A DNA stretch of 64,000 nt from Candidatus Thorarchaeota archaeon SMTZ1-45 (GTDB lineage Archaea; Asgardarchaeota; Thorarchaeia; Thorarchaeales; Thorarchaeaceae), in the NCBI GenBank assembly GCA_001563335.1, contig LRSL01000086.1, forward strand, positions 18,839 through 82,838, written 5' to 3'. Below are positions 1-64,000 of the stretch, piece by piece; position 1 is the first letter of the stretch, and each line of letters begins with the position of its first letter. A program made the translations under genes and the position numbers. The notes below the pieces were generated by a model. That model made no database searches. It saw only the letters and a list, made by a program, of their open reading frames with translations, and was not told where the DNA came from.

Positions 1-582
1 CCAGCAACATATCTGAACTATAAGAGTCCCTTTGAGATGCTAATTGTAACAATTCTATCAGCACGAGCCACAGATGCAGGTGTGAACAAGATCTCTCCAA
101 CACTTTTCAAGAAATATCCCACTCCAGAGAAACTGGCAAAAGTGAATCTTGATGAAATTGGCCAAATCATACGCCCACTTGGAGCCTATAACAAAAAGGC
201 AGGATACATCACTGGAACATCTCGCCTGCTGGTCGAGAAGTTTGATGGCAAGGTCCCTAACACATTGAAGGAACTTATCTCATTCCCAGGTGTGAGTAGA
301 AAGACTGCAAACGTTGTGTTGTCAGTTGTCTTTGGAATCAGCGAGGGAATTGTATTGGATACACATGTCATGCGTGTGACTCTTCGACTCGGTCTAAGTG
401 AGCATGAGAATAAACCAGAAAAAATCGAGAAGGATATGATGGAATTGCTTCCAAACAAGTTCTGGAGCGATTATGCTCGATTAATTGGTGCTCATGGTAG
501 ACAAACTTGCAAGTCAAGACGACCAAATTGCACTTCGTGTACACTCAATAAGCTTTGTCCATCTGCAGAGCTTGGTAAGTGA
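1..582 (+). CDS. nth: Endonuclease III (HhH-GPD DNA glycosylase), 5'-truncated by window edge
   Basis: Frame is open from base 1 (PATYLNYKSPFEMLIVTILSA). HhH motif FPGVSRKTANVVL, LDTHV, and C-terminal 4Fe-4S motif C-x6-C-x2-C-x5-C. Confidence 0.93.
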   Translation, partial: PATYLNYKSPFEMLIVTILSARATDAGVNKISPTLFKKYPTPEKLAKVNLDEIGQIIRPLGAYNKKAGYITGTSRLLVEKFDGKVPNTLKELISFPGVSRKTANVVLSVVFGISEGIVLDTHVMRVTLRLGLSEHENKPEKIEKDMMELLPNKFWSDYARLIGAHGRQTCKSRRPNCTSCTLNKLCPSAELGK

Positions 583-668
583 TGGGTTGAAGGCGATATC
601 TAGGAAACGACTTATCTAGGTTCCGAATTCACTCAAGTATACATAACTTTGACAGGTGAAGTCATTCA

Positions 669-1964
669 ATGTTAGACATCCGATTCATTCGAGAGAATAT
701 CGACCTGATTCGAGATAACCTAAAGCGTCGGCAGGATGATAGGAAACTGAAGGAGTTTGACCTCCTTCTCAAACTCGATGAGAAAATACGGTGGCTGAAG
801 AGGGACATACAAGACCTCAGAACCCAACGAAACAAAATTTCAAGAGAGATTGGTGAACTGAAGAAATCGGGCGAGGATGACTCAAAGCTTGTTAAAAAAG
901 TAAACAATGTAAATAAGAAAATCAGATCCATTGAAGCTGAAACAAATGAGCTCGAACAGCAGCTCAAACGAATTCAGATGAGTATCCCAAACATCCTTCA
1001 TGAGAGTGTCCCCTATGGTGTTGATGAGGAGGACAATGAAGTTTTAAGAGAGTGGGGTGGTAGACCCGAGTTCGATTTTGAGTATCACAGTCATGTTGAC
1101 TTATTGGAAACATTGGATGTGGGAGACATTCCTAGGGCTGCAAGACTTTCAGGATCAAGGTTCTACTATCTCAAGAATGAACTGGTCTTGCTTGATATCG
1201 CAATGCAGCAAATGGCACTTGAAATGCTTGTTGAGAGAGGATTTAGTCCAATCTATCCTCCTTTCATGATGAAACGTGAACCATATGAGGGTGTAGTAGA
1301 CCTAGCAGATTTTGAGGATGTTATGTATAAGATAGATGGAGAGGATCTCTATCTCATTGCTACATCTGAACACCCGATGGCGGGAATGTACATGGGGGAG
1401 ATATTTGAACCAACAGACCTTCCTCTCAAACTTGCTGGAGTGAGTGCATGTTTCAGAAAAGAGGCTGGTTCACACGGCAAAGATACCAAGGGCATCTTCA
1501 GAGTACATCAGTTTAACAAAGTCGAGCAATTTGTTTTTAGCCTGCCTGAGGATTCATGGAATATCCATGAGGAACTCATCAAGAACGAAGAGGATTATGT
1601 ACAGGCACTGAATCTACCATATCGTGTGGTGAATATCTGCACAGGGGATATGGGTATAGTAGCTGCAAAGAGGATAGATTTAGAATTCTGGTTTCCAGGA
1701 CAACAGATGTACAGAGAGGGGGGCTCATGTAGTAACTGTACAGCCTACCAAGCAACCAGACTCAACATCAAATACCGTCTGAAAAAGGGAGGTACTGAGA
1801 AAGCGTACCTTCACACATTGAACAGCACCATGATGGCGAATCCACGAACAATGGTGGCAATCATTGAAAATTATCAAAAAGAGGATGGAAGTGTAGAAAT
1901 ACCAAAAGCACTACAAAAGTATCTTCCATCAGGAATCAAAGAGATAGTACCTCAGAAGAAATGA
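669..1964 (+). CDS. serS: Seryl-tRNA synthetase
   Basis: MLDIRFIREN N-terminal coiled-coil arm, LIATSEHP, motif 2 FRKEAGSHGKDTKGIFRVHQF, SCSNCT, HTLNST. Confidence 0.97.
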   Translation: MLDIRFIRENIDLIRDNLKRRQDDRKLKEFDLLLKLDEKIRWLKRDIQDLRTQRNKISREIGELKKSGEDDSKLVKKVNNVNKKIRSIEAETNELEQQLKRIQMSIPNILHESVPYGVDEEDNEVLREWGGRPEFDFEYHSHVDLLETLDVGDIPRAARLSGSRFYYLKNELVLLDIAMQQMALEMLVERGFSPIYPPFMMKREPYEGVVDLADFEDVMYKIDGEDLYLIATSEHPMAGMYMGEIFEPTDLPLKLAGVSACFRKEAGSHGKDTKGIFRVHQFNKVEQFVFSLPEDSWNIHEELIKNEEDYVQALNLPYRVVNICTGDMGIVAAKRIDLEFWFPGQQMYREGGSCSNCTAYQATRLNIKYRLKKGGTEKAYLHTLNSTMMANPRTMVAIIENYQKEDGSVEIPKALQKYLPSGIKEIVPQKK

Positions 1965-2024
1965 AGTCACGATGCCCATCAAGCTTAATACGGGCTTTCT
2001 TGATGCCAAACTTGGGGAACATCA

Positions 2025-2495
2025 TTGACTACTGTACAGCAAACGTTTGAACAACTGGTCTCCCTTGCAATAAAGAGGGAGGAGGAAGCACACGACTTCT
2101 ACATGAAGGCGTCAGAAGATTCGGAGCTGAAAGCATCAGCAAAATTGCTCAAGGATCTCGCAGGCCAGGAGGTTATTCACAAGAAAAAGTTGCAAGAGGC
2201 ACTCAAGGATGGGGTCTGTGAAACTTTTACTTGCAGTTCTGTTGCAGAAGTGGAGAAGCTAGATTTGGATCGATACCTTGTTGACATTCCACTTCTACCT
2301 TCATCATCACCACAGGATGTTCTGATTGTAGCAATCAAGAGGGAGGCTGCTGCAAACAGCTTCTACAAGGCACTTTCTGAACTAACAGGTAATTCTGCAC
2401 ACAGATCAGTCTTTGAAACTTTGGCAAAAGAAGAAGATACTCATAAGACCAGACTACAGAACATGTATGATGATATATTCCAACCAGACATGTGA
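2025..2495 (+). CDS. Ferritin-like/rubrerythrin-family diiron protein
   Basis: Two repeats of AIKRE..A..FY...ExxH. Confidence 0.85.
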   Translation: MTTVQQTFEQLVSLAIKREEEAHDFYMKASEDSELKASAKLLKDLAGQEVIHKKKLQEALKDGVCETFTCSSVAEVEKLDLDRYLVDIPLLPSSSPQDVLIVAIKREAAANSFYKALSELTGNSAHRSVFETLAKEEDTHKTRLQNMYDDIFQPDM

Positions 2496-2520
2496 GAGGG
2501 CTTTTCTAAAGCCCTGTCAC
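2492..2520. terminator. Hairpin between convergent genes
   Basis: gtgagagggcttt-tct-aaagccctgtcac inverted repeat at the junction of two convergent stop codons. Confidence 0.55.
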
Positions 2521-2530
2521 ATTCTATTTA

Positions 2531-3814
2531 TTATTTCATCATGTGCAATTTTTGTGCAGCTATGAATGTCAGACCACGTTTGGTCAGTTCTTCTGCAGTG
2601 CGGTTTAATGCGTGATGTTTGTCAAGATAGTTCTGAGTTAGTAGAGGCATATGACCTTGTTCTTCTATCTCACTCTTTTGTCGGAAGTAGTCGAGGATGT
2701 CACTGGGATATTCACGGTTTGCATCTATCTCAGGAACACCACCTTCGTGCTTTGCACTGATGTTCTTCACATGGTCTGCAATATCAAGAAGCTCAGGTAG
2801 TCGGTCATATGGTTGTCGAACGATGTTCTTGTAAGTTTCAGTGATGTGGTGTTCCAATCTAACAACATTCTCGAATCCAAAGTCTTCACGGATGTAGGCT
2901 GCAAGTTCAAGGGTTTTGTTGTCAACACTGTTTGAAAGATTGAATCCTATCAGAGGACTTGTACCATCTTCCCTACTGAACAGCTTTGCAGTCATAAGTG
3001 TCCATAGACATGCATATGGGTTATCATTACCTACAAAGACGGATATCTTGAATTCCATATCTATACCAAGCTTGTGCATCATATAGCCTACTAGAATGCT
3101 TCCAAGATTGACGTTGAGCACCTGTTTCACACCATACTTTGTGTAGTAGTTTAGATATTCATCAGCCCACTTCAATGGAAACTTATTTGGCATCCCAACG
3201 CCGCCAAAGTAGCCTGTAATCGTATCGGGACCTCCAAGATGAACGTTTACAGGAGCACCATCTGGACCTGGGTAGGTGCCTTTGGTGTCTAATGTTTCAA
3301 CATACGATGCACCCACAATTTGCATACCTGCTGCAAATGCAATGACTTGGTTATCGGCTGTCTGTTCAGCCATATTCCGAACTCGAATAAATCTACCAGG
3401 CATGAGTTCTTGTTTTTCAATCGATTGCTTGGCTTCTTCAATGAGCCAAGGGAAATACTGGCAAGCACTAATCTCTAAAGTGACCGCAAATCTATCGTCA
3501 AATTTCATATTATTGGCTTTGTTCCCAAGTATTTTGCGTCGGTATTCGGGTATAGAGATGAAAGCACCATCATCGCGTTGTTCCTGTAGCCAAGTGAGAT
3601 CTTTCACATAGGTGGAATCTTTTGTTTCGAGTTGTGCCAAGAGATTCTCAAGTTTTCTCGCCTCCTCTGCTCTCTTGTTTATCTCATGCACACCGCCATA
3701 TTTCTCAATCACATCAATTAGTCCAGTGACAAGAGGATTGTCTTCCTGCATTAGAAAATCGTTGATCTCATTGAGTCGTTTTGGATCAATCATCAAAGCT
3801 GTTCTATCAATCAT
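2531..3814 (-). CDS. Hypothetical soluble protein (427 aa)
   Basis: Long ORF with normal composition; no family recognised. Confidence 0.7.
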   Translation of the reverse strand: MIDRTALMIDPKRLNEINDFLMQEDNPLVTGLIDVIEKYGGVHEINKRAEEARKLENLLAQLETKDSTYVKDLTWLQEQRDDGAFISIPEYRRKILGNKANNMKFDDRFAVTLEISACQYFPWLIEEAKQSIEKQELMPGRFIRVRNMAEQTADNQVIAFAAGMQIVGASYVETLDTKGTYPGPDGAPVNVHLGGPDTITGYFGGVGMPNKFPLKWADEYLNYYTKYGVKQVLNVNLGSILVGYMMHKLGIDMEFKISVFVGNDNPYACLWTLMTAKLFSREDGTSPLIGFNLSNSVDNKTLELAAYIREDFGFENVVRLEHHITETYKNIVRQPYDRLPELLDIADHVKNISAKHEGGVPEIDANREYPSDILDYFRQKSEIEEQGHMPLLTQNYLDKHHALNRTAEELTKRGLTFIAAQKLHMMK

Positions 3815-3948
3815 GGCTTACCCATCCAGTAATGATTATTGATTAGTTGAACTTTATTCAAGTTAGGTCCCTATCAGTAGCTCACCCCTAAAAAGGGATT
3901 CTGCATTTTTTGGACGCAATCTTCTCCAGGTATCTAATCAAATATCGT

Positions 3949-4911
3949 CTATTGATAACATCTAATTGGTGCAAGAAGCTTCGGATAGTGGTAATGTAAT
4001 AATCTACGCATCTCAAAGCAGAGATGGCATTCATTAACGAATGTTGAATTTGGTTCTAGCCCATGTTGTAGAGCTAATTGATAGAGACCTATCGGACCAG
4101 TTTCCGCCAATATACGAATGATTGGATGATTGCTGTATGAATAGCTGTTGAGGGAGTCTGAGAGTGAGTTTCTCTTCGCGTTCCCAATGCATATTCCTGG
4201 GCACAGGGTGATATTTCCTTCAAAGTCTATCTCAATCACTTCAGGACTTCGCAAGTCGCCTCCTAGCCAGAAGGGTAGGATGCATTTCCCATGGGGAATT
4301 TCGGGAGACATTTCAGCATAACCGATCAGTGATTTAGCCCCTCTTCCCTCAAAGTCGACTGGATATAATGACTGCTCTATGCCTTCTATGTCTTGCACCT
4401 CTCTAAGAGATGCCTTTGTCAACTGATCATAGGGGTTTTTGGACTCAAGTGACTTCATGTAGTAACTATCCACCCATACCTTCTCAAGACCAAGAAAGAC
4501 TGCCGCTTCGATGCCAAGCTTAACATTTCTGATATCGATATATTGCTGATGAAACCCGTCAACGCTAAAGGTAAGCGTGTTCAGGCCTGCGTCTATAAGC
4601 TCCTTGAGCGTCTTTCTGGCCACATGAGATGTCCTTGCCCAGAACCCATTTGTTATGGATCCTCTTCGTGGAACACCTAAATCTTTCGCGATTGTTAGCA
4701 TTGCCTTCATATCATCTAGGTAGAGAAATGGTTCACCACCATGAAGTGTCAGCCATTCAAATTGTTTATTTTCTGCTAGGTCAGAGAGCCACTGCTCAGC
4801 GTCATCAAGACTGATATGACCTACTTGCTCTGGACCTGCGTTGTACGCACAGTGATCACATTTAGATGGGCATCGGAATGTGATCAAAAGACTAGCTCCA
4901 CGTACCTGCAT
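3949..4911 (-). CDS. Radical SAM protein
   Basis: CPSKCDHC motif, HGGEPF, TNGFW, C-terminal CHLC. Confidence 0.88.
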   Translation of the reverse strand: MQVRGASLLITFRCPSKCDHCAYNAGPEQVGHISLDDAEQWLSDLAENKQFEWLTLHGGEPFLYLDDMKAMLTIAKDLGVPRRGSITNGFWARTSHVARKTLKELIDAGLNTLTFSVDGFHQQYIDIRNVKLGIEAAVFLGLEKVWVDSYYMKSLESKNPYDQLTKASLREVQDIEGIEQSLYPVDFEGRGAKSLIGYAEMSPEIPHGKCILPFWLGGDLRSPEVIEIDFEGNITLCPGICIGNAKRNSLSDSLNSYSYSNHPIIRILAETGPIGLYQLALQHGLEPNSTFVNECHLCFEMRRLLHYHYPKLLAPIRCYQ

Positions 4912-4959
4912 CTTCTACCTCCACCCCAACTCCTAATTCTTATAATCGCTCGATAAAAG

Positions 4960-5580
4960 TTAAGTCAAATCCTTAGGTGTTTGGACATCCTCCTCAATCC
5001 ACGAATCTGAAGATTCTGTTTCATAGATGTAATCACGAAGAAAGCCCCTAATGGCAGGACCTACTGTGGCGGTGATGATTGAACCCGCGGTCACCTGTAT
5101 CCAGTTCAATGTAATTAGTTCTGCAAATGCTACTCCTAGTGCCACCAAAAAAGAATAGTCCAAAAGAACAAACAAGAATATCTCACCAATAAAGTAGCCA
5201 AGCATCATCACTAGCGAAGCAACGACCAAACCGACTATGTCCAATTTTGTTAGGCGACTAGTCATCCCAACTTGGCGGCTCGCTAATCCTACAATCATTC
5301 CTTCACACCCTTTTACAACAAACGTAATCGGTGCAAATTGGATATAACCTAAAGTCACATCAGCCACTGCTGAACCAACGCCTCCCGCAAAAAAACCACC
5401 GAGAGGCCCAAGTAGAAGTCCACTCAGCATTACAAGTGCATCGCCAAAATTCAAGAAACCAGTGCTCGTTGGGAACGGAACAACTATTATCATGGTGGCA
5501 GCAGTAGTTAAAGCAGTCAGAATAACCAGAAGCGCCACGAACAGTGTTCTATTTTGTGTTTTGGGTTTGAAGAGCTCCAA
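4960..5580 (-). CDS. ECF transporter S component
   Basis: Hydrophobic protein with P..TGFLNFGD...GP..G..AGGVGSA.AD...APITFVVKG.EG signature. Confidence 0.85.
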   Translation of the reverse strand: MELFKPKTQNRTLFVALLVILTALTTAATMIIVVPFPTSTGFLNFGDALVMLSGLLLGPLGGFFAGGVGSAVADVTLGYIQFAPITFVVKGCEGMIVGLASRQVGMTSRLTKLDIVGLVVASLVMMLGYFIGEIFLFVLLDYSFLVALGVAFAELITLNWIQVTAGSIITATVGPAIRGFLRDYIYETESSDSWIEEDVQTPKDLT

Positions 5581-6119
5581 TTATCATCATCCTCTCGAAA
5601 TAAGTACTTGCTGAAGATAATCAAATCCTCGCCATAGTAATGACTTCGCAGGAACCCCTCTTTTCTGTAGCCAAGACTTTGATACAGCTGAATTGCCTCA
5701 GTCATTACCCATGCAGTTACTAAGAAAAGTTTGTGATTCCCATTCTTGATTGCTATAGACTCTAAGGTTTCAAGTAGCTCAGTGCCGATGCCACGACATT
5801 GATACATAGGATGAACTCCAAAAGAACTTACCCGCATACTCTCATGTTCTTCGAAGCCTGTCACAGTTCCAACGACATCATTGCCAATTTCTGCAATGAG
5901 AACTTGAGATGCTGATAGAATGCGATCACGAATTATCCATGGTTTGGAAATAGTTCTATCAACAGCTTTCTTTGGATATCCCCTCGATATGAGAGGATAG
6001 AATGCAGCCTGCATTACTCGATAGATCGCAAGAGCATCCTCTAATGTGGCTTTCCTGATTTTGAATGCGGGCTCTGATTTGATTTGAACTGTGTCACCAA
6101 GATCAATGAAAGACACCAT
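5517..6119 (-). CDS. GNAT acetyltransferase
   Basis: VHPMYQCRGIGTELL acetyl-CoA motif; AIQLYQSLGY. Confidence 0.85.
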   Translation of the reverse strand: MVSFIDLGDTVQIKSEPAFKIRKATLEDALAIYRVMQAAFYPLISRGYPKKAVDRTISKPWIIRDRILSASQVLIAEIGNDVVGTVTGFEEHESMRVSSFGVHPMYQCRGIGTELLETLESIAIKNGNHKLFLVTAWVMTEAIQLYQSLGYRKEGFLRSHYYGEDLIIFSKYLFREDDDNWSSSNPKHKIEHCSWRFWLF

Positions 6120-6215
6120 AGTTGCTATTCTCCAAGTGAGGTTTGCTTACTTCAACAAGTATGGTTTTTGAAAAATTATATATAATTTTGAGCCTATATA
6201 TAGGCCAGATATGTA

Positions 6216-7709
6216 ATGTCGTGCCTTTTTTCTTTCAAATGCTCAAGATGTAATCAAACACATGACTCTGACTTGTATGCTCCTAGATGCACGAGTTGTG
6301 GAGGAGTGTTACGTGTAGAGTATGATATTGAATGTGTAAAAGAAAAACTTGGAAAGAACGGGTTTGAGAGAAGGACATCAGGAGTATGGAAGTATCATGA
6401 GTTATTGCCTGTACTGGACAAGACCAATCTTGTATCTCTTGGGGAGGGTGGGACTTACCTACATAGATGTTATGGTCTAGCTGAAAAACTGGGCTTAGAT
6501 GAGTTATACCTGAAAGACGAAACAACTAACCCTACTGGTGCGTTCATAGACAGAGGAACTGCAGTGGAGGTTACTGTAGCAAGACAGAGGGGGTACAATT
6601 CAGTCTGCTGTGGGACTACAGGAAATTTGGCAGTTTCACTCGTTGCATATGCTGCAAGAGCAGGATTGGAAAGTAAGGTGTTCATTGGACAAAAAGGTCA
6701 TGTTGATTCAGGTAAACTCTACCAGATTCTAGCATATGCAGCTCAGGTTGAAATTGTGAGAGATCGAGAAGAAGCTCTATCTCGAGCATGGCAAGAAAGT
6801 AAACAGAGTCACTCTGTTGTGCCCAGCAATCCACACTTTCTTGAGGGGGTTAAGACTACAATCTTGGAAACATGTGAACAGTTGGACTGGGAAACACCAG
6901 ATTGGGTGATAGCGCCGATGGGAAACGGTGGACATATCTCAATGATATGGAAAGGACTTGTTGAACTAAAGGAGCTTGGACTAGTTCCAAAACTGGATGT
7001 TAGGTTAGTAGGAGCACAAGCAAGGGGATGTTCACCGATTGTAGAAGCATTCGAAAAAGGTAGCAAGAAGATAATTCCATCTAGTCATGTTTCAACTGTT
7101 GCCATTGACATTGGTGTCAGAGATCCTTCTTGCGGAAACATGGCTCTCGACTCTTTGGAGCAATCAAAGGGATTGGCTGTATCCGTAACTGATAGGGAGA
7201 TTCTCGAAGCGGTAAAAGACTTGGCTCGATTGGAAGGTGTGTTTGCTGAGCCAGCTTCAGCGACAACAATAGCAGTGCTGCAAAAACTTGTAAATGAGGG
7301 TCGAATTGACAGGGGTGACAGAATTGTCTGTGCTATTACTGGAATGGGGTTAAAATATCCAGAGATAACACGCACATTCGTAAAAGGTAAGAGTACCTTA
7401 GAGTACTTTCTGAGCCACGTGGAGGGGCGTCGTTTTACAACAAAACTTGGTCAAACAAAAGTACGAATATTGCAGATTCTTTCAAGAGGAGAGTCTTATG
7501 GTTATGCAATCTGGAAATCAATGGTAGATGACTACGGTTTTCGAATCAAAATCCCAAGTATCTACCAGCATATCTCTGAACTGAAAAATAGTGGGCTTAT
7601 CGTCCAGACAAGAACCGAGGAAACCTACAGAAAGACTTCCAGAAATTATTATGGTCTGACTGAGAGAGGGCATCTAACACTTGACCAACTTGAGAAACTA
7701 TCAGAATAG
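6216..7709 (+). CDS. thrC: Threonine synthase-like PLP enzyme with C-terminal PadR-like winged helix
   Basis: N-terminal Zn ribbon, SLGEGGT, KDETTNPTGAFIDRG, FAEPASA. The last ~90 aa (ILQILSRGESYGYAIWK...SIYQHISELKNSGLI...RNYYGLTERG) are PadR-like. Confidence 0.8.
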   Translation: MSCLFSFKCSRCNQTHDSDLYAPRCTSCGGVLRVEYDIECVKEKLGKNGFERRTSGVWKYHELLPVLDKTNLVSLGEGGTYLHRCYGLAEKLGLDELYLKDETTNPTGAFIDRGTAVEVTVARQRGYNSVCCGTTGNLAVSLVAYAARAGLESKVFIGQKGHVDSGKLYQILAYAAQVEIVRDREEALSRAWQESKQSHSVVPSNPHFLEGVKTTILETCEQLDWETPDWVIAPMGNGGHISMIWKGLVELKELGLVPKLDVRLVGAQARGCSPIVEAFEKGSKKIIPSSHVSTVAIDIGVRDPSCGNMALDSLEQSKGLAVSVTDREILEAVKDLARLEGVFAEPASATTIAVLQKLVNEGRIDRGDRIVCAITGMGLKYPEITRTFVKGKSTLEYFLSHVEGRRFTTKLGQTKVRILQILSRGESYGYAIWKSMVDDYGFRIKIPSIYQHISELKNSGLIVQTRTEETYRKTSRNYYGLTERGHLTLDQLEKLSE

Positions 7710-7834
7710 GATTATTTCTGGAAAGAGTCGCGCAGCGTGGGTGTATAGGAGAAGTGTTTTAACATCTAATACGTTATTAACCTCACAGCGGTTCGAGCAG
7801 TATTGCTGGACTTGGCAGATTGAGGTAGAGAACA

Positions 7835-8215
7835 ATGTCCAAGAAATGGATACAGAGTGATGATTGGAAAACCGAAAAACATGTACCTGTAATTGAAATC
7901 ATGAAGGTTGAGGATGGAAAAGCCTTCGTCAAAGTGTCTGTTGGCAAGGAGATTGCACATCCAAACACAACAGCCCACCATATCAAATGGATGGATCTCT
8001 TTTTCTGGCCAGAAGGAGATAAGTTTCCAGTGGAGATCGGTTACGCAACCTTCGACCATCATGGTGAGTCAGCTCAGGGACCAGACACTAGTGGAATTTA
8101 CAGCGAGCCCGTTACTAAGTTTGTCTTCAAGACTGGCAAACCAGGTACCTTGATGGCTACAGCTTATTGCAACATTCATGGTCTCTGGAAGAGTGAAGCT
8201 GAACTTACACTCTAA
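7835..8215 (+). CDS. sor: Superoxide reductase (neelaredoxin, class II SORL)
   Basis: EKHVP, HPNT..HHI.W and YCNIHGLW metal ligands. Confidence 0.93.
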   Translation: MSKKWIQSDDWKTEKHVPVIEIMKVEDGKAFVKVSVGKEIAHPNTTAHHIKWMDLFFWPEGDKFPVEIGYATFDHHGESAQGPDTSGIYSEPVTKFVFKTGKPGTLMATAYCNIHGLWKSEAELTL

Positions 8216-8239
8216 GACTCAATCATGAGTTTGATTAAA

Positions 8240-8264
8240 ATGGGCCTACCACGGTAGTGCCCAT
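8240..8264 (+). terminator. Hairpin downstream of sor
   Basis: atgggc-ctacc-a-cggtag-t-gcccat followed by a T-rich tract. Confidence 0.5.
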
Positions 8265-8309
8265 CATCATTTTCTTCGTTATTTCATTCTTTGAGAGCAT
8301 TGGAGTCAG

Positions 8310-8567
8310 TTATTCGCGGTCCTTGGTTTTTGATGTTTCAGAAAGGACCGCCCGCCATATTGTATGACCATCAGAAAGTCCAGCTGCTGTCATTCTCTTT
8401 CCCAAATGAAGAGCAAAATCGCCTGACTCAAAATCAACAGGTACTGCTTCCCAAGGCATGATAGCAGAGAGTTTGTACTCAGTTCCATCATCTGATGTAA
8501 TGACATATTGGTCCATTGTTCTGGAAACAATCCCTGTGAGTGACACTTCCTTCATTTCGTCATTCAT
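8310..8567 (-). CDS. Small hypothetical protein (possible OB-like beta protein)
   Basis: 85-aa ORF filling the intergenic space. Confidence 0.55.
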   Translation of the reverse strand: MNDEMKEVSLTGIVSRTMDQYVITSDDGTEYKLSAIMPWEAVPVDFESGDFALHLGKRMTAAGLSDGHTIWRAVLSETSKTKDRE

Positions 8568-8677
8568 AGGTATTCAATTCCCACTATGATAGTCACATTA
8601 TGTGACTTCGTCCTGTGACCCCTATACGTGGCTTCGGTATATATACTAAATCTGAGCAGTATTTCTTGTGAAATATC

Positions 8678-8782
8678 ATGGCTCTAACAACTAACTCACG
8701 AAATTCATCGGTAATGGAGAAAACCAAGGCTCATGTCATGTCGACTGATGCCTTGACCCATGCATACACCTATCGGAGGTAG
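8678..8782 (+). CDS. Micropeptide A (34 aa, MALTTNSRNSSVMEKTKAHVMSTDALTHAYTYRR)
   Basis: Manual translation; TATA-like gtatatatac ~35 nt upstream; C-terminal motif shared with the next ORF. Confidence 0.6.
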   Translation: MALTTNSRNSSVMEKTKAHVMSTDALTHAYTYRR

Positions 8783-8789
8783 ATTCGAG

Positions 8790-8876
8790 ATGGCGTTTGC
8801 TAAGAAACAGAACAAGAGAATCTACAAGAAACAAATCTCGACGGATGCCCTTGCCTATTCATATCTCTACAGGTAG
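8790..8876 (+). CDS. Micropeptide B (28 aa, MAFAKKQNKRIYKKQISTDALAYSYLYR)
   Basis: Manual translation; GGAGGT SD-like site upstream; paralogous C-terminus STDALxxxYxYR. Confidence 0.6.
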   Translation: MAFAKKQNKRIYKKQISTDALAYSYLYR

Positions 8877-8955
8877 TTGGTAATTATGATAAGCGTTTCA
8901 AAGAAATTCTTCAGTTCATACAAGGATAATGCAAAACGTCGTTGTCACACAAAAA

Positions 8956-8993
8956 ATGAAGTGCTTATGATGGAAGTAACATGAGCACTTCAT
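8956..8993. terminator. 14-bp stem hairpin between convergent units
   Basis: atgaagtgcttatg...catgagcacttcat. Confidence 0.5.
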
Positions 8994-9020
8994 GTTGATT
9001 TTATCACCAATATAAGTGTC

Positions 9021-9656
9021 CTAATCATCAGATCGTATAATCCATCTGACCAATTCAGCAATCATCTGATTTTCATCCATAAATTGTGCTCTATAGTCTG
9101 AACGTTTGAATGCAAGTAGGACATTCTGCATTCCGGGATCAAAGCCTATGATGCTAACTGCTTTTTCAATCACATTTGGTCTAAATGCGATTGATGTTAG
9201 TAATAAAGAAACTCCAAAAAGACCAATGAGTAGGACGGGCCAAAAGTCAATCGGACGAGCTCTTGAAATCCTATCACCAATTAGAAAGACACTAAAAATT
9301 GCGAAGGCCATGAGCAGACCATCAACAATCAAACAGAGAGATTGGTATCTGTCAGTGCCATCATCAGGATTTGCATGATTCTCGCACACTTGGATTGGCA
9401 GAACTTTCATTTCAGATGGTTTAGAGTCACCTCTAAATCGCGTGTAGGGGCTGTAGACATATTGCCAAGAGCGTCTAAGATATTGTTTTCCAGTTTTTGC
9501 AACCTTCAGACGTACAACCTTGGTGGCCGGTGCGCCGCAAACTGGACATGTTTTAGGAAACCGTGCTTTTAGAAAATCAACTTTGACAAGTGGTTCATCA
9601 AAGTACTCTTTTCTAGGACTCAATCTCTGGGTCTCCATTTTATAGCTCTTAATCAA
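9021..9656 (-). CDS. Hypothetical membrane protein with Zn-binding CPVC / CxxH motifs
   Basis: FPKTCPVCG, VCENH, two hydrophobic helices. Confidence 0.7.
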   Translation of the reverse strand: MIKSYKMETQRLSPRKEYFDEPLVKVDFLKARFPKTCPVCGAPATKVVRLKVAKTGKQYLRRSWQYVYSPYTRFRGDSKPSEMKVLPIQVCENHANPDDGTDRYQSLCLIVDGLLMAFAIFSVFLIGDRISRARPIDFWPVLLIGLFGVSLLLTSIAFRPNVIEKAVSIIGFDPGMQNVLLAFKRSDYRAQFMDENQMIAELVRWIIRSDD

Positions 9657-9719
9657 ATGAGTAAAGAGTTTATCGAACAGTGCTTTTTATGGAACATCTT
9701 TATTTTCAATATCCTACAA

Positions 9720-10298
9720 ATGAAGCTCATGTATTATGGCGAGTGTGTGTGTCTCAGAGCACTTGAATTAGAGGACCTCGACGATATTTTGAAGCACTGG
9801 AACAACCTAGAGCTTCGTCAATATCTAAGCAGTCAGACCCCAATGTCCAGACAAGCTGAACGTCAGTGGCTGGAACGCGCGACTACTTTAGATCCTTGGC
9901 GAGATGGAGGAATGACTCTTGCTATTGAGGATAAGAAAACCAAAGAGTTTCTAGGGACTGTTAGTTTATTCACCATTTCCTCACAACACAAAGCAGCAGA
10001 GTTTGGAATTGCAATACATAACCCGGAGAATCTTAGTAAAGGCTATGGTACGGATGCAACTCGTGTTATGCTATGGATAGCTTTCCACATTCTAGGTCTT
10101 AATAGCGTTTTTCTCAGAACTCTGGATAGTAATAAACGTGCACAGAAAGCCTATGAGAAAGCAGGTTTCAAAAATGCAGGAGTGACTAGGCAAGGGGCGT
10201 TTGTCAAAGGAACTTTCCACGACGCCATCATAATGGACATCCTCAAGGAAGAGTTTCTCAAGGTATATCCTCCTGGTACTGAAGTTGGAAAACCCTAA
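9720..10298 (+). CDS. RimJ/RimL-type GNAT acetyltransferase
   Basis: LRALELEDL, AEFGIAI, KGYGTDA, N.RA.KAYEKAGF. Start is probably at M(9720) or M(9729) rather than 9657. Confidence 0.88.
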   Translation: MKLMYYGECVCLRALELEDLDDILKHWNNLELRQYLSSQTPMSRQAERQWLERATTLDPWRDGGMTLAIEDKKTKEFLGTVSLFTISSQHKAAEFGIAIHNPENLSKGYGTDATRVMLWIAFHILGLNSVFLRTLDSNKRAQKAYEKAGFKNAGVTRQGAFVKGTFHDAIIMDILKEEFLKVYPPGTEVGKP

Positions 10299-10389
10299 TT
10301 TAATCAACTAATGAAACACAACAATCAAAAAGAGGTCGAGACGTCAAGCCGCCTAATAATCTCCACAATTTCAGAAGGAGACAATACTA

Positions 10390-12393
10390 ATGTCTGAGTC
10401 AACCCTCCAAGAACGTTCAATCAATACAATCCGCTTCTTGTCCGCAGATGCTGTTCAAAAGGCTAATTCTGGACACCCTGGAATGCCAATGGGTGCTGCT
10501 GCGATGGCATACGCTCTATGGACTCGACATCTTCGTTTTAACCCAAAAAACCCAGACTGGTGGGACCGTGATCGTTTCATCCTCTCTGGAGGTCATGGGT
10601 CAATGCTACTTTATTCCTTACTATACCTGACCGGTTACGACGTCAGCATGGAGGACATCAAGGATTTCAGACAACTGGGTTGCAAGACTCCAGGGCATCC
10701 AGAGAATTTCTGCACTCCAGGGGTTGAGGTGACCACTGGACCACTTGGCCAAGGATTGGCAAATTCAGTGGGGATGGCAATCGCTGAGGCCCACCTAGCA
10801 GCTGTTTTCAACCGAGCTGGCTACAAGATAATTGACCATTTCATCTATACCATCGTTACTGATGGCGACCTAATGGAGGGGCTCTCATCTGAGGCAGCAT
10901 CTCTTGCAGGACACCTTCGTTTGGGGAAGCTAATCCTTCTGTATGATGACAACCTCATCTCAATTGATGGAAGCACAAATCTTACATTTACTGAGGATAG
11001 AGGAGCGAGATTCGAAGCATTTGGATGGCATGTACAACATGTAAACGATGGTAACGATGTTGATGCTGTGGATAGGGCAATTGAGAGAGCAAAGAATGAT
11101 CCACGTCCATCACTGATACTCTGTAGGACACATATTGGGTATGGATTACCAAACAAACAGGACACAGAGAAAGCACATGGCGAGCCAGCAGGTGAGGAGG
11201 AATTGGCTGGTGCCAAGAGGAAACTTGGTTGGCCACTTGAATCAAAGTTCTATGTTCCTGATGATGTCTTGGAATACTATCGAAATATAGGAGAAGAAGG
11301 CGCAGAAAAAGAGAGAGCATGGAATAAACGATTTGACTCTTATAGCAAGGCATATCCTGAACTAGCAGCTGAACTTGAAAGAAGAATGAAAGGTCAACTC
11401 GTAGAGGGTTGGGATAGCGATTTACCTACTTTTGATGTAGATGATGGCCCTCTTGCAACTCGAGTTGCTTCTGGAAAGGTCATCAATGCCCTCGCACTGA
11501 AGCTTCCAGAGATGATTGGAGGCTCAGCAGATCTGACTCCATCAAACAAGACATGGATTAACAATAGCCCATCATTCCAAGCGGATTCACCAGAGGGCAG
11601 AAATATTCACTATGGTGTCCGTGAGCATACTATGGGTGCAGCTGTTAATGGAATGGCAGCTCATGGAGGAATAATCCCATTCAGTGGAACGTTTCTCATG
11701 TTCTCAGATTACATGCGTCCATCAATCCGATTATCAGCCTTATCCAAACATCGAAGTATCTGGGTTTTTACACATGATAGCATTGGTGTTGGAGAGGATG
11801 GACCTACTCACCAACCAGTAGAGCATCTGGCATCACTAAGAACTATTCCAGGACTTGTTGTGATTCGTCCTGGAGATGCCAATGAAGTGGTGGAAGCTTG
11901 GAGAATATCTATTGAGCGGAGCCAAGGTCCAACCCTTATGGCATTTACACGACAGAATGTTCCTATCCTAAATCGGAATAAATACGCACCAGCAACTGGT
12001 CTGAGAAAGGGGGCATATGTACTTGTAGACCTAGGAAATACACCAGAGATTATTCTTATGGCAACGGGATCTGAGGTTCCATTGATTGTTCAAGCTGGGG
12101 AGGAACTGTACGATGAGGGAATTAGTGTACGACTTGTTTCATTCCCAAGCTGGGAGTTATTTGAGAGTCAGAATAAAGAATATCGTGATTCCGTTCTGTT
12201 ACCCAGTGTAAAGAAAAGACTAGCTGTCGAAGCAGGAGTTTCACAAGGATGGAAAAAATGGGTAGGAGATGATGGAGACATTATATCAGTTGATAAATTC
12301 GGAAAATCAGCTCCTTCAAAGGTGATATTTGAGGCATATGGATTCACAGTAGAGAACATCCTTGATAGAGCGCGAAAACTACTTGAAAAATGA
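10390..12393 (+). CDS. tkt: Transketolase (single-chain, bacterial type)
   Basis: [42 protein letters not shown] motif, [16 protein letters not shown]. Confidence 0.97.
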
Positions 12394-12446
12394 TCAAGTC
12401 TTTCAAAGGATTTCAAGTTTTCATAAACCTTTAAACATGAGAATAA

Positions 12447-13484
12447 GTGTTTATAGGCCTTCTTATTATACCGTTGTCCCTTTTCTGTTCAACACTCCCT
12501 ATAAATACTAAATTCTGGGTATATCTTGGTGATTCAGTGAATATCTATCAAAAAACATCACTTGCACTCTTTGCCCTCTTGTTGATAGGGATTGGAGTGC
12601 CACTTGCAGCCGCGCAGAGCACGGGAATTCTATACCAGTATTCCGCTGGCATTGCGTCACTTGAAACAGATGACATCGCTATCAAAGTCACAGGGAATGA
12701 TCAAGCCCCACACTTTCATTGGTGGGACCCTAACAATCCGACTGTAGACTATCATGTCATGTTTGTCAGAATGTTTGAAGCGAATGACACCGATTCAAAC
12801 GGAATCTTTGACAATGGAACTGACATTATGATTGGCGCTCCATTTGTCCTACCTACAACAGGTTGGGGTTTCAGTGACTTTGAAACAGTCGAGGAAGATG
12901 GAAATATTACTGAGGTGCATTTCAACTTCACAACTGAAGCTACCTTTGACCCTCGTCCAGAAGGCACAGGGGTGGACTATGGAAATCTACCAAGTCTACC
13001 AGAGTTCGATTTGGAGATTGAGGTCAGGATACACATGTATCTTGAGAGTCCAGGCGAGTTCAAATTTGACCTTATAGTCGACGGTTGGAGCTGGACCTAT
13101 GAGGACTCTCTCCTAGTTCTCATGTTCACAGTGACTGAGAGTACCCATGGGCAATCTCATGGTGATACTGATCCGTCAGGATTCCATAGAACAGGAACTA
13201 AGTTCCAGTTCGAGAACGGGTACTTCGAGTATAATGAAACCGCTCTTGCAGCCAACAACACACTGCAGGTTAGAGCCAGTTATGGTGACGCTCCAGGAGC
13301 GTATTCAGGGAATGCTGTCTATCTCTCCTTTGAGAACTTTGGTAACGAAACTCTAGAGTACGATCCAATACTTGGTGTTCTTTCCCCCGTACCAGGGCTT
13401 GTCCTTGATCCAATGACTCTTGGACTTGTGGCTGGAGCTGCAGTCATAGTTATCTTGGCTGTTGTTCTAGTCAGGAGAAAGTAG
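12447..13484 (+). CDS. Secreted beta-rich protein with C-terminal membrane anchor
   Basis: Signal-like segment ending AAAQ (start probably GTG near 12537), acidic beta-rich body, YDP motif, TM helix followed by RRK. Confidence 0.75.
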   Translation: MFIGLLIIPLSLFCSTLPINTKFWVYLGDSVNIYQKTSLALFALLLIGIGVPLAAAQSTGILYQYSAGIASLETDDIAIKVTGNDQAPHFHWWDPNNPTVDYHVMFVRMFEANDTDSNGIFDNGTDIMIGAPFVLPTTGWGFSDFETVEEDGNITEVHFNFTTEATFDPRPEGTGVDYGNLPSLPEFDLEIEVRIHMYLESPGEFKFDLIVDGWSWTYEDSLLVLMFTVTESTHGQSHGDTDPSGFHRTGTKFQFENGYFEYNETALAANNTLQVRASYGDAPGAYSGNAVYLSFENFGNETLEYDPILGVLSPVPGLVLDPMTLGLVAGAAVIVILAVVLVRRK

Positions 13485-13491
13485 TACATCA

Positions 13492-13516
13492 GAGGAAGCG
13501 GCCAGTCTGCTTCCTC
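13492..13516 (+). terminator. Hairpin plus T-tract
   Basis: gaggaagcgg-ccagt-ctgcttcctc followed by ctctttttgttgtttt. Confidence 0.55.
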
Positions 13517-13551
13517 AAACCTCTTTTTGTTGTTTTAATTTCATTGGAAAG

Positions 13552-13854
13552 TTAGTTCTTCCTTTTCAGCTTTAGCAACTTGACCAGCATCACATAGTGC
13601 TTGCGAATTGTCGTTTTAGAAACGCCAATCATGTCAGTCAATGATTATTGAGTGATTGGATCCTAAGTCAGAATTGCAGCAATGTAGATTGCTGCCCCTA
13701 TTATCCCACTAGCATTCAGTTCAGTGAGAATCTCCTTTGTTCTCTCATCATCCAGAATGGTTAAACACCTTATCCGGGTCTGTTCAGGAAGACAAAGTTC
13801 GGTAAGAACTTGCCTCGCTGATTGATTAATTCTTTCAAAGTTAAGTTCAGTCAT
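13552..13854 (-). pseudogene. Stand-alone TFB C-terminal cyclin/HTH domain gene with two in-frame stops
   Basis: Read-through gives GIIGAAIYIAAILT*DPITQ*SLTDMIGVSKTTIRKHYVMLVKLL. This aligns to [45 protein letters not shown] of the TFB at 43165-44166. Confidence 0.75.
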
Positions 13855-13951
13855 AGATAAACCTCTCAGGTTTAGTATATAATATGCGTGAAAAAACAGG
13901 CTCTAAGCTTGTTATATAAGGCGAAAGATTTCACAGACCGAAAGGCTTAAT

Positions 13952-13989
13952 TAGTTAGGTGCCGAACTAGTTGATTAGGGTCCGAACTA
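13952..13989 (+). promoter_or_regulatory. Tandem palindromic operator, likely for the downstream MarR
   Basis: tagttaggtgccgaacta (13952-13969) and tgattagggtccgaacta (13972-13989), just after a TATA-like cttaatt. Confidence 0.65.
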
Positions 13990-14474
13990 ATAGGAGGCTG
14001 TCTGTGTTGGATGAACCTGAAATCAGAGAGATGTGTCTGAATCTTCTAGATACTGGGTGGCCAGCGTATCTGACAACAATTGATGATGGGGGATTTCCTC
14101 AAACACGTGCAATGTTCAATCTAAGGAATAAGGAGAGGTTTCCCAAGCTCATACCAATCTTTGATGGACACAGTTCAGACTTTATGATTCTCTTCTCAAC
14201 AAATACATCATCAACAAAGGTAAGAGACATCAGGAGAAACGGTGCTGTTTCAGTTTATTATTGCAATCCTGAGAACTGGTGTGGAGTCATGTTTGGTGGA
14301 AACATTGAGATTGTTCAGGACTCCGAGCTGAAAAAAGCAATTTGGCATGAGGGGTGGGAACGGTATTACGCTGGAGGTTATGATGATCCAGATCATACTC
14401 TTCTAAGACTCATACCCACTACAGCTCGTGGATGGACTGGGAGTTCAACTTTCAAAATTGACTTAGGTGATTAG
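13971..14474 (+). CDS. Pyridoxamine 5'-phosphate oxidase-like (general stress protein 26) FMN-binding protein
   Basis: LTTIDDGGFPQTRAM, STNTSSTKV, DPD..LL. True start is probably GTG/TTG near 14004 after GGAGG. Confidence 0.85.
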   Translation: MIRVRTNRRLSVLDEPEIREMCLNLLDTGWPAYLTTIDDGGFPQTRAMFNLRNKERFPKLIPIFDGHSSDFMILFSTNTSSTKVRDIRRNGAVSVYYCNPENWCGVMFGGNIEIVQDSELKKAIWHEGWERYYAGGYDDPDHTLLRLIPTTARGWTGSSTFKIDLGD

Positions 14475-14476
14475 AA

Positions 14477-14929
14477 ATGATGTCACAACGAGAGGGTGGA
14501 TTCTTAATTACCCAGATTCATCATCTGGGGAGAAGAGTGTTTGCAGAGCTACTGAAAAAACGTGACATTGAGATTAGTCCTGGACAAGGACGGATTCTGT
14601 TTTCACTCTGGAAAAAGGACGAAGTGCCTATCAATGTCCTCGCTAAACGAACTCTTCTGCGAAAGTCAACATTGAGCGAGCTGCTAGATAATCTTGAAGC
14701 TGCAGGACATATCAAGCGTGTTCAGTCAGAGGAGGATAAGAGAAAGACTTTGATTCGATTGACTGAAACATCTAGAAGTCTTGAGAGAATGTACATAGAG
14801 GTCTCCGTCGAAATGACAAATCTGTTCTATAAAGGATTTACACCTGAAGAAATAGACCTGTTTGAGAAGTACCTCCGTAGAGTATTGGATAACTTGGTTG
14901 ATGTGGAGTCAAGTGAGGTTGGAGAATAG
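14477..14929 (+). CDS. MarR-family transcriptional regulator
   Basis: QGRILFSLW, KSTLSELLDNLEAAGHIKR, DKRKTLIRLT. Confidence 0.9.
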   Translation: MMSQREGGFLITQIHHLGRRVFAELLKKRDIEISPGQGRILFSLWKKDEVPINVLAKRTLLRKSTLSELLDNLEAAGHIKRVQSEEDKRKTLIRLTETSRSLERMYIEVSVEMTNLFYKGFTPEEIDLFEKYLRRVLDNLVDVESSEVGE

Positions 14930-14954
14930 AAAAGGGTCCATTAATGCGATTGAT

Positions 14955-16439
14955 CTAATTGAATCTACGCTTGATGATGAGAATAGACATCACTAGAGCA
15001 AAACCTAAGGTAACACCCATAGTCAAGGAAAGCAGATAGGTATCATTTGATGATTCCCATGGAGTATAGGTGGGGCTTGTTAGATTTGTAGTGATGCTGT
15101 GAGTAGTTGTTGGACCTGTTGGAGAAGTTGTTGTTGAGGTTGCTGTTGAAGAAATTTGAAAATTGATTGGCAACGGAGGTTGAACATCCATGTTTTCTTG
15201 TGTGAATATTTCGGAGGTATAATTGTCCATTACCTCGACAAAAGCACTGATAGTTTCCTTGATTTGACTATCTGAAAGCATCTCAGGCACCGAGGTCATT
15301 AGCTGTTCATATGCATTCACTGTGAAGTCTTCAGCAAAGAACGCAAACTTCTGCACTTCTCTTACGCGTTCGGGAAACAGTAACCACGAAATAGAATTAG
15401 AGTAACGGGCTCTAGCAGATTGGTACTTTTCTTGCGTATGAAGCCAAAGGTCCTCAATACTCTCAGGAATAAATTCAGCATACACCATTGAGGGCACAAA
15501 TACTCCAACAATTGGATTTGAGCCACATGCAGTCCACATACAGTTCAAGATCCCATCATATCTTTCGTCCCCACTCACAGCAACCATTGTAGCTACAGTG
15601 TTAGGATTACATGCTTCACCGTCTATGGAGAAGTTTGCAGTTCCAAGCTCCTTATGGTGCACATAACGTGACACGTTCTGCATTACATGCTTTGGAGAGA
15701 TGTATCCATTCATACTATATACCTCATCAAGCGCATCTAGAAGATACTGGTCTCTGCCATTAGGTCCACTTGCTGCTCCTGGAAAGATACGAGGATGATT
15801 TGCACGGGTGTCATATCCATTTATCACATACTGAACATACGCTTTCGTGTTGCTAATTTCAAAGAAAGCCCCTACCCCAAATCGATCTATAACTCCGACA
15901 CAAGTAGCTATATTTCCAAGAGATGCTCGATAGACAGGACCAATTATAGAGTAGCTGTTATTTAATGCATGAGCTACGTCTGATACTGACTCAAACAGCT
16001 CTAATATTCTTTGATTTAGCAGTACGTTGCCTGTTATTGGTTCTGAACCAGCCAGTGCTGGTAAGTATGTATTCATCACTGCTAGACCTTTCTCATTAAT
16101 TCCCATTGTATTTGTATTTACACCAACGTATGCATAGGTATTTGCAGTTGCAGGAGTATAGACTGGAATATTCATTCGTTCATCAATAAGGTCCCGATTT
16201 TTCATTAAGATTGCACGACCATCTCTTGTGGCATTTCCTGTTACAATCACAGAGCTACATGCCTGATTTTGGTCTTCTGTATAGTTTATTGGGAAACTGG
16301 TTGGTAGTACTGAGTGAGTTTCCTCACAGATCAAATCTTGTTTATAATCGAGTGATATTTCATTGATGCTCGATGTTGAAACTAAAACTATAAACAGTAT
16401 ACAAAGTAGAATGTTTGCGTTTCTTTTATAGCCATTCAT
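14955..16439 (-). CDS. Membrane-anchored Ntn-hydrolase (C45/C69-like peptidase)
   Basis: Signal peptide, ACSSVIVTG..T.DGR.ILMKNRD, GINEKGL, Thr-rich linker, C-terminal TM helix. Confidence 0.78.
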   Translation of the reverse strand: MNGYKRNANILLCILFIVLVSTSSINEISLDYKQDLICEETHSVLPTSFPINYTEDQNQACSSVIVTGNATRDGRAILMKNRDLIDERMNIPVYTPATANTYAYVGVNTNTMGINEKGLAVMNTYLPALAGSEPITGNVLLNQRILELFESVSDVAHALNNSYSIIGPVYRASLGNIATCVGVIDRFGVGAFFEISNTKAYVQYVINGYDTRANHPRIFPGAASGPNGRDQYLLDALDEVYSMNGYISPKHVMQNVSRYVHHKELGTANFSIDGEACNPNTVATMVAVSGDERYDGILNCMWTACGSNPIVGVFVPSMVYAEFIPESIEDLWLHTQEKYQSARARYSNSISWLLFPERVREVQKFAFFAEDFTVNAYEQLMTSVPEMLSDSQIKETISAFVEVMDNYTSEIFTQENMDVQPPLPINFQISSTATSTTTSPTGPTTTHSITTNLTSPTYTPWESSNDTYLLSLTMGVTLGFALVMSILIIKRRFN

Positions 16440-16548
16440 AGCCCATCAGTTTCCTCATTGCATTATTCACAATTAGAGAATAAAAAAGAGGCTTCTGACG
16501 CAATTTTGACAGCCACTAATAAAAGGAGATGGCATCTTTAATCATATT

Positions 16549-17340
16549 ATGGCATACAATATACGACATCTGACAGATGATTTAGTTGACGATGTGGTTA
16601 ATATTCTTGCTAAGAATTCATTATCAAACATCACGCTGATTGCTGATTGTACTCAACTTAGAGAGTGGTGTGATGTTCGAGTATTGATACACGATGACCA
16701 AATCAATGCGATTTTCTCATTCTACAGTGATTTGGATTTCTTGGCAACAGCGTTTTGGTGCAGAGATGTCGGATCACTGCAAAAATTAATGGCAGATTAT
16801 TCAGAAGAATTGGGAAACAAAGAGTTCATTGCAATCTGCACAAAGGAGCAGCTAGACCAGTTCGAAAAAGTCTGCGTTGTTCTAAAACCAATCAGAGAAA
16901 GGCAAATGATTGCTGACAGAACCACAGAATTGCATTGCGAGTGTAAATCAACACCAATCAGACTATCTATGAAAGATGCTGAGAAGCTCAAAGAATTGTA
17001 TAGACTCAGTGGTACGCCAGCATGGACCCCTAATGCCATGACCTTGGGACCTTTCTACGGGGTTGTAGATGATGATGAAATGATATCAGTTGCTGGCATT
17101 CATTATGTTACTCCCTATGGAGCAGAGATAGGTAATATTGCCACACACCCTAATCACCGACGGAAGGGATTCGCAGCCGCTTGTATCAAGGCAGTTGTCG
17201 AAGAAGTTTTGGAGAATTCCGAATTGGCAATTCTCCATTATTTTGCTGATAATCTTCCAGCTCAGAATTTGTATGAGAGAATGGGATTTAGGTACTCAAA
17301 GGCTGATCCTGTGTACTTTGTTCGAGCTGCCTGCAAGTAA
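16549..17340 (+). CDS. GNAT acetyltransferase (FR47-like)
   Basis: EIGNIATHPNHRRKGFA; NLPAQNLYERMGF. Confidence 0.87.
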   Translation: MAYNIRHLTDDLVDDVVNILAKNSLSNITLIADCTQLREWCDVRVLIHDDQINAIFSFYSDLDFLATAFWCRDVGSLQKLMADYSEELGNKEFIAICTKEQLDQFEKVCVVLKPIRERQMIADRTTELHCECKSTPIRLSMKDAEKLKELYRLSGTPAWTPNAMTLGPFYGVVDDDEMISVAGIHYVTPYGAEIGNIATHPNHRRKGFAAACIKAVVEEVLENSELAILHYFADNLPAQNLYERMGFRYSKADPVYFVRAACK

Positions 17341-17367
17341 TAATTAGTTAGCATTTGACAATACTCT

Positions 17368-17393
17368 AAGAGATGGACGAGAGTCTATCTCTT
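17368..17393 (+). terminator. Hairpin with GAGA tetraloop
   Basis: aagagatggac-gaga-gtctatctctt, just downstream of the GNAT stop. Confidence 0.45.
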
Positions 17394-17492
17394 CAGTGAT
17401 AAGATAAAGAGAGTCAAATATAGAAGGGGGGCTTATAGGAATATAAGCAGTTCAACTTGTGAGAGAGAATCCGCCGGTGAGGAGATAATAAG

Positions 17493-20400
17493 TTGAAAGT
17501 TGAGAAACGTGATAAGAGAATAGTGGAGTTCGATGATTCCAAGATTGAGGCGGCTATAACAAAGGCATTTGAATCGATCAATGCGGACACAGGTCCTGTA
17601 CGTGGTCTAACAAAGGAAGTCGTTCAGATAATTCACGAGAAGGAAAGAGATGTCATCCATATTGAGGAGATACAAGACATTGTTGAAGACACTCTGATGC
17701 TCAGAGGTTTCACAGAGATTGCTCGACGCTATATGAAATACCGAGAGAAGCACAATGAGGCTCGGAAGATACTCCAGATGATGGGAGTTGTTGATGACCT
17801 CAAGTTTGGGCCTAATGCAGCAACCGTCCTCTCGAGATATCTTCTGAAGGATGAGGAGGGAAATCCAACAGAAACCCCATCACAGCTCTTTCGTAGAGTT
17901 TCAGGAGCTGTGGCGAGTATCGAAAAGAAGTATGACAAGAATGCTGATGTGAGGGAATATGACGATCTCTTCTATTACATGATGGCAAACCTTGAGTTTC
18001 TACCAAACAGTCCGACTCTCTTCAATGCAGGTACAGAGATAGGCCAGTGCAGTGCCTGTTTTGTACTACCTATTGAGGACAACATGGACTCAATATTTAC
18101 TTCACTCAAACATATGGCTGTGGTTCAGAAATCAGGCGGTGGTACGGGGTTCTCATTTTCAAGATTAAGACCAGTAGGATCAACCGTTGGAACCACTGGG
18201 GGAGTGGCTAGCGGTCCAATCTCTTTCATGAGAGTATACGACACTGCAACAGAGATCATCAAGCAGGGTGGACGTCGCAGAGGAGCAAATATGGCCATAC
18301 TCAGATGCGATCATCCAGACATAATGGAATTTATAGCTTGTAAGTCCGATAAGCAGACCTTTAGAAATTTCAACATCTCGGTTGCATTAACGAGTGAGTT
18401 CATTAATGCCCTACAGGGTGACAAAGAAATCAACCTTGTTGCACCTCATAATGGCGTAAAAATTCAGAGTATACGAGCAAGAGTGATTTTCGACGCGATT
18501 GTATATAATGCATGGAGTACAGGAGATCCAGGAATAGTCTTCATCGACCGTATTAATGATGAACATCCACTAGGTGGCGAGCTGATAGAATCAACAAATC
18601 CATGCGTATCCGGAAATACTATAGTAAGTACAGATGTTGGTCTGTTGAGTATTCAAGATGTACCTGGGGTGATAAAGACTGCAAAGAAACTTGTTTATTG
18701 TCTTAAGACCAAAGAGGGATACCAAGTCAAAGTCACAAATGATCATCGAATACTAACGACAACAGGGTGGAAGCAAGCTGGAGATTTGAGTAAAGGTGAT
18801 TTTATTTGCCTTCAGAGTACAGAAGGAGGATTTGGTAAAACAGGGAATCTTAGAATTGGTCAAATTCTTGGGTGGTATGTTGGTGATGGTTGGAATACAG
18901 GAACTGACCAACGTGCTACTCTTGCTTTCTATGGCGATGATAAAGGTAAGTTAGCTCAGTACTTCTGTGATATTGTAAATGAGGAGCTTGAGTCCGACTT
19001 AGTGGTCATTAAAAGCAAGAATCGTGAGGAAGTTAGATCAAGAAGAATCTTGAATCTAGTTCAAGAGTGGGGGATGGAATCAAAGGAGATATCAAATCCA
19101 ATTCTCTCTTCATCTGCTGATTGCCAAAGAGGTTTCCTACAAGGGTTATTCACTGCAGACGGTTCGATTCAGGGAAAGCCTGAGAAAGGAATCTCAGTGC
19201 GACTATCGCAAAGTAATCTGGACAGTCTTCGTAGTGTACAGATTATGTTGTTGAATTTCGGTATTGCTTCGAAAATCTATGATAATCGTCGACGAGAACA
19301 AATGCGATTATTACCTGATAGTAAAGGGGAACCAAAACACTACAAGACTAAGGCAAATCATGAGCTTGTCATATCAAAGGAGAATATTGTGAAATTCCGT
19401 GATCAAATCGGTTTTCTGTTAGAGTACAAACAGAGTCGTTTAGTCAAAGGTCTTGATTCATTGAGTATCCGTGGGCCATATAAGGAGAATTTTCTGGCTC
19501 GGTTTGAATCACTCACACCTCAATTGGAGGAAGATGTCTTTGACATTGTTGGTACTCCACATTGTGGATTTGTGGGGAATGGGATTGTTGTGCATAATTG
19601 TGGTGAACAACCCCTGATGCCCTATGAGTCATGCGTCTTGGGAAGCATCAACCTCTCACGAATGGTCAAAGATGGAGAGATCGATTGGTCAAGACTTGAA
19701 GAGGTCGTAAAGCTCGCGGTTCGTTTTCTTGATAATATCATCGATTTAAACGTCTATCCAGTGCTTGAGATTGAACAGGTTACCAAAGCCAATAGGAAGA
19801 TTGGTTTAGGCATCATGGGATTTGCTGAGCTTCTTATTAAATTGAGAAATCCCTATGACTCAGAGAAGGGACTAGAAAAAGCCGAAGAGGTGATGTCATT
19901 CATTCGACAAAAGGCTGAGAGAGCATCAAGCGAACTTGCAAAGATTAGAGGTAATTTCGAGAACTTCGCACTCTTGAAAAAGCGTAATAGGTGGAAACGA
20001 AATGCATCTCTGATCACTGTTGCACCAACGGGCAGTATTAGTCTAATCGCACAAACAAGCAGTGGTATTGAACCATTATTTGCAATCGCTCACAGTCGTA
20101 TGCTTGCTGAGGGAATCCATCTGAGTGAAGTGAGTCCGCTATTCGAGAGAGTTGCAGTGGAAAGAGGTTTCTGGAATGACGAAATAGAGCATGAAGTCGC
20201 AAGATCAGGTTCGGTTCAACAAATTGATGGAGTTCCAGATGATATAAAACAGGTCTTCAAGGCAGCACATGAGATAAGTCCAGAATGGCATGTTAGAATG
20301 CAGGCGGCTTTTCAGAAGCATACTGATAATGCTGTAAGTAAAACTGTTAATCTGCCAAACAGTGCCACGACTGAAGATGTTGAGCAAATATTTTTGCTAG

Positions 20401-20498
20401 CTAATCAGTTGGGACTCAAGGGTACAACTGTATTTAGAGATGGATGTCTAGGCGGAGTTCAGGTCTTGTATCCAGGATGTCAAAATTGCGATTCCTAG
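17493..20498 (+). CDS. nrdJ: Class II (B12-dependent) ribonucleotide reductase with ATP cone and an intein
   Basis: ATP cone VEKRD, PNSPTLFNAG, ACFV, GGGTG, QGGRRRGANM, NP|CGEQ, VAPTGSIS, SKTVN, C-terminal CQNC. Confidence 0.95.
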   Translation: MKVEKRDKRIVEFDDSKIEAAITKAFESINADTGPVRGLTKEVVQIIHEKERDVIHIEEIQDIVEDTLMLRGFTEIARRYMKYREKHNEARKILQMMGVVDDLKFGPNAATVLSRYLLKDEEGNPTETPSQLFRRVSGAVASIEKKYDKNADVREYDDLFYYMMANLEFLPNSPTLFNAGTEIGQCSACFVLPIEDNMDSIFTSLKHMAVVQKSGGGTGFSFSRLRPVGSTVGTTGGVASGPISFMRVYDTATEIIKQGGRRRGANMAILRCDHPDIMEFIACKSDKQTFRNFNISVALTSEFINALQGDKEINLVAPHNGVKIQSIRARVIFDAIVYNAWSTGDPGIVFIDRINDEHPLGGELIESTNPCVSGNTIVSTDVGLLSIQDVPGVIKTAKKLVYCLKTKEGYQVKVTNDHRILTTTGWKQAGDLSKGDFICLQSTEGGFGKTGNLRIGQILGWYVGDGWNTGTDQRATLAFYGDDKGKLAQYFCDIVNEELESDLVVIKSKNREEVRSRRILNLVQEWGMESKEISNPILSSSADCQRGFLQGLFTADGSIQGKPEKGISVRLSQSNLDSLRSVQIMLLNFGIASKIYDNRRREQMRLLPDSKGEPKHYKTKANHELVISKENIVKFRDQIGFLLEYKQSRLVKGLDSLSIRGPYKENFLARFESLTPQLEEDVFDIVGTPHCGFVGNGIVVHNCGEQPLMPYESCVLGSINLSRMVKDGEIDWSRLEEVVKLAVRFLDNIIDLNVYPVLEIEQVTKANRKIGLGIMGFAELLIKLRNPYDSEKGLEKAEEVMSFIRQKAERASSELAKIRGNFENFALLKKRNRWKRNASLITVAPTGSISLIAQTSSGIEPLFAIAHSRMLAEGIHLSEVSPLFERVAVERGFWNDEIEHEVARSGSVQQIDGVPDDIKQVFKAAHEISPEWHVRMQAAFQKHTDNAVSKTVNLPNSATTEDVEQIFLLANQLGLKGTTVFRDGCLGGVQVLYPGCQNCDS
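18603..19598 (+). mobile_element. Intein with LAGLIDADG homing endonuclease (332 aa)
   Basis: Begins CVSGNT after ESTNP; block B TNDHRI; LAGLIDADG motifs LGWYVGDG and LQGLFTADG; ends VVHN followed by C+1 of CGEQP. Confidence 0.93.
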
Positions 20499-20508
20499 AG
20501 ACCATTGC

Positions 20509-21348
20509 TCAGGTGGACCGCTTGGCTTCTTCATCAATGATGGAACGTCTAGTATTGATCAGCTTGTTATATGTGCTTTTGAGAGCTTTTTCAGCGTCAA
20601 AGAACCATAGTTGTTTTGCTAACAACCATTTGGTCTTTGATTCTCGAAAGCTACGTGACAGTTGTGTATAGTTCGTCTTCAGCTGTCCGATTACTACTGT
20701 AGAGTCCTTGCACCGATCACGAAGAGATCGGATCTTTTCCTCTAATGGAGCTAAGTCCTTAGCGAGTGTTCGCTCAACAGCATCTCTGATATGGCTGTTT
20801 CCGTTCAGGTTGATAATCCTGATACGAGACCAGCGCAACGTATTTCCTCCATTTTCACGAACGAGTCTACTAAACTCGCTAGAGTCGATCAATACTCGTT
20901 CATTTTCAGAACCTAGAATTCTTCTTCGTTCTCTTGACCTGAGTAGTGGGAAGAGAATCACACCTGGCCTGAGGCGGACCCCAGGAGTTTTCCTTATTAG
21001 TCTCTCAACGTATTTTTTCTGTTGTGCAGTTGGATTACTAAAACTGAATGAAACAATCGAATAGACGCGATTTTCATATGATTCCTCCAGCTTCATTCGG
21101 GCTGTCGGTATCTTTCGAGTTTTAATGAATGATGTAACAGGTTGATTTTGAAGAATTGTGTCATGAAGTTCGGAATATCCATGAACAATAAACACACCTT
21201 TCCGGATTCGTTGAACACCTTCTACTGCCGAGAGTTTCCTAGACACACCTTTAGTTCCGTCAGGAGAACCTAATAGAATGATTAATCGAGAATCACCTTT
21301 CAATTCGGAGGCATCTGGGAGGATGCCTTCTACACTGGCTTCGGTCAT
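20509..21348 (-). CDS. Hypothetical protein with two PaaX/ChrB/Cas2-like ferredoxin-fold segments and a coiled-coil tail
   Basis: Internal repeat VQRIRKGVFIV / GVRLRPGVILFP; family assignment is weak. Confidence 0.55.
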   Translation of the reverse strand: MTEASVEGILPDASELKGDSRLIILLGSPDGTKGVSRKLSAVEGVQRIRKGVFIVHGYSELHDTILQNQPVTSFIKTRKIPTARMKLEESYENRVYSIVSFSFSNPTAQQKKYVERLIRKTPGVRLRPGVILFPLLRSRERRRILGSENERVLIDSSEFSRLVRENGGNTLRWSRIRIINLNGNSHIRDAVERTLAKDLAPLEEKIRSLRDRCKDSTVVIGQLKTNYTQLSRSFRESKTKWLLAKQLWFFDAEKALKSTYNKLINTRRSIIDEEAKRST

Positions 21349-21613
21349 TTTCTATAGCACATTTGTCCTTCAAACAACAGCAAAAGGTATTCAAAGGTCA
21401 TTGGTGACACATTTGAGCGACTGCAATAATCGTTAATATCTTTGTCTGGCATGTTTAAATACTTGTATTTTAGTAAATATTTTTGATAACCTTATAAATG
21501 AAATTTAGGACTTTCATAGTAATTTTTTTCAATTTTAAGGGATAAGAAAATGAGTTTCTGTAACTAGAATAACTTTACTCTTTATTCGACACACATTGTT
21601 TGAGGTGACATCT

Positions 21614-21694
21614 ATGCACTTCGATGATGAAGATCTTTGGGATAGTGATGACGACTTCGACGATGACTGGGAAGACGACGACGACGACTGGTAG
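21614..21694 (+). CDS. Acidic Trp-containing micropeptide (MHFDDEDLWDSDDDFDDDWEDDDDDW)
   Basis: Manual translation; GAGGTGA SD site at 21602-21608; strongly non-random composition. Confidence 0.65.
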   Translation: MHFDDEDLWDSDDDFDDDWEDDDDDW

Positions 21695-21766
21695 GTCGAG
21701 GTTGGTTAGTCGGTCTCGATAGAACTCTTCCGGTCCAATCTTATCCCAGACTTGGACGTGAATGCT

Positions 21767-21832
21767 ATGGCTAAAAAGAAACCAGCAGCAAAAAAATCGA
21801 CCAAAACTGAAACTAAGAAAAAGAAGAAGTAA
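21767..21832 (+). CDS. Lys-rich micropeptide (MAKKKPAAKKSTKTETKKKKK)
   Basis: Manual translation; ggacgtga SD-like site; followed by a hairpin terminator. Confidence 0.6.
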   Translation: MAKKKPAAKKSTKTETKKKKK

Positions 21833-21843
21833 CAATATAGGAC

Positions 21844-21883
21844 CGGGAGAAGTCTATCAGACTTCCCCGTTCTTCCTTTTTTT
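21844..21883 (+). terminator. Hairpin plus T-tract
   Basis: cgggagaagtct-atc-agacttccccg then tttcttccttttttt. Confidence 0.6.
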
Positions 21884-21890
21884 ACATCGT

Positions 21891-23846
21891 TTATTTTGCG
21901 TGTTTAATTTCTTCAACAGATTCTGGGTTCACTAGGGATGAGGTATCACCCGGATCTTCTCCCAAATAGGCAGCTCGGATCATTCTCCGCATCACTTTGG
22001 CGTTTCTTGTTTTAGGTAGATCAGAAACAAAAAGAACATCACGAGGAGTAAGTGGTTTACCCATTGCTATAGCCACAGATTGCTTGAGCTCCTCTCTTAG
22101 TTTCTCAGATGGTTCAACTCCAGGATTAAGGACACAAAATACAACAAGTTCATTGAGCTTGATTTTGTGCGGCACGCCTATCGTTGCAGCCTCAGCTACA
22201 GCAGGATTACTCACAAGAACTGACTCAGCCTCTGCAGGTCCAAAGCGCTTGCCTGCCACTTTGATGATATCATCAGACCTACCAAGAATATACCAAAGTC
22301 CATCTGAGTCAATCGCGGCAAAGTCCCCATGGACCCAAGTATTTTTCCAACGAGACCAGTATGTGTTTTCATATCTCTCGGGATTCTTCCAAAATCCACG
22401 GGTCATTCCTATCCAGGGTGATTTGATAACGAGTTCTCCAACTTTATTTCGTACAGGAGTTCCATCCTCATCAAACACGTCTGCGGCAATTCCAGGACAA
22501 GGTCCAGAAAATGCACAAGCCTTCAAGGGCAATAGAGGGTTTCCCATCACAATACCACCTGAGATTTCTGTGCCACCAGAATAGTTGATTATTGGTATTC
22601 TCTTCATCCCTACTTTCTCGAAAAGCCACATCCAAGGATCGGGATTCCATGGTTCGCCAGTGGAGCCAAAGTAACGAAGTGAAGAGAGATTGTGCGGCTT
22701 AATTGGGTCTTCTCCATGGGTCATCAACAATCGAATCAGTGTTGGGGATACTCCAAGTATCGAAACCTTATGTTTCTCAACAATCTCCCAAAGGCGTCCA
22801 GGATGCGGGTAGTCAGGAGCACCATCATAAAGGAAAAAGGTCCCTCCCAGAATCAAAGCCCCAAATACCAGCCAAGGCCCCATCATCCACCCCATGTCAG
22901 TCATCCAGTAAATCAGCTCACCAGGGTGCAAGTCTGTTCCAAAAGCCATGTCTTGAGCTGATTTAATTGGAAATCCACAATGGGTGTGTACTGCTCCTTT
23001 TGCCAGTCCCGTAGTGCCAGAGGTGTAGATAATCATCATAGGCGATTCTGCATCTGTTATCTCTGTACTAGCTGAATCAGATTGGTCAGAAATGAGGTCG
23101 TGCCACCAATAGTCTCGCTTAGGCTTCATTTCAATTGATACTTCAGTCAGATTCAGAACAATCATATGTTCCAATGAGGATATCTTTTCAGCAGCCTCAT
23201 CTGCGATTGGTTTCATGGGAATAGTCTTGCCTCTGCGGATAGCCCCATCAACTGTGAAAATTGCTTTGGCATCAGCATCACCCAATCGGTCGACAATTGC
23301 ATTAACTCCAAATCCTGAGAATAGTGGGAGGATTATGCCGCCAATTTTAGCTATTGCTAGTAGCGCAACTGTAATCTCAGGAATCATTGGCATGTAAATT
23401 CCAATTGAATCGCCTAATCCAAGTCCAAGTTCGCGGAGTGCATTTGCTGTCTTATTCACCTCTCGATACAAATCACCATATGTCATTGAACGAGTTGCAC
23501 CATCTTCGCCCTCCCATATCAGTGCAAGTTGTGTTTCAGTATTTGTGCCCATGTATTTATCTATGCAATTGTGAATAATGTTCAGCTTCCCATTGACACA
23601 CCAACGTGGCCATGCAATACCATTTGAGAGATCCACAACTTGGTCATAAGGTTCATAGAACTCAATATTAAGAAACTTCAGAAGTGCGTCTGTAAACCAT
23701 GCCACATCCTCTGTCGAACGTTGCATGAGTTCATCAAAGTCTTCTATTTCATGCAACTTCATGAATCTCGTGAGGTTGGCCTTTTCTACATGTTCCGATG
23801 TAGGTCGCCAGACGATCTCGCCTCCAAACTCAAAGGTCTCTTTCAA
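21891..23846 (-). CDS. Acetate/acyl-CoA synthetase (AMP-forming)
   Basis: IIYTSGTTGLAKG, STGEPW, NYSGGTE, GRSDD, LPKTRNAKVMRR. Confidence 0.92.
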   Translation of the reverse strand: MKETFEFGGEIVWRPTSEHVEKANLTRFMKLHEIEDFDELMQRSTEDVAWFTDALLKFLNIEFYEPYDQVVDLSNGIAWPRWCVNGKLNIIHNCIDKYMGTNTETQLALIWEGEDGATRSMTYGDLYREVNKTANALRELGLGLGDSIGIYMPMIPEITVALLAIAKIGGIILPLFSGFGVNAIVDRLGDADAKAIFTVDGAIRRGKTIPMKPIADEAAEKISSLEHMIVLNLTEVSIEMKPKRDYWWHDLISDQSDSASTEITDAESPMMIIYTSGTTGLAKGAVHTHCGFPIKSAQDMAFGTDLHPGELIYWMTDMGWMMGPWLVFGALILGGTFFLYDGAPDYPHPGRLWEIVEKHKVSILGVSPTLIRLLMTHGEDPIKPHNLSSLRYFGSTGEPWNPDPWMWLFEKVGMKRIPIINYSGGTEISGGIVMGNPLLPLKACAFSGPCPGIAADVFDEDGTPVRNKVGELVIKSPWIGMTRGFWKNPERYENTYWSRWKNTWVHGDFAAIDSDGLWYILGRSDDIIKVAGKRFGPAEAESVLVSNPAVAEAATIGVPHKIKLNELVVFCVLNPGVEPSEKLREELKQSVAIAMGKPLTPRDVLFVSDLPKTRNAKVMRRMIRAAYLGEDPGDTSSLVNPESVEEIKHAK

Positions 23847-23940
23847 TTAATACACTCCTCTTGGTTTGATTCTGCAAGCTGCAACTCTCCCAATATGGAC
23901 ATTCACCTATTTCACGGTAGTGATTTAGAAATAACCAAAG

Positions 23941-24102
23941 TTAGAGAGAAAAATCGAACTTGTTCACAGCATGTTTCGTGATTTCAAGATTGCAAGACTT
24001 TTACTTTCTACACCATTTTTCGCACTTGAAAGCTAGTTCTTCTTCGCGATACAACAGATTACATTCTTTGCAAAGAAAAAGACCGTTCACTTTCTTTGTC
24101 AT
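23941..24102 (-). pseudogene. Small Zn-finger protein gene interrupted by TAA
   Basis: MTKKVNGLFLCKECNLLYREEELAFKCEKWCRK*KSCNLEITKHAVNKFDFSL. Internal TAA at 24001-24003; the Cys pattern continues after it. Confidence 0.7.
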
Positions 24103-24195
24103 ACGAAAAAGAGTTTCATGATTTCTTTAGTTTGATGGTATGATTATTACTAAGATGGGAAATCTCAAATCATTCTGGTAATTCAATCCTAAAAT

Positions 24196-24540
24196 GTGAT
24201 TGTCATGTCAATTGGGTCATATCCAGATTGTATAACAAAACTGCCAAAAGCTAAGATACCTTTTCCAGGAGTTCAAGCATGGATTTCTCAGGGCAATGAG
24301 TCTCAAGTTGGGTTCTTTGAGATAGAACCAATCGGGGTCGTACCTCCGCATAGTCACAAGGCACAATATGGCTTTGTTATTGAGGGAGAGATGCTACTGA
24401 CAATTGGTGATGTTACCAAACTCTACAAAAAAGGTGATTCATACTATATACCTGAAGGGGTTGTACATTCAGCAGAGTTCAAAACATTTTGTAGAGTAAT
24501 GGATTTCTTTGCTGAACCTAAAAGGTATGAAACTGAATAA
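24196..24540 (+). CDS. Cupin-domain protein
   Basis: PPHSH...Q.G.VIEGE...GDSYYIPEGVVH. Confidence 0.88.
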   Translation: MIVMSIGSYPDCITKLPKAKIPFPGVQAWISQGNESQVGFFEIEPIGVVPPHSHKAQYGFVIEGEMLLTIGDVTKLYKKGDSYYIPEGVVHSAEFKTFCRVMDFFAEPKRYETE

Positions 24541-24640
24541 GCTGACTATTCTTTTTCATCAAATGTTATTCAAAACCTTGGTTATGAAGAAACCTGTTTA
24601 CCACTTCATTTTTTATCTGGTAGCGCAACGATGAGTTTAT

Positions 24641-24656
24641 ATGAATCCTGATTCAT
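24641..24656. promoter_or_regulatory. Palindromic operator ATGAATC-N2-GATTCAT (site 1)
   Basis: atgaatcctgattcat immediately after TATA-like tttata; a second related palindrome ttgaatcaatattcaa follows; near-identical site at 51881. Confidence 0.75.
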
Positions 24657-24682
24657 TATTAAATTGAATCAATATTCAATAT

Positions 24683-25165
24683 ATGTTGGTGTTAATCATG
24701 ACAAAGATTTGCGTTACTTCATCAGGGACAACATTGGACTCTATGGTTGACCCTCGATTTGGTAGGTGTGCTTACTTCATCATTGCAGATCCTGAAACAT
24801 ATGACTTTGAAGCAGTGCCAAATGAAGCTGCAAGTTTTGCAGGTGGTGCAGGAATCAGGGCGGCTCAGATTGTTGTCGCCAAGAATGTTGAGGCGATCCT
24901 CACAGGTAGTGTTGGCCCTAATGCATTCCCGGCATTACAGGATGCAGGAGTTAGAATACTTGCTGGAGTATCAGGCACTGTAAGGTCCGCAATAGAGAGC
25001 TATAACAAAGATGTATTCCAGGAACTGACAACCCCGGGTCCTTCAAATGTTGGAAGAGGACAGGGGGGTCCTGGTCGTGGACTGGGAATGGGCTATGGAT
25101 ATGGATTGGGAATGGGTCGTGCTGGGGGTGGGCGAGGTCGCCATAGAGGAGGGAGGAATAGGTGA
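24683..25165 (+). CDS. NifB/NifX-family (ORP-like) protein with Gly/Arg-rich tail
   Basis: DPRFGRC.YF, GGAGI.AAQ, GPNAF. Confidence 0.88.
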   Translation: MLVLIMTKICVTSSGTTLDSMVDPRFGRCAYFIIADPETYDFEAVPNEAASFAGGAGIRAAQIVVAKNVEAILTGSVGPNAFPALQDAGVRILAGVSGTVRSAIESYNKDVFQELTTPGPSNVGRGQGGPGRGLGMGYGYGLGMGRAGGGRGRHRGGRNR

Positions 25166-25530
25166 CAACTAGAATACTTATCCCTACACATGACATGGAA
25201 GGTACTGAGATTGCGGACCACTTTGGAAGAGCACCCTATTTTGCAGTGATTGATCTAGATGTGAAAGGAAACACAATTGAAATAAGAGTACACCCAAACA
25301 CAGGCGAACATTCAGGCGGAAGAGGACATGCTCATAGCAACGTCCAGAAGTATCAACCTCAAGCTGTAATTGTGTATGGAATGGGACCTCGTGGAATCGT
25401 GAGTTTTCAATCTCAGAATATCGCAGTTCTTAAGGCAAACAGCAGGTTCGTTCATGAGATTGTTCAAGCTTATCAGCGAAACGAGTTAGAAGAACTAACC
25501 GAGGGCTGTGCAGAAGCCCACCACAGATAA
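25162..25530 (+). CDS. NifB/NifX-family protein
   Basis: HFGRAPYF, GMGPR, C-terminal C...HH. Confidence 0.85.
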   Translation: MTTRILIPTHDMEGTEIADHFGRAPYFAVIDLDVKGNTIEIRVHPNTGEHSGGRGHAHSNVQKYQPQAVIVYGMGPRGIVSFQSQNIAVLKANSRFVHEIVQAYQRNELEELTEGCAEAHHR

Positions 25531-26404
25531 ATTGGGACAAATGGATCATGGGCGTGATTCATTGATTGTCACAATTGCATCAGGAAAGGGTGGTACTGGA
25601 AAGACCACGGTGGCAGTAAATCTTGCTCTTTCATTGAACCATACATACTTGTTTGACTGTGATGTTGAGGAGCCTAATGTTCATACTCTACTTCATCCAA
25701 GAAATGTCACATCTGAAGAGGTGACTGTATTAACTCCTGAAGTAGATCATAATCTGTGTACATTTTGTAGGAAATGTAGCGAATTCTGTCAGTTCAATGC
25801 GATTTTCGTTGGCAAGACCAATGTATTAGTATATGACAAGATATGTCATTCATGTGGAGGTTGTGCTCTCATCTGTCCTGAAAGTGCAATAAGAGAGCGA
25901 GCACGGACTGTAGGATCCATCAAATCAAGTAAAGTAGATGATGTGAGTCTTGTTTACGGAGAGTTGAATATCGGAGAACCTATGGCGGTTCCAGTAATCA
26001 AAGCTGTCAAAGCGCACATTGTGAATAATGCAATCAATATCCTTGATGCACCTCCAGGAACATCATGTACCGTTATTGAAACAGTGCAAGAAAGCGACTA
26101 TGTTGTGTTGGTGACTGAACCAACGCCATTTGGATTACACGACCTTATGATGACCATTGATGTAGTTAATAGAATTGGTGTGCCATACGGTGTTGTAATC
26201 AATAGATCTACCATAGGGAACGATAATACAGCTAAGTTTCTGAAAGAAAAGAGAATTCCAATCCTCATGGAAATCCCTTTTGAGAAGCGTATAGCCAAAC
26301 TCTATTCCAGAGGCATTCCATTCGTCAAGGAACTCACAGAATACCGTGAAAAGTTACAGGAGATGATGAAGTCTATTCAGGAGATTGTGAATAATGACAA
26401 ATGA
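25508..26404 (+). CDS. MinD/ParA-type ATPase with inserted 2x[4Fe-4S] ferredoxin domain
   Basis: ASGKGGTGKTT, DCDVEEPN, two CxxCxxCxxxC motifs, DAPPGTSC, TEPTPFGLHDL. Confidence 0.9.
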   Translation: MQKPTTDKLGQMDHGRDSLIVTIASGKGGTGKTTVAVNLALSLNHTYLFDCDVEEPNVHTLLHPRNVTSEEVTVLTPEVDHNLCTFCRKCSEFCQFNAIFVGKTNVLVYDKICHSCGGCALICPESAIRERARTVGSIKSSKVDDVSLVYGELNIGEPMAVPVIKAVKAHIVNNAINILDAPPGTSCTVIETVQESDYVVLVTEPTPFGLHDLMMTIDVVNRIGVPYGVVINRSTIGNDNTAKFLKEKRIPILMEIPFEKRIAKLYSRGIPFVKELTEYREKLQEMMKSIQEIVNNDK

Positions 26405-27266
26405 GGTGGCGGTTATCAGTGGGAAAGGTGGTACTGGAAAGACCACAATAGCTGCTGCATTTGCTGCAATAGCAAGCAACATAGTGATGGCTGATTGCGA
26501 TGTTGATGCACCTGATTTACACATCCTCCTGCAACCAAATATGGAAAAGACTGAGGAATTCATCAGCTCGAAAATCGCACTCATAGATGAAGGTTCATGC
26601 ACATACTGTAACCTTTGCCAAACACATTGTCGTTTTGATGCAGTTGATCCACCAGATATTAACTCAATATCATGTGAAGGGTGTGGAGTGTGTGAGTATA
26701 TATGTCCGGAGAGAGCCATCATGATGCGTGACAAGGTTTCTGGTCATATTCATGAATCATCGACCCACTTTGGACCCATGGTTCATGCGAAATTATTGCC
26801 AGGGGAGGGCAATTCAGGCAAGCTTGTAACTGAGGTGCGTAAACGTAGTGTAAAGTTTGCAGAAAGGCTTGGAAATGAGATGGTGTTGATTGATGGATCT
26901 CCTGGAATTGGGTGTCCGGTCATTGCTACAGTATCAGGACTGCAATTGGGAATTGTCGTCACTGAGCCAACATTATCAGGCATACATGATTTGAAGAGAG
27001 TATTAGACCTGATGAAACAATTATGGGTCAGACCAGCTATTATCATCAACAAGTACGATATCAATCTTGATAATTCTAGAGTTATTGAGAGATTCTGTCT
27101 AGATAATAGTATTGAGATTCTTGGAAAATTACCCTTCGATACGATAATGACTGAATCCATGATTGAAGGAATGACTCTTCCAGAATACTCTCCTAAACAC
27201 AATCTCGTGAAATCCTTGCAAAGAATGTGGAAAAGGATTGAAAATATGATGAGAATGAATCCCTAG
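26394..27266 (+). CDS. MinD/ParA-type ATPase with 2x[4Fe-4S] ferredoxin domain (paralog)
   Basis: SGKGGTGKTT, DCDVDAPDL, CxxCxxCxxxC, SGKLV, DGSPGIGCP, TEPTLSG. Confidence 0.9.
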   Translation: MTNEVAVISGKGGTGKTTIAAAFAAIASNIVMADCDVDAPDLHILLQPNMEKTEEFISSKIALIDEGSCTYCNLCQTHCRFDAVDPPDINSISCEGCGVCEYICPERAIMMRDKVSGHIHESSTHFGPMVHAKLLPGEGNSGKLVTEVRKRSVKFAERLGNEMVLIDGSPGIGCPVIATVSGLQLGIVVTEPTLSGIHDLKRVLDLMKQLWVRPAIIINKYDINLDNSRVIERFCLDNSIEILGKLPFDTIMTESMIEGMTLPEYSPKHNLVKSLQRMWKRIENMMRMNP

Positions 27267-27276
27267 TGTAGATGTT

Positions 27277-27693
27277 CTAAGGAGAGTCGTATCGTTTCCA
27301 TCGCAACCTAGGAGAACCACAATTTGGACATGCATTTTGTTTGTCCTTCTCCATATCTAATCGATGGCCACAGTCGATACACTGAAGTCCCCCAGAACCA
27401 TCTCCCAACACATAACGACCACCCTCAATTCGTAATACTTGGCCCTCCACTATTCCCTGAGCAATCTTGTTGCGAGCTGATGCCAGTATTCTGTTAAATG
27501 TTGGTTGACTGATTTTCATTATTGTGCATGCTTCTCGTTGATTCATCCCTTCGTAATCAGCAAGACGGACAGCTTCAAACTCGTCAACAGTAAGAAGTAT
27601 TTCGTCAAGATCTTTAGCTGGTATTCCAGCTGGCTTGTAGACGGAAACTGTTGGTTCTCTATGGACAAATCGATGTCTTTTCCGACGAGGCAT
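27277..27693 (-). CDS. DUF134-family HTH protein with C-terminal Zn ribbon
   Basis: MPR.K..R, YKPAGIP, DEFEAVRLADYEG, MKISQPTF.R.L..AR, IEGG; CxxC...CxxC. Confidence 0.88.
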   Translation of the reverse strand: MPRRKRHRFVHREPTVSVYKPAGIPAKDLDEILLTVDEFEAVRLADYEGMNQREACTIMKISQPTFNRILASARNKIAQGIVEGQVLRIEGGRYVLGDGSGGLQCIDCGHRLDMEKDKQNACPNCGSPRLRWKRYDSP

Positions 27694-27744
27694 GGTGCAT
27701 TTATCGATTCAAGGCACCAAAAGGATTCCGGTCAATTCGCAAAT

Positions 27745-28491
27745 CTATATAGCCATGCCTCCATCCACCGATAGACAAGTGCCAGTACAGAACTCAGCAG
27801 TGGCTAAATACAGGATTCTCTCTGCAATCTCTTCAGGTCGACCAAAACGTCTGAGCGGTTGGCGCTCAATGAACTCTCTTCTCGCAGCCTCTGAATCAGG
27901 GAATTTTGATAGTCGATCTTTTAGAGAAGGAGTATCAGTTGTGCCTGGACAGATGCAATTGACGCGTATCCTATCATCCATGTAGTCAATAGCTATTGCA
28001 CGGGTGAGAGAAATTAGTGCACCCTTTGATGCTGTGTAGGCGGCTCTATCTTTTGCTCCCATCAAAGCGACTGCAGATGCCACATTGATAATAGTACCTT
28101 CTGTCTTTCTCAAATGAGGGATTGCAAATTTTGATAGAAGATAAACACCTCGAACATTAACTGCCATTGTACGATCCCAGTCCTCTGGACTTGTATTGTC
28201 CACCTTACCTGGAACCACAACTCCTGCATTATTCACCAAGATGTCTAGTTGACCATATCTTTCAATGGTCTCAGACATAATCTACCGATCCATTTCGAGT
28301 TCAGACACATCGCCCTCGATGAATATGGACTCACTACCAAGTGACTGAATCTTCCTAGTAACATTCAATCCAGAATCAGATATGTCTGCAACTACAACAT
28401 TTGCACCATTTTGTGCAAACAAAATAGATGTTGCTTCATCTATACCTGCACCAGCTACTGTTATTATGGTGGTCTTGCCGCTTAACTTCAT
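27745..28491 (-). pseudogene. Short-chain dehydrogenase/reductase interrupted by an in-frame TAG
   Basis: The two track ORFs are in one frame (..ELEMDR*IMSETIE..). NNAG and YxxxK are intact, but the TGxxxGIG motif has decayed to TVAGAGID. Confidence 0.8.
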
Positions 28492-28549
28492 CTATTACAC
28501 CGCTCCACTAGACAACTCCTCGATTATGAAACTTCACCTATTATAGCGA

Positions 28550-30187
28550 TTGATTTGCTTTGCACTAAGCGAATCTTCATTAGAGAATTACATTGATTCC
28601 GACAACCAATGTCTAAGAAGGGAGATAATCAAGAAATTGACACAAGAGCCCAAACCTCCATTGACATCTGAAGAAACAGATAGGGCTCTTGCTAAAATGG
28701 TGAAGCAAGGAATCGCTGCTCAAGTCAAGACTACCTTTACTGAGAGTGTTTTCCTTGTTGGTTTTGCCCTTCTCTTGCAAGCTCCAAATATAGTGATTGG
28801 CATTTTAGCTGCAATTCCTTCTGTCACTCAGCTACTACAAATTCCATCAATATTTCTCTTGGAGAAATATAGAAACAGGCGACAATTGAATACCTACACG
28901 CAATTAGGTAATCGATTTGGAATCCTTCTCATGGCCTTGATACCATTCATAGCTATTGGTGAGATTGGTTTACTACTCCTTATTGGAGCAATGTTCATCC
29001 AAAGCGTGTTTACAGCCATTGGCTCACCCAGTTGGAACTCTTGGATGCGGGATTTAGTACCTCCTGATCGTCTTGGCAGATTCTTTTCAACAAGAATGGC
29101 ACTAACGGGACTTGTAGCAATAGTTGCTTCTCTCTCTGGAGGTTTCTTCATCAGCAACTGGTTGGCATATATTGACCCAAGCGACATGGTTGGTCAGCTC
29201 TCTACATACTCAGTACTTTTCTTCATTGCATTTCTTTTTGGAATGATGGCAATATATTATACAAGAACCACTCCTGAGCCTCCGATGCATTCCCGACATG
29301 AGGAACTCAGTTTTGCGCAATTACTAGCAGAGCCATTCCAAAATGAGAATTACAGAAATCTGATGATTTTCTCTGCAGTGTGGAGTCTAAGTACCTCTTT
29401 CGCGAGCCCATTCTTCACAGTCTATCTACTTGATGTGAATATACTTGGATTAGAGGTAGTATTTGTTGCAGGTCTCGTAGCTCTTACACAACTAACAAGC
29501 GTAATCTTTCTGAGATTATGGGGACGTCTTGCGGATCGATTCAGTAACAAGTCAATCTTACAAGTAACATTACCTTTCTTCATCATTGGTACATTTCTTT
29601 GGACCTTCAGTTCAATTGCGAGGAATTATGGAGTACTGATTCCATTAATCATTCTAATACACATTTTCAACGGGTTTTCAGCCGCCGGAGTTAATTTGAG
29701 CAGTAATAACATTGGTTTGAAATTAGCACCTCGTGGTGAGTCAGCAACTTATCTTGCAGCAAGAGGATCAATAATCGCAGTGACTGGAGCTATTGCTCCT
29801 GTTATTGCAGGATTACTGGCTGACCTTTTTGCACATCACACAATAGAGTTCTCTCTTTCATGGCTTATTGATGGCGAGTTATTTACTCTCATTCCAGCCT
29901 ATCGTTTGTCTGGTATTGACTTTCTATTCGTCATCTCTTCAATCATTGGGATATATGCAATACATCGGATTGCTCTCGTGAAGGAGGAAGGAGAGGTTGA
30001 GGAAAAGGTTGTCATTGATGCGTTGATTGCAGAAACTAGGAGAAATGTTAGGACTGTTTCAACAGTCGATGGCCTGCGACACACATTCGAGGCCCCACTG
30101 AAGGTCACGAGAAGAGGTAGAAGAAAAAAGAAACCAGCTGATATAGAACCAATTCCTGATGACGATAGCCATGATGAGGGTCAATAG
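28550..30187 (+). CDS. MFS transporter
   Basis: About 12 TM segments; W.SWM.DLVP...GRFF; WGRLADRFSNK. Start may be slightly downstream. Confidence 0.85.
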   Translation: MICFALSESSLENYIDSDNQCLRREIIKKLTQEPKPPLTSEETDRALAKMVKQGIAAQVKTTFTESVFLVGFALLLQAPNIVIGILAAIPSVTQLLQIPSIFLLEKYRNRRQLNTYTQLGNRFGILLMALIPFIAIGEIGLLLLIGAMFIQSVFTAIGSPSWNSWMRDLVPPDRLGRFFSTRMALTGLVAIVASLSGGFFISNWLAYIDPSDMVGQLSTYSVLFFIAFLFGMMAIYYTRTTPEPPMHSRHEELSFAQLLAEPFQNENYRNLMIFSAVWSLSTSFASPFFTVYLLDVNILGLEVVFVAGLVALTQLTSVIFLRLWGRLADRFSNKSILQVTLPFFIIGTFLWTFSSIARNYGVLIPLIILIHIFNGFSAAGVNLSSNNIGLKLAPRGESATYLAARGSIIAVTGAIAPVIAGLLADLFAHHTIEFSLSWLIDGELFTLIPAYRLSGIDFLFVISSIIGIYAIHRIALVKEEGEVEEKVVIDALIAETRRNVRTVSTVDGLRHTFEAPLKVTRRGRRKKKPADIEPIPDDDSHDEGQ

Positions 30188-30303
30188 CCATTCTCCAAAT
30201 CGTTCATTCGGTAAATACGTTTATATTCTTCCAAATGTAAATAGTATACAATTGTATTCTCTTTGTATACAATCTGTAATTAGTACATAGAGGATGTAGA
30301 AAA

Positions 30304-30423
30304 ATGGCTGTAGCGAAACAACCTAAGCAGGAATCAACCGTGATTGCTTCAAGCAATAGGGTGTCAGAATACAAGAAAGTTGTTGAGGACATGCGGATTA
30401 TAGCAAAACACTATGGAAGATAA
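30304..30423 (+). CDS. Putative 39-aa micropeptide (MAVAKQPKQESTVIASSNRVSEYKKVVEDMRIIAKHYGR)
   Basis: Manual translation; purine-rich site upstream; palindromic/direct-repeat motif gtatacaattgtat...gtatacaat about 40-60 nt upstream. Confidence 0.45.
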   Translation: MAVAKQPKQESTVIASSNRVSEYKKVVEDMRIIAKHYGR

Positions 30424-30441
30424 TTGTAGTTAAACTCCAGT

Positions 30442-31575
30442 CTACAAGACAAGTTTAGCCAAGATTGATTCGACCGACTCAATCTTAATTTTAGAGTCTA
30501 TGCTTGCGGCGCCATCACGTAGATTTCTAAGGCAAAAAGGACAAGCTGTAGCAAGAATTGATGCTTCGGTTGCTTTGGCTTCTTGAACCCGATTTGCAGC
30601 AATTGCTATTGAGTCCTCAACCTTTCCAGCACGGAAACCACCTCCAGCTCCACAGCATTTAGCAAACTTTCGATTCCACTCCATTTCGACAAGTCTAACT
30701 CCAGGTATAGATGAGAGCACCTGTCGAGGTGCGTCATAAAGCCCTGAGTGTCTACCGAGATGACAAGGATCATGGTACGTTATAGTAGCATTGAGAGGAC
30801 TAATCTTGAGCCTCTTCTGTTTGATTAGTTCTTGTAATAACTCAATAGTATGTGTAGTCTTGAACCTTGATTCATCATTCATTAAAAGCTTGAAGTCGTT
30901 AGAGAACATTCTATAGCAACCAGCACATGAAACCAGAATTTTGTCTGACTGCATACTCTCAAAGAGTGTGGTAATCCTCTTCGCTTGTTCAAAAGCTTGA
31001 AATTCATCGCCCACACGATATGCAGGAGAGCCACAGCATATCTGTTCATTTGGGATTCTGAAACTTACTCCTGCAGCTCTTAGGATTTTGAGTAAGGAGT
31101 CTATTTCTTCACTTTCTCTGTATATCTGGGTACATCCAAGAAACAAAGTATAATCTGCTGAACTTAGCTTAGATTCAGATAGAGATTGTAAGACCGTATC
31201 GCCCTCAGCTGAATTAGCTGAATAGGGATTGCCACTTTCACGGGTGCTCGTGCTGATTTTTCTGTAACCTTCAGGAGGAGCGACTCCCTGCTTACAGAGA
31301 ACTGCTTTCATCTCATGGATGGCTTCACTCTGATTATACCCACAAGCCACATCACAGAGACCGCAACTTGTGCACGCAAAAACTCGTTCAGCTATGGTTT
31401 CATCTAGTTGGAGTCTTCCCCTGAGTAAATGGTAAAGAATAGTCATCTTTCCCTTTGCTGCATAACTGTCTAATTGCATTTGGCTGTAGGCAGGGCAGTT
31501 TTCACGACAGAATCCACAACGTACATGCATACAAGCACGCGCCCAGTCCTCATATTTTTCGAGCCGGTCTATCAT
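30442..31575 (-). CDS. Fe-S oxidoreductase (GlcF/GlpC/HdrD-like, CCG domains)
   Basis: CGFCRENCP, CTSCGLCDVAC, CCGSP, YHDPCHLGR, CCGAGGG, ACPFC. Confidence 0.9.
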   Translation of the reverse strand: MIDRLEKYEDWARACMHVRCGFCRENCPAYSQMQLDSYAAKGKMTILYHLLRGRLQLDETIAERVFACTSCGLCDVACGYNQSEAIHEMKAVLCKQGVAPPEGYRKISTSTRESGNPYSANSAEGDTVLQSLSESKLSSADYTLFLGCTQIYRESEEIDSLLKILRAAGVSFRIPNEQICCGSPAYRVGDEFQAFEQAKRITTLFESMQSDKILVSCAGCYRMFSNDFKLLMNDESRFKTTHTIELLQELIKQKRLKISPLNATITYHDPCHLGRHSGLYDAPRQVLSSIPGVRLVEMEWNRKFAKCCGAGGGFRAGKVEDSIAIAANRVQEAKATEASILATACPFCLRNLRDGAASIDSKIKIESVESILAKLVL

Positions 31576-33014
31576 TAACTAAACCCCCTGTTTCCCCGAT
31601 TCAAAATGTTCTTTGGATCTAATAATGATTTCAGGTCCTTGAGAAGGTTCCAAGCAGAACCCAATTGGTCTTGAACCCAAGGTGAAGAACGTAATCCTAG
31701 TCCATTGGCATTTGAAAGACTGCCACCCATCTCTAGAGCTCGGCGATACATTCGCTCTTTAAACTGGAACCACTTGTCAATCTCACTCTTTCTTCGAGTA
31801 TCAACTGGTACGCTGAAATAAATGCAGAATGGAATAGGTCCTCTAGGACCACCAACAACAAACGCTCCAAAATCAATATCGACCCACCCAAACTCTCTTT
31901 TCAATTCATCACAAAAGTCGCTGAATTCTTGGAACTTACTGAGTGGTACACAGGCATCAACCAAATCAGGCTCATATTCAGTATGTGATAGGGCAAAATT
32001 ACTCTGATCAAAGGTGTCTTTTCCAATGTTGATAGAGTTCCACCATGACTGGGTAAGGTCTGAGGGTAGTCTATTTCCACCCTGTTTCTCAGAACATTTT
32101 GTTATGACCTTGAGTGTTGTATCCACCATTTCAGCACTACCAGACGCTCCAAATAGAACAGCCATTGAAATTTTATCAGGAATTGGTGTTTTTGCTCGCT
32201 CCATATATTGAACAAGAGACCTTCGATCAAACATAAAGACTGTTTCAGGCCAACATCCAGATGCATGAGCACTTTTGCAAGCCTCAATGGCTGTGGTTAT
32301 ATTAGAAAACCCGAAGCTTACCCGGTCCCGCATGGGAGGTTTGGGATATACTTTGAGTGTGGCTTCAGTGATGATACCAAAAGTACCTTCTGCACCAAGA
32401 AAGAGATTCAGGAGATTATGGGTTGGTAATGAGAGATAACTCTTACCTCCAATCCTGATTCTTTGGCCATCACTCATAATCACTTCCAATGCAAGAACCT
32501 GGTCGTACACATAACCGTACTTCGCGCCATAGATGCTGATACCCATACAGCTCAATGCTCCACCAATTGTTGAAGAGAGGCTACTCTCAGGATGGTGGGC
32601 AAAAAACACCCCTTTGTCTAGAGCTGCATTGTAAATTGCTTCAATGGTTGTACCTGCTTGAGCTGTGATGGTCAGGTTGTCAGTATCAACCTCTAGAACT
32701 CTATTTAGTCGCTTCATATCAAGTACAATTCCATGCGCGACAGCCAGTGGATTACCAGACATACTAGTTCCCCCACCCCAAGTATAGATTGGCACATTCA
32801 TTTGATTGGCGATTTTTACTACCTCAACAACTTCATCTGAAGTTCCTGGTTTGACAATGATGTCAGGTGTGTAATCGTCCGCAATTCCTTCAATTGAATA
32901 ATCTTTGGAATAGACCAATCTATCACATAACTCGCTACTTACATGTCTGTCGCCAGCTATCTCTATTAGCATCTTCTCAACAAGTGACAAATCTGTCATG
33001 AGTATCAATTCCAT
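31575..33014 (-). CDS. FAD-binding 2-hydroxyacid oxidoreductase (GlcD/LdhD-like)
   Basis: GGGTSMSG, STIGG, GAEGTFGIITE, DPKNILN. Confidence 0.88.
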   Translation of the reverse strand: MELILMTDLSLVEKMLIEIAGDRHVSSELCDRLVYSKDYSIEGIADDYTPDIIVKPGTSDEVVEVVKIANQMNVPIYTWGGGTSMSGNPLAVAHGIVLDMKRLNRVLEVDTDNLTITAQAGTTIEAIYNAALDKGVFFAHHPESSLSSTIGGALSCMGISIYGAKYGYVYDQVLALEVIMSDGQRIRIGGKSYLSLPTHNLLNLFLGAEGTFGIITEATLKVYPKPPMRDRVSFGFSNITTAIEACKSAHASGCWPETVFMFDRRSLVQYMERAKTPIPDKISMAVLFGASGSAEMVDTTLKVITKCSEKQGGNRLPSDLTQSWWNSINIGKDTFDQSNFALSHTEYEPDLVDACVPLSKFQEFSDFCDELKREFGWVDIDFGAFVVGGPRGPIPFCIYFSVPVDTRRKSEIDKWFQFKERMYRRALEMGGSLSNANGLGLRSSPWVQDQLGSAWNLLKDLKSLLDPKNILNRGNRGFS

Positions 33015-33209
33015 CGGTGGATGTCATTTCAGGAAGAGAGGGTGAATAATATCTCTACTGTAGGGACCATTATGTATGACTTATTGTATTTCAGCGTATA
33101 AATGACTGTGAAAACACATTTTATAGGACGAGTACATAGCTGAAATATCACTATAAGTGGTGTAACAATTGGTTTGTAGTGACCCCACCTCGGAATTGGA
33201 GAGGATAGT

Positions 33210-34268
33210 ATGGCAGCATCTCGCCGTTGGCAATTCAAGATCTGTCTAATTGGAGATGGCTATGTCGGGAAGACAAGTATTCGTCGAAAGTACCTAGGAC
33301 AGGGATTCAGGTCGAACTATATTCCATCATTGGGTGTTGATTTTGCACAAAAGACAGTAACGTACAATGGGGATGATGTTCGTTTGGTAATCTGGGACAT
33401 AGCTGGGCAACCACAATTCCAGAGCCTACGAAAGCGCTACTACGAGGGGTGTAGTGGTCTGATACTTGCTTATTCTGTGGTGGATAGAGAGTCATTCGAT
33501 AATGCTTCCAAATGGTTGGTCGAGGCGAAGGGATTTATGGAGGATTTTCCTGCTTTGATTATAGTAGGGAACAAAATCGATCTTCGGTCATATCATCCAA
33601 AAGAGAACATAATAACTTATGAAGAAGGTCTTGAGTTCACCAAGAAGTTCAGTGAACGACTAAACACTCCTGCCATCTTTATCGAAACCTCAGCATTGAC
33701 GGGGGAGAATATCGATAGGGCGTTTGACAAACTGACTAGGCTAATGATTAATCCAGAGGATTATCAGACAATTACTACGATGCATGAAGTACGTGTGGGG
33801 ACCGCTGAGCAAAGCCAACCCTCTGCGTCTAGTTCTTTAACGCCTACTATTTCAAGCAGTCAACCTGTTATAGAAATGCCATCTGTTGAAGAGTCAGTAA
33901 TAGCTCAAGAGGATGAGGTTGCACTAACCATGACCCATTTGATCGAGCTCCGCGGAAAGCTGAAGAAGGCTGAAGAAGAGTTCCGTGATTACTCGTTGGA
34001 AGTCGAAACCAAGCTTCTTACACTCAGGAACACTGTTCATGTAAAGAAAATAATGTACGAGCATCTAAGAGAACAGCTAACTCAAACTAGGCAGGAGTGG
34101 GCAGATGCCTATGACCAGCATGTTAAGTTGGACCAAGAGAAGAAACAGGAAATAGAGAAACGATTGGCTCATATTGCTAAGATTAGAGACCAAATCGATG
34201 AGATTGAAACATCAATCAAGAAACAAGTAAGCAAACTGGATTTAGGTAAAAGTATGGACCAATTATAG
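33210..34268 (+). CDS. Rab-like small GTPase with Ser/Pro linker and C-terminal coiled coil
   Basis: G1 GDGYVGKT, G3 IWDIAGQ, G4 GNKID, G5 ETSAL; about 110-aa heptad-rich C-terminus. Confidence 0.9.
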   Translation: MAASRRWQFKICLIGDGYVGKTSIRRKYLGQGFRSNYIPSLGVDFAQKTVTYNGDDVRLVIWDIAGQPQFQSLRKRYYEGCSGLILAYSVVDRESFDNASKWLVEAKGFMEDFPALIIVGNKIDLRSYHPKENIITYEEGLEFTKKFSERLNTPAIFIETSALTGENIDRAFDKLTRLMINPEDYQTITTMHEVRVGTAEQSQPSASSSLTPTISSSQPVIEMPSVEESVIAQEDEVALTMTHLIELRGKLKKAEEEFRDYSLEVETKLLTLRNTVHVKKIMYEHLREQLTQTRQEWADAYDQHVKLDQEKKQEIEKRLAHIAKIRDQIDEIETSIKKQVSKLDLGKSMDQL

Positions 34269-34366
34269 TAATTTTTGAATTTCCATGAAGCACAGGTGTA
34301 TGGTTTAAACTGAAAGTACTTTAACCAGAAGACAATGGTTCACGTTATCAAGGACCGTTACTATTC

Positions 34367-35668
34367 TTGTCAGAGAAGCATCACGAACTAATCGATCAGA
34401 AAGTTCGAAATTCAAATCACGAGGGAAATGTCCTCACTGTGCTTAATCTCTCTCTAGTGACATTCCTAGTTCTCCTTGGTCTAAGCATGGTTGCTCCAAT
34501 TCTACCAACCTATGCAGAGAGTTTTCAAGTATCATACACCCTCGTAGGTTTCGTAGTTTCATCCTTTGCTGTAACACGAATGGTTCTCGACATGCCTGCA
34601 GGACTACTCTCAAGAAGATTCGACAAGAAGAAAATAATGATTTCAGGATTGGTACTCATTTCAACTTCATCAATACTTGCTGGTTTTGCCCCCAACTATG
34701 GCACACTTGTAATCGCGCGTATGATAGAAGGCGCAGGCTCAGCGCTATACGTCACTACAGCCACAGTGTTCCTAGCTCAAATATCAGGAGAGGAGAAAAG
34801 GGGGCAGTGGATGAGTTTGTATATGGGCATGTTGCTTCTCGGAGCAATCTTTGGACCAACATTTGGAGGGGTTCTTGCAGACACTTACGATATTCGAGCC
34901 CCCTTCTTTGCTTATGCAATAATTACAGGCCTTGGTGTGTTTCCAACAATAACGCTGCCAAAACTAGCTAATTCTGGGAATGCATCTTCATCTCTTAAGA
35001 GAGGCGAGATCCTAAGAGACATGAGAGAAGTTCTATCCACACCTTCATTTCTTCTAGTGACCTTTGCAGTCTTCACAACATTCTTTCTACGTACAGGAGT
35101 ACGAACTACACTAGTACCGCTATTTGCCGCTAATAATCTGGGTCTTGATTCGGGTGCCATCGGTCTAGTACTTACGATTGGGGGGATAACGACTGCAATT
35201 ACAATCACGCCCATGGGAAGTGTTTCAGACAGAATTGGGAGAAAGATTCCTCTAGCATTATGTCTCGTTTTGACTGCAGCTATCACTCTGGTGATTCCAT
35301 TTTCTACGGATTTGCTAACATTATCAATTTCCCTAGGAATATATGGAGCCGTAATTGGTTTCTCAGGACCCAGCGCGGCTTATGTGACTGATTTATCACC
35401 ACCGGATAAACTAGAAATATCCATGGGACTCTATCGCATGATCAGTGATTTCGGATTCGTTGTTGGACCGCTTCTGCTTGGTTTCATAGCTGACTTGACA
35501 GCTACACCAGTGGGTGGGGAGCCTCATTCTGGACTCATTGGCATGTTTCCCTTCTTGATAGCCTCAATTATTCTCATAGTTGCCTTCTTTGTACTTTTAC
35601 GAGCTGATGATCCAGCAAGAGATAGAAGACAAAATGCCGTACTAAAGAGTGACTTACAACTCATTTGA
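34367..35668 (+). CDS. MFS transporter (DHA1-like)
   Basis: About 12 TM segments; GSVSDRIGRK; GPTFGG. Confidence 0.9.
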   Translation: MSEKHHELIDQKVRNSNHEGNVLTVLNLSLVTFLVLLGLSMVAPILPTYAESFQVSYTLVGFVVSSFAVTRMVLDMPAGLLSRRFDKKKIMISGLVLISTSSILAGFAPNYGTLVIARMIEGAGSALYVTTATVFLAQISGEEKRGQWMSLYMGMLLLGAIFGPTFGGVLADTYDIRAPFFAYAIITGLGVFPTITLPKLANSGNASSSLKRGEILRDMREVLSTPSFLLVTFAVFTTFFLRTGVRTTLVPLFAANNLGLDSGAIGLVLTIGGITTAITITPMGSVSDRIGRKIPLALCLVLTAAITLVIPFSTDLLTLSISLGIYGAVIGFSGPSAAYVTDLSPPDKLEISMGLYRMISDFGFVVGPLLLGFIADLTATPVGGEPHSGLIGMFPFLIASIILIVAFFVLLRADDPARDRRQNAVLKSDLQLI

Positions 35669-35752
35669 ACAGATCAATTTCTATAATTAATTGGATTTAT
35701 CTCAGTTGATAGTGATTCTACTTAGAACTATCCTCTTTTATACACGCGAGCT

Positions 35753-36250
35753 TTGATGAGGGATATGGAGGACTTAGAAATGCATGAGGAGGAACTAAGA
35801 GAACTCATCACAGAAATTCGTGCCGCACGATCAAACCCAAAGAAGCTAAAGACTCTGCTTAACAAGTATGAGAATGAATTTGGAACTCAAGCAGAGAAAC
35901 GAGTTCTGGAGATCATCGCTGAAGATACTGAGAAGTCATGGGTGGGAATTGCTGAGGAAAGAGAGAATAATGACATTCAGGGCATCCTTGATACATTATG
36001 GGAGTCCTTTGAACGAGTGGGAGGAGAGTTCACTGTCAAGAGGACAAAAGATTCAGCACAGATTCACTGTACAAAGTGCCCAATGGCTGACACGTACCTC
36101 AAGATTGGAAAGCCTGAGTATGGATTGATTTTTCATTGCAGTACTGATCCACACATTGTAGCCGGATTCAATCCGAAGATGGAGTTTAGAATCACAAAGA
36201 GGCTCATGACTGGGGATGAGTGTTGCAATCATTATTATCGTTTGAAATGA
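35753..36250 (+). CDS. L-2-amino-thiazoline-4-carboxylic acid hydrolase-like (V4R-type) protein
   Basis: CP.A...C..D....GFNP......LM.GDECC.H.Y pattern. Confidence 0.75.
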   Translation: MMRDMEDLEMHEEELRELITEIRAARSNPKKLKTLLNKYENEFGTQAEKRVLEIIAEDTEKSWVGIAEERENNDIQGILDTLWESFERVGGEFTVKRTKDSAQIHCTKCPMADTYLKIGKPEYGLIFHCSTDPHIVAGFNPKMEFRITKRLMTGDECCNHYYRLK

Positions 36251-36334
36251 CATCTCCAAATGTGAAAGTCTGAAGAATGCTAGCAGATGAAAATCCAAAA
36301 ACCTCATTATTGATGAATGTGAATAGTGTAGAAC

Positions 36335-36877
36335 ATGTCATTAGAAGGGTATCCTAATTGGATTCGAGGTATTGATGTATTTATTGGACTCGTTACAATC
36401 ATTGTAGGAGCCTGGATCTTATTAAGTCCAGATCTTGTTGAAGCCACTTTAGTACTCGCGATGGCTATTGGTCTTTTTCTAATCGGTGTGGTAAGATTTG
36501 GGAAAGGTATCACCATGAGTGGCTTGACAATGACAAGCCGTGCCATGAAGATATTGAGTGGTATTGGAGCAATTGTCCTCTCGATTCTTTCTTTTATATT
36601 TAGTAGTTTGACGATAGTAGCCTTGATTTCATTACTAACCTTCGCAATAATGATACTAGGAATTTCAAGGATTGTTGTTGGGTATAATGAGAAGACATTA
36701 TCGGCTTGGGTGAGATGGATGAATATTCTTGGTGGAGGAATTGTATTCTTCTTTGGATTCTTTGCAGCAATTCTTTCAGGTTTAGGATTCTTTACACTTA
36801 GGCTGCTGATATCTTGTGCGTTTATGGTCCTAGGACTTATCCGAATTGCAGCTGCATCGAAAGGGGAGTTGACGTAG
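36335..36877 (+). CDS. HdeD/DUF308-like membrane protein
   Basis: Six short Gly-rich TM helices in repeated pairs. Confidence 0.75.
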   Translation: MSLEGYPNWIRGIDVFIGLVTIIVGAWILLSPDLVEATLVLAMAIGLFLIGVVRFGKGITMSGLTMTSRAMKILSGIGAIVLSILSFIFSSLTIVALISLLTFAIMILGISRIVVGYNEKTLSAWVRWMNILGGGIVFFFGFFAAILSGLGFFTLRLLISCAFMVLGLIRIAAASKGELT

Positions 36878-36901
36878 AAAGAAAAAGAGAGAGAGGATTG
36901 T

Positions 36902-37489
36902 ATGCCAACTAAAGAAAAAGGTGCACGCATTCCACAAAGAAGTGCATATACAGTGAAGAATTTGCTTGGGGATCTCAAGAAACTCAAACTGACACCAAGC
37001 ACACTCTACACTGTCGGAACTGAAATCATCTACTTCGAGTGGACACAAGCTCGTGAAGAATTAGGGGAGCAGGATGAGATTACTATACATCTTGAGGAAC
37101 TTATGAGATTCATGCAAACAGATTATGAAAGACGGCTCTTACAGGGCGAATTAAGACGCGAAAAGGATACTCCTAACGAAGCAATTAACACTTTTCTTAA
37201 AGAAACACCTATTGAGTTTCAGTCTTATGTGCTCAAAAGACCTGGACCTTTTGTACAAGGAGTATTGCAAGCAATGCATACTCAAAGTGAGAGAGAGATA
37301 GCACGTTACAAAAGAACAGAGAACGGAATTCGTAAAGAGTTAGAAGAACATCCAAAAGATCCTGAGTTGTGGAATCATCTTCGTCTTGTGCTTTGGATTA
37401 TTGGTCAATATGATGACGCAAGTGATGCGTATAAACGAGCCAAAATATTCGGATGGGACAAGACTAAGTCAAAGATTGTTGGAATATAG
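36902..37489 (+). CDS. Hypothetical protein with C-terminal TPR
   Basis: PKDPELWNHL..VL...GQYDDA..AYKRA. Confidence 0.7.
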   Translation: MPTKEKGARIPQRSAYTVKNLLGDLKKLKLTPSTLYTVGTEIIYFEWTQAREELGEQDEITIHLEELMRFMQTDYERRLLQGELRREKDTPNEAINTFLKETPIEFQSYVLKRPGPFVQGVLQAMHTQSEREIARYKRTENGIRKELEEHPKDPELWNHLRLVLWIIGQYDDASDAYKRAKIFGWDKTKSKIVGI

Positions 37490-37578
37490 CATTAGCCCTC
37501 TCAAATACCTGATTGGAATCGGTGGGTTTGAATACATCTTATGTTCTTGATATATCTAAACCAGAAGGAGGTTTTTGA

Positions 37579-37995
37579 ATGACATCAAAAGAATTAATGG
37601 AAATGTTGAATCAAGCTATTGCGAGAGAGATACAAGTAAGTATACAATATATGTGGCAGCATGTCAGGATTTATGGATTTGACCATCTAGCAATTGCTGA
37701 AGAGCTGAAGAAAACTGCAATCGCAGAGATGAAACATGCTGAGAGCATTGCAGAGAGAGGTGACTATCTTGGGGGTGTTCCTACCACGACTCCGGCAATA
37801 ATAACAGTTGTAAACAAACCACAAGAAATGATCACTCTTGATATGCATGCAGAGGAGGAGGCTATTGAACTTTACAAGAAGATTATAGAGCGTGCAGATG
37901 AAGAGAAAGACTATGTGACTCGAGAACTTTTTGAGAACATACTCTCAGATGAGGAAGATCATCACAACGTGTTCAGGACTTTACTTGAGAAGTAG
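37579..37995 (+). CDS. Bacterioferritin-like ferritin-family protein
   Basis: E...QY, EMKHAE, E..AI..Y, DEEDH ferroxidase ligands. Confidence 0.88.
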   Translation: MTSKELMEMLNQAIAREIQVSIQYMWQHVRIYGFDHLAIAEELKKTAIAEMKHAESIAERGDYLGGVPTTTPAIITVVNKPQEMITLDMHAEEEAIELYKKIIERADEEKDYVTRELFENILSDEEDHHNVFRTLLEK

Positions 37996-38011
37996 AGAGC
38001 TAGAATAACAT

Positions 38012-40522
38012 TCAAAATTCAGCATATCTGTAGAAGACCCACTTGACAAGTTCAGTGGAGATTACATAGAGAATAGCAATTGCTAGAAGAATACCTATGA
38101 CAAACAAAGACAAAGGAGTGAAACTAAGAATCAAAGCAGCAGGTGAATATGGCAAGAAAAGAACAATCAGTAATACTGCAATTGATGAGCCAAAAAGACG
38201 TTTGCTTGGTCTACTCTTCCAGAAGAGTCTTCGTGTCCTGATTACAAGCATTATGAGCAATTCGGTTATAACAGACAGGACAAACCATCCTGTCTGAAAT
38301 AGAGTTTCTGTTGAGTGGAGTAATAGTAGAAAGACTGCGAATGTGAGAAGATCAAATAGTGTGCTCTGCAGACCAAAGGTGGCCATAAACTGCGTTATAA
38401 AGCGTATATTCCATCTTCGTGGTTTGTCTATTAATTCCTCATCCACATCGTCAGTTGAAATTGTAGTCGCAGGAAAGTCTGTTAGCAAGTTGATTGTGAG
38501 TATTTGTTTGGGTAGCAATGGTAAGAATGGTAGGATTAGGGAGGCAAATGCCATGCTAAACATATTACCAAAATTTGCACTTGTTGTGACAAAGATGTAT
38601 TTCATCGTATTGGCAAATGTCTTTCTGCCAGAATCAACACCTTTGATTAATACATCAAGATTCTTCTCAAGGAGAACAATCTCTGCAGCCTGTTTGGCAA
38701 CGTCAACCGCTCCTTCAACGGATATGCCGACATCAGCTGCATGGATTGCAGACGCATCATTTATGCCATCTCCCATGAATCCGACTACATATCCTGATTT
38801 CCTAAGTGAAAGAATTACACGCTCCTTTTGATTCGGTTCCACTTCTGCAAATATGTCTGTTTGACCTGCTTGCACCATTAATGCTTCGTCACTCATTTGA
38901 CGTAATTGTGTTCCTGTAATGATCTTTGGTTGTGCTATACCTATTTGGGTTGCCAGATTCGTGGCGACGAGCTTGTTATCACCGGTTATCATTTTGAACT
39001 GAATCATTCGATCCTGCAGGTTGGCAATTACTCGGTCAATTCCAGGTTTCGGAGGGTCATAAAGTACAATGAAACCCAAGAAGGTCATATCTGATTCGAA
39101 GCTTCGGTCAATCGTTTCTACCAATCCAACATTTCGATAAGCAACCCCTATGGTTCGATAGCCCTGACTGCTGAAATCCGCCAGTTTTGCTAGTATTCTG
39201 CTTTTTGCTTCTTCAACAGACATTGTCACATTTGAATTAATTTGTACTTGAGAGCACACGTCCAGTACATTTTGAACAGCACCTTTTGTAATTAGAATGT
39301 TAACTCCGTCTTCAGCAATCAAGATACTGAGTTTCTTGCGCACGAAATCAAATGGCAATTCGTCAGATTTAGAATAGTTATGAACATCAAAATTGCTGCT
39401 CTTTATTATCGCTTCGTCAATTGGATTAGTATATCCGCTCTGATAGTAGGCATTGAGATAGGCATAGAAACGGACTTGGTCGTTTGGATTCCCCTCAATG
39501 TCCACAGATGAATGAACTACAACCCGTCCTTCTGTTACTGTCCCTGTTTTGTCAGAACACAAGAGATTCATAGATCCAAAGTCCTCGATGGAATTGAGAC
39601 GTTTGACAATTACCTTTTCATTTGCCATCTGCTGTGCACCTTTTGCAAGGTTAATACTTATGACAGCAGGCAGTAGTTGTGGTGTAATACCTACAGCAAG
39701 AGCTAGAGCGAACATCAATGAATCAAATACAGGTCGATTGGAGTAGACATTGAGTGCAAAAATCGCAACTATGAAGATTAGGGTGAGCTCCATTAATAAA
39801 TATCCGAATCTCGTTATCCCCCTCTCGAATTCTGTCACTGGAGGCTTGACTCTTAGCCTTTCTGAAATCTCTCCCAATTGGGTCTGCAATCCAGTAAGGA
39901 CGACTACTGCTTTCCCGGTGCCGCTTACAACACTTGTTCCCATAAACAAAGCATTTTGTCGTAAATCTGACTCTTTCAATTCCTGAGATTGTTGTTTCTT
40001 TTCAGCAGGAAATGTTTCTCCTGTCAAAGCTGCTTCATTCACATAGAAATCCTTAGAGTCCAATATTCTGCAGTCGCCAGGAATGATGTCACCGGCATTA
40101 AGGATTACAATGTCACCTGGAACTATCTGTTCCAGAGGAACTTCGATTTCACCTTGATCTCTTAGAACTGCAACACGAATCTTAATCATTTCAAGGAGCT
40201 TTTCTACAGCATCAGTAGTCGTTTTTTCTTGCCAAAACCCAAGGCTACTACTCAAAACCAAGATGCCCGCAATTATCAGACCGTCAATATTGTCGCTCGT
40301 TGCAAAAGCTAGAATTGAAGAAAATAGAAGAATAAGGATTATTGGACTTTTGAATTGACTAGCAAGTATAGAGAGAGCGTCTGTTCTTTTTTTTGGCTTC
40401 AGCCTGTTAGGTCCATATTTGGCCAGTCTATCTTTTGCCTCTTCTGATGTGAGACCTATGGTAGTTGTACCAAGTTCTTGAATTAAGACATTCAAGTCTT
40501 CAGTCCAGAGGTCAACCCCCAT
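38012..40522 (-). CDS. mgtA: Mg2+-transporting P-type ATPase
   Basis: LTGE, ALAVGITPQLLP, DKTGT, TGDN, GDGIND, SANFGNMFS. Confidence 0.92.
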   Translation of the reverse strand: MGVDLWTEDLNVLIQELGTTTIGLTSEEAKDRLAKYGPNRLKPKKRTDALSILASQFKSPIILILLFSSILAFATSDNIDGLIIAGILVLSSSLGFWQEKTTTDAVEKLLEMIKIRVAVLRDQGEIEVPLEQIVPGDIVILNAGDIIPGDCRILDSKDFYVNEAALTGETFPAEKKQQSQELKESDLRQNALFMGTSVVSGTGKAVVVLTGLQTQLGEISERLRVKPPVTEFERGITRFGYLLMELTLIFIVAIFALNVYSNRPVFDSLMFALALAVGITPQLLPAVISINLAKGAQQMANEKVIVKRLNSIEDFGSMNLLCSDKTGTVTEGRVVVHSSVDIEGNPNDQVRFYAYLNAYYQSGYTNPIDEAIIKSSNFDVHNYSKSDELPFDFVRKKLSILIAEDGVNILITKGAVQNVLDVCSQVQINSNVTMSVEEAKSRILAKLADFSSQGYRTIGVAYRNVGLVETIDRSFESDMTFLGFIVLYDPPKPGIDRVIANLQDRMIQFKMITGDNKLVATNLATQIGIAQPKIITGTQLRQMSDEALMVQAGQTDIFAEVEPNQKERVILSLRKSGYVVGFMGDGINDASAIHAADVGISVEGAVDVAKQAAEIVLLEKNLDVLIKGVDSGRKTFANTMKYIFVTTSANFGNMFSMAFASLILPFLPLLPKQILTINLLTDFPATTISTDDVDEELIDKPRRWNIRFITQFMATFGLQSTLFDLLTFAVFLLLLHSTETLFQTGWFVLSVITELLIMLVIRTRRLFWKSRPSKRLFGSSIAVLLIVLFLPYSPAALILSFTPLSLFVIGILLAIAILYVISTELVKWVFYRYAEF

Positions 40523-40665
40523 TCAGCTCACTCAACAATCTTAAGGCAATCTATCATTTATGCATTAGGATTGTGATAGATAAAAGTAGATTTCTTAAAG
40601 TCATAAGGAGAGAGCTGTCGTTGAGCTCATTTAGCAAGTTTTTCTTTTCAGTTGCAAGACCATAA

Positions 40666-41076
40666 CTATCCGATTCTTTTGCGCACTCGTTCAGCAGCTC
40701 TCGCACGTGTATGTTCAGCCATATATATCATTGAAAACAGAATACCTCCAATCACAAGAAAGAAGGCATCTGGTATTAGGAGGCTTTCCATTGCTAATGT
40801 TATACATATTGGGATAAAATGCAAGAATGCAAGTAGCAGGACAACATAATGATTTTCTAATCTTCCTCCAAATACGCCAATGGCAAGCAAAACTATTAGA
40901 CTGGATAAAGACACGAGAGTTAGAATGATTTGAAGATTGACCAAGATTGCTGTGAATGTAATCTGCTGTATCAAAGTGATTAACCAGTTACCATATATTC
41001 CAATGACGATTCCCTCAAATAACATCAGTTGTTCGTTCCTAGTTACATTTTGATTTGATTGGTCAGATGAGGTCAT
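40666..41076 (-). CDS. Hypothetical membrane protein
   Basis: Four hydrophobic segments. Confidence 0.65.
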   Translation of the reverse strand: MTSSDQSNQNVTRNEQLMLFEGIVIGIYGNWLITLIQQITFTAILVNLQIILTLVSLSSLIVLLAIGVFGGRLENHYVVLLLAFLHFIPICITLAMESLLIPDAFFLVIGGILFSMIYMAEHTRARAAERVRKRIG

Positions 41077-41182
41077 GACGAAGATTTCTCCAAAGAAATC
41101 GGATGGAAAATGAGATTAAATCTTATCCCTCAACCTTACCTAGATTTAGTAATGCTCTCCAAAAGAATCAGGCTGGAAGCCC

Positions 41183-41401
41183 TCATTTCCCATCATCATG
41201 TCGCCAAATCATTATTGCGAGTATGATGAGAATAACACCAGTCATCCAGTGATGATACTGAAATCCAAATAGTGCAATGTGATACTCGCTTAGGTCTGGA
41301 AGAATATGTCCAATTGGAAAACCAAACATCCACAGTTCGTCCGTAAGAAATACAATCCCTACAAGCGTCAGTAGAATTGCGAACATTTTCTTTTTCGACA
41401 T
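41183..41401 (-). CDS. Small membrane protein (HHW motif)
   Basis: 72 aa, two TM segments, YHHWMTG. Confidence 0.6.
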   Translation of the reverse strand: MSKKKMFAILLTLVGIVFLTDELWMFGFPIGHILPDLSEYHIALFGFQYHHWMTGVILIILAIMIWRHDDGK

Positions 41402-41801
41402 TCTGGTTTCCCAGTACTGTAAATATTTTCGACAGGAACAGATAATGTCGATTATAGGTGTTTTGATATTGCGTTTAAAGGATGTGAATAGTGATTCACA
41501 CTACGAGTAGCATTTAAAGAGATTAAGTGATTATTTAATAAAGAGCTAATAAAACTTGAAAATGACTTAAAATATCTATTATGCCTATTTTCCCCCTTAT
41601 AAGGCAAAAGATTCGTAATACTAATAAGTGGAAAATCCTGTTTTTAATGTTAGAAAGAAGGACGAAAAACACGCATACAGGTCTAATATTCATAGACCGT
41701 CGATGTTCATAGGCGTTCCATTGACGCTAATAATTAATAGTAACGGACCAAGCGCAAATGTCCTGCTTATCAATACCAAAATGCTGAATCCGCTACAATA
41801 G

Positions 41802-42005
41802 GTGATATACATGAAGGAAAAACTGAGAGAGAGGTTACCAATTATCGAGTGGCCTGATATAGAGAGAAGAATGGCAATAATATCACGAATGACGAGTGAA
41901 CCCCCAGCTAAAACACAGAAAAAAGAGAGTCCAGAGCTAGTAGAGAGGACTGATATTCCATCTCCTTTCTCAGGTGAATCTTCAGAGATTGAAAGGAAAA
42001 TCTAG
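41802..42005 (+). CDS. Small hypothetical protein upstream of kamA
   Basis: SD-like aggtga upstream of ATG 41811; 17-nt gap to the next gene. Confidence 0.55.
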   Translation: MIYMKEKLRERLPIIEWPDIERRMAIISRMTSEPPAKTQKKESPELVERTDIPSPFSGESSEIERKI

Positions 42006-42022
42006 GCAAGTGTTGGGATAGT

Positions 42023-43132
42023 ATGAGCTGGGATCTACTTCTAGAAGACAGTATATCAACTGTTGAGGATTTAGCTGATTATTTGCATGTGAACGACAAA
42101 GACAAAGCTGTATTGAAGGAAATCTGTCAGGATCATCCACTAAGGATATCTAAATACTACCTATCTTTGATTGACAAAGAGGATGCTGAAGATCCCATTA
42201 AGAAACTGGCTGTACCTCTAACTCATGAGAGTTATTTGGAGGGGAGCTATGACACGAGCGGTGAAAAGGTAAATACCGTTTTACCCGGATTGCAGCATAA
42301 GTACAAAGAAACTGCTGTAATTCTATCGACAAATGAATGCGCCATGTATTGTCGACATTGTTTTCGAAAGCGATTGGTTGGATTGAATACTGATGAAGTT
42401 GTTCAAGACATTCAAATCGTAGCAGATTACATTGAGAAACATAAAGAGATTAGCAACGTTCTCATCACTGGAGGCGATCCTTTTGTATTGCCAAATGGTC
42501 GCATACAAGAGTTTCTAGAAGTTTTGACAGAAATAGAGCATCTTGATTTTATAAGATTTGGAACAAGAGTTCCTGTCACTTTCCCCCAAAGAATTCTTTC
42601 AGACGAGAATCTAATAGAGATTCTGGAATCCTATTCCAAAAAGAAGAAACATCTGTATATAGTCACTCAGTTCAATCATTCTCGAGAAATAACTAAAGAA
42701 TCAATTGAGGCCTGCAATCGTCTTCAAGATGTAGGAATACTAGTCAGTAATCAGACTGTGCTTTTGAGAGGTGTCAATGATGATTCAGAAACAATGGCAC
42801 AACTACAAAGGGGTCTTGTGCGAATTGGTGTAGTGCCATATTACGTATTTCAATGTCGACCTGTGAAACGGGTGAAAAGGCACTTCCAAGTTCCACTTTA
42901 TGAGGCTTGCAAGATAATGGAAGAAACACATGCCAAGTTAGATGGACATACTAAGAGGTTTCGTTTCATTATGTCACATCCAACTGGGAAGATTGAGATT
43001 CTAGGTATCGATGGAAACCAATTCCTCTTCAAATATCATCAAGCCAAGGATTCCAGAGATTATGGTAAGATTTTCACTAGGAAAGTTGACAAGACATCTG
43101 CTTGGTTAGACGATTTAGAAATTGACACGTGA
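42023..43132 (+). CDS. KamA-family radical SAM (lysine 2,3-aminomutase-like)
   Basis: GLQHKY, CAMYCRHCFRKR, TGGDP, GTRVPV, NQTVLLRGVND, PYY.FQC. Confidence 0.9.
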   Translation: MSWDLLLEDSISTVEDLADYLHVNDKDKAVLKEICQDHPLRISKYYLSLIDKEDAEDPIKKLAVPLTHESYLEGSYDTSGEKVNTVLPGLQHKYKETAVILSTNECAMYCRHCFRKRLVGLNTDEVVQDIQIVADYIEKHKEISNVLITGGDPFVLPNGRIQEFLEVLTEIEHLDFIRFGTRVPVTFPQRILSDENLIEILESYSKKKKHLYIVTQFNHSREITKESIEACNRLQDVGILVSNQTVLLRGVNDDSETMAQLQRGLVRIGVVPYYVFQCRPVKRVKRHFQVPLYEACKIMEETHAKLDGHTKRFRFIMSHPTGKIEILGIDGNQFLFKYHQAKDSRDYGKIFTRKVDKTSAWLDDLEIDT

Positions 43133-43164
43133 TTAGCACTTTGTGTTTACTATGTTCAACCTGA

Positions 43165-44166
43165 TTAGTGTGTCTTTATATCAAGCTCTCGAACAAGCTC
43201 TTTGTACCTGTTCCGGACAGTAACTTCAGTCACTCCTGCTGCAGATGCAATCTCTCGTTGTGTCACTTTATTATTAGTGAGAATAGATGCGATGTAAAGA
43301 GCTCCAGCAGCTATTCCTCGAGGGTCACGTCCTATGAGTAATCTACCGTGGTCTTTTGCATCCTTTAGCACATCTAAAACAGTTTCTTGCATCACTCCTG
43401 GTAATTCAAGCTCTGTTATTAGCTTTGGAACATAGTTCATTGGATCTGGGATAGGCAATCGCAGTTTGAGTTTCCGTACTAAAAACCGGTAATATCGACC
43501 AATTACTTTCCATTCGATGTGTGTGTGTCGACCAATTTCCTTTAATGATCGGGGGATTTCTCTCAGACGAAATGAAGCATATATTGATGCAGCTGCAAGT
43601 GCATCAATGGACCGACTTCGTACTTTTTTCTTAACTATGAGCCTTCTGTACAACATAGCTGCGAGTTCACTGACACTCTTTTTAAGACCCAGCTGAGAAG
43701 ACAGTCTCTCAATTTCGGACAATGCTCTTGAGAGGTTTGTTTCGGCAGAACTGTGAACTCTACTACGAATCTGCCATTTCCGTAGTCGAGATATTTTGGC
43801 TCTTCTCTCTGATGAAAACCTCTTGCCTGAAGAGTCCTTATTTCTCCAATCTATTATGGTGGATAAGCCTTTATCATGAAACATGAGTTTTACAGGGCTT
43901 CCAGCCCTCGCTCGAGACTTCCTTTCATCAGCTGTGAAAGCTCTCCATTCTGGTCCATTATCGATTCGGCGATCACTTATCACAAGACCACACATAGCAC
44001 AAACTGTTTCTCCGGTCTTTGTTTTTCGAATAGCCTTTTTCGAACCACATTCAGAACATGCATCAGTAGTTGATGTTGTATCAGCTTTGTTCAATCTTCT
44101 GCTAGTTGCATTGGAACCCATTATCGAAATACTACCACCTGCGACGTCGTCTGCCATAACGATCAT
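43165..44166 (-). CDS. tfb: Transcription initiation factor IIB
   Basis: Zn ribbon CSECG...CAMCG, GPEWRAF, HDKGLST, two cyclin repeats, GVTEVTVRNRYKEL. Confidence 0.95.
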   Translation of the reverse strand: MIVMADDVAGGSISIMGSNATSRRLNKADTTSTTDACSECGSKKAIRKTKTGETVCAMCGLVISDRRIDNGPEWRAFTADERKSRARAGSPVKLMFHDKGLSTIIDWRNKDSSGKRFSSERRAKISRLRKWQIRSRVHSSAETNLSRALSEIERLSSQLGLKKSVSELAAMLYRRLIVKKKVRSRSIDALAAASIYASFRLREIPRSLKEIGRHTHIEWKVIGRYYRFLVRKLKLRLPIPDPMNYVPKLITELELPGVMQETVLDVLKDAKDHGRLLIGRDPRGIAAGALYIASILTNNKVTQREIASAAGVTEVTVRNRYKELVRELDIKTH

Positions 44167-44662
44167 ATCTTGAGTTTCGGTCGCGGCTTCTTCTTACAGA
44201 GTAAATAGCCTCACCGGAATCTCCTTTCCTATCATAAGGCTGATAGTAATGTCGTGGTCTTGGGCTTCGATAATCCTTCGTAGACATGTCAACATCATGG
44301 TTGACGTTTTCAATATCGTTCTCAGCTTTTTTGATTTCACTGTGACGACCTATCTTTAACTGCAGATTTCCTCTAAAGAAGCCTGTATACCCATTCTCAA
44401 GTTTATAGGTTGTTCCAATCTCAATTTTCTCTATTTTGTCATTCCATAGTGGAAGTTTTACTATACCAGTTTCATCTCCAACAGTGGCATCAGCGACTCG
44501 ATGAGTTTCAAATGTGCGACGGGATGTTACTTCTCTCACTTCACCTTTTTCTAAAACCTTGAAAATCAAATCCACATGTTTCATTCGTGGTTTTAATTCC
44601 TCAATCTTTATCTCGTTAGAGTCTTTGGTCTTTGTTTCATCATTTTCAATTTCAGAAGTCAT
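44132..44662 (-). CDS. Single OB-fold ssDNA-binding protein with Arg-rich tail
   Basis: KI.ELKP, VADA.VGDETG, LWND, I.NGY, crenarchaeal SSB-like; tail RRSRDRNSRYDRYGRRRRRW. Confidence 0.88.
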   Translation of the reverse strand: MTSEIENDETKTKDSNEIKIEELKPRMKHVDLIFKVLEKGEVREVTSRRTFETHRVADATVGDETGIVKLPLWNDKIEKIEIGTTYKLENGYTGFFRGNLQLKIGRHSEIKKAENDIENVNHDVDMSTKDYRSPRPRHYYQPYDRKGDSGEAIYSVRRSRDRNSRYDRYGRRRRRW

Positions 44663-45084
44663 TCAAATCACTTACACCAAATCAAGGGACGTCTAAACTA
44701 CAATCACGAAGTTAATTCCTATGTAATTCGACACGGAAATCATCAAATGCAACGACCCTTCATTATCATTAATTCGCAGATTGCCTTTTTAAATGTCAGC
44801 CTATGTAAAGCACTGATATTGTCATTTTTGAATAAAATGGATTTAATAAATCCAAAAATACTGAAAATAACTCTATTATATCCGAAATATTCATATCTCT
44901 TCTCTACTCGAAACACAAGAGAAGAGAAACTCACTAACGAACCCTATGCCATGCACCACTGGACAGGAGATTCAGTATTGTGTAGGAATCAGGCGCAGGT
45001 GTCAAGTTTGTGTGTTGGTAATAAGAACAACCAATGCAAATACTCTAGCCTCATTGGGTTCGAGTAGAATGAAGGTGAAAAATA

Positions 45085-45318
45085 TTGAAGCACACATCAG
45101 GAGAGATTATTGCAGCTCAAATTGCAAACATCCCAAATAGCAATCGTGGTTATGGATATATTACCATTGAAACTCCAAACAAGGAGCATGTTAAACTGAA
45201 AGTTGATGCAATGACCAAATACGATACTGTTGAAAGAGGAGAACATGTGACTATAGAATACGACAATCTAGGGGGCACAGAGATTCTTTCAGCTAAGAAG
45301 ATTCTCAGAAAGACATGA
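45085..45318 (+). CDS. Small OB-fold, cold-shock-like protein
   Basis: 77 aa; RGYGYITI resembles CSD RNP1; aaggtga SD before the TTG start. Confidence 0.6.
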   Translation: MKHTSGEIIAAQIANIPNSNRGYGYITIETPNKEHVKLKVDAMTKYDTVERGEHVTIEYDNLGGTEILSAKKILRKT

Positions 45319-45339
45319 TATTTAGAGGACTCAATAGTT

Positions 45340-45879
45340 ATGGGAAAAAGACCAGGACACTGCTATCGAGATTGTGACAGGCCACCCTACACTCGGAAAA
45401 GGTACATCTATAGAAGACCTACAAATAAGATTACTAGCTTTGATATGGGCAACCCATCAGGTGATTTCAAGGCAAAATTATCTTTGATTGGTCTTGAGAG
45501 ATGCCAAATACGACATCAAGCCCTTGAAGCGGCTCGTATTGCATCAAATCGGCTAATGATGAGGAATGTTGGCAGACAGAATTATCACCTACGAGTTCGT
45601 GTAAAGCCGTTTCATTTCTTGAGAGAGAACAAAATGATTTCAGGTGCTGGAGCAGATCGAATCCAAGATGGAATGCGTTTAGCGTTTGGGAAAGTCATTG
45701 GTATTGCAGCTAGAATCAAACCGAAGCAACCAATAATTTCAATCAGATGTGACAACAAACACATCAAGCAAGCGCAGCAAGCTCTGAAAAGAGCTGCACC
45801 CAAGCTCCCGACCCCATGCAAGATTATTTTTGACAAGATTGATTCCAAATTAAAACAGAGCATGGGATATGGATTTTAG
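45340..45879 (+). CDS. rpl10e: 50S ribosomal protein uL16 (L10e)
   Basis: RP..CYR, QIRH.ALEAAR, LRENKM.SGAGADR.QDGMR.AFGK, KLP. Confidence 0.96.
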   Translation: MGKRPGHCYRDCDRPPYTRKRYIYRRPTNKITSFDMGNPSGDFKAKLSLIGLERCQIRHQALEAARIASNRLMMRNVGRQNYHLRVRVKPFHFLRENKMISGAGADRIQDGMRLAFGKVIGIAARIKPKQPIISIRCDNKHIKQAQQALKRAAPKLPTPCKIIFDKIDSKLKQSMGYGF

Positions 45880-46080
45880 GGGTCTGGGTTTATAGGCCTG
45901 TGTTTCTTTCGAGAAGATATGATATGAAGTATAGAAGATCTTTATGGTTTGTTCGATTAATTGCAGGCAACTCTAAGGGAGAAAATATAGTCATTTTCTC
46001 AATCCTCTTCCTAGGAGGATAATCTATCAAATCTTGAATCTAGCTGAGTATTTGACACGAGTGTCCTGAGTGCATCTCTG

Positions 46081-47067
46081 TCAATTTTTAACTACATGGA
46101 CAATTCCATTAAGATGAATTAACTTAGCATGATTCCTACGTTCCAAGATTCTAAGAAGGTCATGGCTCTCAGCTAAAGCTAAGAGAAGCGAATTAGAATC
46201 ATAATCACCATAGATGATTCTTGAGATATCATAGACTGTTTGCGGGGTGTCTGTTAGTGAGTCAGAAGTCTTCTGGAGTTTGTCGTCATATTCAGTCCGT
46301 AGTACTTGAATTCTAGATTTGATGTCAAGAATTGGTTCTCTGTGGCCAGGTAGTGCAATATAGCTGTTTCTGGAAGCGATTCGATTCAAAGAATCGAGGT
46401 AGGTGATTATGCCTATTTTTTCTGACCTTTCGAATGATATGCTTGGGTTTGAACTGATATCTCCTAGAATGAAATCTCCACTAAAGATAACTTGTTTTTC
46501 GTCGCATACATAACATGTCGACCCAGACGAGTGTCCGGGCACCCAGACTGCAGAAATATCACCAATACCGGTTTTAAAAGTAGCACCATCATTGAAACTG
46601 ATAGCTGTTGGAACAGACTCTACAAGTGATTTGAAATACTCAATGAGACCTTTTGGTGGCAGTATCGGGCGTTCAGTCTGTGGAACTCCAGAGGATGTAA
46701 TTAGATCCGTGTAGAACTCCATGTAGAGTTCTGCATACCTATCATAGTTTACTACTGCTGTGGCGTCCTTCTGATGAATCCATACCTTTGTAGGATTGTC
46801 ATGGGCATGTGCTCGTTCTCTAACAAATTGCGCAGCCAATCCAATGTGATCAATATGACCATGAGTCAGGAGAATCTGCTCAATGTCTGACATAGAATAT
46901 GACCTTTCTTGGAGCTCTTTCTGGATTATTTCTAAACTCTTGGTAGTCTTTGGACCTGTATCAATCAGAGTGAGTGGAGAGCTTTCTATAAGGTAACAAT
47001 TAACACTACCAACAGGAAATGGAGTCGGCACCTCGATTCTAGATACTCCATCGATTAGATTCTTCAT
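46081..47067 (-). CDS. MBL-fold metallohydrolase
   Basis: LIDTG, THGHIDHIG, PGHS, FSGD, PGH. Confidence 0.9.
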   Translation of the reverse strand: MKNLIDGVSRIEVPTPFPVGSVNCYLIESSPLTLIDTGPKTTKSLEIIQKELQERSYSMSDIEQILLTHGHIDHIGLAAQFVRERAHAHDNPTKVWIHQKDATAVVNYDRYAELYMEFYTDLITSSGVPQTERPILPPKGLIEYFKSLVESVPTAISFNDGATFKTGIGDISAVWVPGHSSGSTCYVCDEKQVIFSGDFILGDISSNPSISFERSEKIGIITYLDSLNRIASRNSYIALPGHREPILDIKSRIQVLRTEYDDKLQKTSDSLTDTPQTVYDISRIIYGDYDSNSLLLALAESHDLLRILERRNHAKLIHLNGIVHVVKN

Positions 47068-47174
47068 GAGTGATTAGACCAATTGAGGTATTGCCTATAT
47101 TGTCAATATAAAGAAGGTCATCCAAACAAAAAGTCGTTTCAAAATAAATGGACATCTAGATTGTGCCATATTCA

Positions 47175-47245
47175 GTAATGAAAAGGGTGCTCAACAATAT
47201 CAAGGCAGGGTTGCTTGACGCTTTCTCAACGTTTAAGACTGTCAG
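47175..47245 (+). repeat. Array element copy 1 (5' half conserved)
   Basis: aatgaaaagggtgctcaacaatatca ... ctgtcag. Confidence 0.6.
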
Positions 47246-47270
47246 ATGAAGCTTGAGTGTGAATTGAAAA

Positions 47271-48080
47271 ATGAGTATTAACAGTTCAAAATTTGACAAA
47301 ATCAGGAATATGTTAAATGGAAAGAGAGTTCTTGTGGCATTCAGTGGAGGTGTGGATAGTACTGTGCTTGCGCACATAGCAAAAGAGACTGCTGTTGACA
47401 CGAGACTGCTGACCATCGATAGCATTACATTTCCTCGGTCAGAATTGAATGCGGCTGTAAGTATAGCAGCAGAGCTAGGTATTGAACTACAAATCATCCA
47501 AGTTGATGAACTCTCGAACAAAGATTTGGTCAGGAATCCTGTTGACAGATGTTATCATTGTAAGAAAGAGTTGTCTTCTGTCTGGTTGAAAGCTGCAGAA
47601 GACATAGGCATGGATTTAGTTGTTGAAGGGACCAATGCTAGCGAGATGGATGGACATCGTCCTGGTGTAAAAGCGCTTGAGGAATCTGGAGTGATGTCAC
47701 CATTTAGAGATGCAGGCGTCACAAAAGATGAAATTCGAACTTATGCTAGAGAGGTGGGACTCTCAGTTGCTGACAGACCTTCTATGGCTTGTCTCTCAAG
47801 TAGATTTCCATATGGCACTGAAATTACTGAAGATCGCGTGAGGATAATAGATATAGTGGAGAGAGAAATCAAAGAAACCTTTGGTATTGAATGCGTTCGT
47901 GCAAGATTTCATGGTGATCTGGTTAGAGTTGAGGTAGGGAGAGAAGAGAGAAAGAAGTTACTTGATGAAAGCAAACTTGATGAATTACATGAACTAGCGA
48001 AAAAGGCAGGGTTCAAGTATGTCACTCTTGATGCTTTTGGATATAGAACTGGTGCCATGAATGAAACTCTTGAGTCCTAA
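47271..48080 (+). CDS. larE: ATP-dependent sacrificial sulfur transferase LarE
   Basis: AFSGGVDS, NP.DRCY.CK, RPG, ACLSSR.PYG, GYRTGAMN. Confidence 0.92.
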   Translation: MSINSSKFDKIRNMLNGKRVLVAFSGGVDSTVLAHIAKETAVDTRLLTIDSITFPRSELNAAVSIAAELGIELQIIQVDELSNKDLVRNPVDRCYHCKKELSSVWLKAAEDIGMDLVVEGTNASEMDGHRPGVKALEESGVMSPFRDAGVTKDEIRTYAREVGLSVADRPSMACLSSRFPYGTEITEDRVRIIDIVEREIKETFGIECVRARFHGDLVRVEVGREERKKLLDESKLDELHELAKKAGFKYVTLDAFGYRTGAMNETLES

Positions 48081-48213
48081 TGAGTTTTCAACTGTTTCAT
48101 ATAGTCTAAGTGAAAGAGTCTACGAATTTATCCTTCACCAAGACCTTTATTAATTATAGTTAAGATAATTATAGGAAGATGCGTTTACACGTAATGAAAA
48201 TAGGTGATGGGAC

Positions 48214-48615
48214 TTGACTGAAAACCTGAAGATATCTGAAACCATCCAAGCAAAGCCAGAGGACATTTACAATGCTTGGTTAGATGGCGAGAAGCATAGT
48301 GAGATGACTGGGAGCAAAGCAATAGTGGAACTGAAAGTCAATGGAATGTTTACTGCATGGGATGGATATATTGAAGGGAAAACAATTGAAATGAGCCCCC
48401 ATCAAAGAATTGTACAGAAATGGCGTACAACTGATTTTCCGTCTGACAGTCCCGACTCGAAACTTGAAATCATTTTGAAAAGGGTGGAAAAAGGAACAAG
48501 AATAACTTTGGTCCATTCAGAAATTCCCGAGGGCCAGGCTGATGAATATAGAAAAGGTTGGCAGGAATTCTATTTCGACCCAATGAAAAGATATTTCGAA
48601 ATAAAATCAGATTGA
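48214..48615 (+). CDS. SRPBCC/AHSA1-like protein
   Basis: IYNAWLD, F.AWDGYI.G, RIVQ.WR, GW.EFYF.PM. Confidence 0.88.
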   Translation: MTENLKISETIQAKPEDIYNAWLDGEKHSEMTGSKAIVELKVNGMFTAWDGYIEGKTIEMSPHQRIVQKWRTTDFPSDSPDSKLEIILKRVEKGTRITLVHSEIPEGQADEYRKGWQEFYFDPMKRYFEIKSD

Positions 48616-48790
48616 AAGCCTGGTATTTGCGTTGACTTGCCGTTATTAATACAGAATTTTTCATCAGTCTAAGACTTTGTTTTGGAAGTGACCAGGGTCT
48701 ATACCAGCGAGTGTAGAGAGAATGAATCTTGTCAAGGGTCGTGACAATAATAGAAGTAACCTATCTAACTCCATTTCTTTTTGATTGTCA

Positions 48791-49603
48791 CTATTCATCA
48801 TCTATCGACTCCAATTCCTCTGCTTTTTTGATAGCAGTATCAGCGAGAATGAAAGCAAAGGGAGCAGTGAAGATTGAAACCATTAACAATGCGACACTTA
48901 TACCTGATAACCAAGGTATCTCCCCAGATGCAACTAGGATTAGGAATATACCTAGAGTAGACACTGAAACTACAGCAAATACTGAGAACGCTAAGAAATT
49001 CCCTCTATTTGGGGATCGCATGAGAAACCAGCTGTCGGAGATGAGAAGGAGAACAGAGAGCCCAAGATTGTATTTCCGTGCAATCTTTACCAAATTGTTC
49101 GCTGAACTCGCTGTTAACATCAAAGTGAGTATGAAGACGGTTATTGTCAAGACGGAAATAAATTGATTTTGTCCAAGCGTGAGTAATATAAAAATGAAAC
49201 TGAAAAGCACAAGCATAATTCCAAAACCAAATCCAACCTGCATTTTGAACAGATGTATCTCCTCTTTGGGTGTCATAGTCATGGCGGCAGACAGGACACC
49301 ATATCGATCCACTTGACGCTCCTCTCTGACTTGATCGAGTAGAATCAATGCCTTCTTGCCAAGGGCGGTTATCCTGTACTCACCATTGACAGTTTCTATC
49401 AGACCTACTTCTGCGAGCTCTTTGAGATGATAGTTGAACGTACCACTCTCAAGAGATGGGTCAAGACCCAAGACATGCATTAGTTGTGTATAAGAGGCAC
49501 TACCTCTTTTTGAAATGAGCTGAATGATCTCTCTTCTAGTGGAATTCGAGAGTGCCTTTAACACTCCTTCGTGATATTCTCTTGATGACTTCAATAGTAT
49601 CAC
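48791..49603 (-). CDS. ArsR-like winged-helix protein with membrane C-terminus
   Basis: LKALSNSTRREII...SGTFNYHLKEL...YRIT.LG followed by 4-5 TM segments. The track start (49726) lies inside a repeat copy, so the real start is probably ~49594-49603. Confidence 0.75.
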   Translation of the reverse strand: MILLKSSREYHEGVLKALSNSTRREIIQLISKRGSASYTQLMHVLGLDPSLESGTFNYHLKELAEVGLIETVNGEYRITALGKKALILLDQVREERQVDRYGVLSAAMTMTPKEEIHLFKMQVGFGFGIMLVLFSFIFILLTLGQNQFISVLTITVFILTLMLTASSANNLVKIARKYNLGLSVLLLISDSWFLMRSPNRGNFLAFSVFAVVSVSTLGIFLILVASGEIPWLSGISVALLMVSIFTAPFAFILADTAIKKAEELESIDDE

Positions 49604-49705
49604 GTAGTGTTTTGTTTCGAACTTATTTAAGCCATTTTCACGAAATTTTTCGACAATATCTCTGTCAGTTTGTTGAATAATTTCGACATGTTTTATGATG
49701 TTTTT

Positions 49706-49780
49706 TAAAATGACAAGGCTGCTCAACAGTGTGATTTTGTTAGGTTTCCCATGTAAATGATCCTACTGCCTTTTTCTTCA
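49706..49780 (+). repeat. Array element copy 2 (degenerate)
   Basis: aaaatgacaaggctgctcaacagtgtg...gcctttttcttca. Confidence 0.65.
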
Positions 49781-49793
49781 TATCAATCTGATG

Positions 49794-50270
49794 TTAAATC
49801 TCCTTCTCCATCCAGATATTAAAACCCCATGGGTTTGGAATTGAGCTGGTCTGTGTATATCCTCGATTCTTGTAGAATCTGATTGCCCATGTAGCATTAC
49901 AGTCCGTTACCAGTCGTATTTTCTTCAACCCCATATCTCTTGCTACAGCTTCTATATGAGAAACCAGAGCTGTACCGATTCCTTGTTTCTGATGATTTGG
50001 TAATACATAGACCCAGCGGATTCGACCAGTTTCTGCGGCTTCAACGCTCAATGCAGCTACTGCTATAATGCTTCCCTCATATCTGTGTATATAGAAAGTC
50101 ATATTCTCTAAACTTTCTTCATACTCTTTGAGTGTGATAATTGGTTCTCTGAAATACTGCTTTGGAATTATTCGACCAAACGCATCACGATTGGATGAGT
50201 TGATGACATTGATTATTTCTTGAGCATCCTTCAGTTTCGATTTTTCAATAAGAGATTCTGCATCTTTCAA
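49794..50270 (-). CDS. GNAT acetyltransferase
   Basis: YVLPNHQKQGIGTAL; AIRFYKNRGY. Confidence 0.88.
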   Translation of the reverse strand: MKDAESLIEKSKLKDAQEIINVINSSNRDAFGRIIPKQYFREPIITLKEYEESLENMTFYIHRYEGSIIAVAALSVEAAETGRIRWVYVLPNHQKQGIGTALVSHIEAVARDMGLKKIRLVTDCNATWAIRFYKNRGYTQTSSIPNPWGFNIWMEKEI

Positions 50271-50451
50271 ACTACATCATGTATCATTAATGTTAAGGAA
50301 CAATATGAATAATGAGCACTATTCCTAGTTAGCAACCTGAAAGTGTGTTTGATAATCTAGGCTAAGCTAAGTTTCTTCATTATGACTGGAGCGCCTGGTT
50401 GACTAAAACCAGTTTCCAGTTCATTTAGTAGGCTGTCAGGCAGCTTAGTTC

Positions 50452-51207
50452 CTACTGAGAGAGATATTGATCCAAATTGCCTTTCCAATTCTTATGTTCG
50501 TGTTCTGGTAACTCCTGAACTCTGCATAACGGTCTGGCGATGATTTCTCGAATCTCGAAGGACTTGAAGAAATTCATTGTGTATGTTGGTCGAACACATA
50601 GAGCTGTATCGAGCCCCTTGAATGTACCAGCACATGAAATAACATCCTCACCCTCTCTAACTTCTCCAGAGTCCACTGCGATGATTGCTGCCTCAATAGC
50701 AATTTTAGTTCCTGCGCCAAACACCTCGAGTGTCTTATCAATAATCGCCTCAGGTGTAGGGGCGTTCCAGTCTAAGGATCTTGATGGTGGCGCGAAAGGT
50801 CTTGTGCTCTGAACTATCTTGACACCATTACTGATCAAAGTCTCTCGAGTCTCGGAGTATTCAGAACGACTAAGGCCTATTGGTATTCTTCCTTTTGGAC
50901 CCCAGGTCGATGCAGGGTAGTGAGTAACAACAATCAAAACAATATCCAGATCCTTGAAGACATCAAGAACTCTCAAAGCGCTTCGGCCAGTTTCAGAAGC
51001 AACTATTACTTTGGTCAGCCCAAGCGCCTTGCAGCGGTTTCTTGCTGCTAACAATGTCTTTTCAGTATTTATCTCACCACAGTACTGGAAATATAATGTT
51101 GGGCGCTCTACATCACCCATTCGTCTATCATCTCCCTGAAACGTATGGTGCCTTTTGCCTATGAAGATGTGGTCCTTAGAAACAGATATGATAGACAGTA
51201 GTTCCAA
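50452..51207 (-). CDS. Pyruvate-kinase C-terminal-like (MTH1675-type) protein
   Basis: YF...G..NTE.TL, VASETG.SA, FG.G.K.A.E....A.D.G, GLDTA. Start is probably M at ~51120. Confidence 0.8.
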   Translation of the reverse strand: MELLSIISVSKDHIFIGKRHHTFQGDDRRMGDVERPTLYFQYCGEINTEKTLLAARNRCKALGLTKVIVASETGRSALRVLDVFKDLDIVLIVVTHYPASTWGPKGRIPIGLSRSEYSETRETLISNGVKIVQSTRPFAPPSRSLDWNAPTPEAIIDKTLEVFGAGTKIAIEAAIIAVDSGEVREGEDVISCAGTFKGLDTALCVRPTYTMNFFKSFEIREIIARPLCRVQELPEHEHKNWKGNLDQYLSQ

Positions 51208-51228
51208 TACTCTAACACACCGAGAGAA

Positions 51229-51729
51229 GTGAATAATATAGATGATTGCTGTATTATGATATATGTGATAATAATGACTTCAGAAAATCATTCGGAAAAG
51301 GAGTCGATTCTAAGACTTCGTGATAATTGGGAGGAGGCTGTCGCTTTTAGGGTTACAATTATAGATGATGGGAATTGCCGCGCAAATCACAAAGTTGGCC
51401 AAAAGTTTGAATTTAGCTGGAAATCTCCAGAGGGTATTTGCACAGAGAGCCTTGTTGGAATGTATCCCATATTACATTCCATGCGAGTATTTGGTGATAT
51501 GAGGGAATTAGGTAGTTCTGAGCGTAATGTGAGGGTGTATAATTGCCCATCTCGAGAGATCAAATTCAAGATCAAGGCCCTCTACAAATGTAACATATGC
51601 GGAAGTCAGTTACAGGTTAACCAAGATGGAGTTCAATCACTACAACTGCAGTGTACAAAGCCAGAATTTCCCCTACGTGTATGTGAAAGCTGTTATTCCA
51701 ATTATAAAGAGAAGAGAATCGAGTGGTAG
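51229..51729 (+). CDS. TIGR04076-like protein with C-terminal Zn ribbon
   Basis: G.C...HKVGQ.F......P.GIC, CP, then CxxC...CxxC. Confidence 0.7.
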   Translation: MNNIDDCCIMIYVIIMTSENHSEKESILRLRDNWEEAVAFRVTIIDDGNCRANHKVGQKFEFSWKSPEGICTESLVGMYPILHSMRVFGDMRELGSSERNVRVYNCPSREIKFKIKALYKCNICGSQLQVNQDGVQSLQLQCTKPEFPLRVCESCYSNYKEKRIEW

Positions 51730-51751
51730 TATCAATAGCAGTATGATTATC

Positions 51752-51824
51752 TAAAAACAAATAGGGCGTTCAAGAGAACACTACTAAGGCAAAGCCCCTG
51801 TTCTACAAATCCGATCAATCTTAC
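51752..51824 (+). repeat. Array element copy 3 (degenerate)
   Basis: aaatagggcgttcaagag...aggcaaagcccctgttc...atcaatcttac. Confidence 0.55.
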
Positions 51825-51877
51825 ATATTGTAACTATTAGGTTAATCGTGGTATGTTTTTGTCGCACCACATATTTT

Positions 51878-51899
51878 ATAATGAATCTTGATTCATTAT
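51878..51899. promoter_or_regulatory. Palindromic operator ATGAATC-N2-GATTCAT (site 2)
   Basis: ataatgaatcttgattcattat overlapping TATA-like ttttata; matches the site at 24641. Confidence 0.75.
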
Positions 51900-51947
51900 T
51901 TATTGCCGTTGTTGGGATTTCAATCTCAAAATAACATTTGAGAGAAG

Positions 51948-52805
51948 GTGTTCAAGACGTCAAAAGTTGTTTCTAAAGTAAGTGAGATGGTTCCGCCTGA
52001 AGTAAAAGAGAATATGAGAGATGTGAAACACAAAATCGTTGTACTCTCTGGCAAAGGTGGTGTAGGTAAGACCACAGTCGCAACTAACATGGCAATGTTA
52101 TTTGCAAAGAGGGGACTCAAGTCTGGAATCCTCGATGTCGATATATATGGACCAAATGTGCCTAAACTCTTAGGTCTCGAGGGTGAACACCCACACGCAG
52201 AACACCAAAAGCTATTGCCAGTTGAGGGACCACTGGGTCTCAAAGTGATGAGTATGGGTTTTCTTCTTCGAAACAGTGATGATGCTATTGCTTGGAGAGG
52301 TCCATTAGTGGGAAAGGCTATTCAGCAATTCCTAAGTGACGTCAAATGGGGCGAGCTGGATGTGATCGTTGTTGACCTACCACCAGGCACAGGAGATGAG
52401 ATTCTGAGCATTCTCCAGTCAATTCCTGAGATTGATGGTGTCATTATTGTATCAACTCCTCAAGAGGTCGCTGTATTGGATGCACGTCGAGCAATTCGAC
52501 TTGTAGAGAAGATGGGAGTACGGATTCTTGGTATTATAGAGAACATGAGTGAGTTTGTATGTCCACACTGTGGTAAGTCGTACAATCTTTTTGGAGAAGG
52601 TGTGACTCAGAAAGCCGCCAACGAGTTTGGAATTAGGCACCTCGGCTCCTTACCACTAGATCCAAGAATCATCAGCCTCTCTGATAGGGGAACTCCTTTT
52701 GTCGTGGAAGACCCAGAATCCAAAGCTGCCAAAGCATTTGGAGTGGTCGTTGATCAGCTCAGTAAGACAATCGGCATCAAAAAGAATCAGGGTGAGAAAA
52801 AATGA
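51948..52805 (+). CDS. mrp: Mrp/NBP35 Fe-S cluster carrier ATPase
   Basis: SGKGGVGKT, DVDIYGP, WRGP, DLPPGTGD, ENMS..CPHC. Confidence 0.93.
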   Translation: MFKTSKVVSKVSEMVPPEVKENMRDVKHKIVVLSGKGGVGKTTVATNMAMLFAKRGLKSGILDVDIYGPNVPKLLGLEGEHPHAEHQKLLPVEGPLGLKVMSMGFLLRNSDDAIAWRGPLVGKAIQQFLSDVKWGELDVIVVDLPPGTGDEILSILQSIPEIDGVIIVSTPQEVAVLDARRAIRLVEKMGVRILGIIENMSEFVCPHCGKSYNLFGEGVTQKAANEFGIRHLGSLPLDPRIISLSDRGTPFVVEDPESKAAKAFGVVVDQLSKTIGIKKNQGEKK

Positions 52806-53089
52806 GAGGTGGATATGGACGGTCAGGCAGTAGAGGTCGTTGGCCAGGAAATGGTCCATTCCAGGACCTACCACCATGGGAGAGACCTGGTTGGCTCTAT
52901 GGACGTGGATCTTGTTGGTATATGGGATATCGTCCCGGTATTGACTATACAGTTCAGCCATTTTCAGTAGCCAACAATCTTCAATCTTTGCAGAGCCAAA
53001 AAAAACTGCTTGAAGAACAAATCAGAAGTCTTCAGGATAGACTAAAGAATATTGAGAAACATCTGTCAGAGATTCAAAAACAGGAGTAG
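52802..53089 (+). CDS. DUF5320-like small protein
   Basis: Gly/Arg-rich N-terminus, WPG.GPF..LPPW.RPGW, C-terminal coiled coil. Confidence 0.7.
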   Translation: MRGGYGRSGSRGRWPGNGPFQDLPPWERPGWLYGRGSCWYMGYRPGIDYTVQPFSVANNLQSLQSQKKLLEEQIRSLQDRLKNIEKHLSEIQKQE

Positions 53090-53136
53090 ATTATCTACAG
53101 GTGTGAATAACGAGTGGTACTAATGGTACCGAAACG

Positions 53137-54147
53137 ATGTGTATAACTATGACATACACATATGGCCCAGTGGCATCATGGCGCTATGGACGCTCTTTGG
53201 GAATTGATGTAACGACTCGTCCAAAGAAGTGCACCTTCAACTGCATCTATTGTCAATTGGGCTCAACGATAGAACATGTAGTTTCACCAGATGATATTCT
53301 AGATAAATTGCCATCTTCTCAGGATATCCTCAAAGAGGTCTATAGTGTTTTAAGACGGTTAGATTTGAACTCCATCGATGCTGTAACATTCTCTGGAGCA
53401 GGAGAACCCACTCTAAACTTGGAAATTGGTGTGTTAGCAGATGCAATAAAAAGAGAGATTCAGAGTTTACCTCTTGTACTTCTGACAAATGCATCACTTC
53501 TCCAAACCCCTGAGGTGAGAAAGAACCTTACTGGATTTGATATTATTTCTGCCAAGATGGATGCAGGTGATGATAGAACCTTCAGACTCATCAATCATCC
53601 AGCACGGGGTATTTTCACATTGGATGACATTATTGATGGCATTAAGAAACTACATAAACAGATGTATGGCACTCTGGCTCTAGAGGTCATGCTTCTAAAA
53701 GGACCACAGGGATTGACGAATGCAGAAGGACAAGCTAGAGGAGCACTCATTGAGAGGATTCTTGAGATCACACCTGATGTTGTACAGATCTACACTCCTT
53801 GGCGTCCCTCTGCAGTTGAGGGCATTCAACCACTCTCAGTCAACATTCTACACGAGTTTGGGCAGGAGCTTGGTGAGTATCTTGGCATGGATAAAATATG
53901 GGTTTATGGTTACCATGATGCCCGAAACAAACCCGTGAGATGGAAAAATCATAATAAAATTGAGAATGAGATCATTGATCTACTCAGACGCAGACCATGC
54001 AGAATTTCGGATGTCATAGTTTCCATGGGAATAAAGACAGCACTCGCGAAACACATCCTAAACAGCCTTCTCAAAAGTGGAGAGGTATCGATACAGAAGA
54101 TAGAGAATGAATCCTTCTACAGAATCGTTAATTATCCAGAGGTTTGA
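53137..54147 (+). CDS. Radical SAM protein with C-terminal wHTH (TYW1-like subfamily)
   Basis: YGPV.SWRYGRSLGID, CTFNCIYCQLG, GEPTL, RRPC. Confidence 0.88.
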   Translation: MCITMTYTYGPVASWRYGRSLGIDVTTRPKKCTFNCIYCQLGSTIEHVVSPDDILDKLPSSQDILKEVYSVLRRLDLNSIDAVTFSGAGEPTLNLEIGVLADAIKREIQSLPLVLLTNASLLQTPEVRKNLTGFDIISAKMDAGDDRTFRLINHPARGIFTLDDIIDGIKKLHKQMYGTLALEVMLLKGPQGLTNAEGQARGALIERILEITPDVVQIYTPWRPSAVEGIQPLSVNILHEFGQELGEYLGMDKIWVYGYHDARNKPVRWKNHNKIENEIIDLLRRRPCRISDVIVSMGIKTALAKHILNSLLKSGEVSIQKIENESFYRIVNYPEV

Positions 54148-54194
54148 ATAGAGGAATTCAACATTGTCATGAGTCCCTCTCAGAGGAATTGAAA

Positions 54195-54274
54195 TGTAAA
54201 ATGAAAAGGGTGTCCAATACTGTAAGGAATGGAAGATTGCCTTACTCATCCAACATTATCAACCTATACTTTTT
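54195..54274 (+). repeat. Array element copy 4 (degenerate)
   Basis: tgtaaaatgaaaagggtgtccaatactg...tcatccaacattatcaacctatacttt; aligns end to end with the copy at 61216. Confidence 0.65.
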
Positions 54275-54387
54275 GCCCATCATAGTAGCATCTAAGATAG
54301 ACTACAAACCGTTTTTCTTGATGAGCTTTAATGAAGCACATTCATAATGTGTTGTAATAATACAGATTGTTATGGTCATGTGAAACT

Positions 54388-54897
54388 TTACTTGGTAGAT
54401 AGTTTTTCTAAATCTTCGAGAATGGCCTCAAGATCTTCTTCATGCTCAACTTCATCTGCAAGAATCTCTAGAACCATCTTATGAGTGATTGGATCTTTTC
54501 CCTCAGTCATCTCGACCAATTTGTTATATACTACTATGGCACATTGTTCCCCCTTGATGTTCTGGACTAATAACGCACGAACCGATGGATCTGATGGCGT
54601 TTCATATCCACAGTTTGTTTCTTTATACCAATCCTCCGGTTTAATCAAAGGAGTTCCACCCAACTGAATCATTCTCTCTACCAGCATCCCAGCATGTCGA
54701 AGCTCATCACCAGCATGTTCCATTAGTTCTGCCTCTAAGAGACCTCTCATTGGTCCGACAACTATCTGCGCTCCAATCCAATATTGATAATATGCCAACC
54801 ATTCATCTGCAAATGCTTTATTGAGTAGCTTTAGTAGTTCATCGACATCAAGTTTGGCTTTGACTATTTCCGTTCCTTTACTTCCCATTATGATCAC
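54388..54897 (-). CDS. DPS-like/ferritin-family protein
   Basis: ADEWLAYYQYW, ELRHA, GEQCAI, DEVEHE. Confidence 0.9.
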   Translation of the reverse strand: MIIMGSKGTEIVKAKLDVDELLKLLNKAFADEWLAYYQYWIGAQIVVGPMRGLLEAELMEHAGDELRHAGMLVERMIQLGGTPLIKPEDWYKETNCGYETPSDPSVRALLVQNIKGEQCAIVVYNKLVEMTEGKDPITHKMVLEILADEVEHEEDLEAILEDLEKLSTK

Positions 54898-55037
54898 CCT
54901 GTATTATGAATTCGGAGCATGTTCAACTATGAGAAATTGAATCATGATTCGCTTCATAACGTTGAGTCGTGGGTAATATTAGACTTTCGCTTTAGAATGG
55001 CAGAATTTCTATCCCCTGCGTGCAATGTTTACTACTA

Positions 55038-55118
55038 TGTTGAAAGGGATGTTCAATACTACCGAGAGAAGATTAGTTCCCTGATTACCTGACTTTCTCG
55101 TAAACCTGCACCTTTCTC
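55038..55118 (+). repeat. Array element copy 5 (degenerate)
   Basis: tgttgaaagggatgttcaatac...agttccctgattacctgac. Confidence 0.6.
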
Positions 55119-55198
55119 TTTCTGAAGACAGAGCAAGCTGTATTGATTATTTAAGATGATAGAAAACGCAAGAGGTGTTACTGAGGGGATATTGCTCA

Positions 55199-55702
55199 TT
55201 AATCATGATCATTTTCAAAACGATCATCAGCTTTGAATGAGTGGTCTTTTCTAATTGGGGACATTCCAAGCCAGCCTGATGTTGCTAGAGGTCTATTATC
55301 AAACTCTGGAACAAAGGGTTTGATATCAAGTAGTGGTGTTTCATCAAGCATGTCAACTCCTTTAATATATAGACGTGTTCCCTCAATGCTGACTAGTTTT
55401 ACAATAGAAATTCCAATAGGATTGGGGCGTGATGGGGCTCTTATGGCAAATATGCCATGCGAGTCGGTATCAAGGTATGGTTTCATTTGCATCTTGGGGG
55501 CTTTAGCCTTATGAAACCAATACAGGAGAATGATGTGTGAAAACCCATCCAGAGACTTGAGACCATCACGGAATTCTTCGAATACCTCAACATACCCGAG
55601 AGCATCAGACTTGCTCGATTGAATTGGAGTGGCTTTGCTCGATTTGAAAGGAGTTCTGATAGTTCCGATGGATTGTATCTTGAACTCTTGTGGTTTACTC
55701 AT
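55199..55702 (-). CDS. tsaA: TsaA/TrmO-family SAM-binding tRNA methyltransferase
   Basis: IG.IRTPF, L.GFSHI...YWFH, GIFA.RAP.RPNPIG, TPLLDIKP. Confidence 0.9.
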   Translation of the reverse strand: MSKPQEFKIQSIGTIRTPFKSSKATPIQSSKSDALGYVEVFEEFRDGLKSLDGFSHIILLYWFHKAKAPKMQMKPYLDTDSHGIFAIRAPSRPNPIGISIVKLVSIEGTRLYIKGVDMLDETPLLDIKPFVPEFDNRPLATSGWLGMSPIRKDHSFKADDRFENDHD

Positions 55703-55850
55703 GGTAGATTGAATAACTACATTATCAGATATCTGTTATTGGAGATACTCACCGTTACAACTAAACTACTGGAACTACTCAAACAGGAAGCTAAGCAACT
55801 GGATTAAACATAACGTTAGTATTGACTTGTTCTCGTTTGTAAGTAATTTA

Positions 55851-55931
55851 TCAAAATGAAAAGTGTACTCAACAACGTCAGAAAGGGAAAGTTCCCTGTT
55901 CACTCGACCCCGTCAGCCTCTACTTCAAACA
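55851..55931 (+). repeat. Array element copy 6
   Basis: aaaatgaaaagtgtactcaacaacgtcagaaagggaaagttccctgttcactcgaccccgtcagcctctacttcaaaca. Confidence 0.9.
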
Positions 55932-55951
55932 TTGTATGAAGAATATGTAAA

Positions 55952-56785
55952 TTACGAGTTGTCAGAATCAACATCCCTATCGAAGGGATGCGAGCGAGCT
56001 AAAATACGTTCAAAATGTCTACGACTATCTTCTACTACTGAACTTGAGGTTTCAAGTGTAAAAAGCCCGAACTCTCCTGCAGGTGTGAATAGGCTAGTTA
56101 TTGCTATATTATCATCAAGAAGTGCTCCATCTCGTATGAGTTCTGGCTCAAGCTCATCTATGGTCACGTAACGTACTGAGATTCCAGCCTCGCTCTGCTC
56201 TCTGATTGTATTGGTAAGTGGGAATTCATCTCTCAGAAAATCCTTGTCTTTTAAAATGAAGATTCGGATAATCTTTAGTCCCTTCCTAGCTGTTCTAAGA
56301 TTAGTTTCCTGCCAGAGATGATGATCACCAGTTGACCATTTGTACGGATCCATGACAATATCTGTAGCGAGAACAGTCTTCTGAACAGTGTCAAATATCT
56401 GTCCTGCTCTCACATAGGCCTCTTCGCGTGGAATACTGATTCGACCTCTCCTGAGATCCTTAATCATCTCTCCGAACTTAAGTAGTCCTCGTTGTGCTTC
56501 TTGAATGTGAAGTGGACTTCCGTTTCTCATAATAAGGTCATATTCAGCGACCACCTCTCTTAGAGGCTTATGCGTGGCACTGACCTCAGAGATTGATAGT
56601 GTGTCAGCGATGACTTTTGTTGAGTGTGAAAGCTGAATTTGTGTTTCTATTGTCAGCGCAACTAGCTCAATTACCAATGCTACCAAAACGGAGGAGAGAA
56701 CATCTGTGGTGGCTAACCAAACGACGAAGCTCGCAATAATGGCTATCATGAGTCCCAATAGTTTCTCTGGAATTCGGATGCTCAT
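55952..56785 (-). CDS. Hypothetical protein: two N-terminal TM helices plus soluble domain
   Basis: 277-aa ORF filling the space between two repeat copies. Confidence 0.75.
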   Translation of the reverse strand: MSIRIPEKLLGLMIAIIASFVVWLATTDVLSSVLVALVIELVALTIETQIQLSHSTKVIADTLSISEVSATHKPLREVVAEYDLIMRNGSPLHIQEAQRGLLKFGEMIKDLRRGRISIPREEAYVRAGQIFDTVQKTVLATDIVMDPYKWSTGDHHLWQETNLRTARKGLKIIRIFILKDKDFLRDEFPLTNTIREQSEAGISVRYVTIDELEPELIRDGALLDDNIAITSLFTPAGEFGLFTLETSSSVVEDSRRHFERILARSHPFDRDVDSDNS

Positions 56786-56886
56786 TGTAAATCAACTCAC
56801 TCTTTGACCCCTGATGATAATTAGATATGGGTTGGATTTGTGTCTACTTGTGGATAAATTCGATTCTAAATAGCAAATGCACAAAA

Positions 56887-56966
56887 ACACAAGAAAAAAG
56901 GTGCTCAATAGTGTCAGAAGAGGAGAGTTCCCTGTTCACCCGACCCCGTCGGTTTCTGCCCTTACC
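56887..56966 (+). repeat. Array element copy 7
   Basis: aagaaaaaaggtgctcaatagtgtcagaagaggagagttccctgttcacccgaccccgtcggtttctgcccttacc. Confidence 0.9.
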
Positions 56967-56993
56967 AGTTTAGAACTGATAAAGCTCGACTTT

Positions 56994-57563
56994 TTAGGAC
57001 GCATTACAAATCTTGTTAGCTAGTTCACGAACCTCGGCAACTAGTCTAGTATTCTTTTCGGCATCCCCTATGTCATTTGCAGTTCCATGAACAATCCCCA
57101 AAGTTTCCCCTTTCATATAGCGTATAAGATGTTTGATAGAATTTATCGCATGTTGAACTCCGGATTCTTTAACATTAGTATCTCCGTAAACAAAGAGAAC
57201 AGCAAATCGTTTTCCATCTAACTTGTGACCGCCTTTAACATGCAATGCTACTAATCTGTCAATGAATAATTTCAGTTGACCAGAATAATTGAACCAGTAT
57301 ATTGGTGATGCAAAAATGATGGTGTCAGCTTCGATAATTTTCGGGTAAATCTCATTCATATCATCGTCATCTTGAACGCATCTTAGAGGAAAACCTTCGT
57401 AGCACCAGAAACAACCTCGGCAGTGTTTAATGTTGAGTTCATGAAGATGAAGAATTCTTGATTCCATCCCTTTCTTTTCTAGTATATCATTCATCTGGTT
57501 AATTAAGTAACGAGTATTGCCCTTTCTTCTTGCGCTACCGTTCAGAATCAGAATTTTACTCAT
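56994..57563 (-). CDS. Iron-sulfur flavoprotein / NADPH-dependent FMN reductase family
   Basis: GSARRKGNT, CRGCFWC...C, ASPIYW, K.FIDR. Confidence 0.9.
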   Translation of the reverse strand: MSKILILNGSARRKGNTRYLINQMNDILEKKGMESRILHLHELNIKHCRGCFWCYEGFPLRCVQDDDDMNEIYPKIIEADTIIFASPIYWFNYSGQLKLFIDRLVALHVKGGHKLDGKRFAVLFVYGDTNVKESGVQHAINSIKHLIRYMKGETLGIVHGTANDIGDAEKNTRLVAEVRELANKICNAS

Positions 57564-57615
57564 GATAAGACCAGGTTGATTGGTAAGTAATAAGCATGTA
57601 GTTCAACGAAAACGA

Positions 57616-57699
57616 TGTAGAAGAGAAAGAGTGGATCAACAGGTTAGGAAGGGGATAGTTCCCTGTTCATCCCCACTCAATTAGCCTCTACTTCTTAGA
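57616..57699 (+). repeat. Array element copy 8
   Basis: tgtagaagagaaagagtggatcaacaggttaggaaggggatagttccctgttcatccccactcaattagcctctacttcttaga. Confidence 0.88.
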
Positions 57700-57766
57700 A
57701 CAATGAATTAGGCGATTTTCAACCAAGTTTTGGTATGGGTACTTGAAACTGCATCAAGCATAAGGT

Positions 57767-57790
57767 TAGTACTGTCTTAAGACAGTACTA
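57767..57790. other. Perfect 24-bp palindrome in an ORF-less inter-repeat unit
   Basis: tagtactgtcttaagacagtacta equals its own reverse complement. Confidence 0.85.
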
Positions 57791-57818
57791 GATAATCAGG
57801 AATAGAGAAGGAAAAAGA

Positions 57819-57895
57819 TGCAATATAGAGAAGGTGCTCAATAATGCAATATGCGTAATCCTCCAAATACCCTACAACCAACCTCTACTTCTCAC
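57819..57895 (+). repeat. Array element copy 9 (ends conserved, core replaced)
   Basis: tgcaatatagagaaggtgctcaataatg ... caacctctacttctcac. Confidence 0.72.
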
Positions 57896-58045
57896 TACAT
57901 GGGCGCCATAGCTTTTTCTCAGTCCAAACATCAAAGCTCAAGTGACTCGGGACCCTGTTGCTCAATGCATATCCAAAATCTAATGTGGGACAGAGGCATC
58001 TGATTGTGGTAAATGAGTAGATACACGCTCCAGTGAGGAATTAAT

Positions 58046-59014
58046 TTGAACTGGGAATCCTTACTGCACAAGAATCTCTTGCAATGGCTGTTAGATGGAG
58101 AGCCTTGGGTTATCTATCGGACTTTGACATGGCTACTAGATAAGCCGGAGAATGATGATTCAGTATTAGAAGCAAAAAGGATGGTTCCCAAGCATCCAAT
58201 GATAGAAGGCATCTTCGCAGGCTTGAATGCGAACGGATACTGGGGGAAACCGGAGGATATACATACCTGGTGGCCCAAGAAATTCACCACATTCTGGCTG
58301 CTACCAGTCCTCGCAGATTTCGGTCTAACGATAGATGATAAGAGAATCGCGAAAGCTTGTGAATATGTGTTCACTACACAGCTTCAATCTGGTGCTTTTG
58401 GATGGTCTCCACCAACAAAACCCGGAGAGTGTCATACTGCAATACTTGTCGAAGCAATGGCAAAGCTTGGTCTTTTGCATGACTCAAGAGTACAGAGTGC
58501 CTACAGATGGCTCGTCAAGAAACAGCGCCTAGATGGCGGATTCTGGTGCAAGAACACTGGTCTGATAGGGAAACCAAGAGAGAAAGAGCCAAGCTGTGCT
58601 TTTGCAACTATGTTCGTGCTTGGAGCAATGGCTCAGAATCCTAGGTTAAAAGAGAGTATAGCTGCGAAGAGGGGGATCAGGTTCCTGTTTAAATGCTGGA
58701 GAAATCGTGGGAAAATGAAATATGCTGGCCATGACAGTGAGATTGGACATGGTTGGGAGAAGTTGAAATATCCGTTTACAGAATATCGTATTCTGAAGTT
58801 CCTTGAAGTTCTGTCGCAGTTTAAGCATTCAAAGCAAGAGCTTCTTAGATCTGGACTGGTTGACCTACTACTCAAGAAACGTGACAACGATGGACGGTTC
58901 ACACCCGAGTCAATCCATAGAGCTTGGTCTGATTGGGACTTTGGACAGAAACAGAAACCGTCGAGATGGATTACTCTTTGCGCTTTGCGGATTATGAAGA
59001 GTGCAATTGAGTAG
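58046..59014 (+). CDS. Prenyltransferase/squalene-cyclase-like alpha-alpha toroid protein
   Basis: QW-like repeats (Q.QSGAF, WL...QR.DGGF); LKYP; PSRWITL.A. Confidence 0.78.
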   Translation: MNWESLLHKNLLQWLLDGEPWVIYRTLTWLLDKPENDDSVLEAKRMVPKHPMIEGIFAGLNANGYWGKPEDIHTWWPKKFTTFWLLPVLADFGLTIDDKRIAKACEYVFTTQLQSGAFGWSPPTKPGECHTAILVEAMAKLGLLHDSRVQSAYRWLVKKQRLDGGFWCKNTGLIGKPREKEPSCAFATMFVLGAMAQNPRLKESIAAKRGIRFLFKCWRNRGKMKYAGHDSEIGHGWEKLKYPFTEYRILKFLEVLSQFKHSKQELLRSGLVDLLLKKRDNDGRFTPESIHRAWSDWDFGQKQKPSRWITLCALRIMKSAIE

Positions 59015-59099
59015 AAAGATCTTTAATTGAATTCAAGTGTACAGCAAGTCAACATACTGTATTCTTTCACTATGGATATCCTATGTCATGTTTATATAT

Positions 59100-59184
59100 T
59101 GCAAAAGAGAAAGGGTGCTCAACAGTGTCAGAAACGGGAAAGTTTCCTGTTCACCGCCCACGTCACCCTTTACTTCTCTTTACA
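59100..59184 (+). repeat. Array element copy 10
   Basis: tgcaaaagagaaagggtgctcaacagtgtcagaaacgggaaagtttcctgttcaccgcccacgtcaccctttacttct. Confidence 0.9.
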
Positions 59185-59339
59185 ATCAATCAATTCATTT
59201 TTCCCACGCTTCTTTCATTATAAGATTTCTTTTCAGAAACTCCTTCATCAAGTCTTCTGGAACTTTGCTCATTCTGCATGAGAAATTGGTACAGATTTTG
59301 CATGTACCTCCTCTGAGCATCTTGTCAAAGGAAACAGCT

Positions 59340-59626
59340 AACATAAAGAAAATTCATGCACGCGCATTATTAGCTCATACAGCAGAGGCACTATTTGTTT
59401 CTGTAATATTCTCATAAATATACTACAAGAAGTTCAATTATTCTGGTCCGCTCATAACAGCAATATTGATAGTAACCACGGTAATCTTGCTTGACTTTTC
59501 CTGACCGCTACAATAATCCTTCAAGACTATGCTGTGTTCAACAATCCTGTTGGAACTTGGATCCCATTCGCCCTGATCTTCATAGCTACTATGATAGTTA
59601 GAATTTATTTGAATAGGAGTGTATAG
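59340..59626 (+). pseudogene. Decayed membrane-protein gene
   Basis: ..ALLAHTAEALFVSVIFS*IYYKKFNYSGPLITAILIVTTVILLDF / frameshift / LTATIILQDYAVFNNPVGTWIPFALIFIATMIV..; internal stop plus frameshift; 5' boundary approximate. Confidence 0.6.
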
Positions 59627-59674
59627 TATCTCTAGTTTGGAGTGAGTTTCTTCGATTACACAGAGATGAATTTT

Positions 59675-59730
59675 ATAAAATGAAGAAAGTGTTAAAAATG
59701 TCAGAAAAGCTAATTCCTATTTCGCCCAAT
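59675..59730 (+). repeat. Array element copy 11 (strongly degenerate)
   Basis: aaaatgaagaaagtgttaaaaatgtcagaaaagctaattcctatttcgccc. Confidence 0.45.
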
Positions 59731-59764
59731 TCTATAAGGTCCTAATATTAGTAGTCATCGTGAG

Positions 59765-61210
59765 GTGATTGGGATGAAAAGCTTTCTTATTTTTCCTGCT
59801 CCAGATGTCATAAACCTTAGATATTCTACTCCAACATTAAGTCCTCCACTTGGTCTTCTCTATATCGCCTCTTCGTTACGCGAAGCTGGAGTCGAAGTCA
59901 GACTTGTTGACCAGTTGGGAGAAAAGATACCTGATGAAAAGATACTGAGGAGAGTAGAAAGATACTCTCCAGATGTAGTTGGTTTGTCATTGATGTCATG
60001 GCAGGCAAAAAAAGCTGCAAAACTGGCGGCTATGATTAAAGAGAAACTTCCTGACACTCATATAGTATTTGGAGGCGTGCATGCATCAATCAACGCCGAA
60101 CGAATGATGAAAAAATACATCCAAATCGATTCAACTATTGAGGGAGAGGGCGAGCTATCTATGGTCGAGCTTTTCAAAGCTCTAGAACACGGGAATTCTA
60201 TTCAAACAGTATCTGGTATCTATTACCGTGAGAACGGGAAAGTGAAGAGAGGTGCCTCTAGACGTCTTATAACCGATCTCGATTCTTTGCCACCACCTGC
60301 AATGGACTTGGTTAAGAAGGAATGGTATGGTCAATTAGAAGGATTGAAGTTACCATCGATGGTGTCTATGGTGTCTTCTAGAGGTTGTCCTTTCTCATGT
60401 AATTTCTGTTGCTGTAGTCAATTCGCAGGTAGGAAGTGGCGTTCACGGAGTCCTGAGAATGTGGTGGATGAGATTGAGGACCTATTAGCAGCAGGATATG
60501 AGACCATTTTCTTTGTTGATGATTGTTTTACCCTAAATAAGAAGCGTATATTGCGGATTAGTGAGCTAATTAAAAGGCGGAAACTCGAATTCAATTGGCT
60601 TTGTGAGGGAAGAGTTGACCAAATTGATTATCAAATGACTAGATCTATGGTCACGAGTGGTTGCAAGCTCATCTACCTTGGAATAGAGAGTGCAAATCAA
60701 AGGATACTTGATTTTTACAAGAAGAAGATAACTCCTCAAATGAGTATTCAAGCAGTAAAGACCTCTCGTAAGGCAGGCTTAGATATCATTCTTGGTACAT
60801 TCATCATTGGAGCACTTGGTGAAACAAGGAGCGAAATTCAAAATACTATCGATTTCACAATGAAACTCGATATTGATTTTCCTCAACTGAATATATTGGG
60901 AGCAATGCCGGGGACTGACATTTGGAATCAGCTAGTGAATCAAAAGTATATAGATCCTGAGGTGTATTGGGAAACAGGGGTCCTCGTTCCAGATATCTAT
61001 CCCAATTCGGTGAAGACCGATATTCTAGAAAGATGGATTACTGAAGTCTATGAGAAGTTTGTTCATAGAAAAAAATACCTACTGAAACAGATACTTATGA
61101 CGCTGAAGAGCAAGTATAGGATGCAACTTTTATTGAGAAATATGAGTCATGCGGGTAATATCTTAGATTATGTGAAAGGAAAAGCTGATGTCAATGGAGA
61201 AAAACACTAG
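59765..61210 (+). CDS. B12-binding radical SAM protein
   Basis: PPLGLLYIAS, GGVHA, GEGE, SRGCPFSCNFC, F.DDCF, GIESANQ. Confidence 0.92.
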   Translation: MIGMKSFLIFPAPDVINLRYSTPTLSPPLGLLYIASSLREAGVEVRLVDQLGEKIPDEKILRRVERYSPDVVGLSLMSWQAKKAAKLAAMIKEKLPDTHIVFGGVHASINAERMMKKYIQIDSTIEGEGELSMVELFKALEHGNSIQTVSGIYYRENGKVKRGASRRLITDLDSLPPPAMDLVKKEWYGQLEGLKLPSMVSMVSSRGCPFSCNFCCCSQFAGRKWRSRSPENVVDEIEDLLAAGYETIFFVDDCFTLNKKRILRISELIKRRKLEFNWLCEGRVDQIDYQMTRSMVTSGCKLIYLGIESANQRILDFYKKKITPQMSIQAVKTSRKAGLDIILGTFIIGALGETRSEIQNTIDFTMKLDIDFPQLNILGAMPGTDIWNQLVNQKYIDPEVYWETGVLVPDIYPNSVKTDILERWITEVYEKFVHRKKYLLKQILMTLKSKYRMQLLLRNMSHAGNILDYVKGKADVNGEKH

Positions 61211-61215
61211 AGTAT

Positions 61216-61298
61216 TGCAAGGGAAAAAGGATGCCTAACAGTGCGTGGAACTGGAAAGTTCTCTGTTCATCCGACACTATCAGCCTCTGCTTCTTACT
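61216..61298 (+). repeat. Array element copy 12
   Basis: tgcaagggaaaaaggatgcctaacagtgcgtggaactggaaagttctctgttcatccgacactatcagcctctgcttcttac; starts 5 nt after the upstream stop. Confidence 0.88.
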
Positions 61299-61336
61299 AA
61301 TTTGAGAACTGGTTGTATTTATCTTGGACCATTTAA

Positions 61337-61957
61337 TTGCAAGTAAGGGGCGTTTCAAAAGTGTCATATTATCAAGATGTGAAGGACCCAAACATTCCAG
61401 TTGAAGTTGTTAAAGCCAGATTGGAAAATATCTGTGCGATTCTTGATATCAATCCACCAGAAACAATTGTCTATGAGGAATCATGGGGGTCTTTTCAGAG
61501 GCCTCGATTGCTAGATGATGGTAGAACGATCATTCTTTTTAAAAGCCAGGACGATTCTGTCCTAAACTGGCAGATATGTAATCTCTATCATACCTTGGCA
61601 AGTAGGAAATCTCCTAGATGGATTGTTCGCCATGTATTCTCCTTCATGCTTCTTCCAGTCATCTTTGTGACAATCAATGTGTTTGCTTTGATCTATCTTG
61701 AGGTTGGATCTTTTGACATAGGTTTATCTCTCACAGTTTTTCTTCTTCAGTTTCCATTTGCTGCATTTAGTTGGTATTGGAAAAAAGGACTTGAAGACGA
61801 CATAATACTATGGAGAAGCAGTATGAAACAAGCAGGGCTATGGCCTGATAATATTGGAAACCATTACAACAAGTTGCTCAAGAGAATTCCATATGCAATG
61901 ATACTATTTTTCATATTTTTCGCATTGTTATTTGGTTGGATGATAGTAACGAGTTAG
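61337..61957 (+). CDS. Hypothetical membrane protein
   Basis: Soluble N-terminal half plus three TM segments; fills an inter-repeat unit. Confidence 0.65.
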   Translation: MQVRGVSKVSYYQDVKDPNIPVEVVKARLENICAILDINPPETIVYEESWGSFQRPRLLDDGRTIILFKSQDDSVLNWQICNLYHTLASRKSPRWIVRHVFSFMLLPVIFVTINVFALIYLEVGSFDIGLSLTVFLLQFPFAAFSWYWKKGLEDDIILWRSSMKQAGLWPDNIGNHYNKLLKRIPYAMILFFIFFALLFGWMIVTS

Positions 61958-61972
61958 AAAATGAGTCTAAAA

Positions 61973-62055
61973 TGCAAAAGAGAAGGGGTGCTCAACAGTG
62001 AGCAGCTCGGGAAAGGTCCCTGTTCAACCGACCCTGTCAGCCTCTACTTCTTACA
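61973..62055 (+). repeat. Array element copy 13
   Basis: tgcaaaagagaaggggtgctcaacagtgagcagctcgggaaaggtccctgttcaaccgaccctgtcagcctctacttcttaca. Confidence 0.92.
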
Positions 62056-62093
62056 CATCCATGAGTTCTATTCCTACATCTATGTCCTTTTCC

Positions 62094-62597
62094 TTATTCT
62101 AGTTCAGAGAGGACTCTGGAATACAACGCAGCTGACATGTGAAAGGTGGTTTCTTCAACAAGAGAACGAACTTTGGCGTGTGATTCCTTCTTCGATAGTA
62201 TTCCTTTCTTTGTGGCAGAAAGAATGATTCCGATAGTTCCTGTCATCCTGAGTCCAAGAGTTCTAGCTACGTCTCTTGCAGCTAGATCGTCAATGACTAT
62301 TACAGAATCTGATTTTTGCTTCTTGATATGATAAGCGAGTACAAGTGCATCTACCTCCCCTTGATGGAGTCCCATTTCATTAAGCTTGCCTGCGAGTGGG
62401 CTTTCTGGCACCTCTGACACAGTCAACCAGTCCGAGAAAGCACTTTGCAGAGTCGCATATTCTGATTCTGATGTATCAAGAACCTCCACCTTGACAGTAC
62501 CAACAGTGAAAACCTGGTCGAACAGTCGTTGTAATAGGTCAAGAAGTCCTAGTTTTCCTAAATAGATGAGAGGCGATGAGTTGACGATTGCAATCAA
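62094..62597 (-). CDS. PIN-domain toxin (DUF3368/VapC-like)
   Basis: VNSSPLI.L, L..GE..A..LA, IDD..AR..A..LG....GT.GI. Confidence 0.88.
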   Translation of the reverse strand: MIAIVNSSPLIYLGKLGLLDLLQRLFDQVFTVGTVKVEVLDTSESEYATLQSAFSDWLTVSEVPESPLAGKLNEMGLHQGEVDALVLAYHIKKQKSDSVIVIDDLAARDVARTLGLRMTGTIGIILSATKKGILSKKESHAKVRSLVEETTFHMSAALYSRVLSELE

Positions 62598-62598
62598 T

Positions 62599-62913
62599 TC
62601 ATATGCCCTCTACGAAGGTCAAGTCCTCTGTAAGCGTTTGTTCATCATACATGGTCACTTTGCGTTCAGCTAGTTCTCTCATCATTGCTCTTAGTGGTAT
62701 TTCAGCAATAGATGCTGCCTTCCAGATACTGAGCCGTCTAGCTTCAACTTCCTCAGAAAGATAATCGAGAAGATCGGCTGAAAGAGACCTATCGATGAGC
62801 TGTCTCACATACGATGATTTGTCAACTATCTTTCTTTTCTCCATCAAGAAAGTAAGGCGTTTTTCCAGCTCCTTATCCATTCTCACTGAGAGTACATCGC
62901 CCATTCCTATCAT
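62599..62913 (-). CDS. Antitoxin (RHH plus UPF0175-like)
   Basis: LSVRMD RHH strand, KSSYVRQL, LSIWKAA.IA; adjacent to the PIN gene. Confidence 0.82.
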   Translation of the reverse strand: MIGMGDVLSVRMDKELEKRLTFLMEKRKIVDKSSYVRQLIDRSLSADLLDYLSEEVEARRLSIWKAASIAEIPLRAMMRELAERKVTMYDEQTLTEDLTFVEGI

Positions 62914-62942
62914 GTATACTATGTATGACAGAGTATATGAAG

Positions 62943-63140
62943 TTATCCATTTTTATCTTTTAGTTCATCAAGTGGAATAAAGTCCTCTTATTCAAGAATC
63001 TGTTTCTGACGTTTGATGAACTCAATCTGTTCGTGTCTTCTGATTAGACGGAGGAGTGTATCGCTGAAATTCTCACCTGGTAATCGTGCTTCCTCCAAGC
63101 AATTGTAGGCTTCCTCAGTTATCCTAATCTTTTTGGTCAA
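62943..63140 (-). pseudogene. Orphan VapB-like (DUF217-type) antitoxin with premature TAA
   Basis: MTKKIRITEEAYNCLEEARLPGENFSDTLLRLIRRHEQIEFIKRQKQILE*EDFIPLDELKDKNG*; missed by the ORF track. Confidence 0.68.
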
Positions 63141-63213
63141 TTTGCTTTCCCAGATTTCACTACACTCTGTCGAATATAAAGCTGAAAGAAACTAATACTA
63201 GGGGATTGAATGA

Positions 63214-63296
63214 TGTTAAAGAGAAAGGGTGCCCAACAGTGAGCGGCTAGGGAAAGGTCCCGTTAGCCAACCCCGCCCGATAGCCTTGTACTTCGT
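63214..63296 (+). repeat. Array element copy 14
   Basis: tgttaaagagaaagggtgcccaacagtgagcggctagggaaaggtcccgttagccaaccccgcccgatagccttgtacttc. Confidence 0.88.
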
Positions 63297-63353
63297 GTCC
63301 GTCTTAGATATTCGATGTTATAATCTGAGAACTCAAGCGAATCATCAATACAG

Positions 63354-63962
63354 TCAGTTACGAGAGTTTACATCCTCGACACACGTTTTGATGAGTAAAT
63401 ATCGGGGTACGTTTTTCATGTAGTCGCGGTACAGGTCACCATATTGTTTCAGGCAAGCTTGTTCCTCCGCTAGAACTCTAGACCTACCAAATAAGGAGGC
63501 TAGTATCTGAAGGAATATTACAAACAGTGATCCTACAGCAATACCAATCCCACTACCTGCAATGAATAACATGAGAATCTGAGGATGGCGCGATACTCTA
63601 TAGAGTCCTCTGGAAACTGGTTGATTGAGTGGAGTGTTCTTGAAGTTGAATAGAGCGATGATGAAACCAATCAGACCAAAAAAGAAGAGAACAATTCCGG
63701 GAATGAAAAAAAGGGAATCAACTTTGAGTGGAGAAAGGACTACTAGAATCATATAGACTACGAGCATAAGTTTCTCGGTCACATAGAAAGCTCGATGTTT
63801 TCTACTCCAGCTAGACCTGTTGTACTCGTAGAGCCTTTTCACTACATGTTTGGGGAAAGTGAGAAGTAAGACACCATATGTTAGGTACAATACAAGAAAG
63901 AGGATCCATCCATTGAACCATCCAATTTCAAGTGCAGGGAAGAACTCCATGTCACCAATCAT
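63354..63962 (-). CDS. Isoprenylcysteine carboxyl methyltransferase / PEMT-family membrane protein
   Basis: GLYRVSRHPQ; EE..C...YG..Y..Y...VPRY. Confidence 0.87.
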   Translation of the reverse strand: MIGDMEFFPALEIGWFNGWILFLVLYLTYGVLLLTFPKHVVKRLYEYNRSSWSRKHRAFYVTEKLMLVVYMILVVLSPLKVDSLFFIPGIVLFFFGLIGFIIALFNFKNTPLNQPVSRGLYRVSRHPQILMLFIAGSGIGIAVGSLFVIFLQILASLFGRSRVLAEEQACLKQYGDLYRDYMKNVPRYLLIKTCVEDVNSRN

Positions 63963-64000
63963 GCCACATCATTCATCAATACAAAGATAATGTATGGATA

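What the first reader, a model, noticed from the sequence alone, without database searches (positions are those of the whole stretch)
47175..63296. Oriented array of ~14 copies of an ~80-bp element separating accessory gene modules: candidate integron-like cassette system with a non-canonical site
Seen in sequence: homologous copies start near 47175, 49706, 51752, 54195, 55038, 55851, 56887, 57616, 57819, 59100, 59675, 61216, 61973 and 63214. All are intergenic and on the same strand, and I found none in the first 47 kb. Each interval holds one gene or one short operon, on either strand, often with a stop codon 5-60 nt from a copy. The cargo is functionally unrelated: GNAT, SRPBCC, flavoprotein, TrmO, DPS, ICMT, radical SAM, membrane unknowns, a PIN-type TA pair, a decayed gene and an empty unit. 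Established knowledge: heterogeneous cargo, TA cassettes and empty cassettes are typical of integron arrays. Inference: this is a site-specific gene-capture array. It departs from canonical integrons in two ways: cargo orientation is mixed, and the site has an RYYYAAC-like box (GCTCAAC/GCCCAAC/GCCTAAC) but no conserved GTTRRRY or complementary L boxes. Uniform orientation argues against randomly inserted MITEs. No recombinase is in the window.
Basis: partly seen in the sequence, partly recalled or inferred. Interest (0 to 1): 0.92.

Follow-up and report, generated by a model that had tools for sequence, protein, structure and literature searches.

The report
Gene-cassette array built on 16S rRNA trailer repeats
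The repeated ~85-base element is a copy of the sequence just downstream of the 16S ribosomal RNA gene, and in this group of Asgard archaea such copies separate a fast-changing row of mostly single accessory genes beside that gene, so it works like an integron but is not one.

Summary
Fourteen same-strand, intergenic copies of an ~85-95 nt element lie at 47170-63300 and nowhere else in the 3.5-Mb assembly.

The region is a cassette array, but it is not an integron.
- The element is the reverse complement of the 16S rRNA 3' trailer, one strand of the leader-trailer processing stem.
- In relatives with complete loci, the array runs from an MBL-fold hydrolase gene to the 3' end of the 16S gene.
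- Read contigs indicate the window stops one cassette short of that 16S gene.

Across 21 of 24 same-genus genomes (165 elements, 34 contigs):
- modules are shuffled between species but keep a fixed orientation;
- no element pair from different genomes shares both flanks;
- breakpoints lie inside the element;
- copies resemble their own genome's trailer most;
- short 16S 3'-end fragments occur inside arrays.

At least four other genera of the family repeat their own trailers in the same way.

attC features fail (0 of 163), and no recombinase class searched is shared by these genomes.

Best reading: cassettes accrete and shuffle by recombination within trailer repeats, probably host homologous recombination. 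The catalyst is unproven. Six literature searches found no description of it.

The parts
46081..47067 (-). MBL-fold metallo-hydrolase gene (328 aa), the recurrent far-end flank of the array
   Evidence: Pfam Lactamase_B, 1.2e-22. Nearest solved structures are paraoxonase/lactonase-type hydrolases, not nucleases. Orthologues lie at the far end of the arrays, with other genes in between in several of them, in 6 other genomes.
47170..47266 (+). Element copy 1 (degenerate)
   Evidence: nhmmer E 2.1e-7; independent profile E 0.018.
47271..49726 (.). Cassette 1: PP-loop ATPase (47271-48080 +), AHSA1/SRPBCC (48214-48615 +), wHTH regulator (48791-49726 -)
   Evidence: Pfam. The PP-loop gene recurs in G013, G005 and G004, and the wHTH gene in G013.
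49703..49791 (+). Element copy 2 (degenerate)
   Evidence: E 3.2e-8; 0.022.
49794..51729 (.). Cassette 2: GNAT (49794-50270 -), PK_C-like (50452-51207 -), TIGR04076-family ORF (51229-51729 +)
   Evidence: Pfam/NCBIfam. In other genomes the three genes occur separately, each in its own element-bounded unit: G008 has the GNAT alone, G012 the PK_C gene with another gene, G013 the ORF alone.
51751..51844 (+). Element copy 3 (degenerate)
   Evidence: E 1.4e-8; 0.066.
51948..54147 (+). Cassette 3: ParA/NUBPL-type P-loop NTPase, DUF5320, radical SAM
   Evidence: Pfam. The same three-gene block occurs in G022 and G014.
54193..54283 (+). Element copy 4
   Evidence: E 6.8e-15; 7.8e-7.
54388..54897 (-). 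Cassette 4: Dps/ferritin-like
   Evidence: Pfam Ferritin, 1.3e-27. 91% aa identity to a copy in G014.
55037..55127 (+). Element copy 5
   Evidence: E 9.6e-10; 2.7e-6.
55199..55702 (-). Cassette 5: TrmO-like
   Evidence: Pfam TrmO_N, 8.9e-39.
55848..55941 (+). Element copy 6
   Evidence: E 4.5e-18; 4.6e-17. Pairs with G000's 16S leader at -70.5 kcal/mol, z -4.8.
55952..56785 (-). Cassette 6: DUF6879 protein
   Evidence: Pfam.
56887..56975 (+). Element copy 7
   Evidence: E 4.3e-17; 2.7e-14.
56994..57563 (-). Cassette 7: NADPH-dependent FMN reductase
   Evidence: Pfam FMN_red, 4.9e-28. 88-89% aa identity to copies in G011 and G004, in other contexts.
57615..57709 (+). Element copy 8
   Evidence: E 3.1e-14; 5.9e-12.
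57710..57816 (.). Empty unit (107 nt between two copies)
   Evidence: Coordinates of copies 8 and 9. No ORF of 50 aa or more lies within it.
57817..57904 (+). Element copy 9 (degenerate)
   Evidence: E 8.6e-9; 0.11.
58046..59014 (+). Cassette 9: prenyltransferase/squalene-cyclase-like alpha-alpha toroid protein
   Evidence: Pfam SQHop_cyclase_C, 5e-8.
59097..59193 (+). Element copy 10
   Evidence: E 1.7e-19; 1e-16. It is the left side of an element-to-element joint 59119->63234, seen in one contig of run X3.
59194..59671 (.). Unit without a credible gene (478 nt)
   Evidence: The only ORF is 59037-59417. It overlaps copy 10 and has no Pfam match.
59672..59762 (+). Element copy 11 (weakest; not confirmed independently)
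   Evidence: E 7.3e-7 with the self-trained profile. Not found by the independent profile.
59765..61210 (+). Cassette 11: B12-binding radical SAM enzyme
   Evidence: Pfam. 80% aa identity to a copy in G016, where it has different neighbours.
61213..61306 (+). Element copy 12
   Evidence: E 1.5e-18; 2.7e-14.
61337..61957 (+). Cassette 12: 206-aa ORF with no family match
   Evidence: No Pfam or NCBIfam match.
61971..62059 (+). Element copy 13 (closest to the consensus)
   Evidence: E 1.7e-20; 7.2e-22.
62094..62913 (-). Cassette 13: DUF3368 (167 aa) + UPF0175 (104 aa), a probable toxin-antitoxin pair
   Evidence: Pfam. That DUF3368 is PIN-like, and that the two form a TA pair, is recalled and not tested here. 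The same pair occurs in G012 beside a different cassette.
63211..63300 (+). Element copy 14. Its stretch 63218-63279 is identical to the next copy beyond the window end.
   Evidence: E 2.5e-12; 5.4e-16. Joint 64000->63218 in 4 of 4 runs, and a loose end at 63279.
63354..63962 (-). Cassette 14: PEMT/ICMT-like methyltransferase. It is the last cassette before the presumed genuine 16S trailer.
   Evidence: Pfam. 81.5% aa identity to a copy in G014.

Best explanation
SHOWN. The element is a DNA copy of the 3' trailer of the 16S rRNA gene. That trailer is the strand that pairs with the 16S leader to form the pre-rRNA processing stem. In this Thorarchaeota genus, the DNA just downstream of the 16S gene is a hypervariable array of accessory modules. 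Just over half of the units hold a single ORF. Each unit is bounded by a directly repeated copy of [16S 3' end + trailer]. These copies are truncated to different extents on the 16S side and share one fixed distal end, at the T-rich tract that closes the stem. Modules move as units between species, keep one orientation relative to the repeat, and break inside the repeat. At least four other genera of the family have the same thing built from their own trailers.

INFERRED. The array grows and is reshuffled by recombination within the trailer repeats. Two repeats recombine and loop out a circle, or delete a block. A circle, or incoming DNA anchored on the highly conserved 16S gene, recombines back into a repeat. 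That leaves a complete trailer next to the 16S gene and a displaced copy on the far side of the new cargo. This is the way islands pile up at the 3' ends of tRNA and tmRNA genes. The catalyst is most likely the host's general homologous recombination, with gene conversion keeping the copies close to the resident trailer. The reasons are that none of the recombinase classes searched is shared by these genomes and that breakpoints are spread along the repeat. How a new gene first becomes flanked by repeats is unknown.
For: Identity of the element:
- In G005 the last array element begins about 16-20 nt after the 16S 3' end, on the opposite strand. The 16S leader carries an element-like sequence in sense.
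- Leader and trailer co-fold at -82 to -142 kcal/mol.
- The iterated profile finds the leader copy on the opposite strand in G005 and G012, and the independent profile finds it in G000 on C47.
- 8 of 14 window copies pair with G000's own leader at z <= -2.5.

Position:
- In G017, G012 and G005 the array ends at the 16S 3' end (Rfam; maps).
- An MBL gene lies at the other end in 7 genomes.
- In G000, contigs of 4 of 4 runs continue past position 64000 into a copy identical to 63218-63279. A loose end there then runs on into a sequence resembling the 16S-proximal trailer of relatives.

One locus, one strand:
- 165 elements on 34 contigs. Within each contig all are on one strand, apart from the leader copies.

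Cassette behaviour:
- Shared modules occur in different order with conserved orientation.
- 0 element pairs share both flanks, 68 share the left only and 124 the right only.
- The part of the element that stays linked to a shared left flank ends at a median position of 27 (n=17). The part linked to a shared right flank starts at a median position of 69 (n=41).
- One G006 element is a hybrid of two G017 elements that bracket two extra cassettes, with flank identities of 96% and 97.7%.
- Of 129 intervals, the median is 1,275 bp, 68 hold one ORF and 7 hold none.

Signs of origin from the 16S 3' region:
- Fragments of 27-43 nt from the 16S 3' end lie inside array contigs of 5 genomes. All begin within about 8 nt of one 16S position.
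- Those in G017 are of a different 3'-end type from the resident 16S.
- The distal end of the copies lies about 13-32 nt (mostly 17-25) past 'TGAGC' in 6 genomes of 3 genera. In two further genera it is less regular. Proximal starts fall in classes.

Concerted evolution:
- Identity to the genome's own trailer against the other two is 0.81 vs 0.71/0.71 (G005), 0.79 vs 0.75/0.69 (G012) and 0.88 vs 0.80/0.73 (G017).

Breadth:
- Direct repeats of the genome's own trailer occur in G082, G063, G097, G092 and G101.

No dedicated enzyme found:
- PF00589 in 0 of 5 genomes, PF16795 in 0 of 5, PF01797 in 0 of 5 and PF00078 in 0 of 5. PF00239 reaches its cut-off only in G001.
- G082 and G092 have arrays but no PF00589 match.
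Against: - No recombination event was seen directly. The only read-level element-to-element joint (59119->63234) is one contig in one run with a 30-nt side. It could equally be a sequence variant of the element.
- Homologous recombination reshuffles cassettes but does not explain how new, mostly single-gene units arise. It also does not explain the fixed distal end or the classes of proximal starts. Those features are equally compatible with a dedicated nicking or integrating enzyme.
- 'No recombinase' rests on five Pfam families searched in MAGs that are 80-97% complete. Many cargo and neighbouring ORFs have no family at all.
- The spread of breakpoints is poorly resolved. The element's centre diverges fast and its outer blocks are nearly invariant, so support intervals are wide.
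- The expected polarity (copies nearer the 16S look more like the trailer) is weak and mixed: rho 0.64, p 0.047 in G012; 0.48, p 0.085 in the window; 0.33 and -0.25, both non-significant, in G005 and G017.
- Some multi-gene blocks are syntenic between two genomes (G004 vs G013, 3.3 kb at 85%), so turnover is not total.
- Relatives are one genome per species and are not independent of each other.
Confidence: 0.55

Rival explanations
1. A dedicated enzyme that is not yet recognised acts on the 16S trailer. It could be a site-specific recombinase, a homing-type endonuclease or a nickase. Each insertion next to the 16S gene would duplicate the trailer segment between a fixed distal cut and a second, variable cut. 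This would resemble the duplication of the leader-proximal repeat when a CRISPR array gains a spacer, or cassette insertion at an integron attI site.
For: - The distal end of the repeat is close to fixed in most genomes examined, and proximal starts fall in a few classes.
- The newest duplication in G000 is a sharp block of about 62 identical nt.
- The internal 16S fragments start within about 8 nt of one position.
- Units are mostly single genes (68 of 129), which undirected recombination does not readily produce.
- Homing-endonuclease genes sit beside duplicated 16S flanks in two lineages: an HNH gene abutting a 16S fragment in the G017 array, and a LAGLIDADG gene just after the duplicated flank in G112. 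A paper reports a similar element between the 16S gene and tRNA-Arg (PMC8813620; passage seen).
Against: - The HNH gene occurs only in G017 among the array contigs and the 5 genomes searched.
- LAGLIDADG hits in the genus are embedded in very long ORFs far from the arrays, as inteins would be.
- No tyrosine, serine (except in G001), Y1/HUH or archaeal-type integrase was found.
- Breakpoint estimates are spread out and do not fall at one point.
- A fixed distal end can simply be inherited through every later repeat-by-repeat exchange.
Confidence: 0.28
2. The copies have an RNA-mediated origin. They would be DNA copies of the released 3' trailer RNA of the pre-16S transcript. The 3' end would be fixed by transcription termination. 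The 5' ends would vary with processing or with incomplete copying. The copies would be inserted together with cargo.
For: In RNA sense, the copies share one 3' end at a T-rich tract and are truncated at the 5' end to different extents. That is the pattern expected of copies made from a transcript's 3' end.
Against: - No reverse transcriptase (PF00078) was found in 0 of 5 genomes.
- Copies occur at a single locus and in a single orientation, which retro-insertion would not predict.
- Cargo lies on both strands (102 vs 139).
- The predicted leader-trailer duplex shows no canonical bulge-helix-bulge motif at the core boundary, so I could not link a processing site to a boundary.
Confidence: 0.05
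3. It is a true integron or a CALIN (a cluster of attC sites without an integrase), with divergent attC sites served by an IntI encoded elsewhere, as reported for Asgard MAGs.
For: - It is an array of short, functionally unrelated cassettes that includes a TA pair and an empty unit.
- A heptamer fitting RYYYAAC occurs in 121 of 163 elements.
- Integrons, mostly CALINs, are reported to be enriched in Asgard MAGs (PMC9668308; abstract and passages seen).
Against: - 0 of 163 elements have complementary R''/R' boxes on either strand.
- There is no consensus fold for the + strand, the strand given.
- Only 1 of 14 copies folds better than shuffles, on each strand.
- No PF00589 match in 5 genomes of the genus, while the controls match in 14 of 14.
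- Cargo is on both strands.
- The element is accounted for as the 16S trailer.
Confidence: 0.02
4. The copies are kept mainly because they do something for the neighbouring genes or for the rRNA. They could act as terminators or insulators for genes beside a very strongly transcribed rRNA gene, or as decoy partners for the 16S leader. On this view the cassette-like turnover is secondary.
For: - The blocks that pair with the leader are the best conserved (per-position identity 0.7-0.9, against 0.3-0.6 in the centre).
- Several copies could still pair with the leader at about -70 kcal/mol.
- The reverse strand ends in a T-rich tract of the kind archaeal RNA polymerases terminate on (my knowledge; not tested).
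Against: - The same conservation pattern is expected if copies are young derivatives of a trailer that is itself constrained.
- Degenerate copies persist.
- A terminator would need only the T-tract.
- Function does not explain the shuffling, the hybrid elements or the 16S fragments.
- This rival does not exclude the main explanation.
Confidence: 0.08
5. The copies are a MITE- or REP-like selfish repeat family that inserted between genes.
For: They are short, non-coding, intergenic repeats.
Against: - They occupy one locus per genome and one strand.
- They have no terminal inverted repeats and no self-fold.
- They are homologous to the adjacent 16S trailer.
Confidence: 0.02

Closest known systems
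Integrons, especially sedentary chromosomal integrons and CALINs, including those reported in Archaea (Ghaly et al. 2022, PMC9668308; abstract and passages seen)
   Same: - A one-locus array of about 1-kb units.
- Mostly single-gene, functionally unrelated cassettes, including TA modules and empty units.
[quoted passage not shown]
- Cassettes are reshuffled between relatives.
   Different: - No IntI was found.
- The repeat is not a folded attC: no R/L boxes and no hairpin.
- Cargo lies on both strands.
- The repeat derives from an rRNA processing stem.
- The fixed end of the array is the 16S rRNA gene, not intI/attI.
Tandem genomic islands at the 3' ends of tRNA/tmRNA genes, e.g. the ssrA-specific islands of Dehalococcoides (McMurdie et al. 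2011, PMC3146451; abstract seen). Tycheposon arrays in Prochlorococcus are a similar case that I recall and did not check.
   Same: - Insertion at the 3' end of a structural RNA gene.
- The gene stays intact.
- Displaced copies of its 3' end and flank pile up as direct repeats between successive inserts.
- The result is a hotspot of strain-level variation.
   Different: - The target here is the 16S rRNA gene and its processing-stem trailer.
- Units are mostly single genes, not islands of several kb.
- No integrase or integration module was found in any unit or genome searched.
HeimM2, an element inserted between the only 16S rRNA gene and tRNA-Arg(TCT) in a Heimdallarchaeum genome (Wu et al. 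2022, PMC8813620; passage seen)
   Same: Foreign DNA sits immediately downstream of the 16S gene in another Asgard lineage.
   Different: That is a single insertion associated with a homing endonuclease. It is not an array of up to 15 or so repeats with single-gene units. I did not establish that G112 is the published genome.
CRISPR arrays (comparison of mechanism only; from my own knowledge)
   Same: A polar array beside a fixed leading sequence, in which each acquisition could duplicate the adjacent repeat.
   Different: Units here are genes and not 30-40-nt spacers. Spacing is irregular (324-8,896 bp). No cas1 search was made. I did not treat it as a candidate family.

Membership tests
Integron | An integron integrase (IntI, a tyrosine recombinase) adjacent to the array or present in the genome | tested here: not met
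   PF00589 matches in 0 of 5 genomes of the genus, while the controls match in 14 of 14. The array flanks are an MBL hydrolase gene and the 16S rRNA gene. MAGs are 80-97% complete, so absence is not proven.
Integron | attC sites with complementary R'' (RYYYAAC) and R' (GTTRRRY) boxes 50-150 nt apart | tested here: not met
   0 of 163 elements have a complementary pair on either strand. 9 of 163 have both motif types at that spacing on each strand.
Integron | attC folds as an imperfect single-stranded hairpin | tested here: not met
   RNAalifold on the + strand predicts 0 pairs. As single-stranded DNA, z < -2 in 1 of 14 copies on the - strand and 1 of 14 on the + strand. IntegronFinder and its attC covariance model were not available.
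Integron | Cassettes mostly co-oriented, with the site at the 3' end of the ORF | tested here: not met
   Of the cargo ORFs, 102 are on the element's strand and 139 on the other.
Integron | attI site and Pc promoter beside intI | not testable with these tools
   No intI was found, so there is nothing to anchor a search.
Integrative islands at the 3' end of an RNA gene (tRNA/tmRNA type) | Direct repeats that are copies of the 3' end or flank of the target RNA gene, with the intact gene at one end | tested here: met
   The elements are copies of the 16S trailer. 16S 3'-end fragments of 27-43 nt lie inside array contigs of 5 genomes. The intact 16S gene sits at the array end in G005, G012 and G017.
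Integrative islands at the 3' end of an RNA gene (tRNA/tmRNA type) | An integrase encoded in the island or elsewhere in the genome | tested here: not met
   No match to PF00589, PF16795 or PF01797. PF00239 reaches its cut-off only in G001. None of the roughly 50 cargo and flank ORFs scanned is a recombinase.
MITE / REP-type dispersed repeats | Copies dispersed through the genome in both orientations, with terminal inverted repeats or a palindromic fold | tested here: not met
   One locus and one strand. No fold beyond chance.
Archaeal 16S rRNA processing stem (leader-trailer helix) | Sequences flanking the 16S gene that are mutually complementary over tens of base pairs | tested here: met
   Co-fold energies are -82.5 and -108 kcal/mol (G005) and -91.6 and -141.6 kcal/mol (G012). 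A trimmed G005 leader and trailer give -88.5 kcal/mol, with a drawn duplex that has long paired blocks.
Archaeal 16S rRNA processing stem (leader-trailer helix) | A canonical bulge-helix-bulge motif cut by the splicing endonuclease | tested here: inconclusive
   The predicted duplex has a 4-bp helix flanked by a 1-nt bulge and a mismatch. It lacks the canonical pair of 3-nt bulges. This is one genome and energy prediction only, with no RNA data.

The most novel reading that the evidence does not exclude
Thorarchaeota, and in simpler form some other Asgard lineages, have a distinct gene-capture platform. Its recombination site is the 3' trailer of the 16S rRNA processing stem. New cassettes enter beside the 16S gene, and each entry duplicates the trailer. 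The platform is operated by an enzyme of a family not yet recognised, or by a co-opted rRNA-processing or homing nuclease. Because the array is anchored on the most conserved gene in the genome, it would also be a ready route for gene exchange between species and genera.
Probability: 0.25. Interest if true: 0.92.

Novelty: new variant of a known kind. Interest (0 to 1): 0.8.

Why it matters
- It would be a second, independent solution to the problem that integrons solve: an ordered, exchangeable store of accessory genes. It is built from an rRNA-processing sequence and not from attC/IntI, and it occurs in the archaeal group closest to eukaryotes.
- It places a hotspot of gene turnover directly against the 16S rRNA gene. 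That gene is the marker used to define these organisms and the most conserved stretch of homology between them, which suggests a route for transfer between species.
- It offers a practical explanation for why 16S genes of these MAGs so often sit at contig ends. Six of the 20 16S-downstream stretches fetched reached a contig end within about 300 nt of the 16S 3' end.
- It is a caution for automated integron or repeat annotation in Asgard genomes.
- It makes several questions directly testable: whether trailer repeats recombine through RadA or through a dedicated enzyme, whether insertion is polar, and whether the extra trailer copies affect rRNA maturation.

Tried and rejected
Leads that went nowhere:
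- Rfam on 44000-64000 at E <= 1 gave one chance-level hit (RF03091, 32.6 bits against a gathering score of 94.4). No tRNA was found in the window.
- ORF 46081-47067 sits where an integron integrase would be. It is an MBL-fold hydrolase.
- The small ORFs between the last element and the M1 peptidase in relatives (families F51-F53) had no Pfam match. Most of them lie within the 16S gene and its flanks and are probably spurious.
- The HNH endonuclease beside a 16S fragment in G017 looked like the enzyme. It is unique to G017.
- LAGLIDADG hits in the genus lie inside very long ORFs, as inteins would.
- The exact-pattern scan of genome contigs was too unspecific. It returned mostly chance hits in bacteria, and I used it only for the titles of the element-bearing contigs.
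- The M1 peptidase of G017 found no match in G000 at E <= 1e-20, so I did not show the leader-side synteny in G000.
- Reads: all four runs are contigs, not raw reads, so I draw no conclusion about circles or frequencies. The joint 50027->54419 (X1) lies inside genes and not at elements, and I did not interpret it. The joints 48315->48418 and 48440->48559 (X3, X4) were not followed up.
- A polarity gradient (copies nearer the 16S more like the trailer) was tested and is weak and mixed.
- A canonical BHB motif at the core boundary was looked for and not found in one predicted duplex.

Literature. The library lacks most subscription journals.

Not run. IntegronFinder was not available. I made no search for Cas1, DDE transposases or TnpB. 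I ran no protein homology, structure or complex jobs.

Full report
**1. The observation**

The repeat finder shows a family of direct repeats confined to 49.7-63.3 kb. An alignment of the 14 claimed sites gives a consensus of about 85 nt.

A profile built from the 14 sites finds exactly these 14 on contig C86. All are on the + strand, with E from 7e-7 to 2e-20. Elsewhere in the 3.54-Mb, 119-contig assembly there are only three marginal hits (E 1.3-2.5).

That test is circular, so I built a second profile from 97 elements of other genomes, with no window sequence. It recovers 13 of the 14 as the only hits on C86, all on the + strand:
- nine have E <= 2.7e-6;
- four are marginal (E 0.018-0.11);
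- the copy at 59675 is missed.

The window is C86:18839-82838 and ends at the contig end. Base composition across the array (GC 0.39-0.44) does not differ from the rest of the window.

**2. What the element is not**

- RNAalifold predicts no consensus pair for the + strand, the strand I gave it.
- Folded as single-stranded DNA, only one of 14 copies beats shuffled controls, and it is the same copy (59097) on both strands.
- None of 163 elements has complementary RYYYAAC/GTTRRRY boxes at attC spacing on either strand. A heptamer fitting RYYYAAC is present in 121 of 163.
- The 328-aa ORF that sits where an intI would be is an MBL-fold hydrolase. Its closest solved relatives are lactonase- and paraoxonase-type enzymes.
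- Upstream of it lie core genes: L10e, an SSB-like protein and TFIIB.

**3. What it is**

The element occurs in 21 of 24 sampled genomes of the same genus. It is always clustered and on one strand per contig. Outside the genus it gives no better than chance-level hits (E >= 0.08). Element-bearing contigs returned by a pattern scan are titled 'Candidatus Thorarchaeota archaeon'.

Three relatives carry the array inside long contigs: G017:C205, G012:C81 and G005:C24. In each, the array ends at a complete 16S rRNA gene that is transcribed towards the array (Rfam; maps).

In G005:
- the last element starts about 16-20 nt after the 16S 3' end, so the reverse complement of the element is the 16S 3' trailer;
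- the 16S leader carries an element-like sequence in sense;
- leader and trailer co-fold at -82 to -108 kcal/mol, and in G012 at -92 to -142 kcal/mol.

An iterated profile picks up the leader copy on the opposite strand in G005 and G012. The independent profile finds the leader copy of G000 on C47, about 120-190 nt upstream of a partial 16S gene.

The element is therefore the 3' strand of the pre-16S processing stem. Eight of the 14 window copies, read in trailer sense, pair with G000's own leader at z <= -2.5, and four reach about -70 kcal/mol.

**4. Where the window's array ends**

Contigs of four public runs were laid on 46000-64000. The runs come from four different studies, and one may be the source sample.
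- In all four, a contig runs past position 64000 into sequence identical to 63218 onwards.
- In X1, a loose end at 63279 continues into a sequence resembling the 16S-proximal trailer seen in relatives.

I infer that one more copy, the genuine trailer, follows the PEMT/ICMT-like cassette and leads into the 16S gene. The part of G000's 16S that is assembled lies at the start of C47.

**5. Cassette behaviour**

I collected 165 elements on 34 contigs. Summary figures:
- 129 inter-element intervals, with a median of 1,275 bp (interquartile range 819-2,137; extremes 324-8,896);
- 68 intervals hold one ORF of at least 80 aa, 7 hold none and 25 hold two;
- 102 cargo ORFs lie on the element's strand and 139 on the other.

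Cargo is heterogeneous and accessory. It includes a ParE toxin, a glycyl-radical enzyme, RACo, methyltransferases, Dps, transporters and regulators.

Window modules recur in other species in different order and with different neighbours. Every one I checked keeps its orientation relative to the element.

Among 12,552 element pairs from different genomes, none shares both flanks. Sixty-eight share only the left flank and 124 only the right.

Base-level alignments show where identity stops:
- from a shared left flank, identity runs into the element's 5' part and then drops;
- towards a shared right flank, identity starts in the element's 3' part.

Maximum-likelihood breakpoints all fall inside the element. 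The left-linked part ends at a median position of 27 (n=17). The right-linked part starts at a median position of 69 (n=41).

One G006 element is a clean hybrid. Its left flank matches the G017 element at 12765 (96%) and its right flank matches the G017 element at 14785 (97.7%). The two species therefore differ by two whole cassettes removed or added between elements.

Some blocks are still syntenic between two genomes (G004 against G013, 3.3 kb at 85%).

**6. Signs of origin from the 16S 3' region**

Fragments of 27-43 nt from the 16S 3' end (about positions 1460-1502) lie inside array contigs of G017 (two), G012, G010, G004 and G001. All start within about 8 nt of one position, inside the conserved ...CCTTGTTA... 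stretch. I recognise that stretch as the '1492R' primer site. That identification is recalled and comes from no call.

The fragments in G017 carry an extra hairpin before the anti-Shine-Dalgarno tail, which the resident G017 16S lacks. This suggests import from another lineage.

I aligned each array copy to its own genome's genuine trailer.
- The distal end is close to fixed: about 13-32 nt (mostly 17-25) past 'TGAGC', at the T-rich tract closing the stem, in G005, G017, G012, G082, G097 and G101. It is less regular in G063 and G092.
- The 16S-proximal start varies and falls in classes: -56/-42, +8-19, +26-31 and +37-39.

So the copies are [16S 3' end + trailer] segments truncated on the 16S side, with a common far end.

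Copies resemble their own genome's trailer most: 0.81 against 0.71/0.71 in G005, 0.79 against 0.75/0.69 in G012, and 0.88 against 0.80/0.73 in G017.

**7. Breadth**

I fetched the downstream flanks of 20 more 16S genes from the same taxonomic class.
- Direct repeats of the genome's own trailer occur in G082 (4-5 copies), G063 (2-3, one including the last 16S bases), G097 (5), G092 (4) and G101 (1). These represent four further genera.
- None was seen within 15 kb in G025, G042 and G091.
- Six of the 20 stretches reached a contig end within about 300 nt of the 16S 3' end.

In 19 genomes of other Asgard families, 8 show one or two direct copies of the 16S flank: 4 of 5 in f5, the one in f25, 1 of 2 in f13, and none elsewhere.

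In G112 the 16S gene is followed by about 6.6 kb of cargo, then a 113-nt copy of its flank (94.7% identical), then a LAGLIDADG-like gene, then a tRNA with anticodon TCT. This resembles the published HeimM2 element (PMC8813620; passage seen). I did not establish that the two genomes are the same.

**8. The enzyme question**

Whole-genome family searches in five genomes of the genus gave:

| Family | Result |
|---|---|
| Tyrosine recombinase (PF00589) | 0 of 5; controls 14 of 14 |
| Archaeal-type integrase (PF16795) | 0 of 5 |
| Y1/HUH transposase (PF01797) | 0 of 5 |
| Reverse transcriptase (PF00078) | 0 of 5 |
| Serine recombinase (PF00239) | over its cut-off in G001 only |

G082 and G092 have arrays but no PF00589 match, whereas G097 has eight.

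An HNH endonuclease gene abuts a 16S fragment in the G017 array, but it is unique to G017. None of the ORFs I scanned is a recombinase. Several have no family at all.

**9. Mechanism**

Shown:
- the identity of the element;
- its position beside the 16S gene;
- the exchange of modules with breakpoints inside the repeat;
- the similarity of copies to the resident trailer;
- the 16S fragments inside arrays.

Inferred: recombination within trailer repeats adds, removes and reorders cassettes. Insertion next to the 16S gene regenerates a complete trailer and displaces a copy to the far side of the cargo. This is how islands pile up at tRNA and tmRNA genes (PMC3146451; abstract seen).

I favour host homologous recombination plus gene conversion (0.55) for three reasons.
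- None of the recombinase classes searched is shared by these genomes.
- The copies track their own genome's trailer.
- The breakpoint medians (27 and 69 of 88) are close to what two independent crossovers placed at random along the repeat would give (about 29 and 59). That comparison is my own arithmetic and comes from no tool.

The 16S gene itself would serve as a long, near-identical homology arm for DNA arriving from other species.

Against this:
- the fixed distal end, the classes of proximal starts, the sharp 62-nt newest duplication and the predominance of single-gene units fit a dedicated cutting or integrating enzyme equally well (0.28);
- homologous recombination does not explain how new cassettes are born.

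An RNA-mediated origin (0.05), a primarily functional role for the copies (0.08), a true integron (0.02) and a MITE (0.02) are less likely, for the reasons given under the rival explanations.

**10. Comparison and novelty**

In its workings the array resembles an integron and, more closely, a tandem accretion array at the 3' end of an RNA gene. It fails the defining integron tests (IntI, attC boxes, attC fold, orientation). It meets only the repeat criterion of the tRNA/tmRNA-island type and lacks an integrase.

The archaeal-integron paper does not contain the word rRNA.

I rate it a new variant of a known kind.

**Limits**
- All genomes are MAGs, with one genome per species.
- Read evidence comes from contigs only.
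- No event was observed directly.
- Supplementary tables and our earlier findings were closed.

Noticed in passing
window 19119-19412 (inside a ~1005-aa open frame): A LAGLIDADG_3 domain is embedded in a very long ORF, probably an intein in a host protein. The same arrangement occurs in G017:C205 at 113552-113845.
   Followed up: no
G000, G017, G012, G013, G005 (whole genomes); also G082, G092, G042: No tyrosine recombinase of any kind was detected. These genomes would then also lack a recognisable XerA-type dimer-resolution enzyme. G097 has 8 matches and G063 has 1.
   Followed up: partly
16S genes in G071:C82, G065:C2, G089:C10, G014:C73, G133:C71, G102:C5, G036:C1, G194:C9: The 16S matches span 2.1-3.6 kb, not about 1.5 kb. 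These genes probably carry large insertions or introns.
   Followed up: no
16S 3' ends in G003:C186, G091, G089 and G063, and the fragments inside arrays: Many family members have an extra hairpin of about 30 nt between helix 45 and the anti-Shine-Dalgarno tail of the 16S gene. G005 and G017 lack it.
   Followed up: partly
L013:16952-17500 (-) = G017:C205: A 182-aa HNH endonuclease gene lies inside the array. Its 3' end overlaps a 16S 3'-end fragment of foreign type. It is unique to this genome among those searched.
   Followed up: yes
window 58281-58285: All four runs hold a contig with a 1-nt insertion after 58281 and a 1-nt deletion at 58285, inside the prenyltransferase-like gene. This is a compensated frame variant present in about half the summed depth.
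   Followed up: no
window 25583, 26421 and 52050: A shared 26-nt repeat (GGAAAGGGTGGTACTGGAAAGACCAC and variants) is probably the P-loop coding motif of three paralogous ParA/MinD-type genes. One of them is cargo in cassette 3.
   Followed up: no
L040 (G012:C12) 6835-6913, with tRNA-Sec at 8230-8316: A solitary, well-scoring element copy (55 bits) lies on an 83-kb contig away from the main array of that genome, 1.3 kb from a selenocysteine tRNA gene.
   Followed up: no
L024 (G016:C91) 2990-3038 and L025 (G011:C325) 931-987: A partial element (the 3' half only) lies on the far side of the MBL gene. In these genomes the MBL gene is therefore itself bracketed by elements and may be an old cassette.
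   Followed up: partly
window 50027->54419 (run X1): One contig joins the inside of the GNAT gene to the inside of the Dps gene, skipping 4,391 bp. The joint is not at elements, and its short side is only 30 nt.
   Followed up: no
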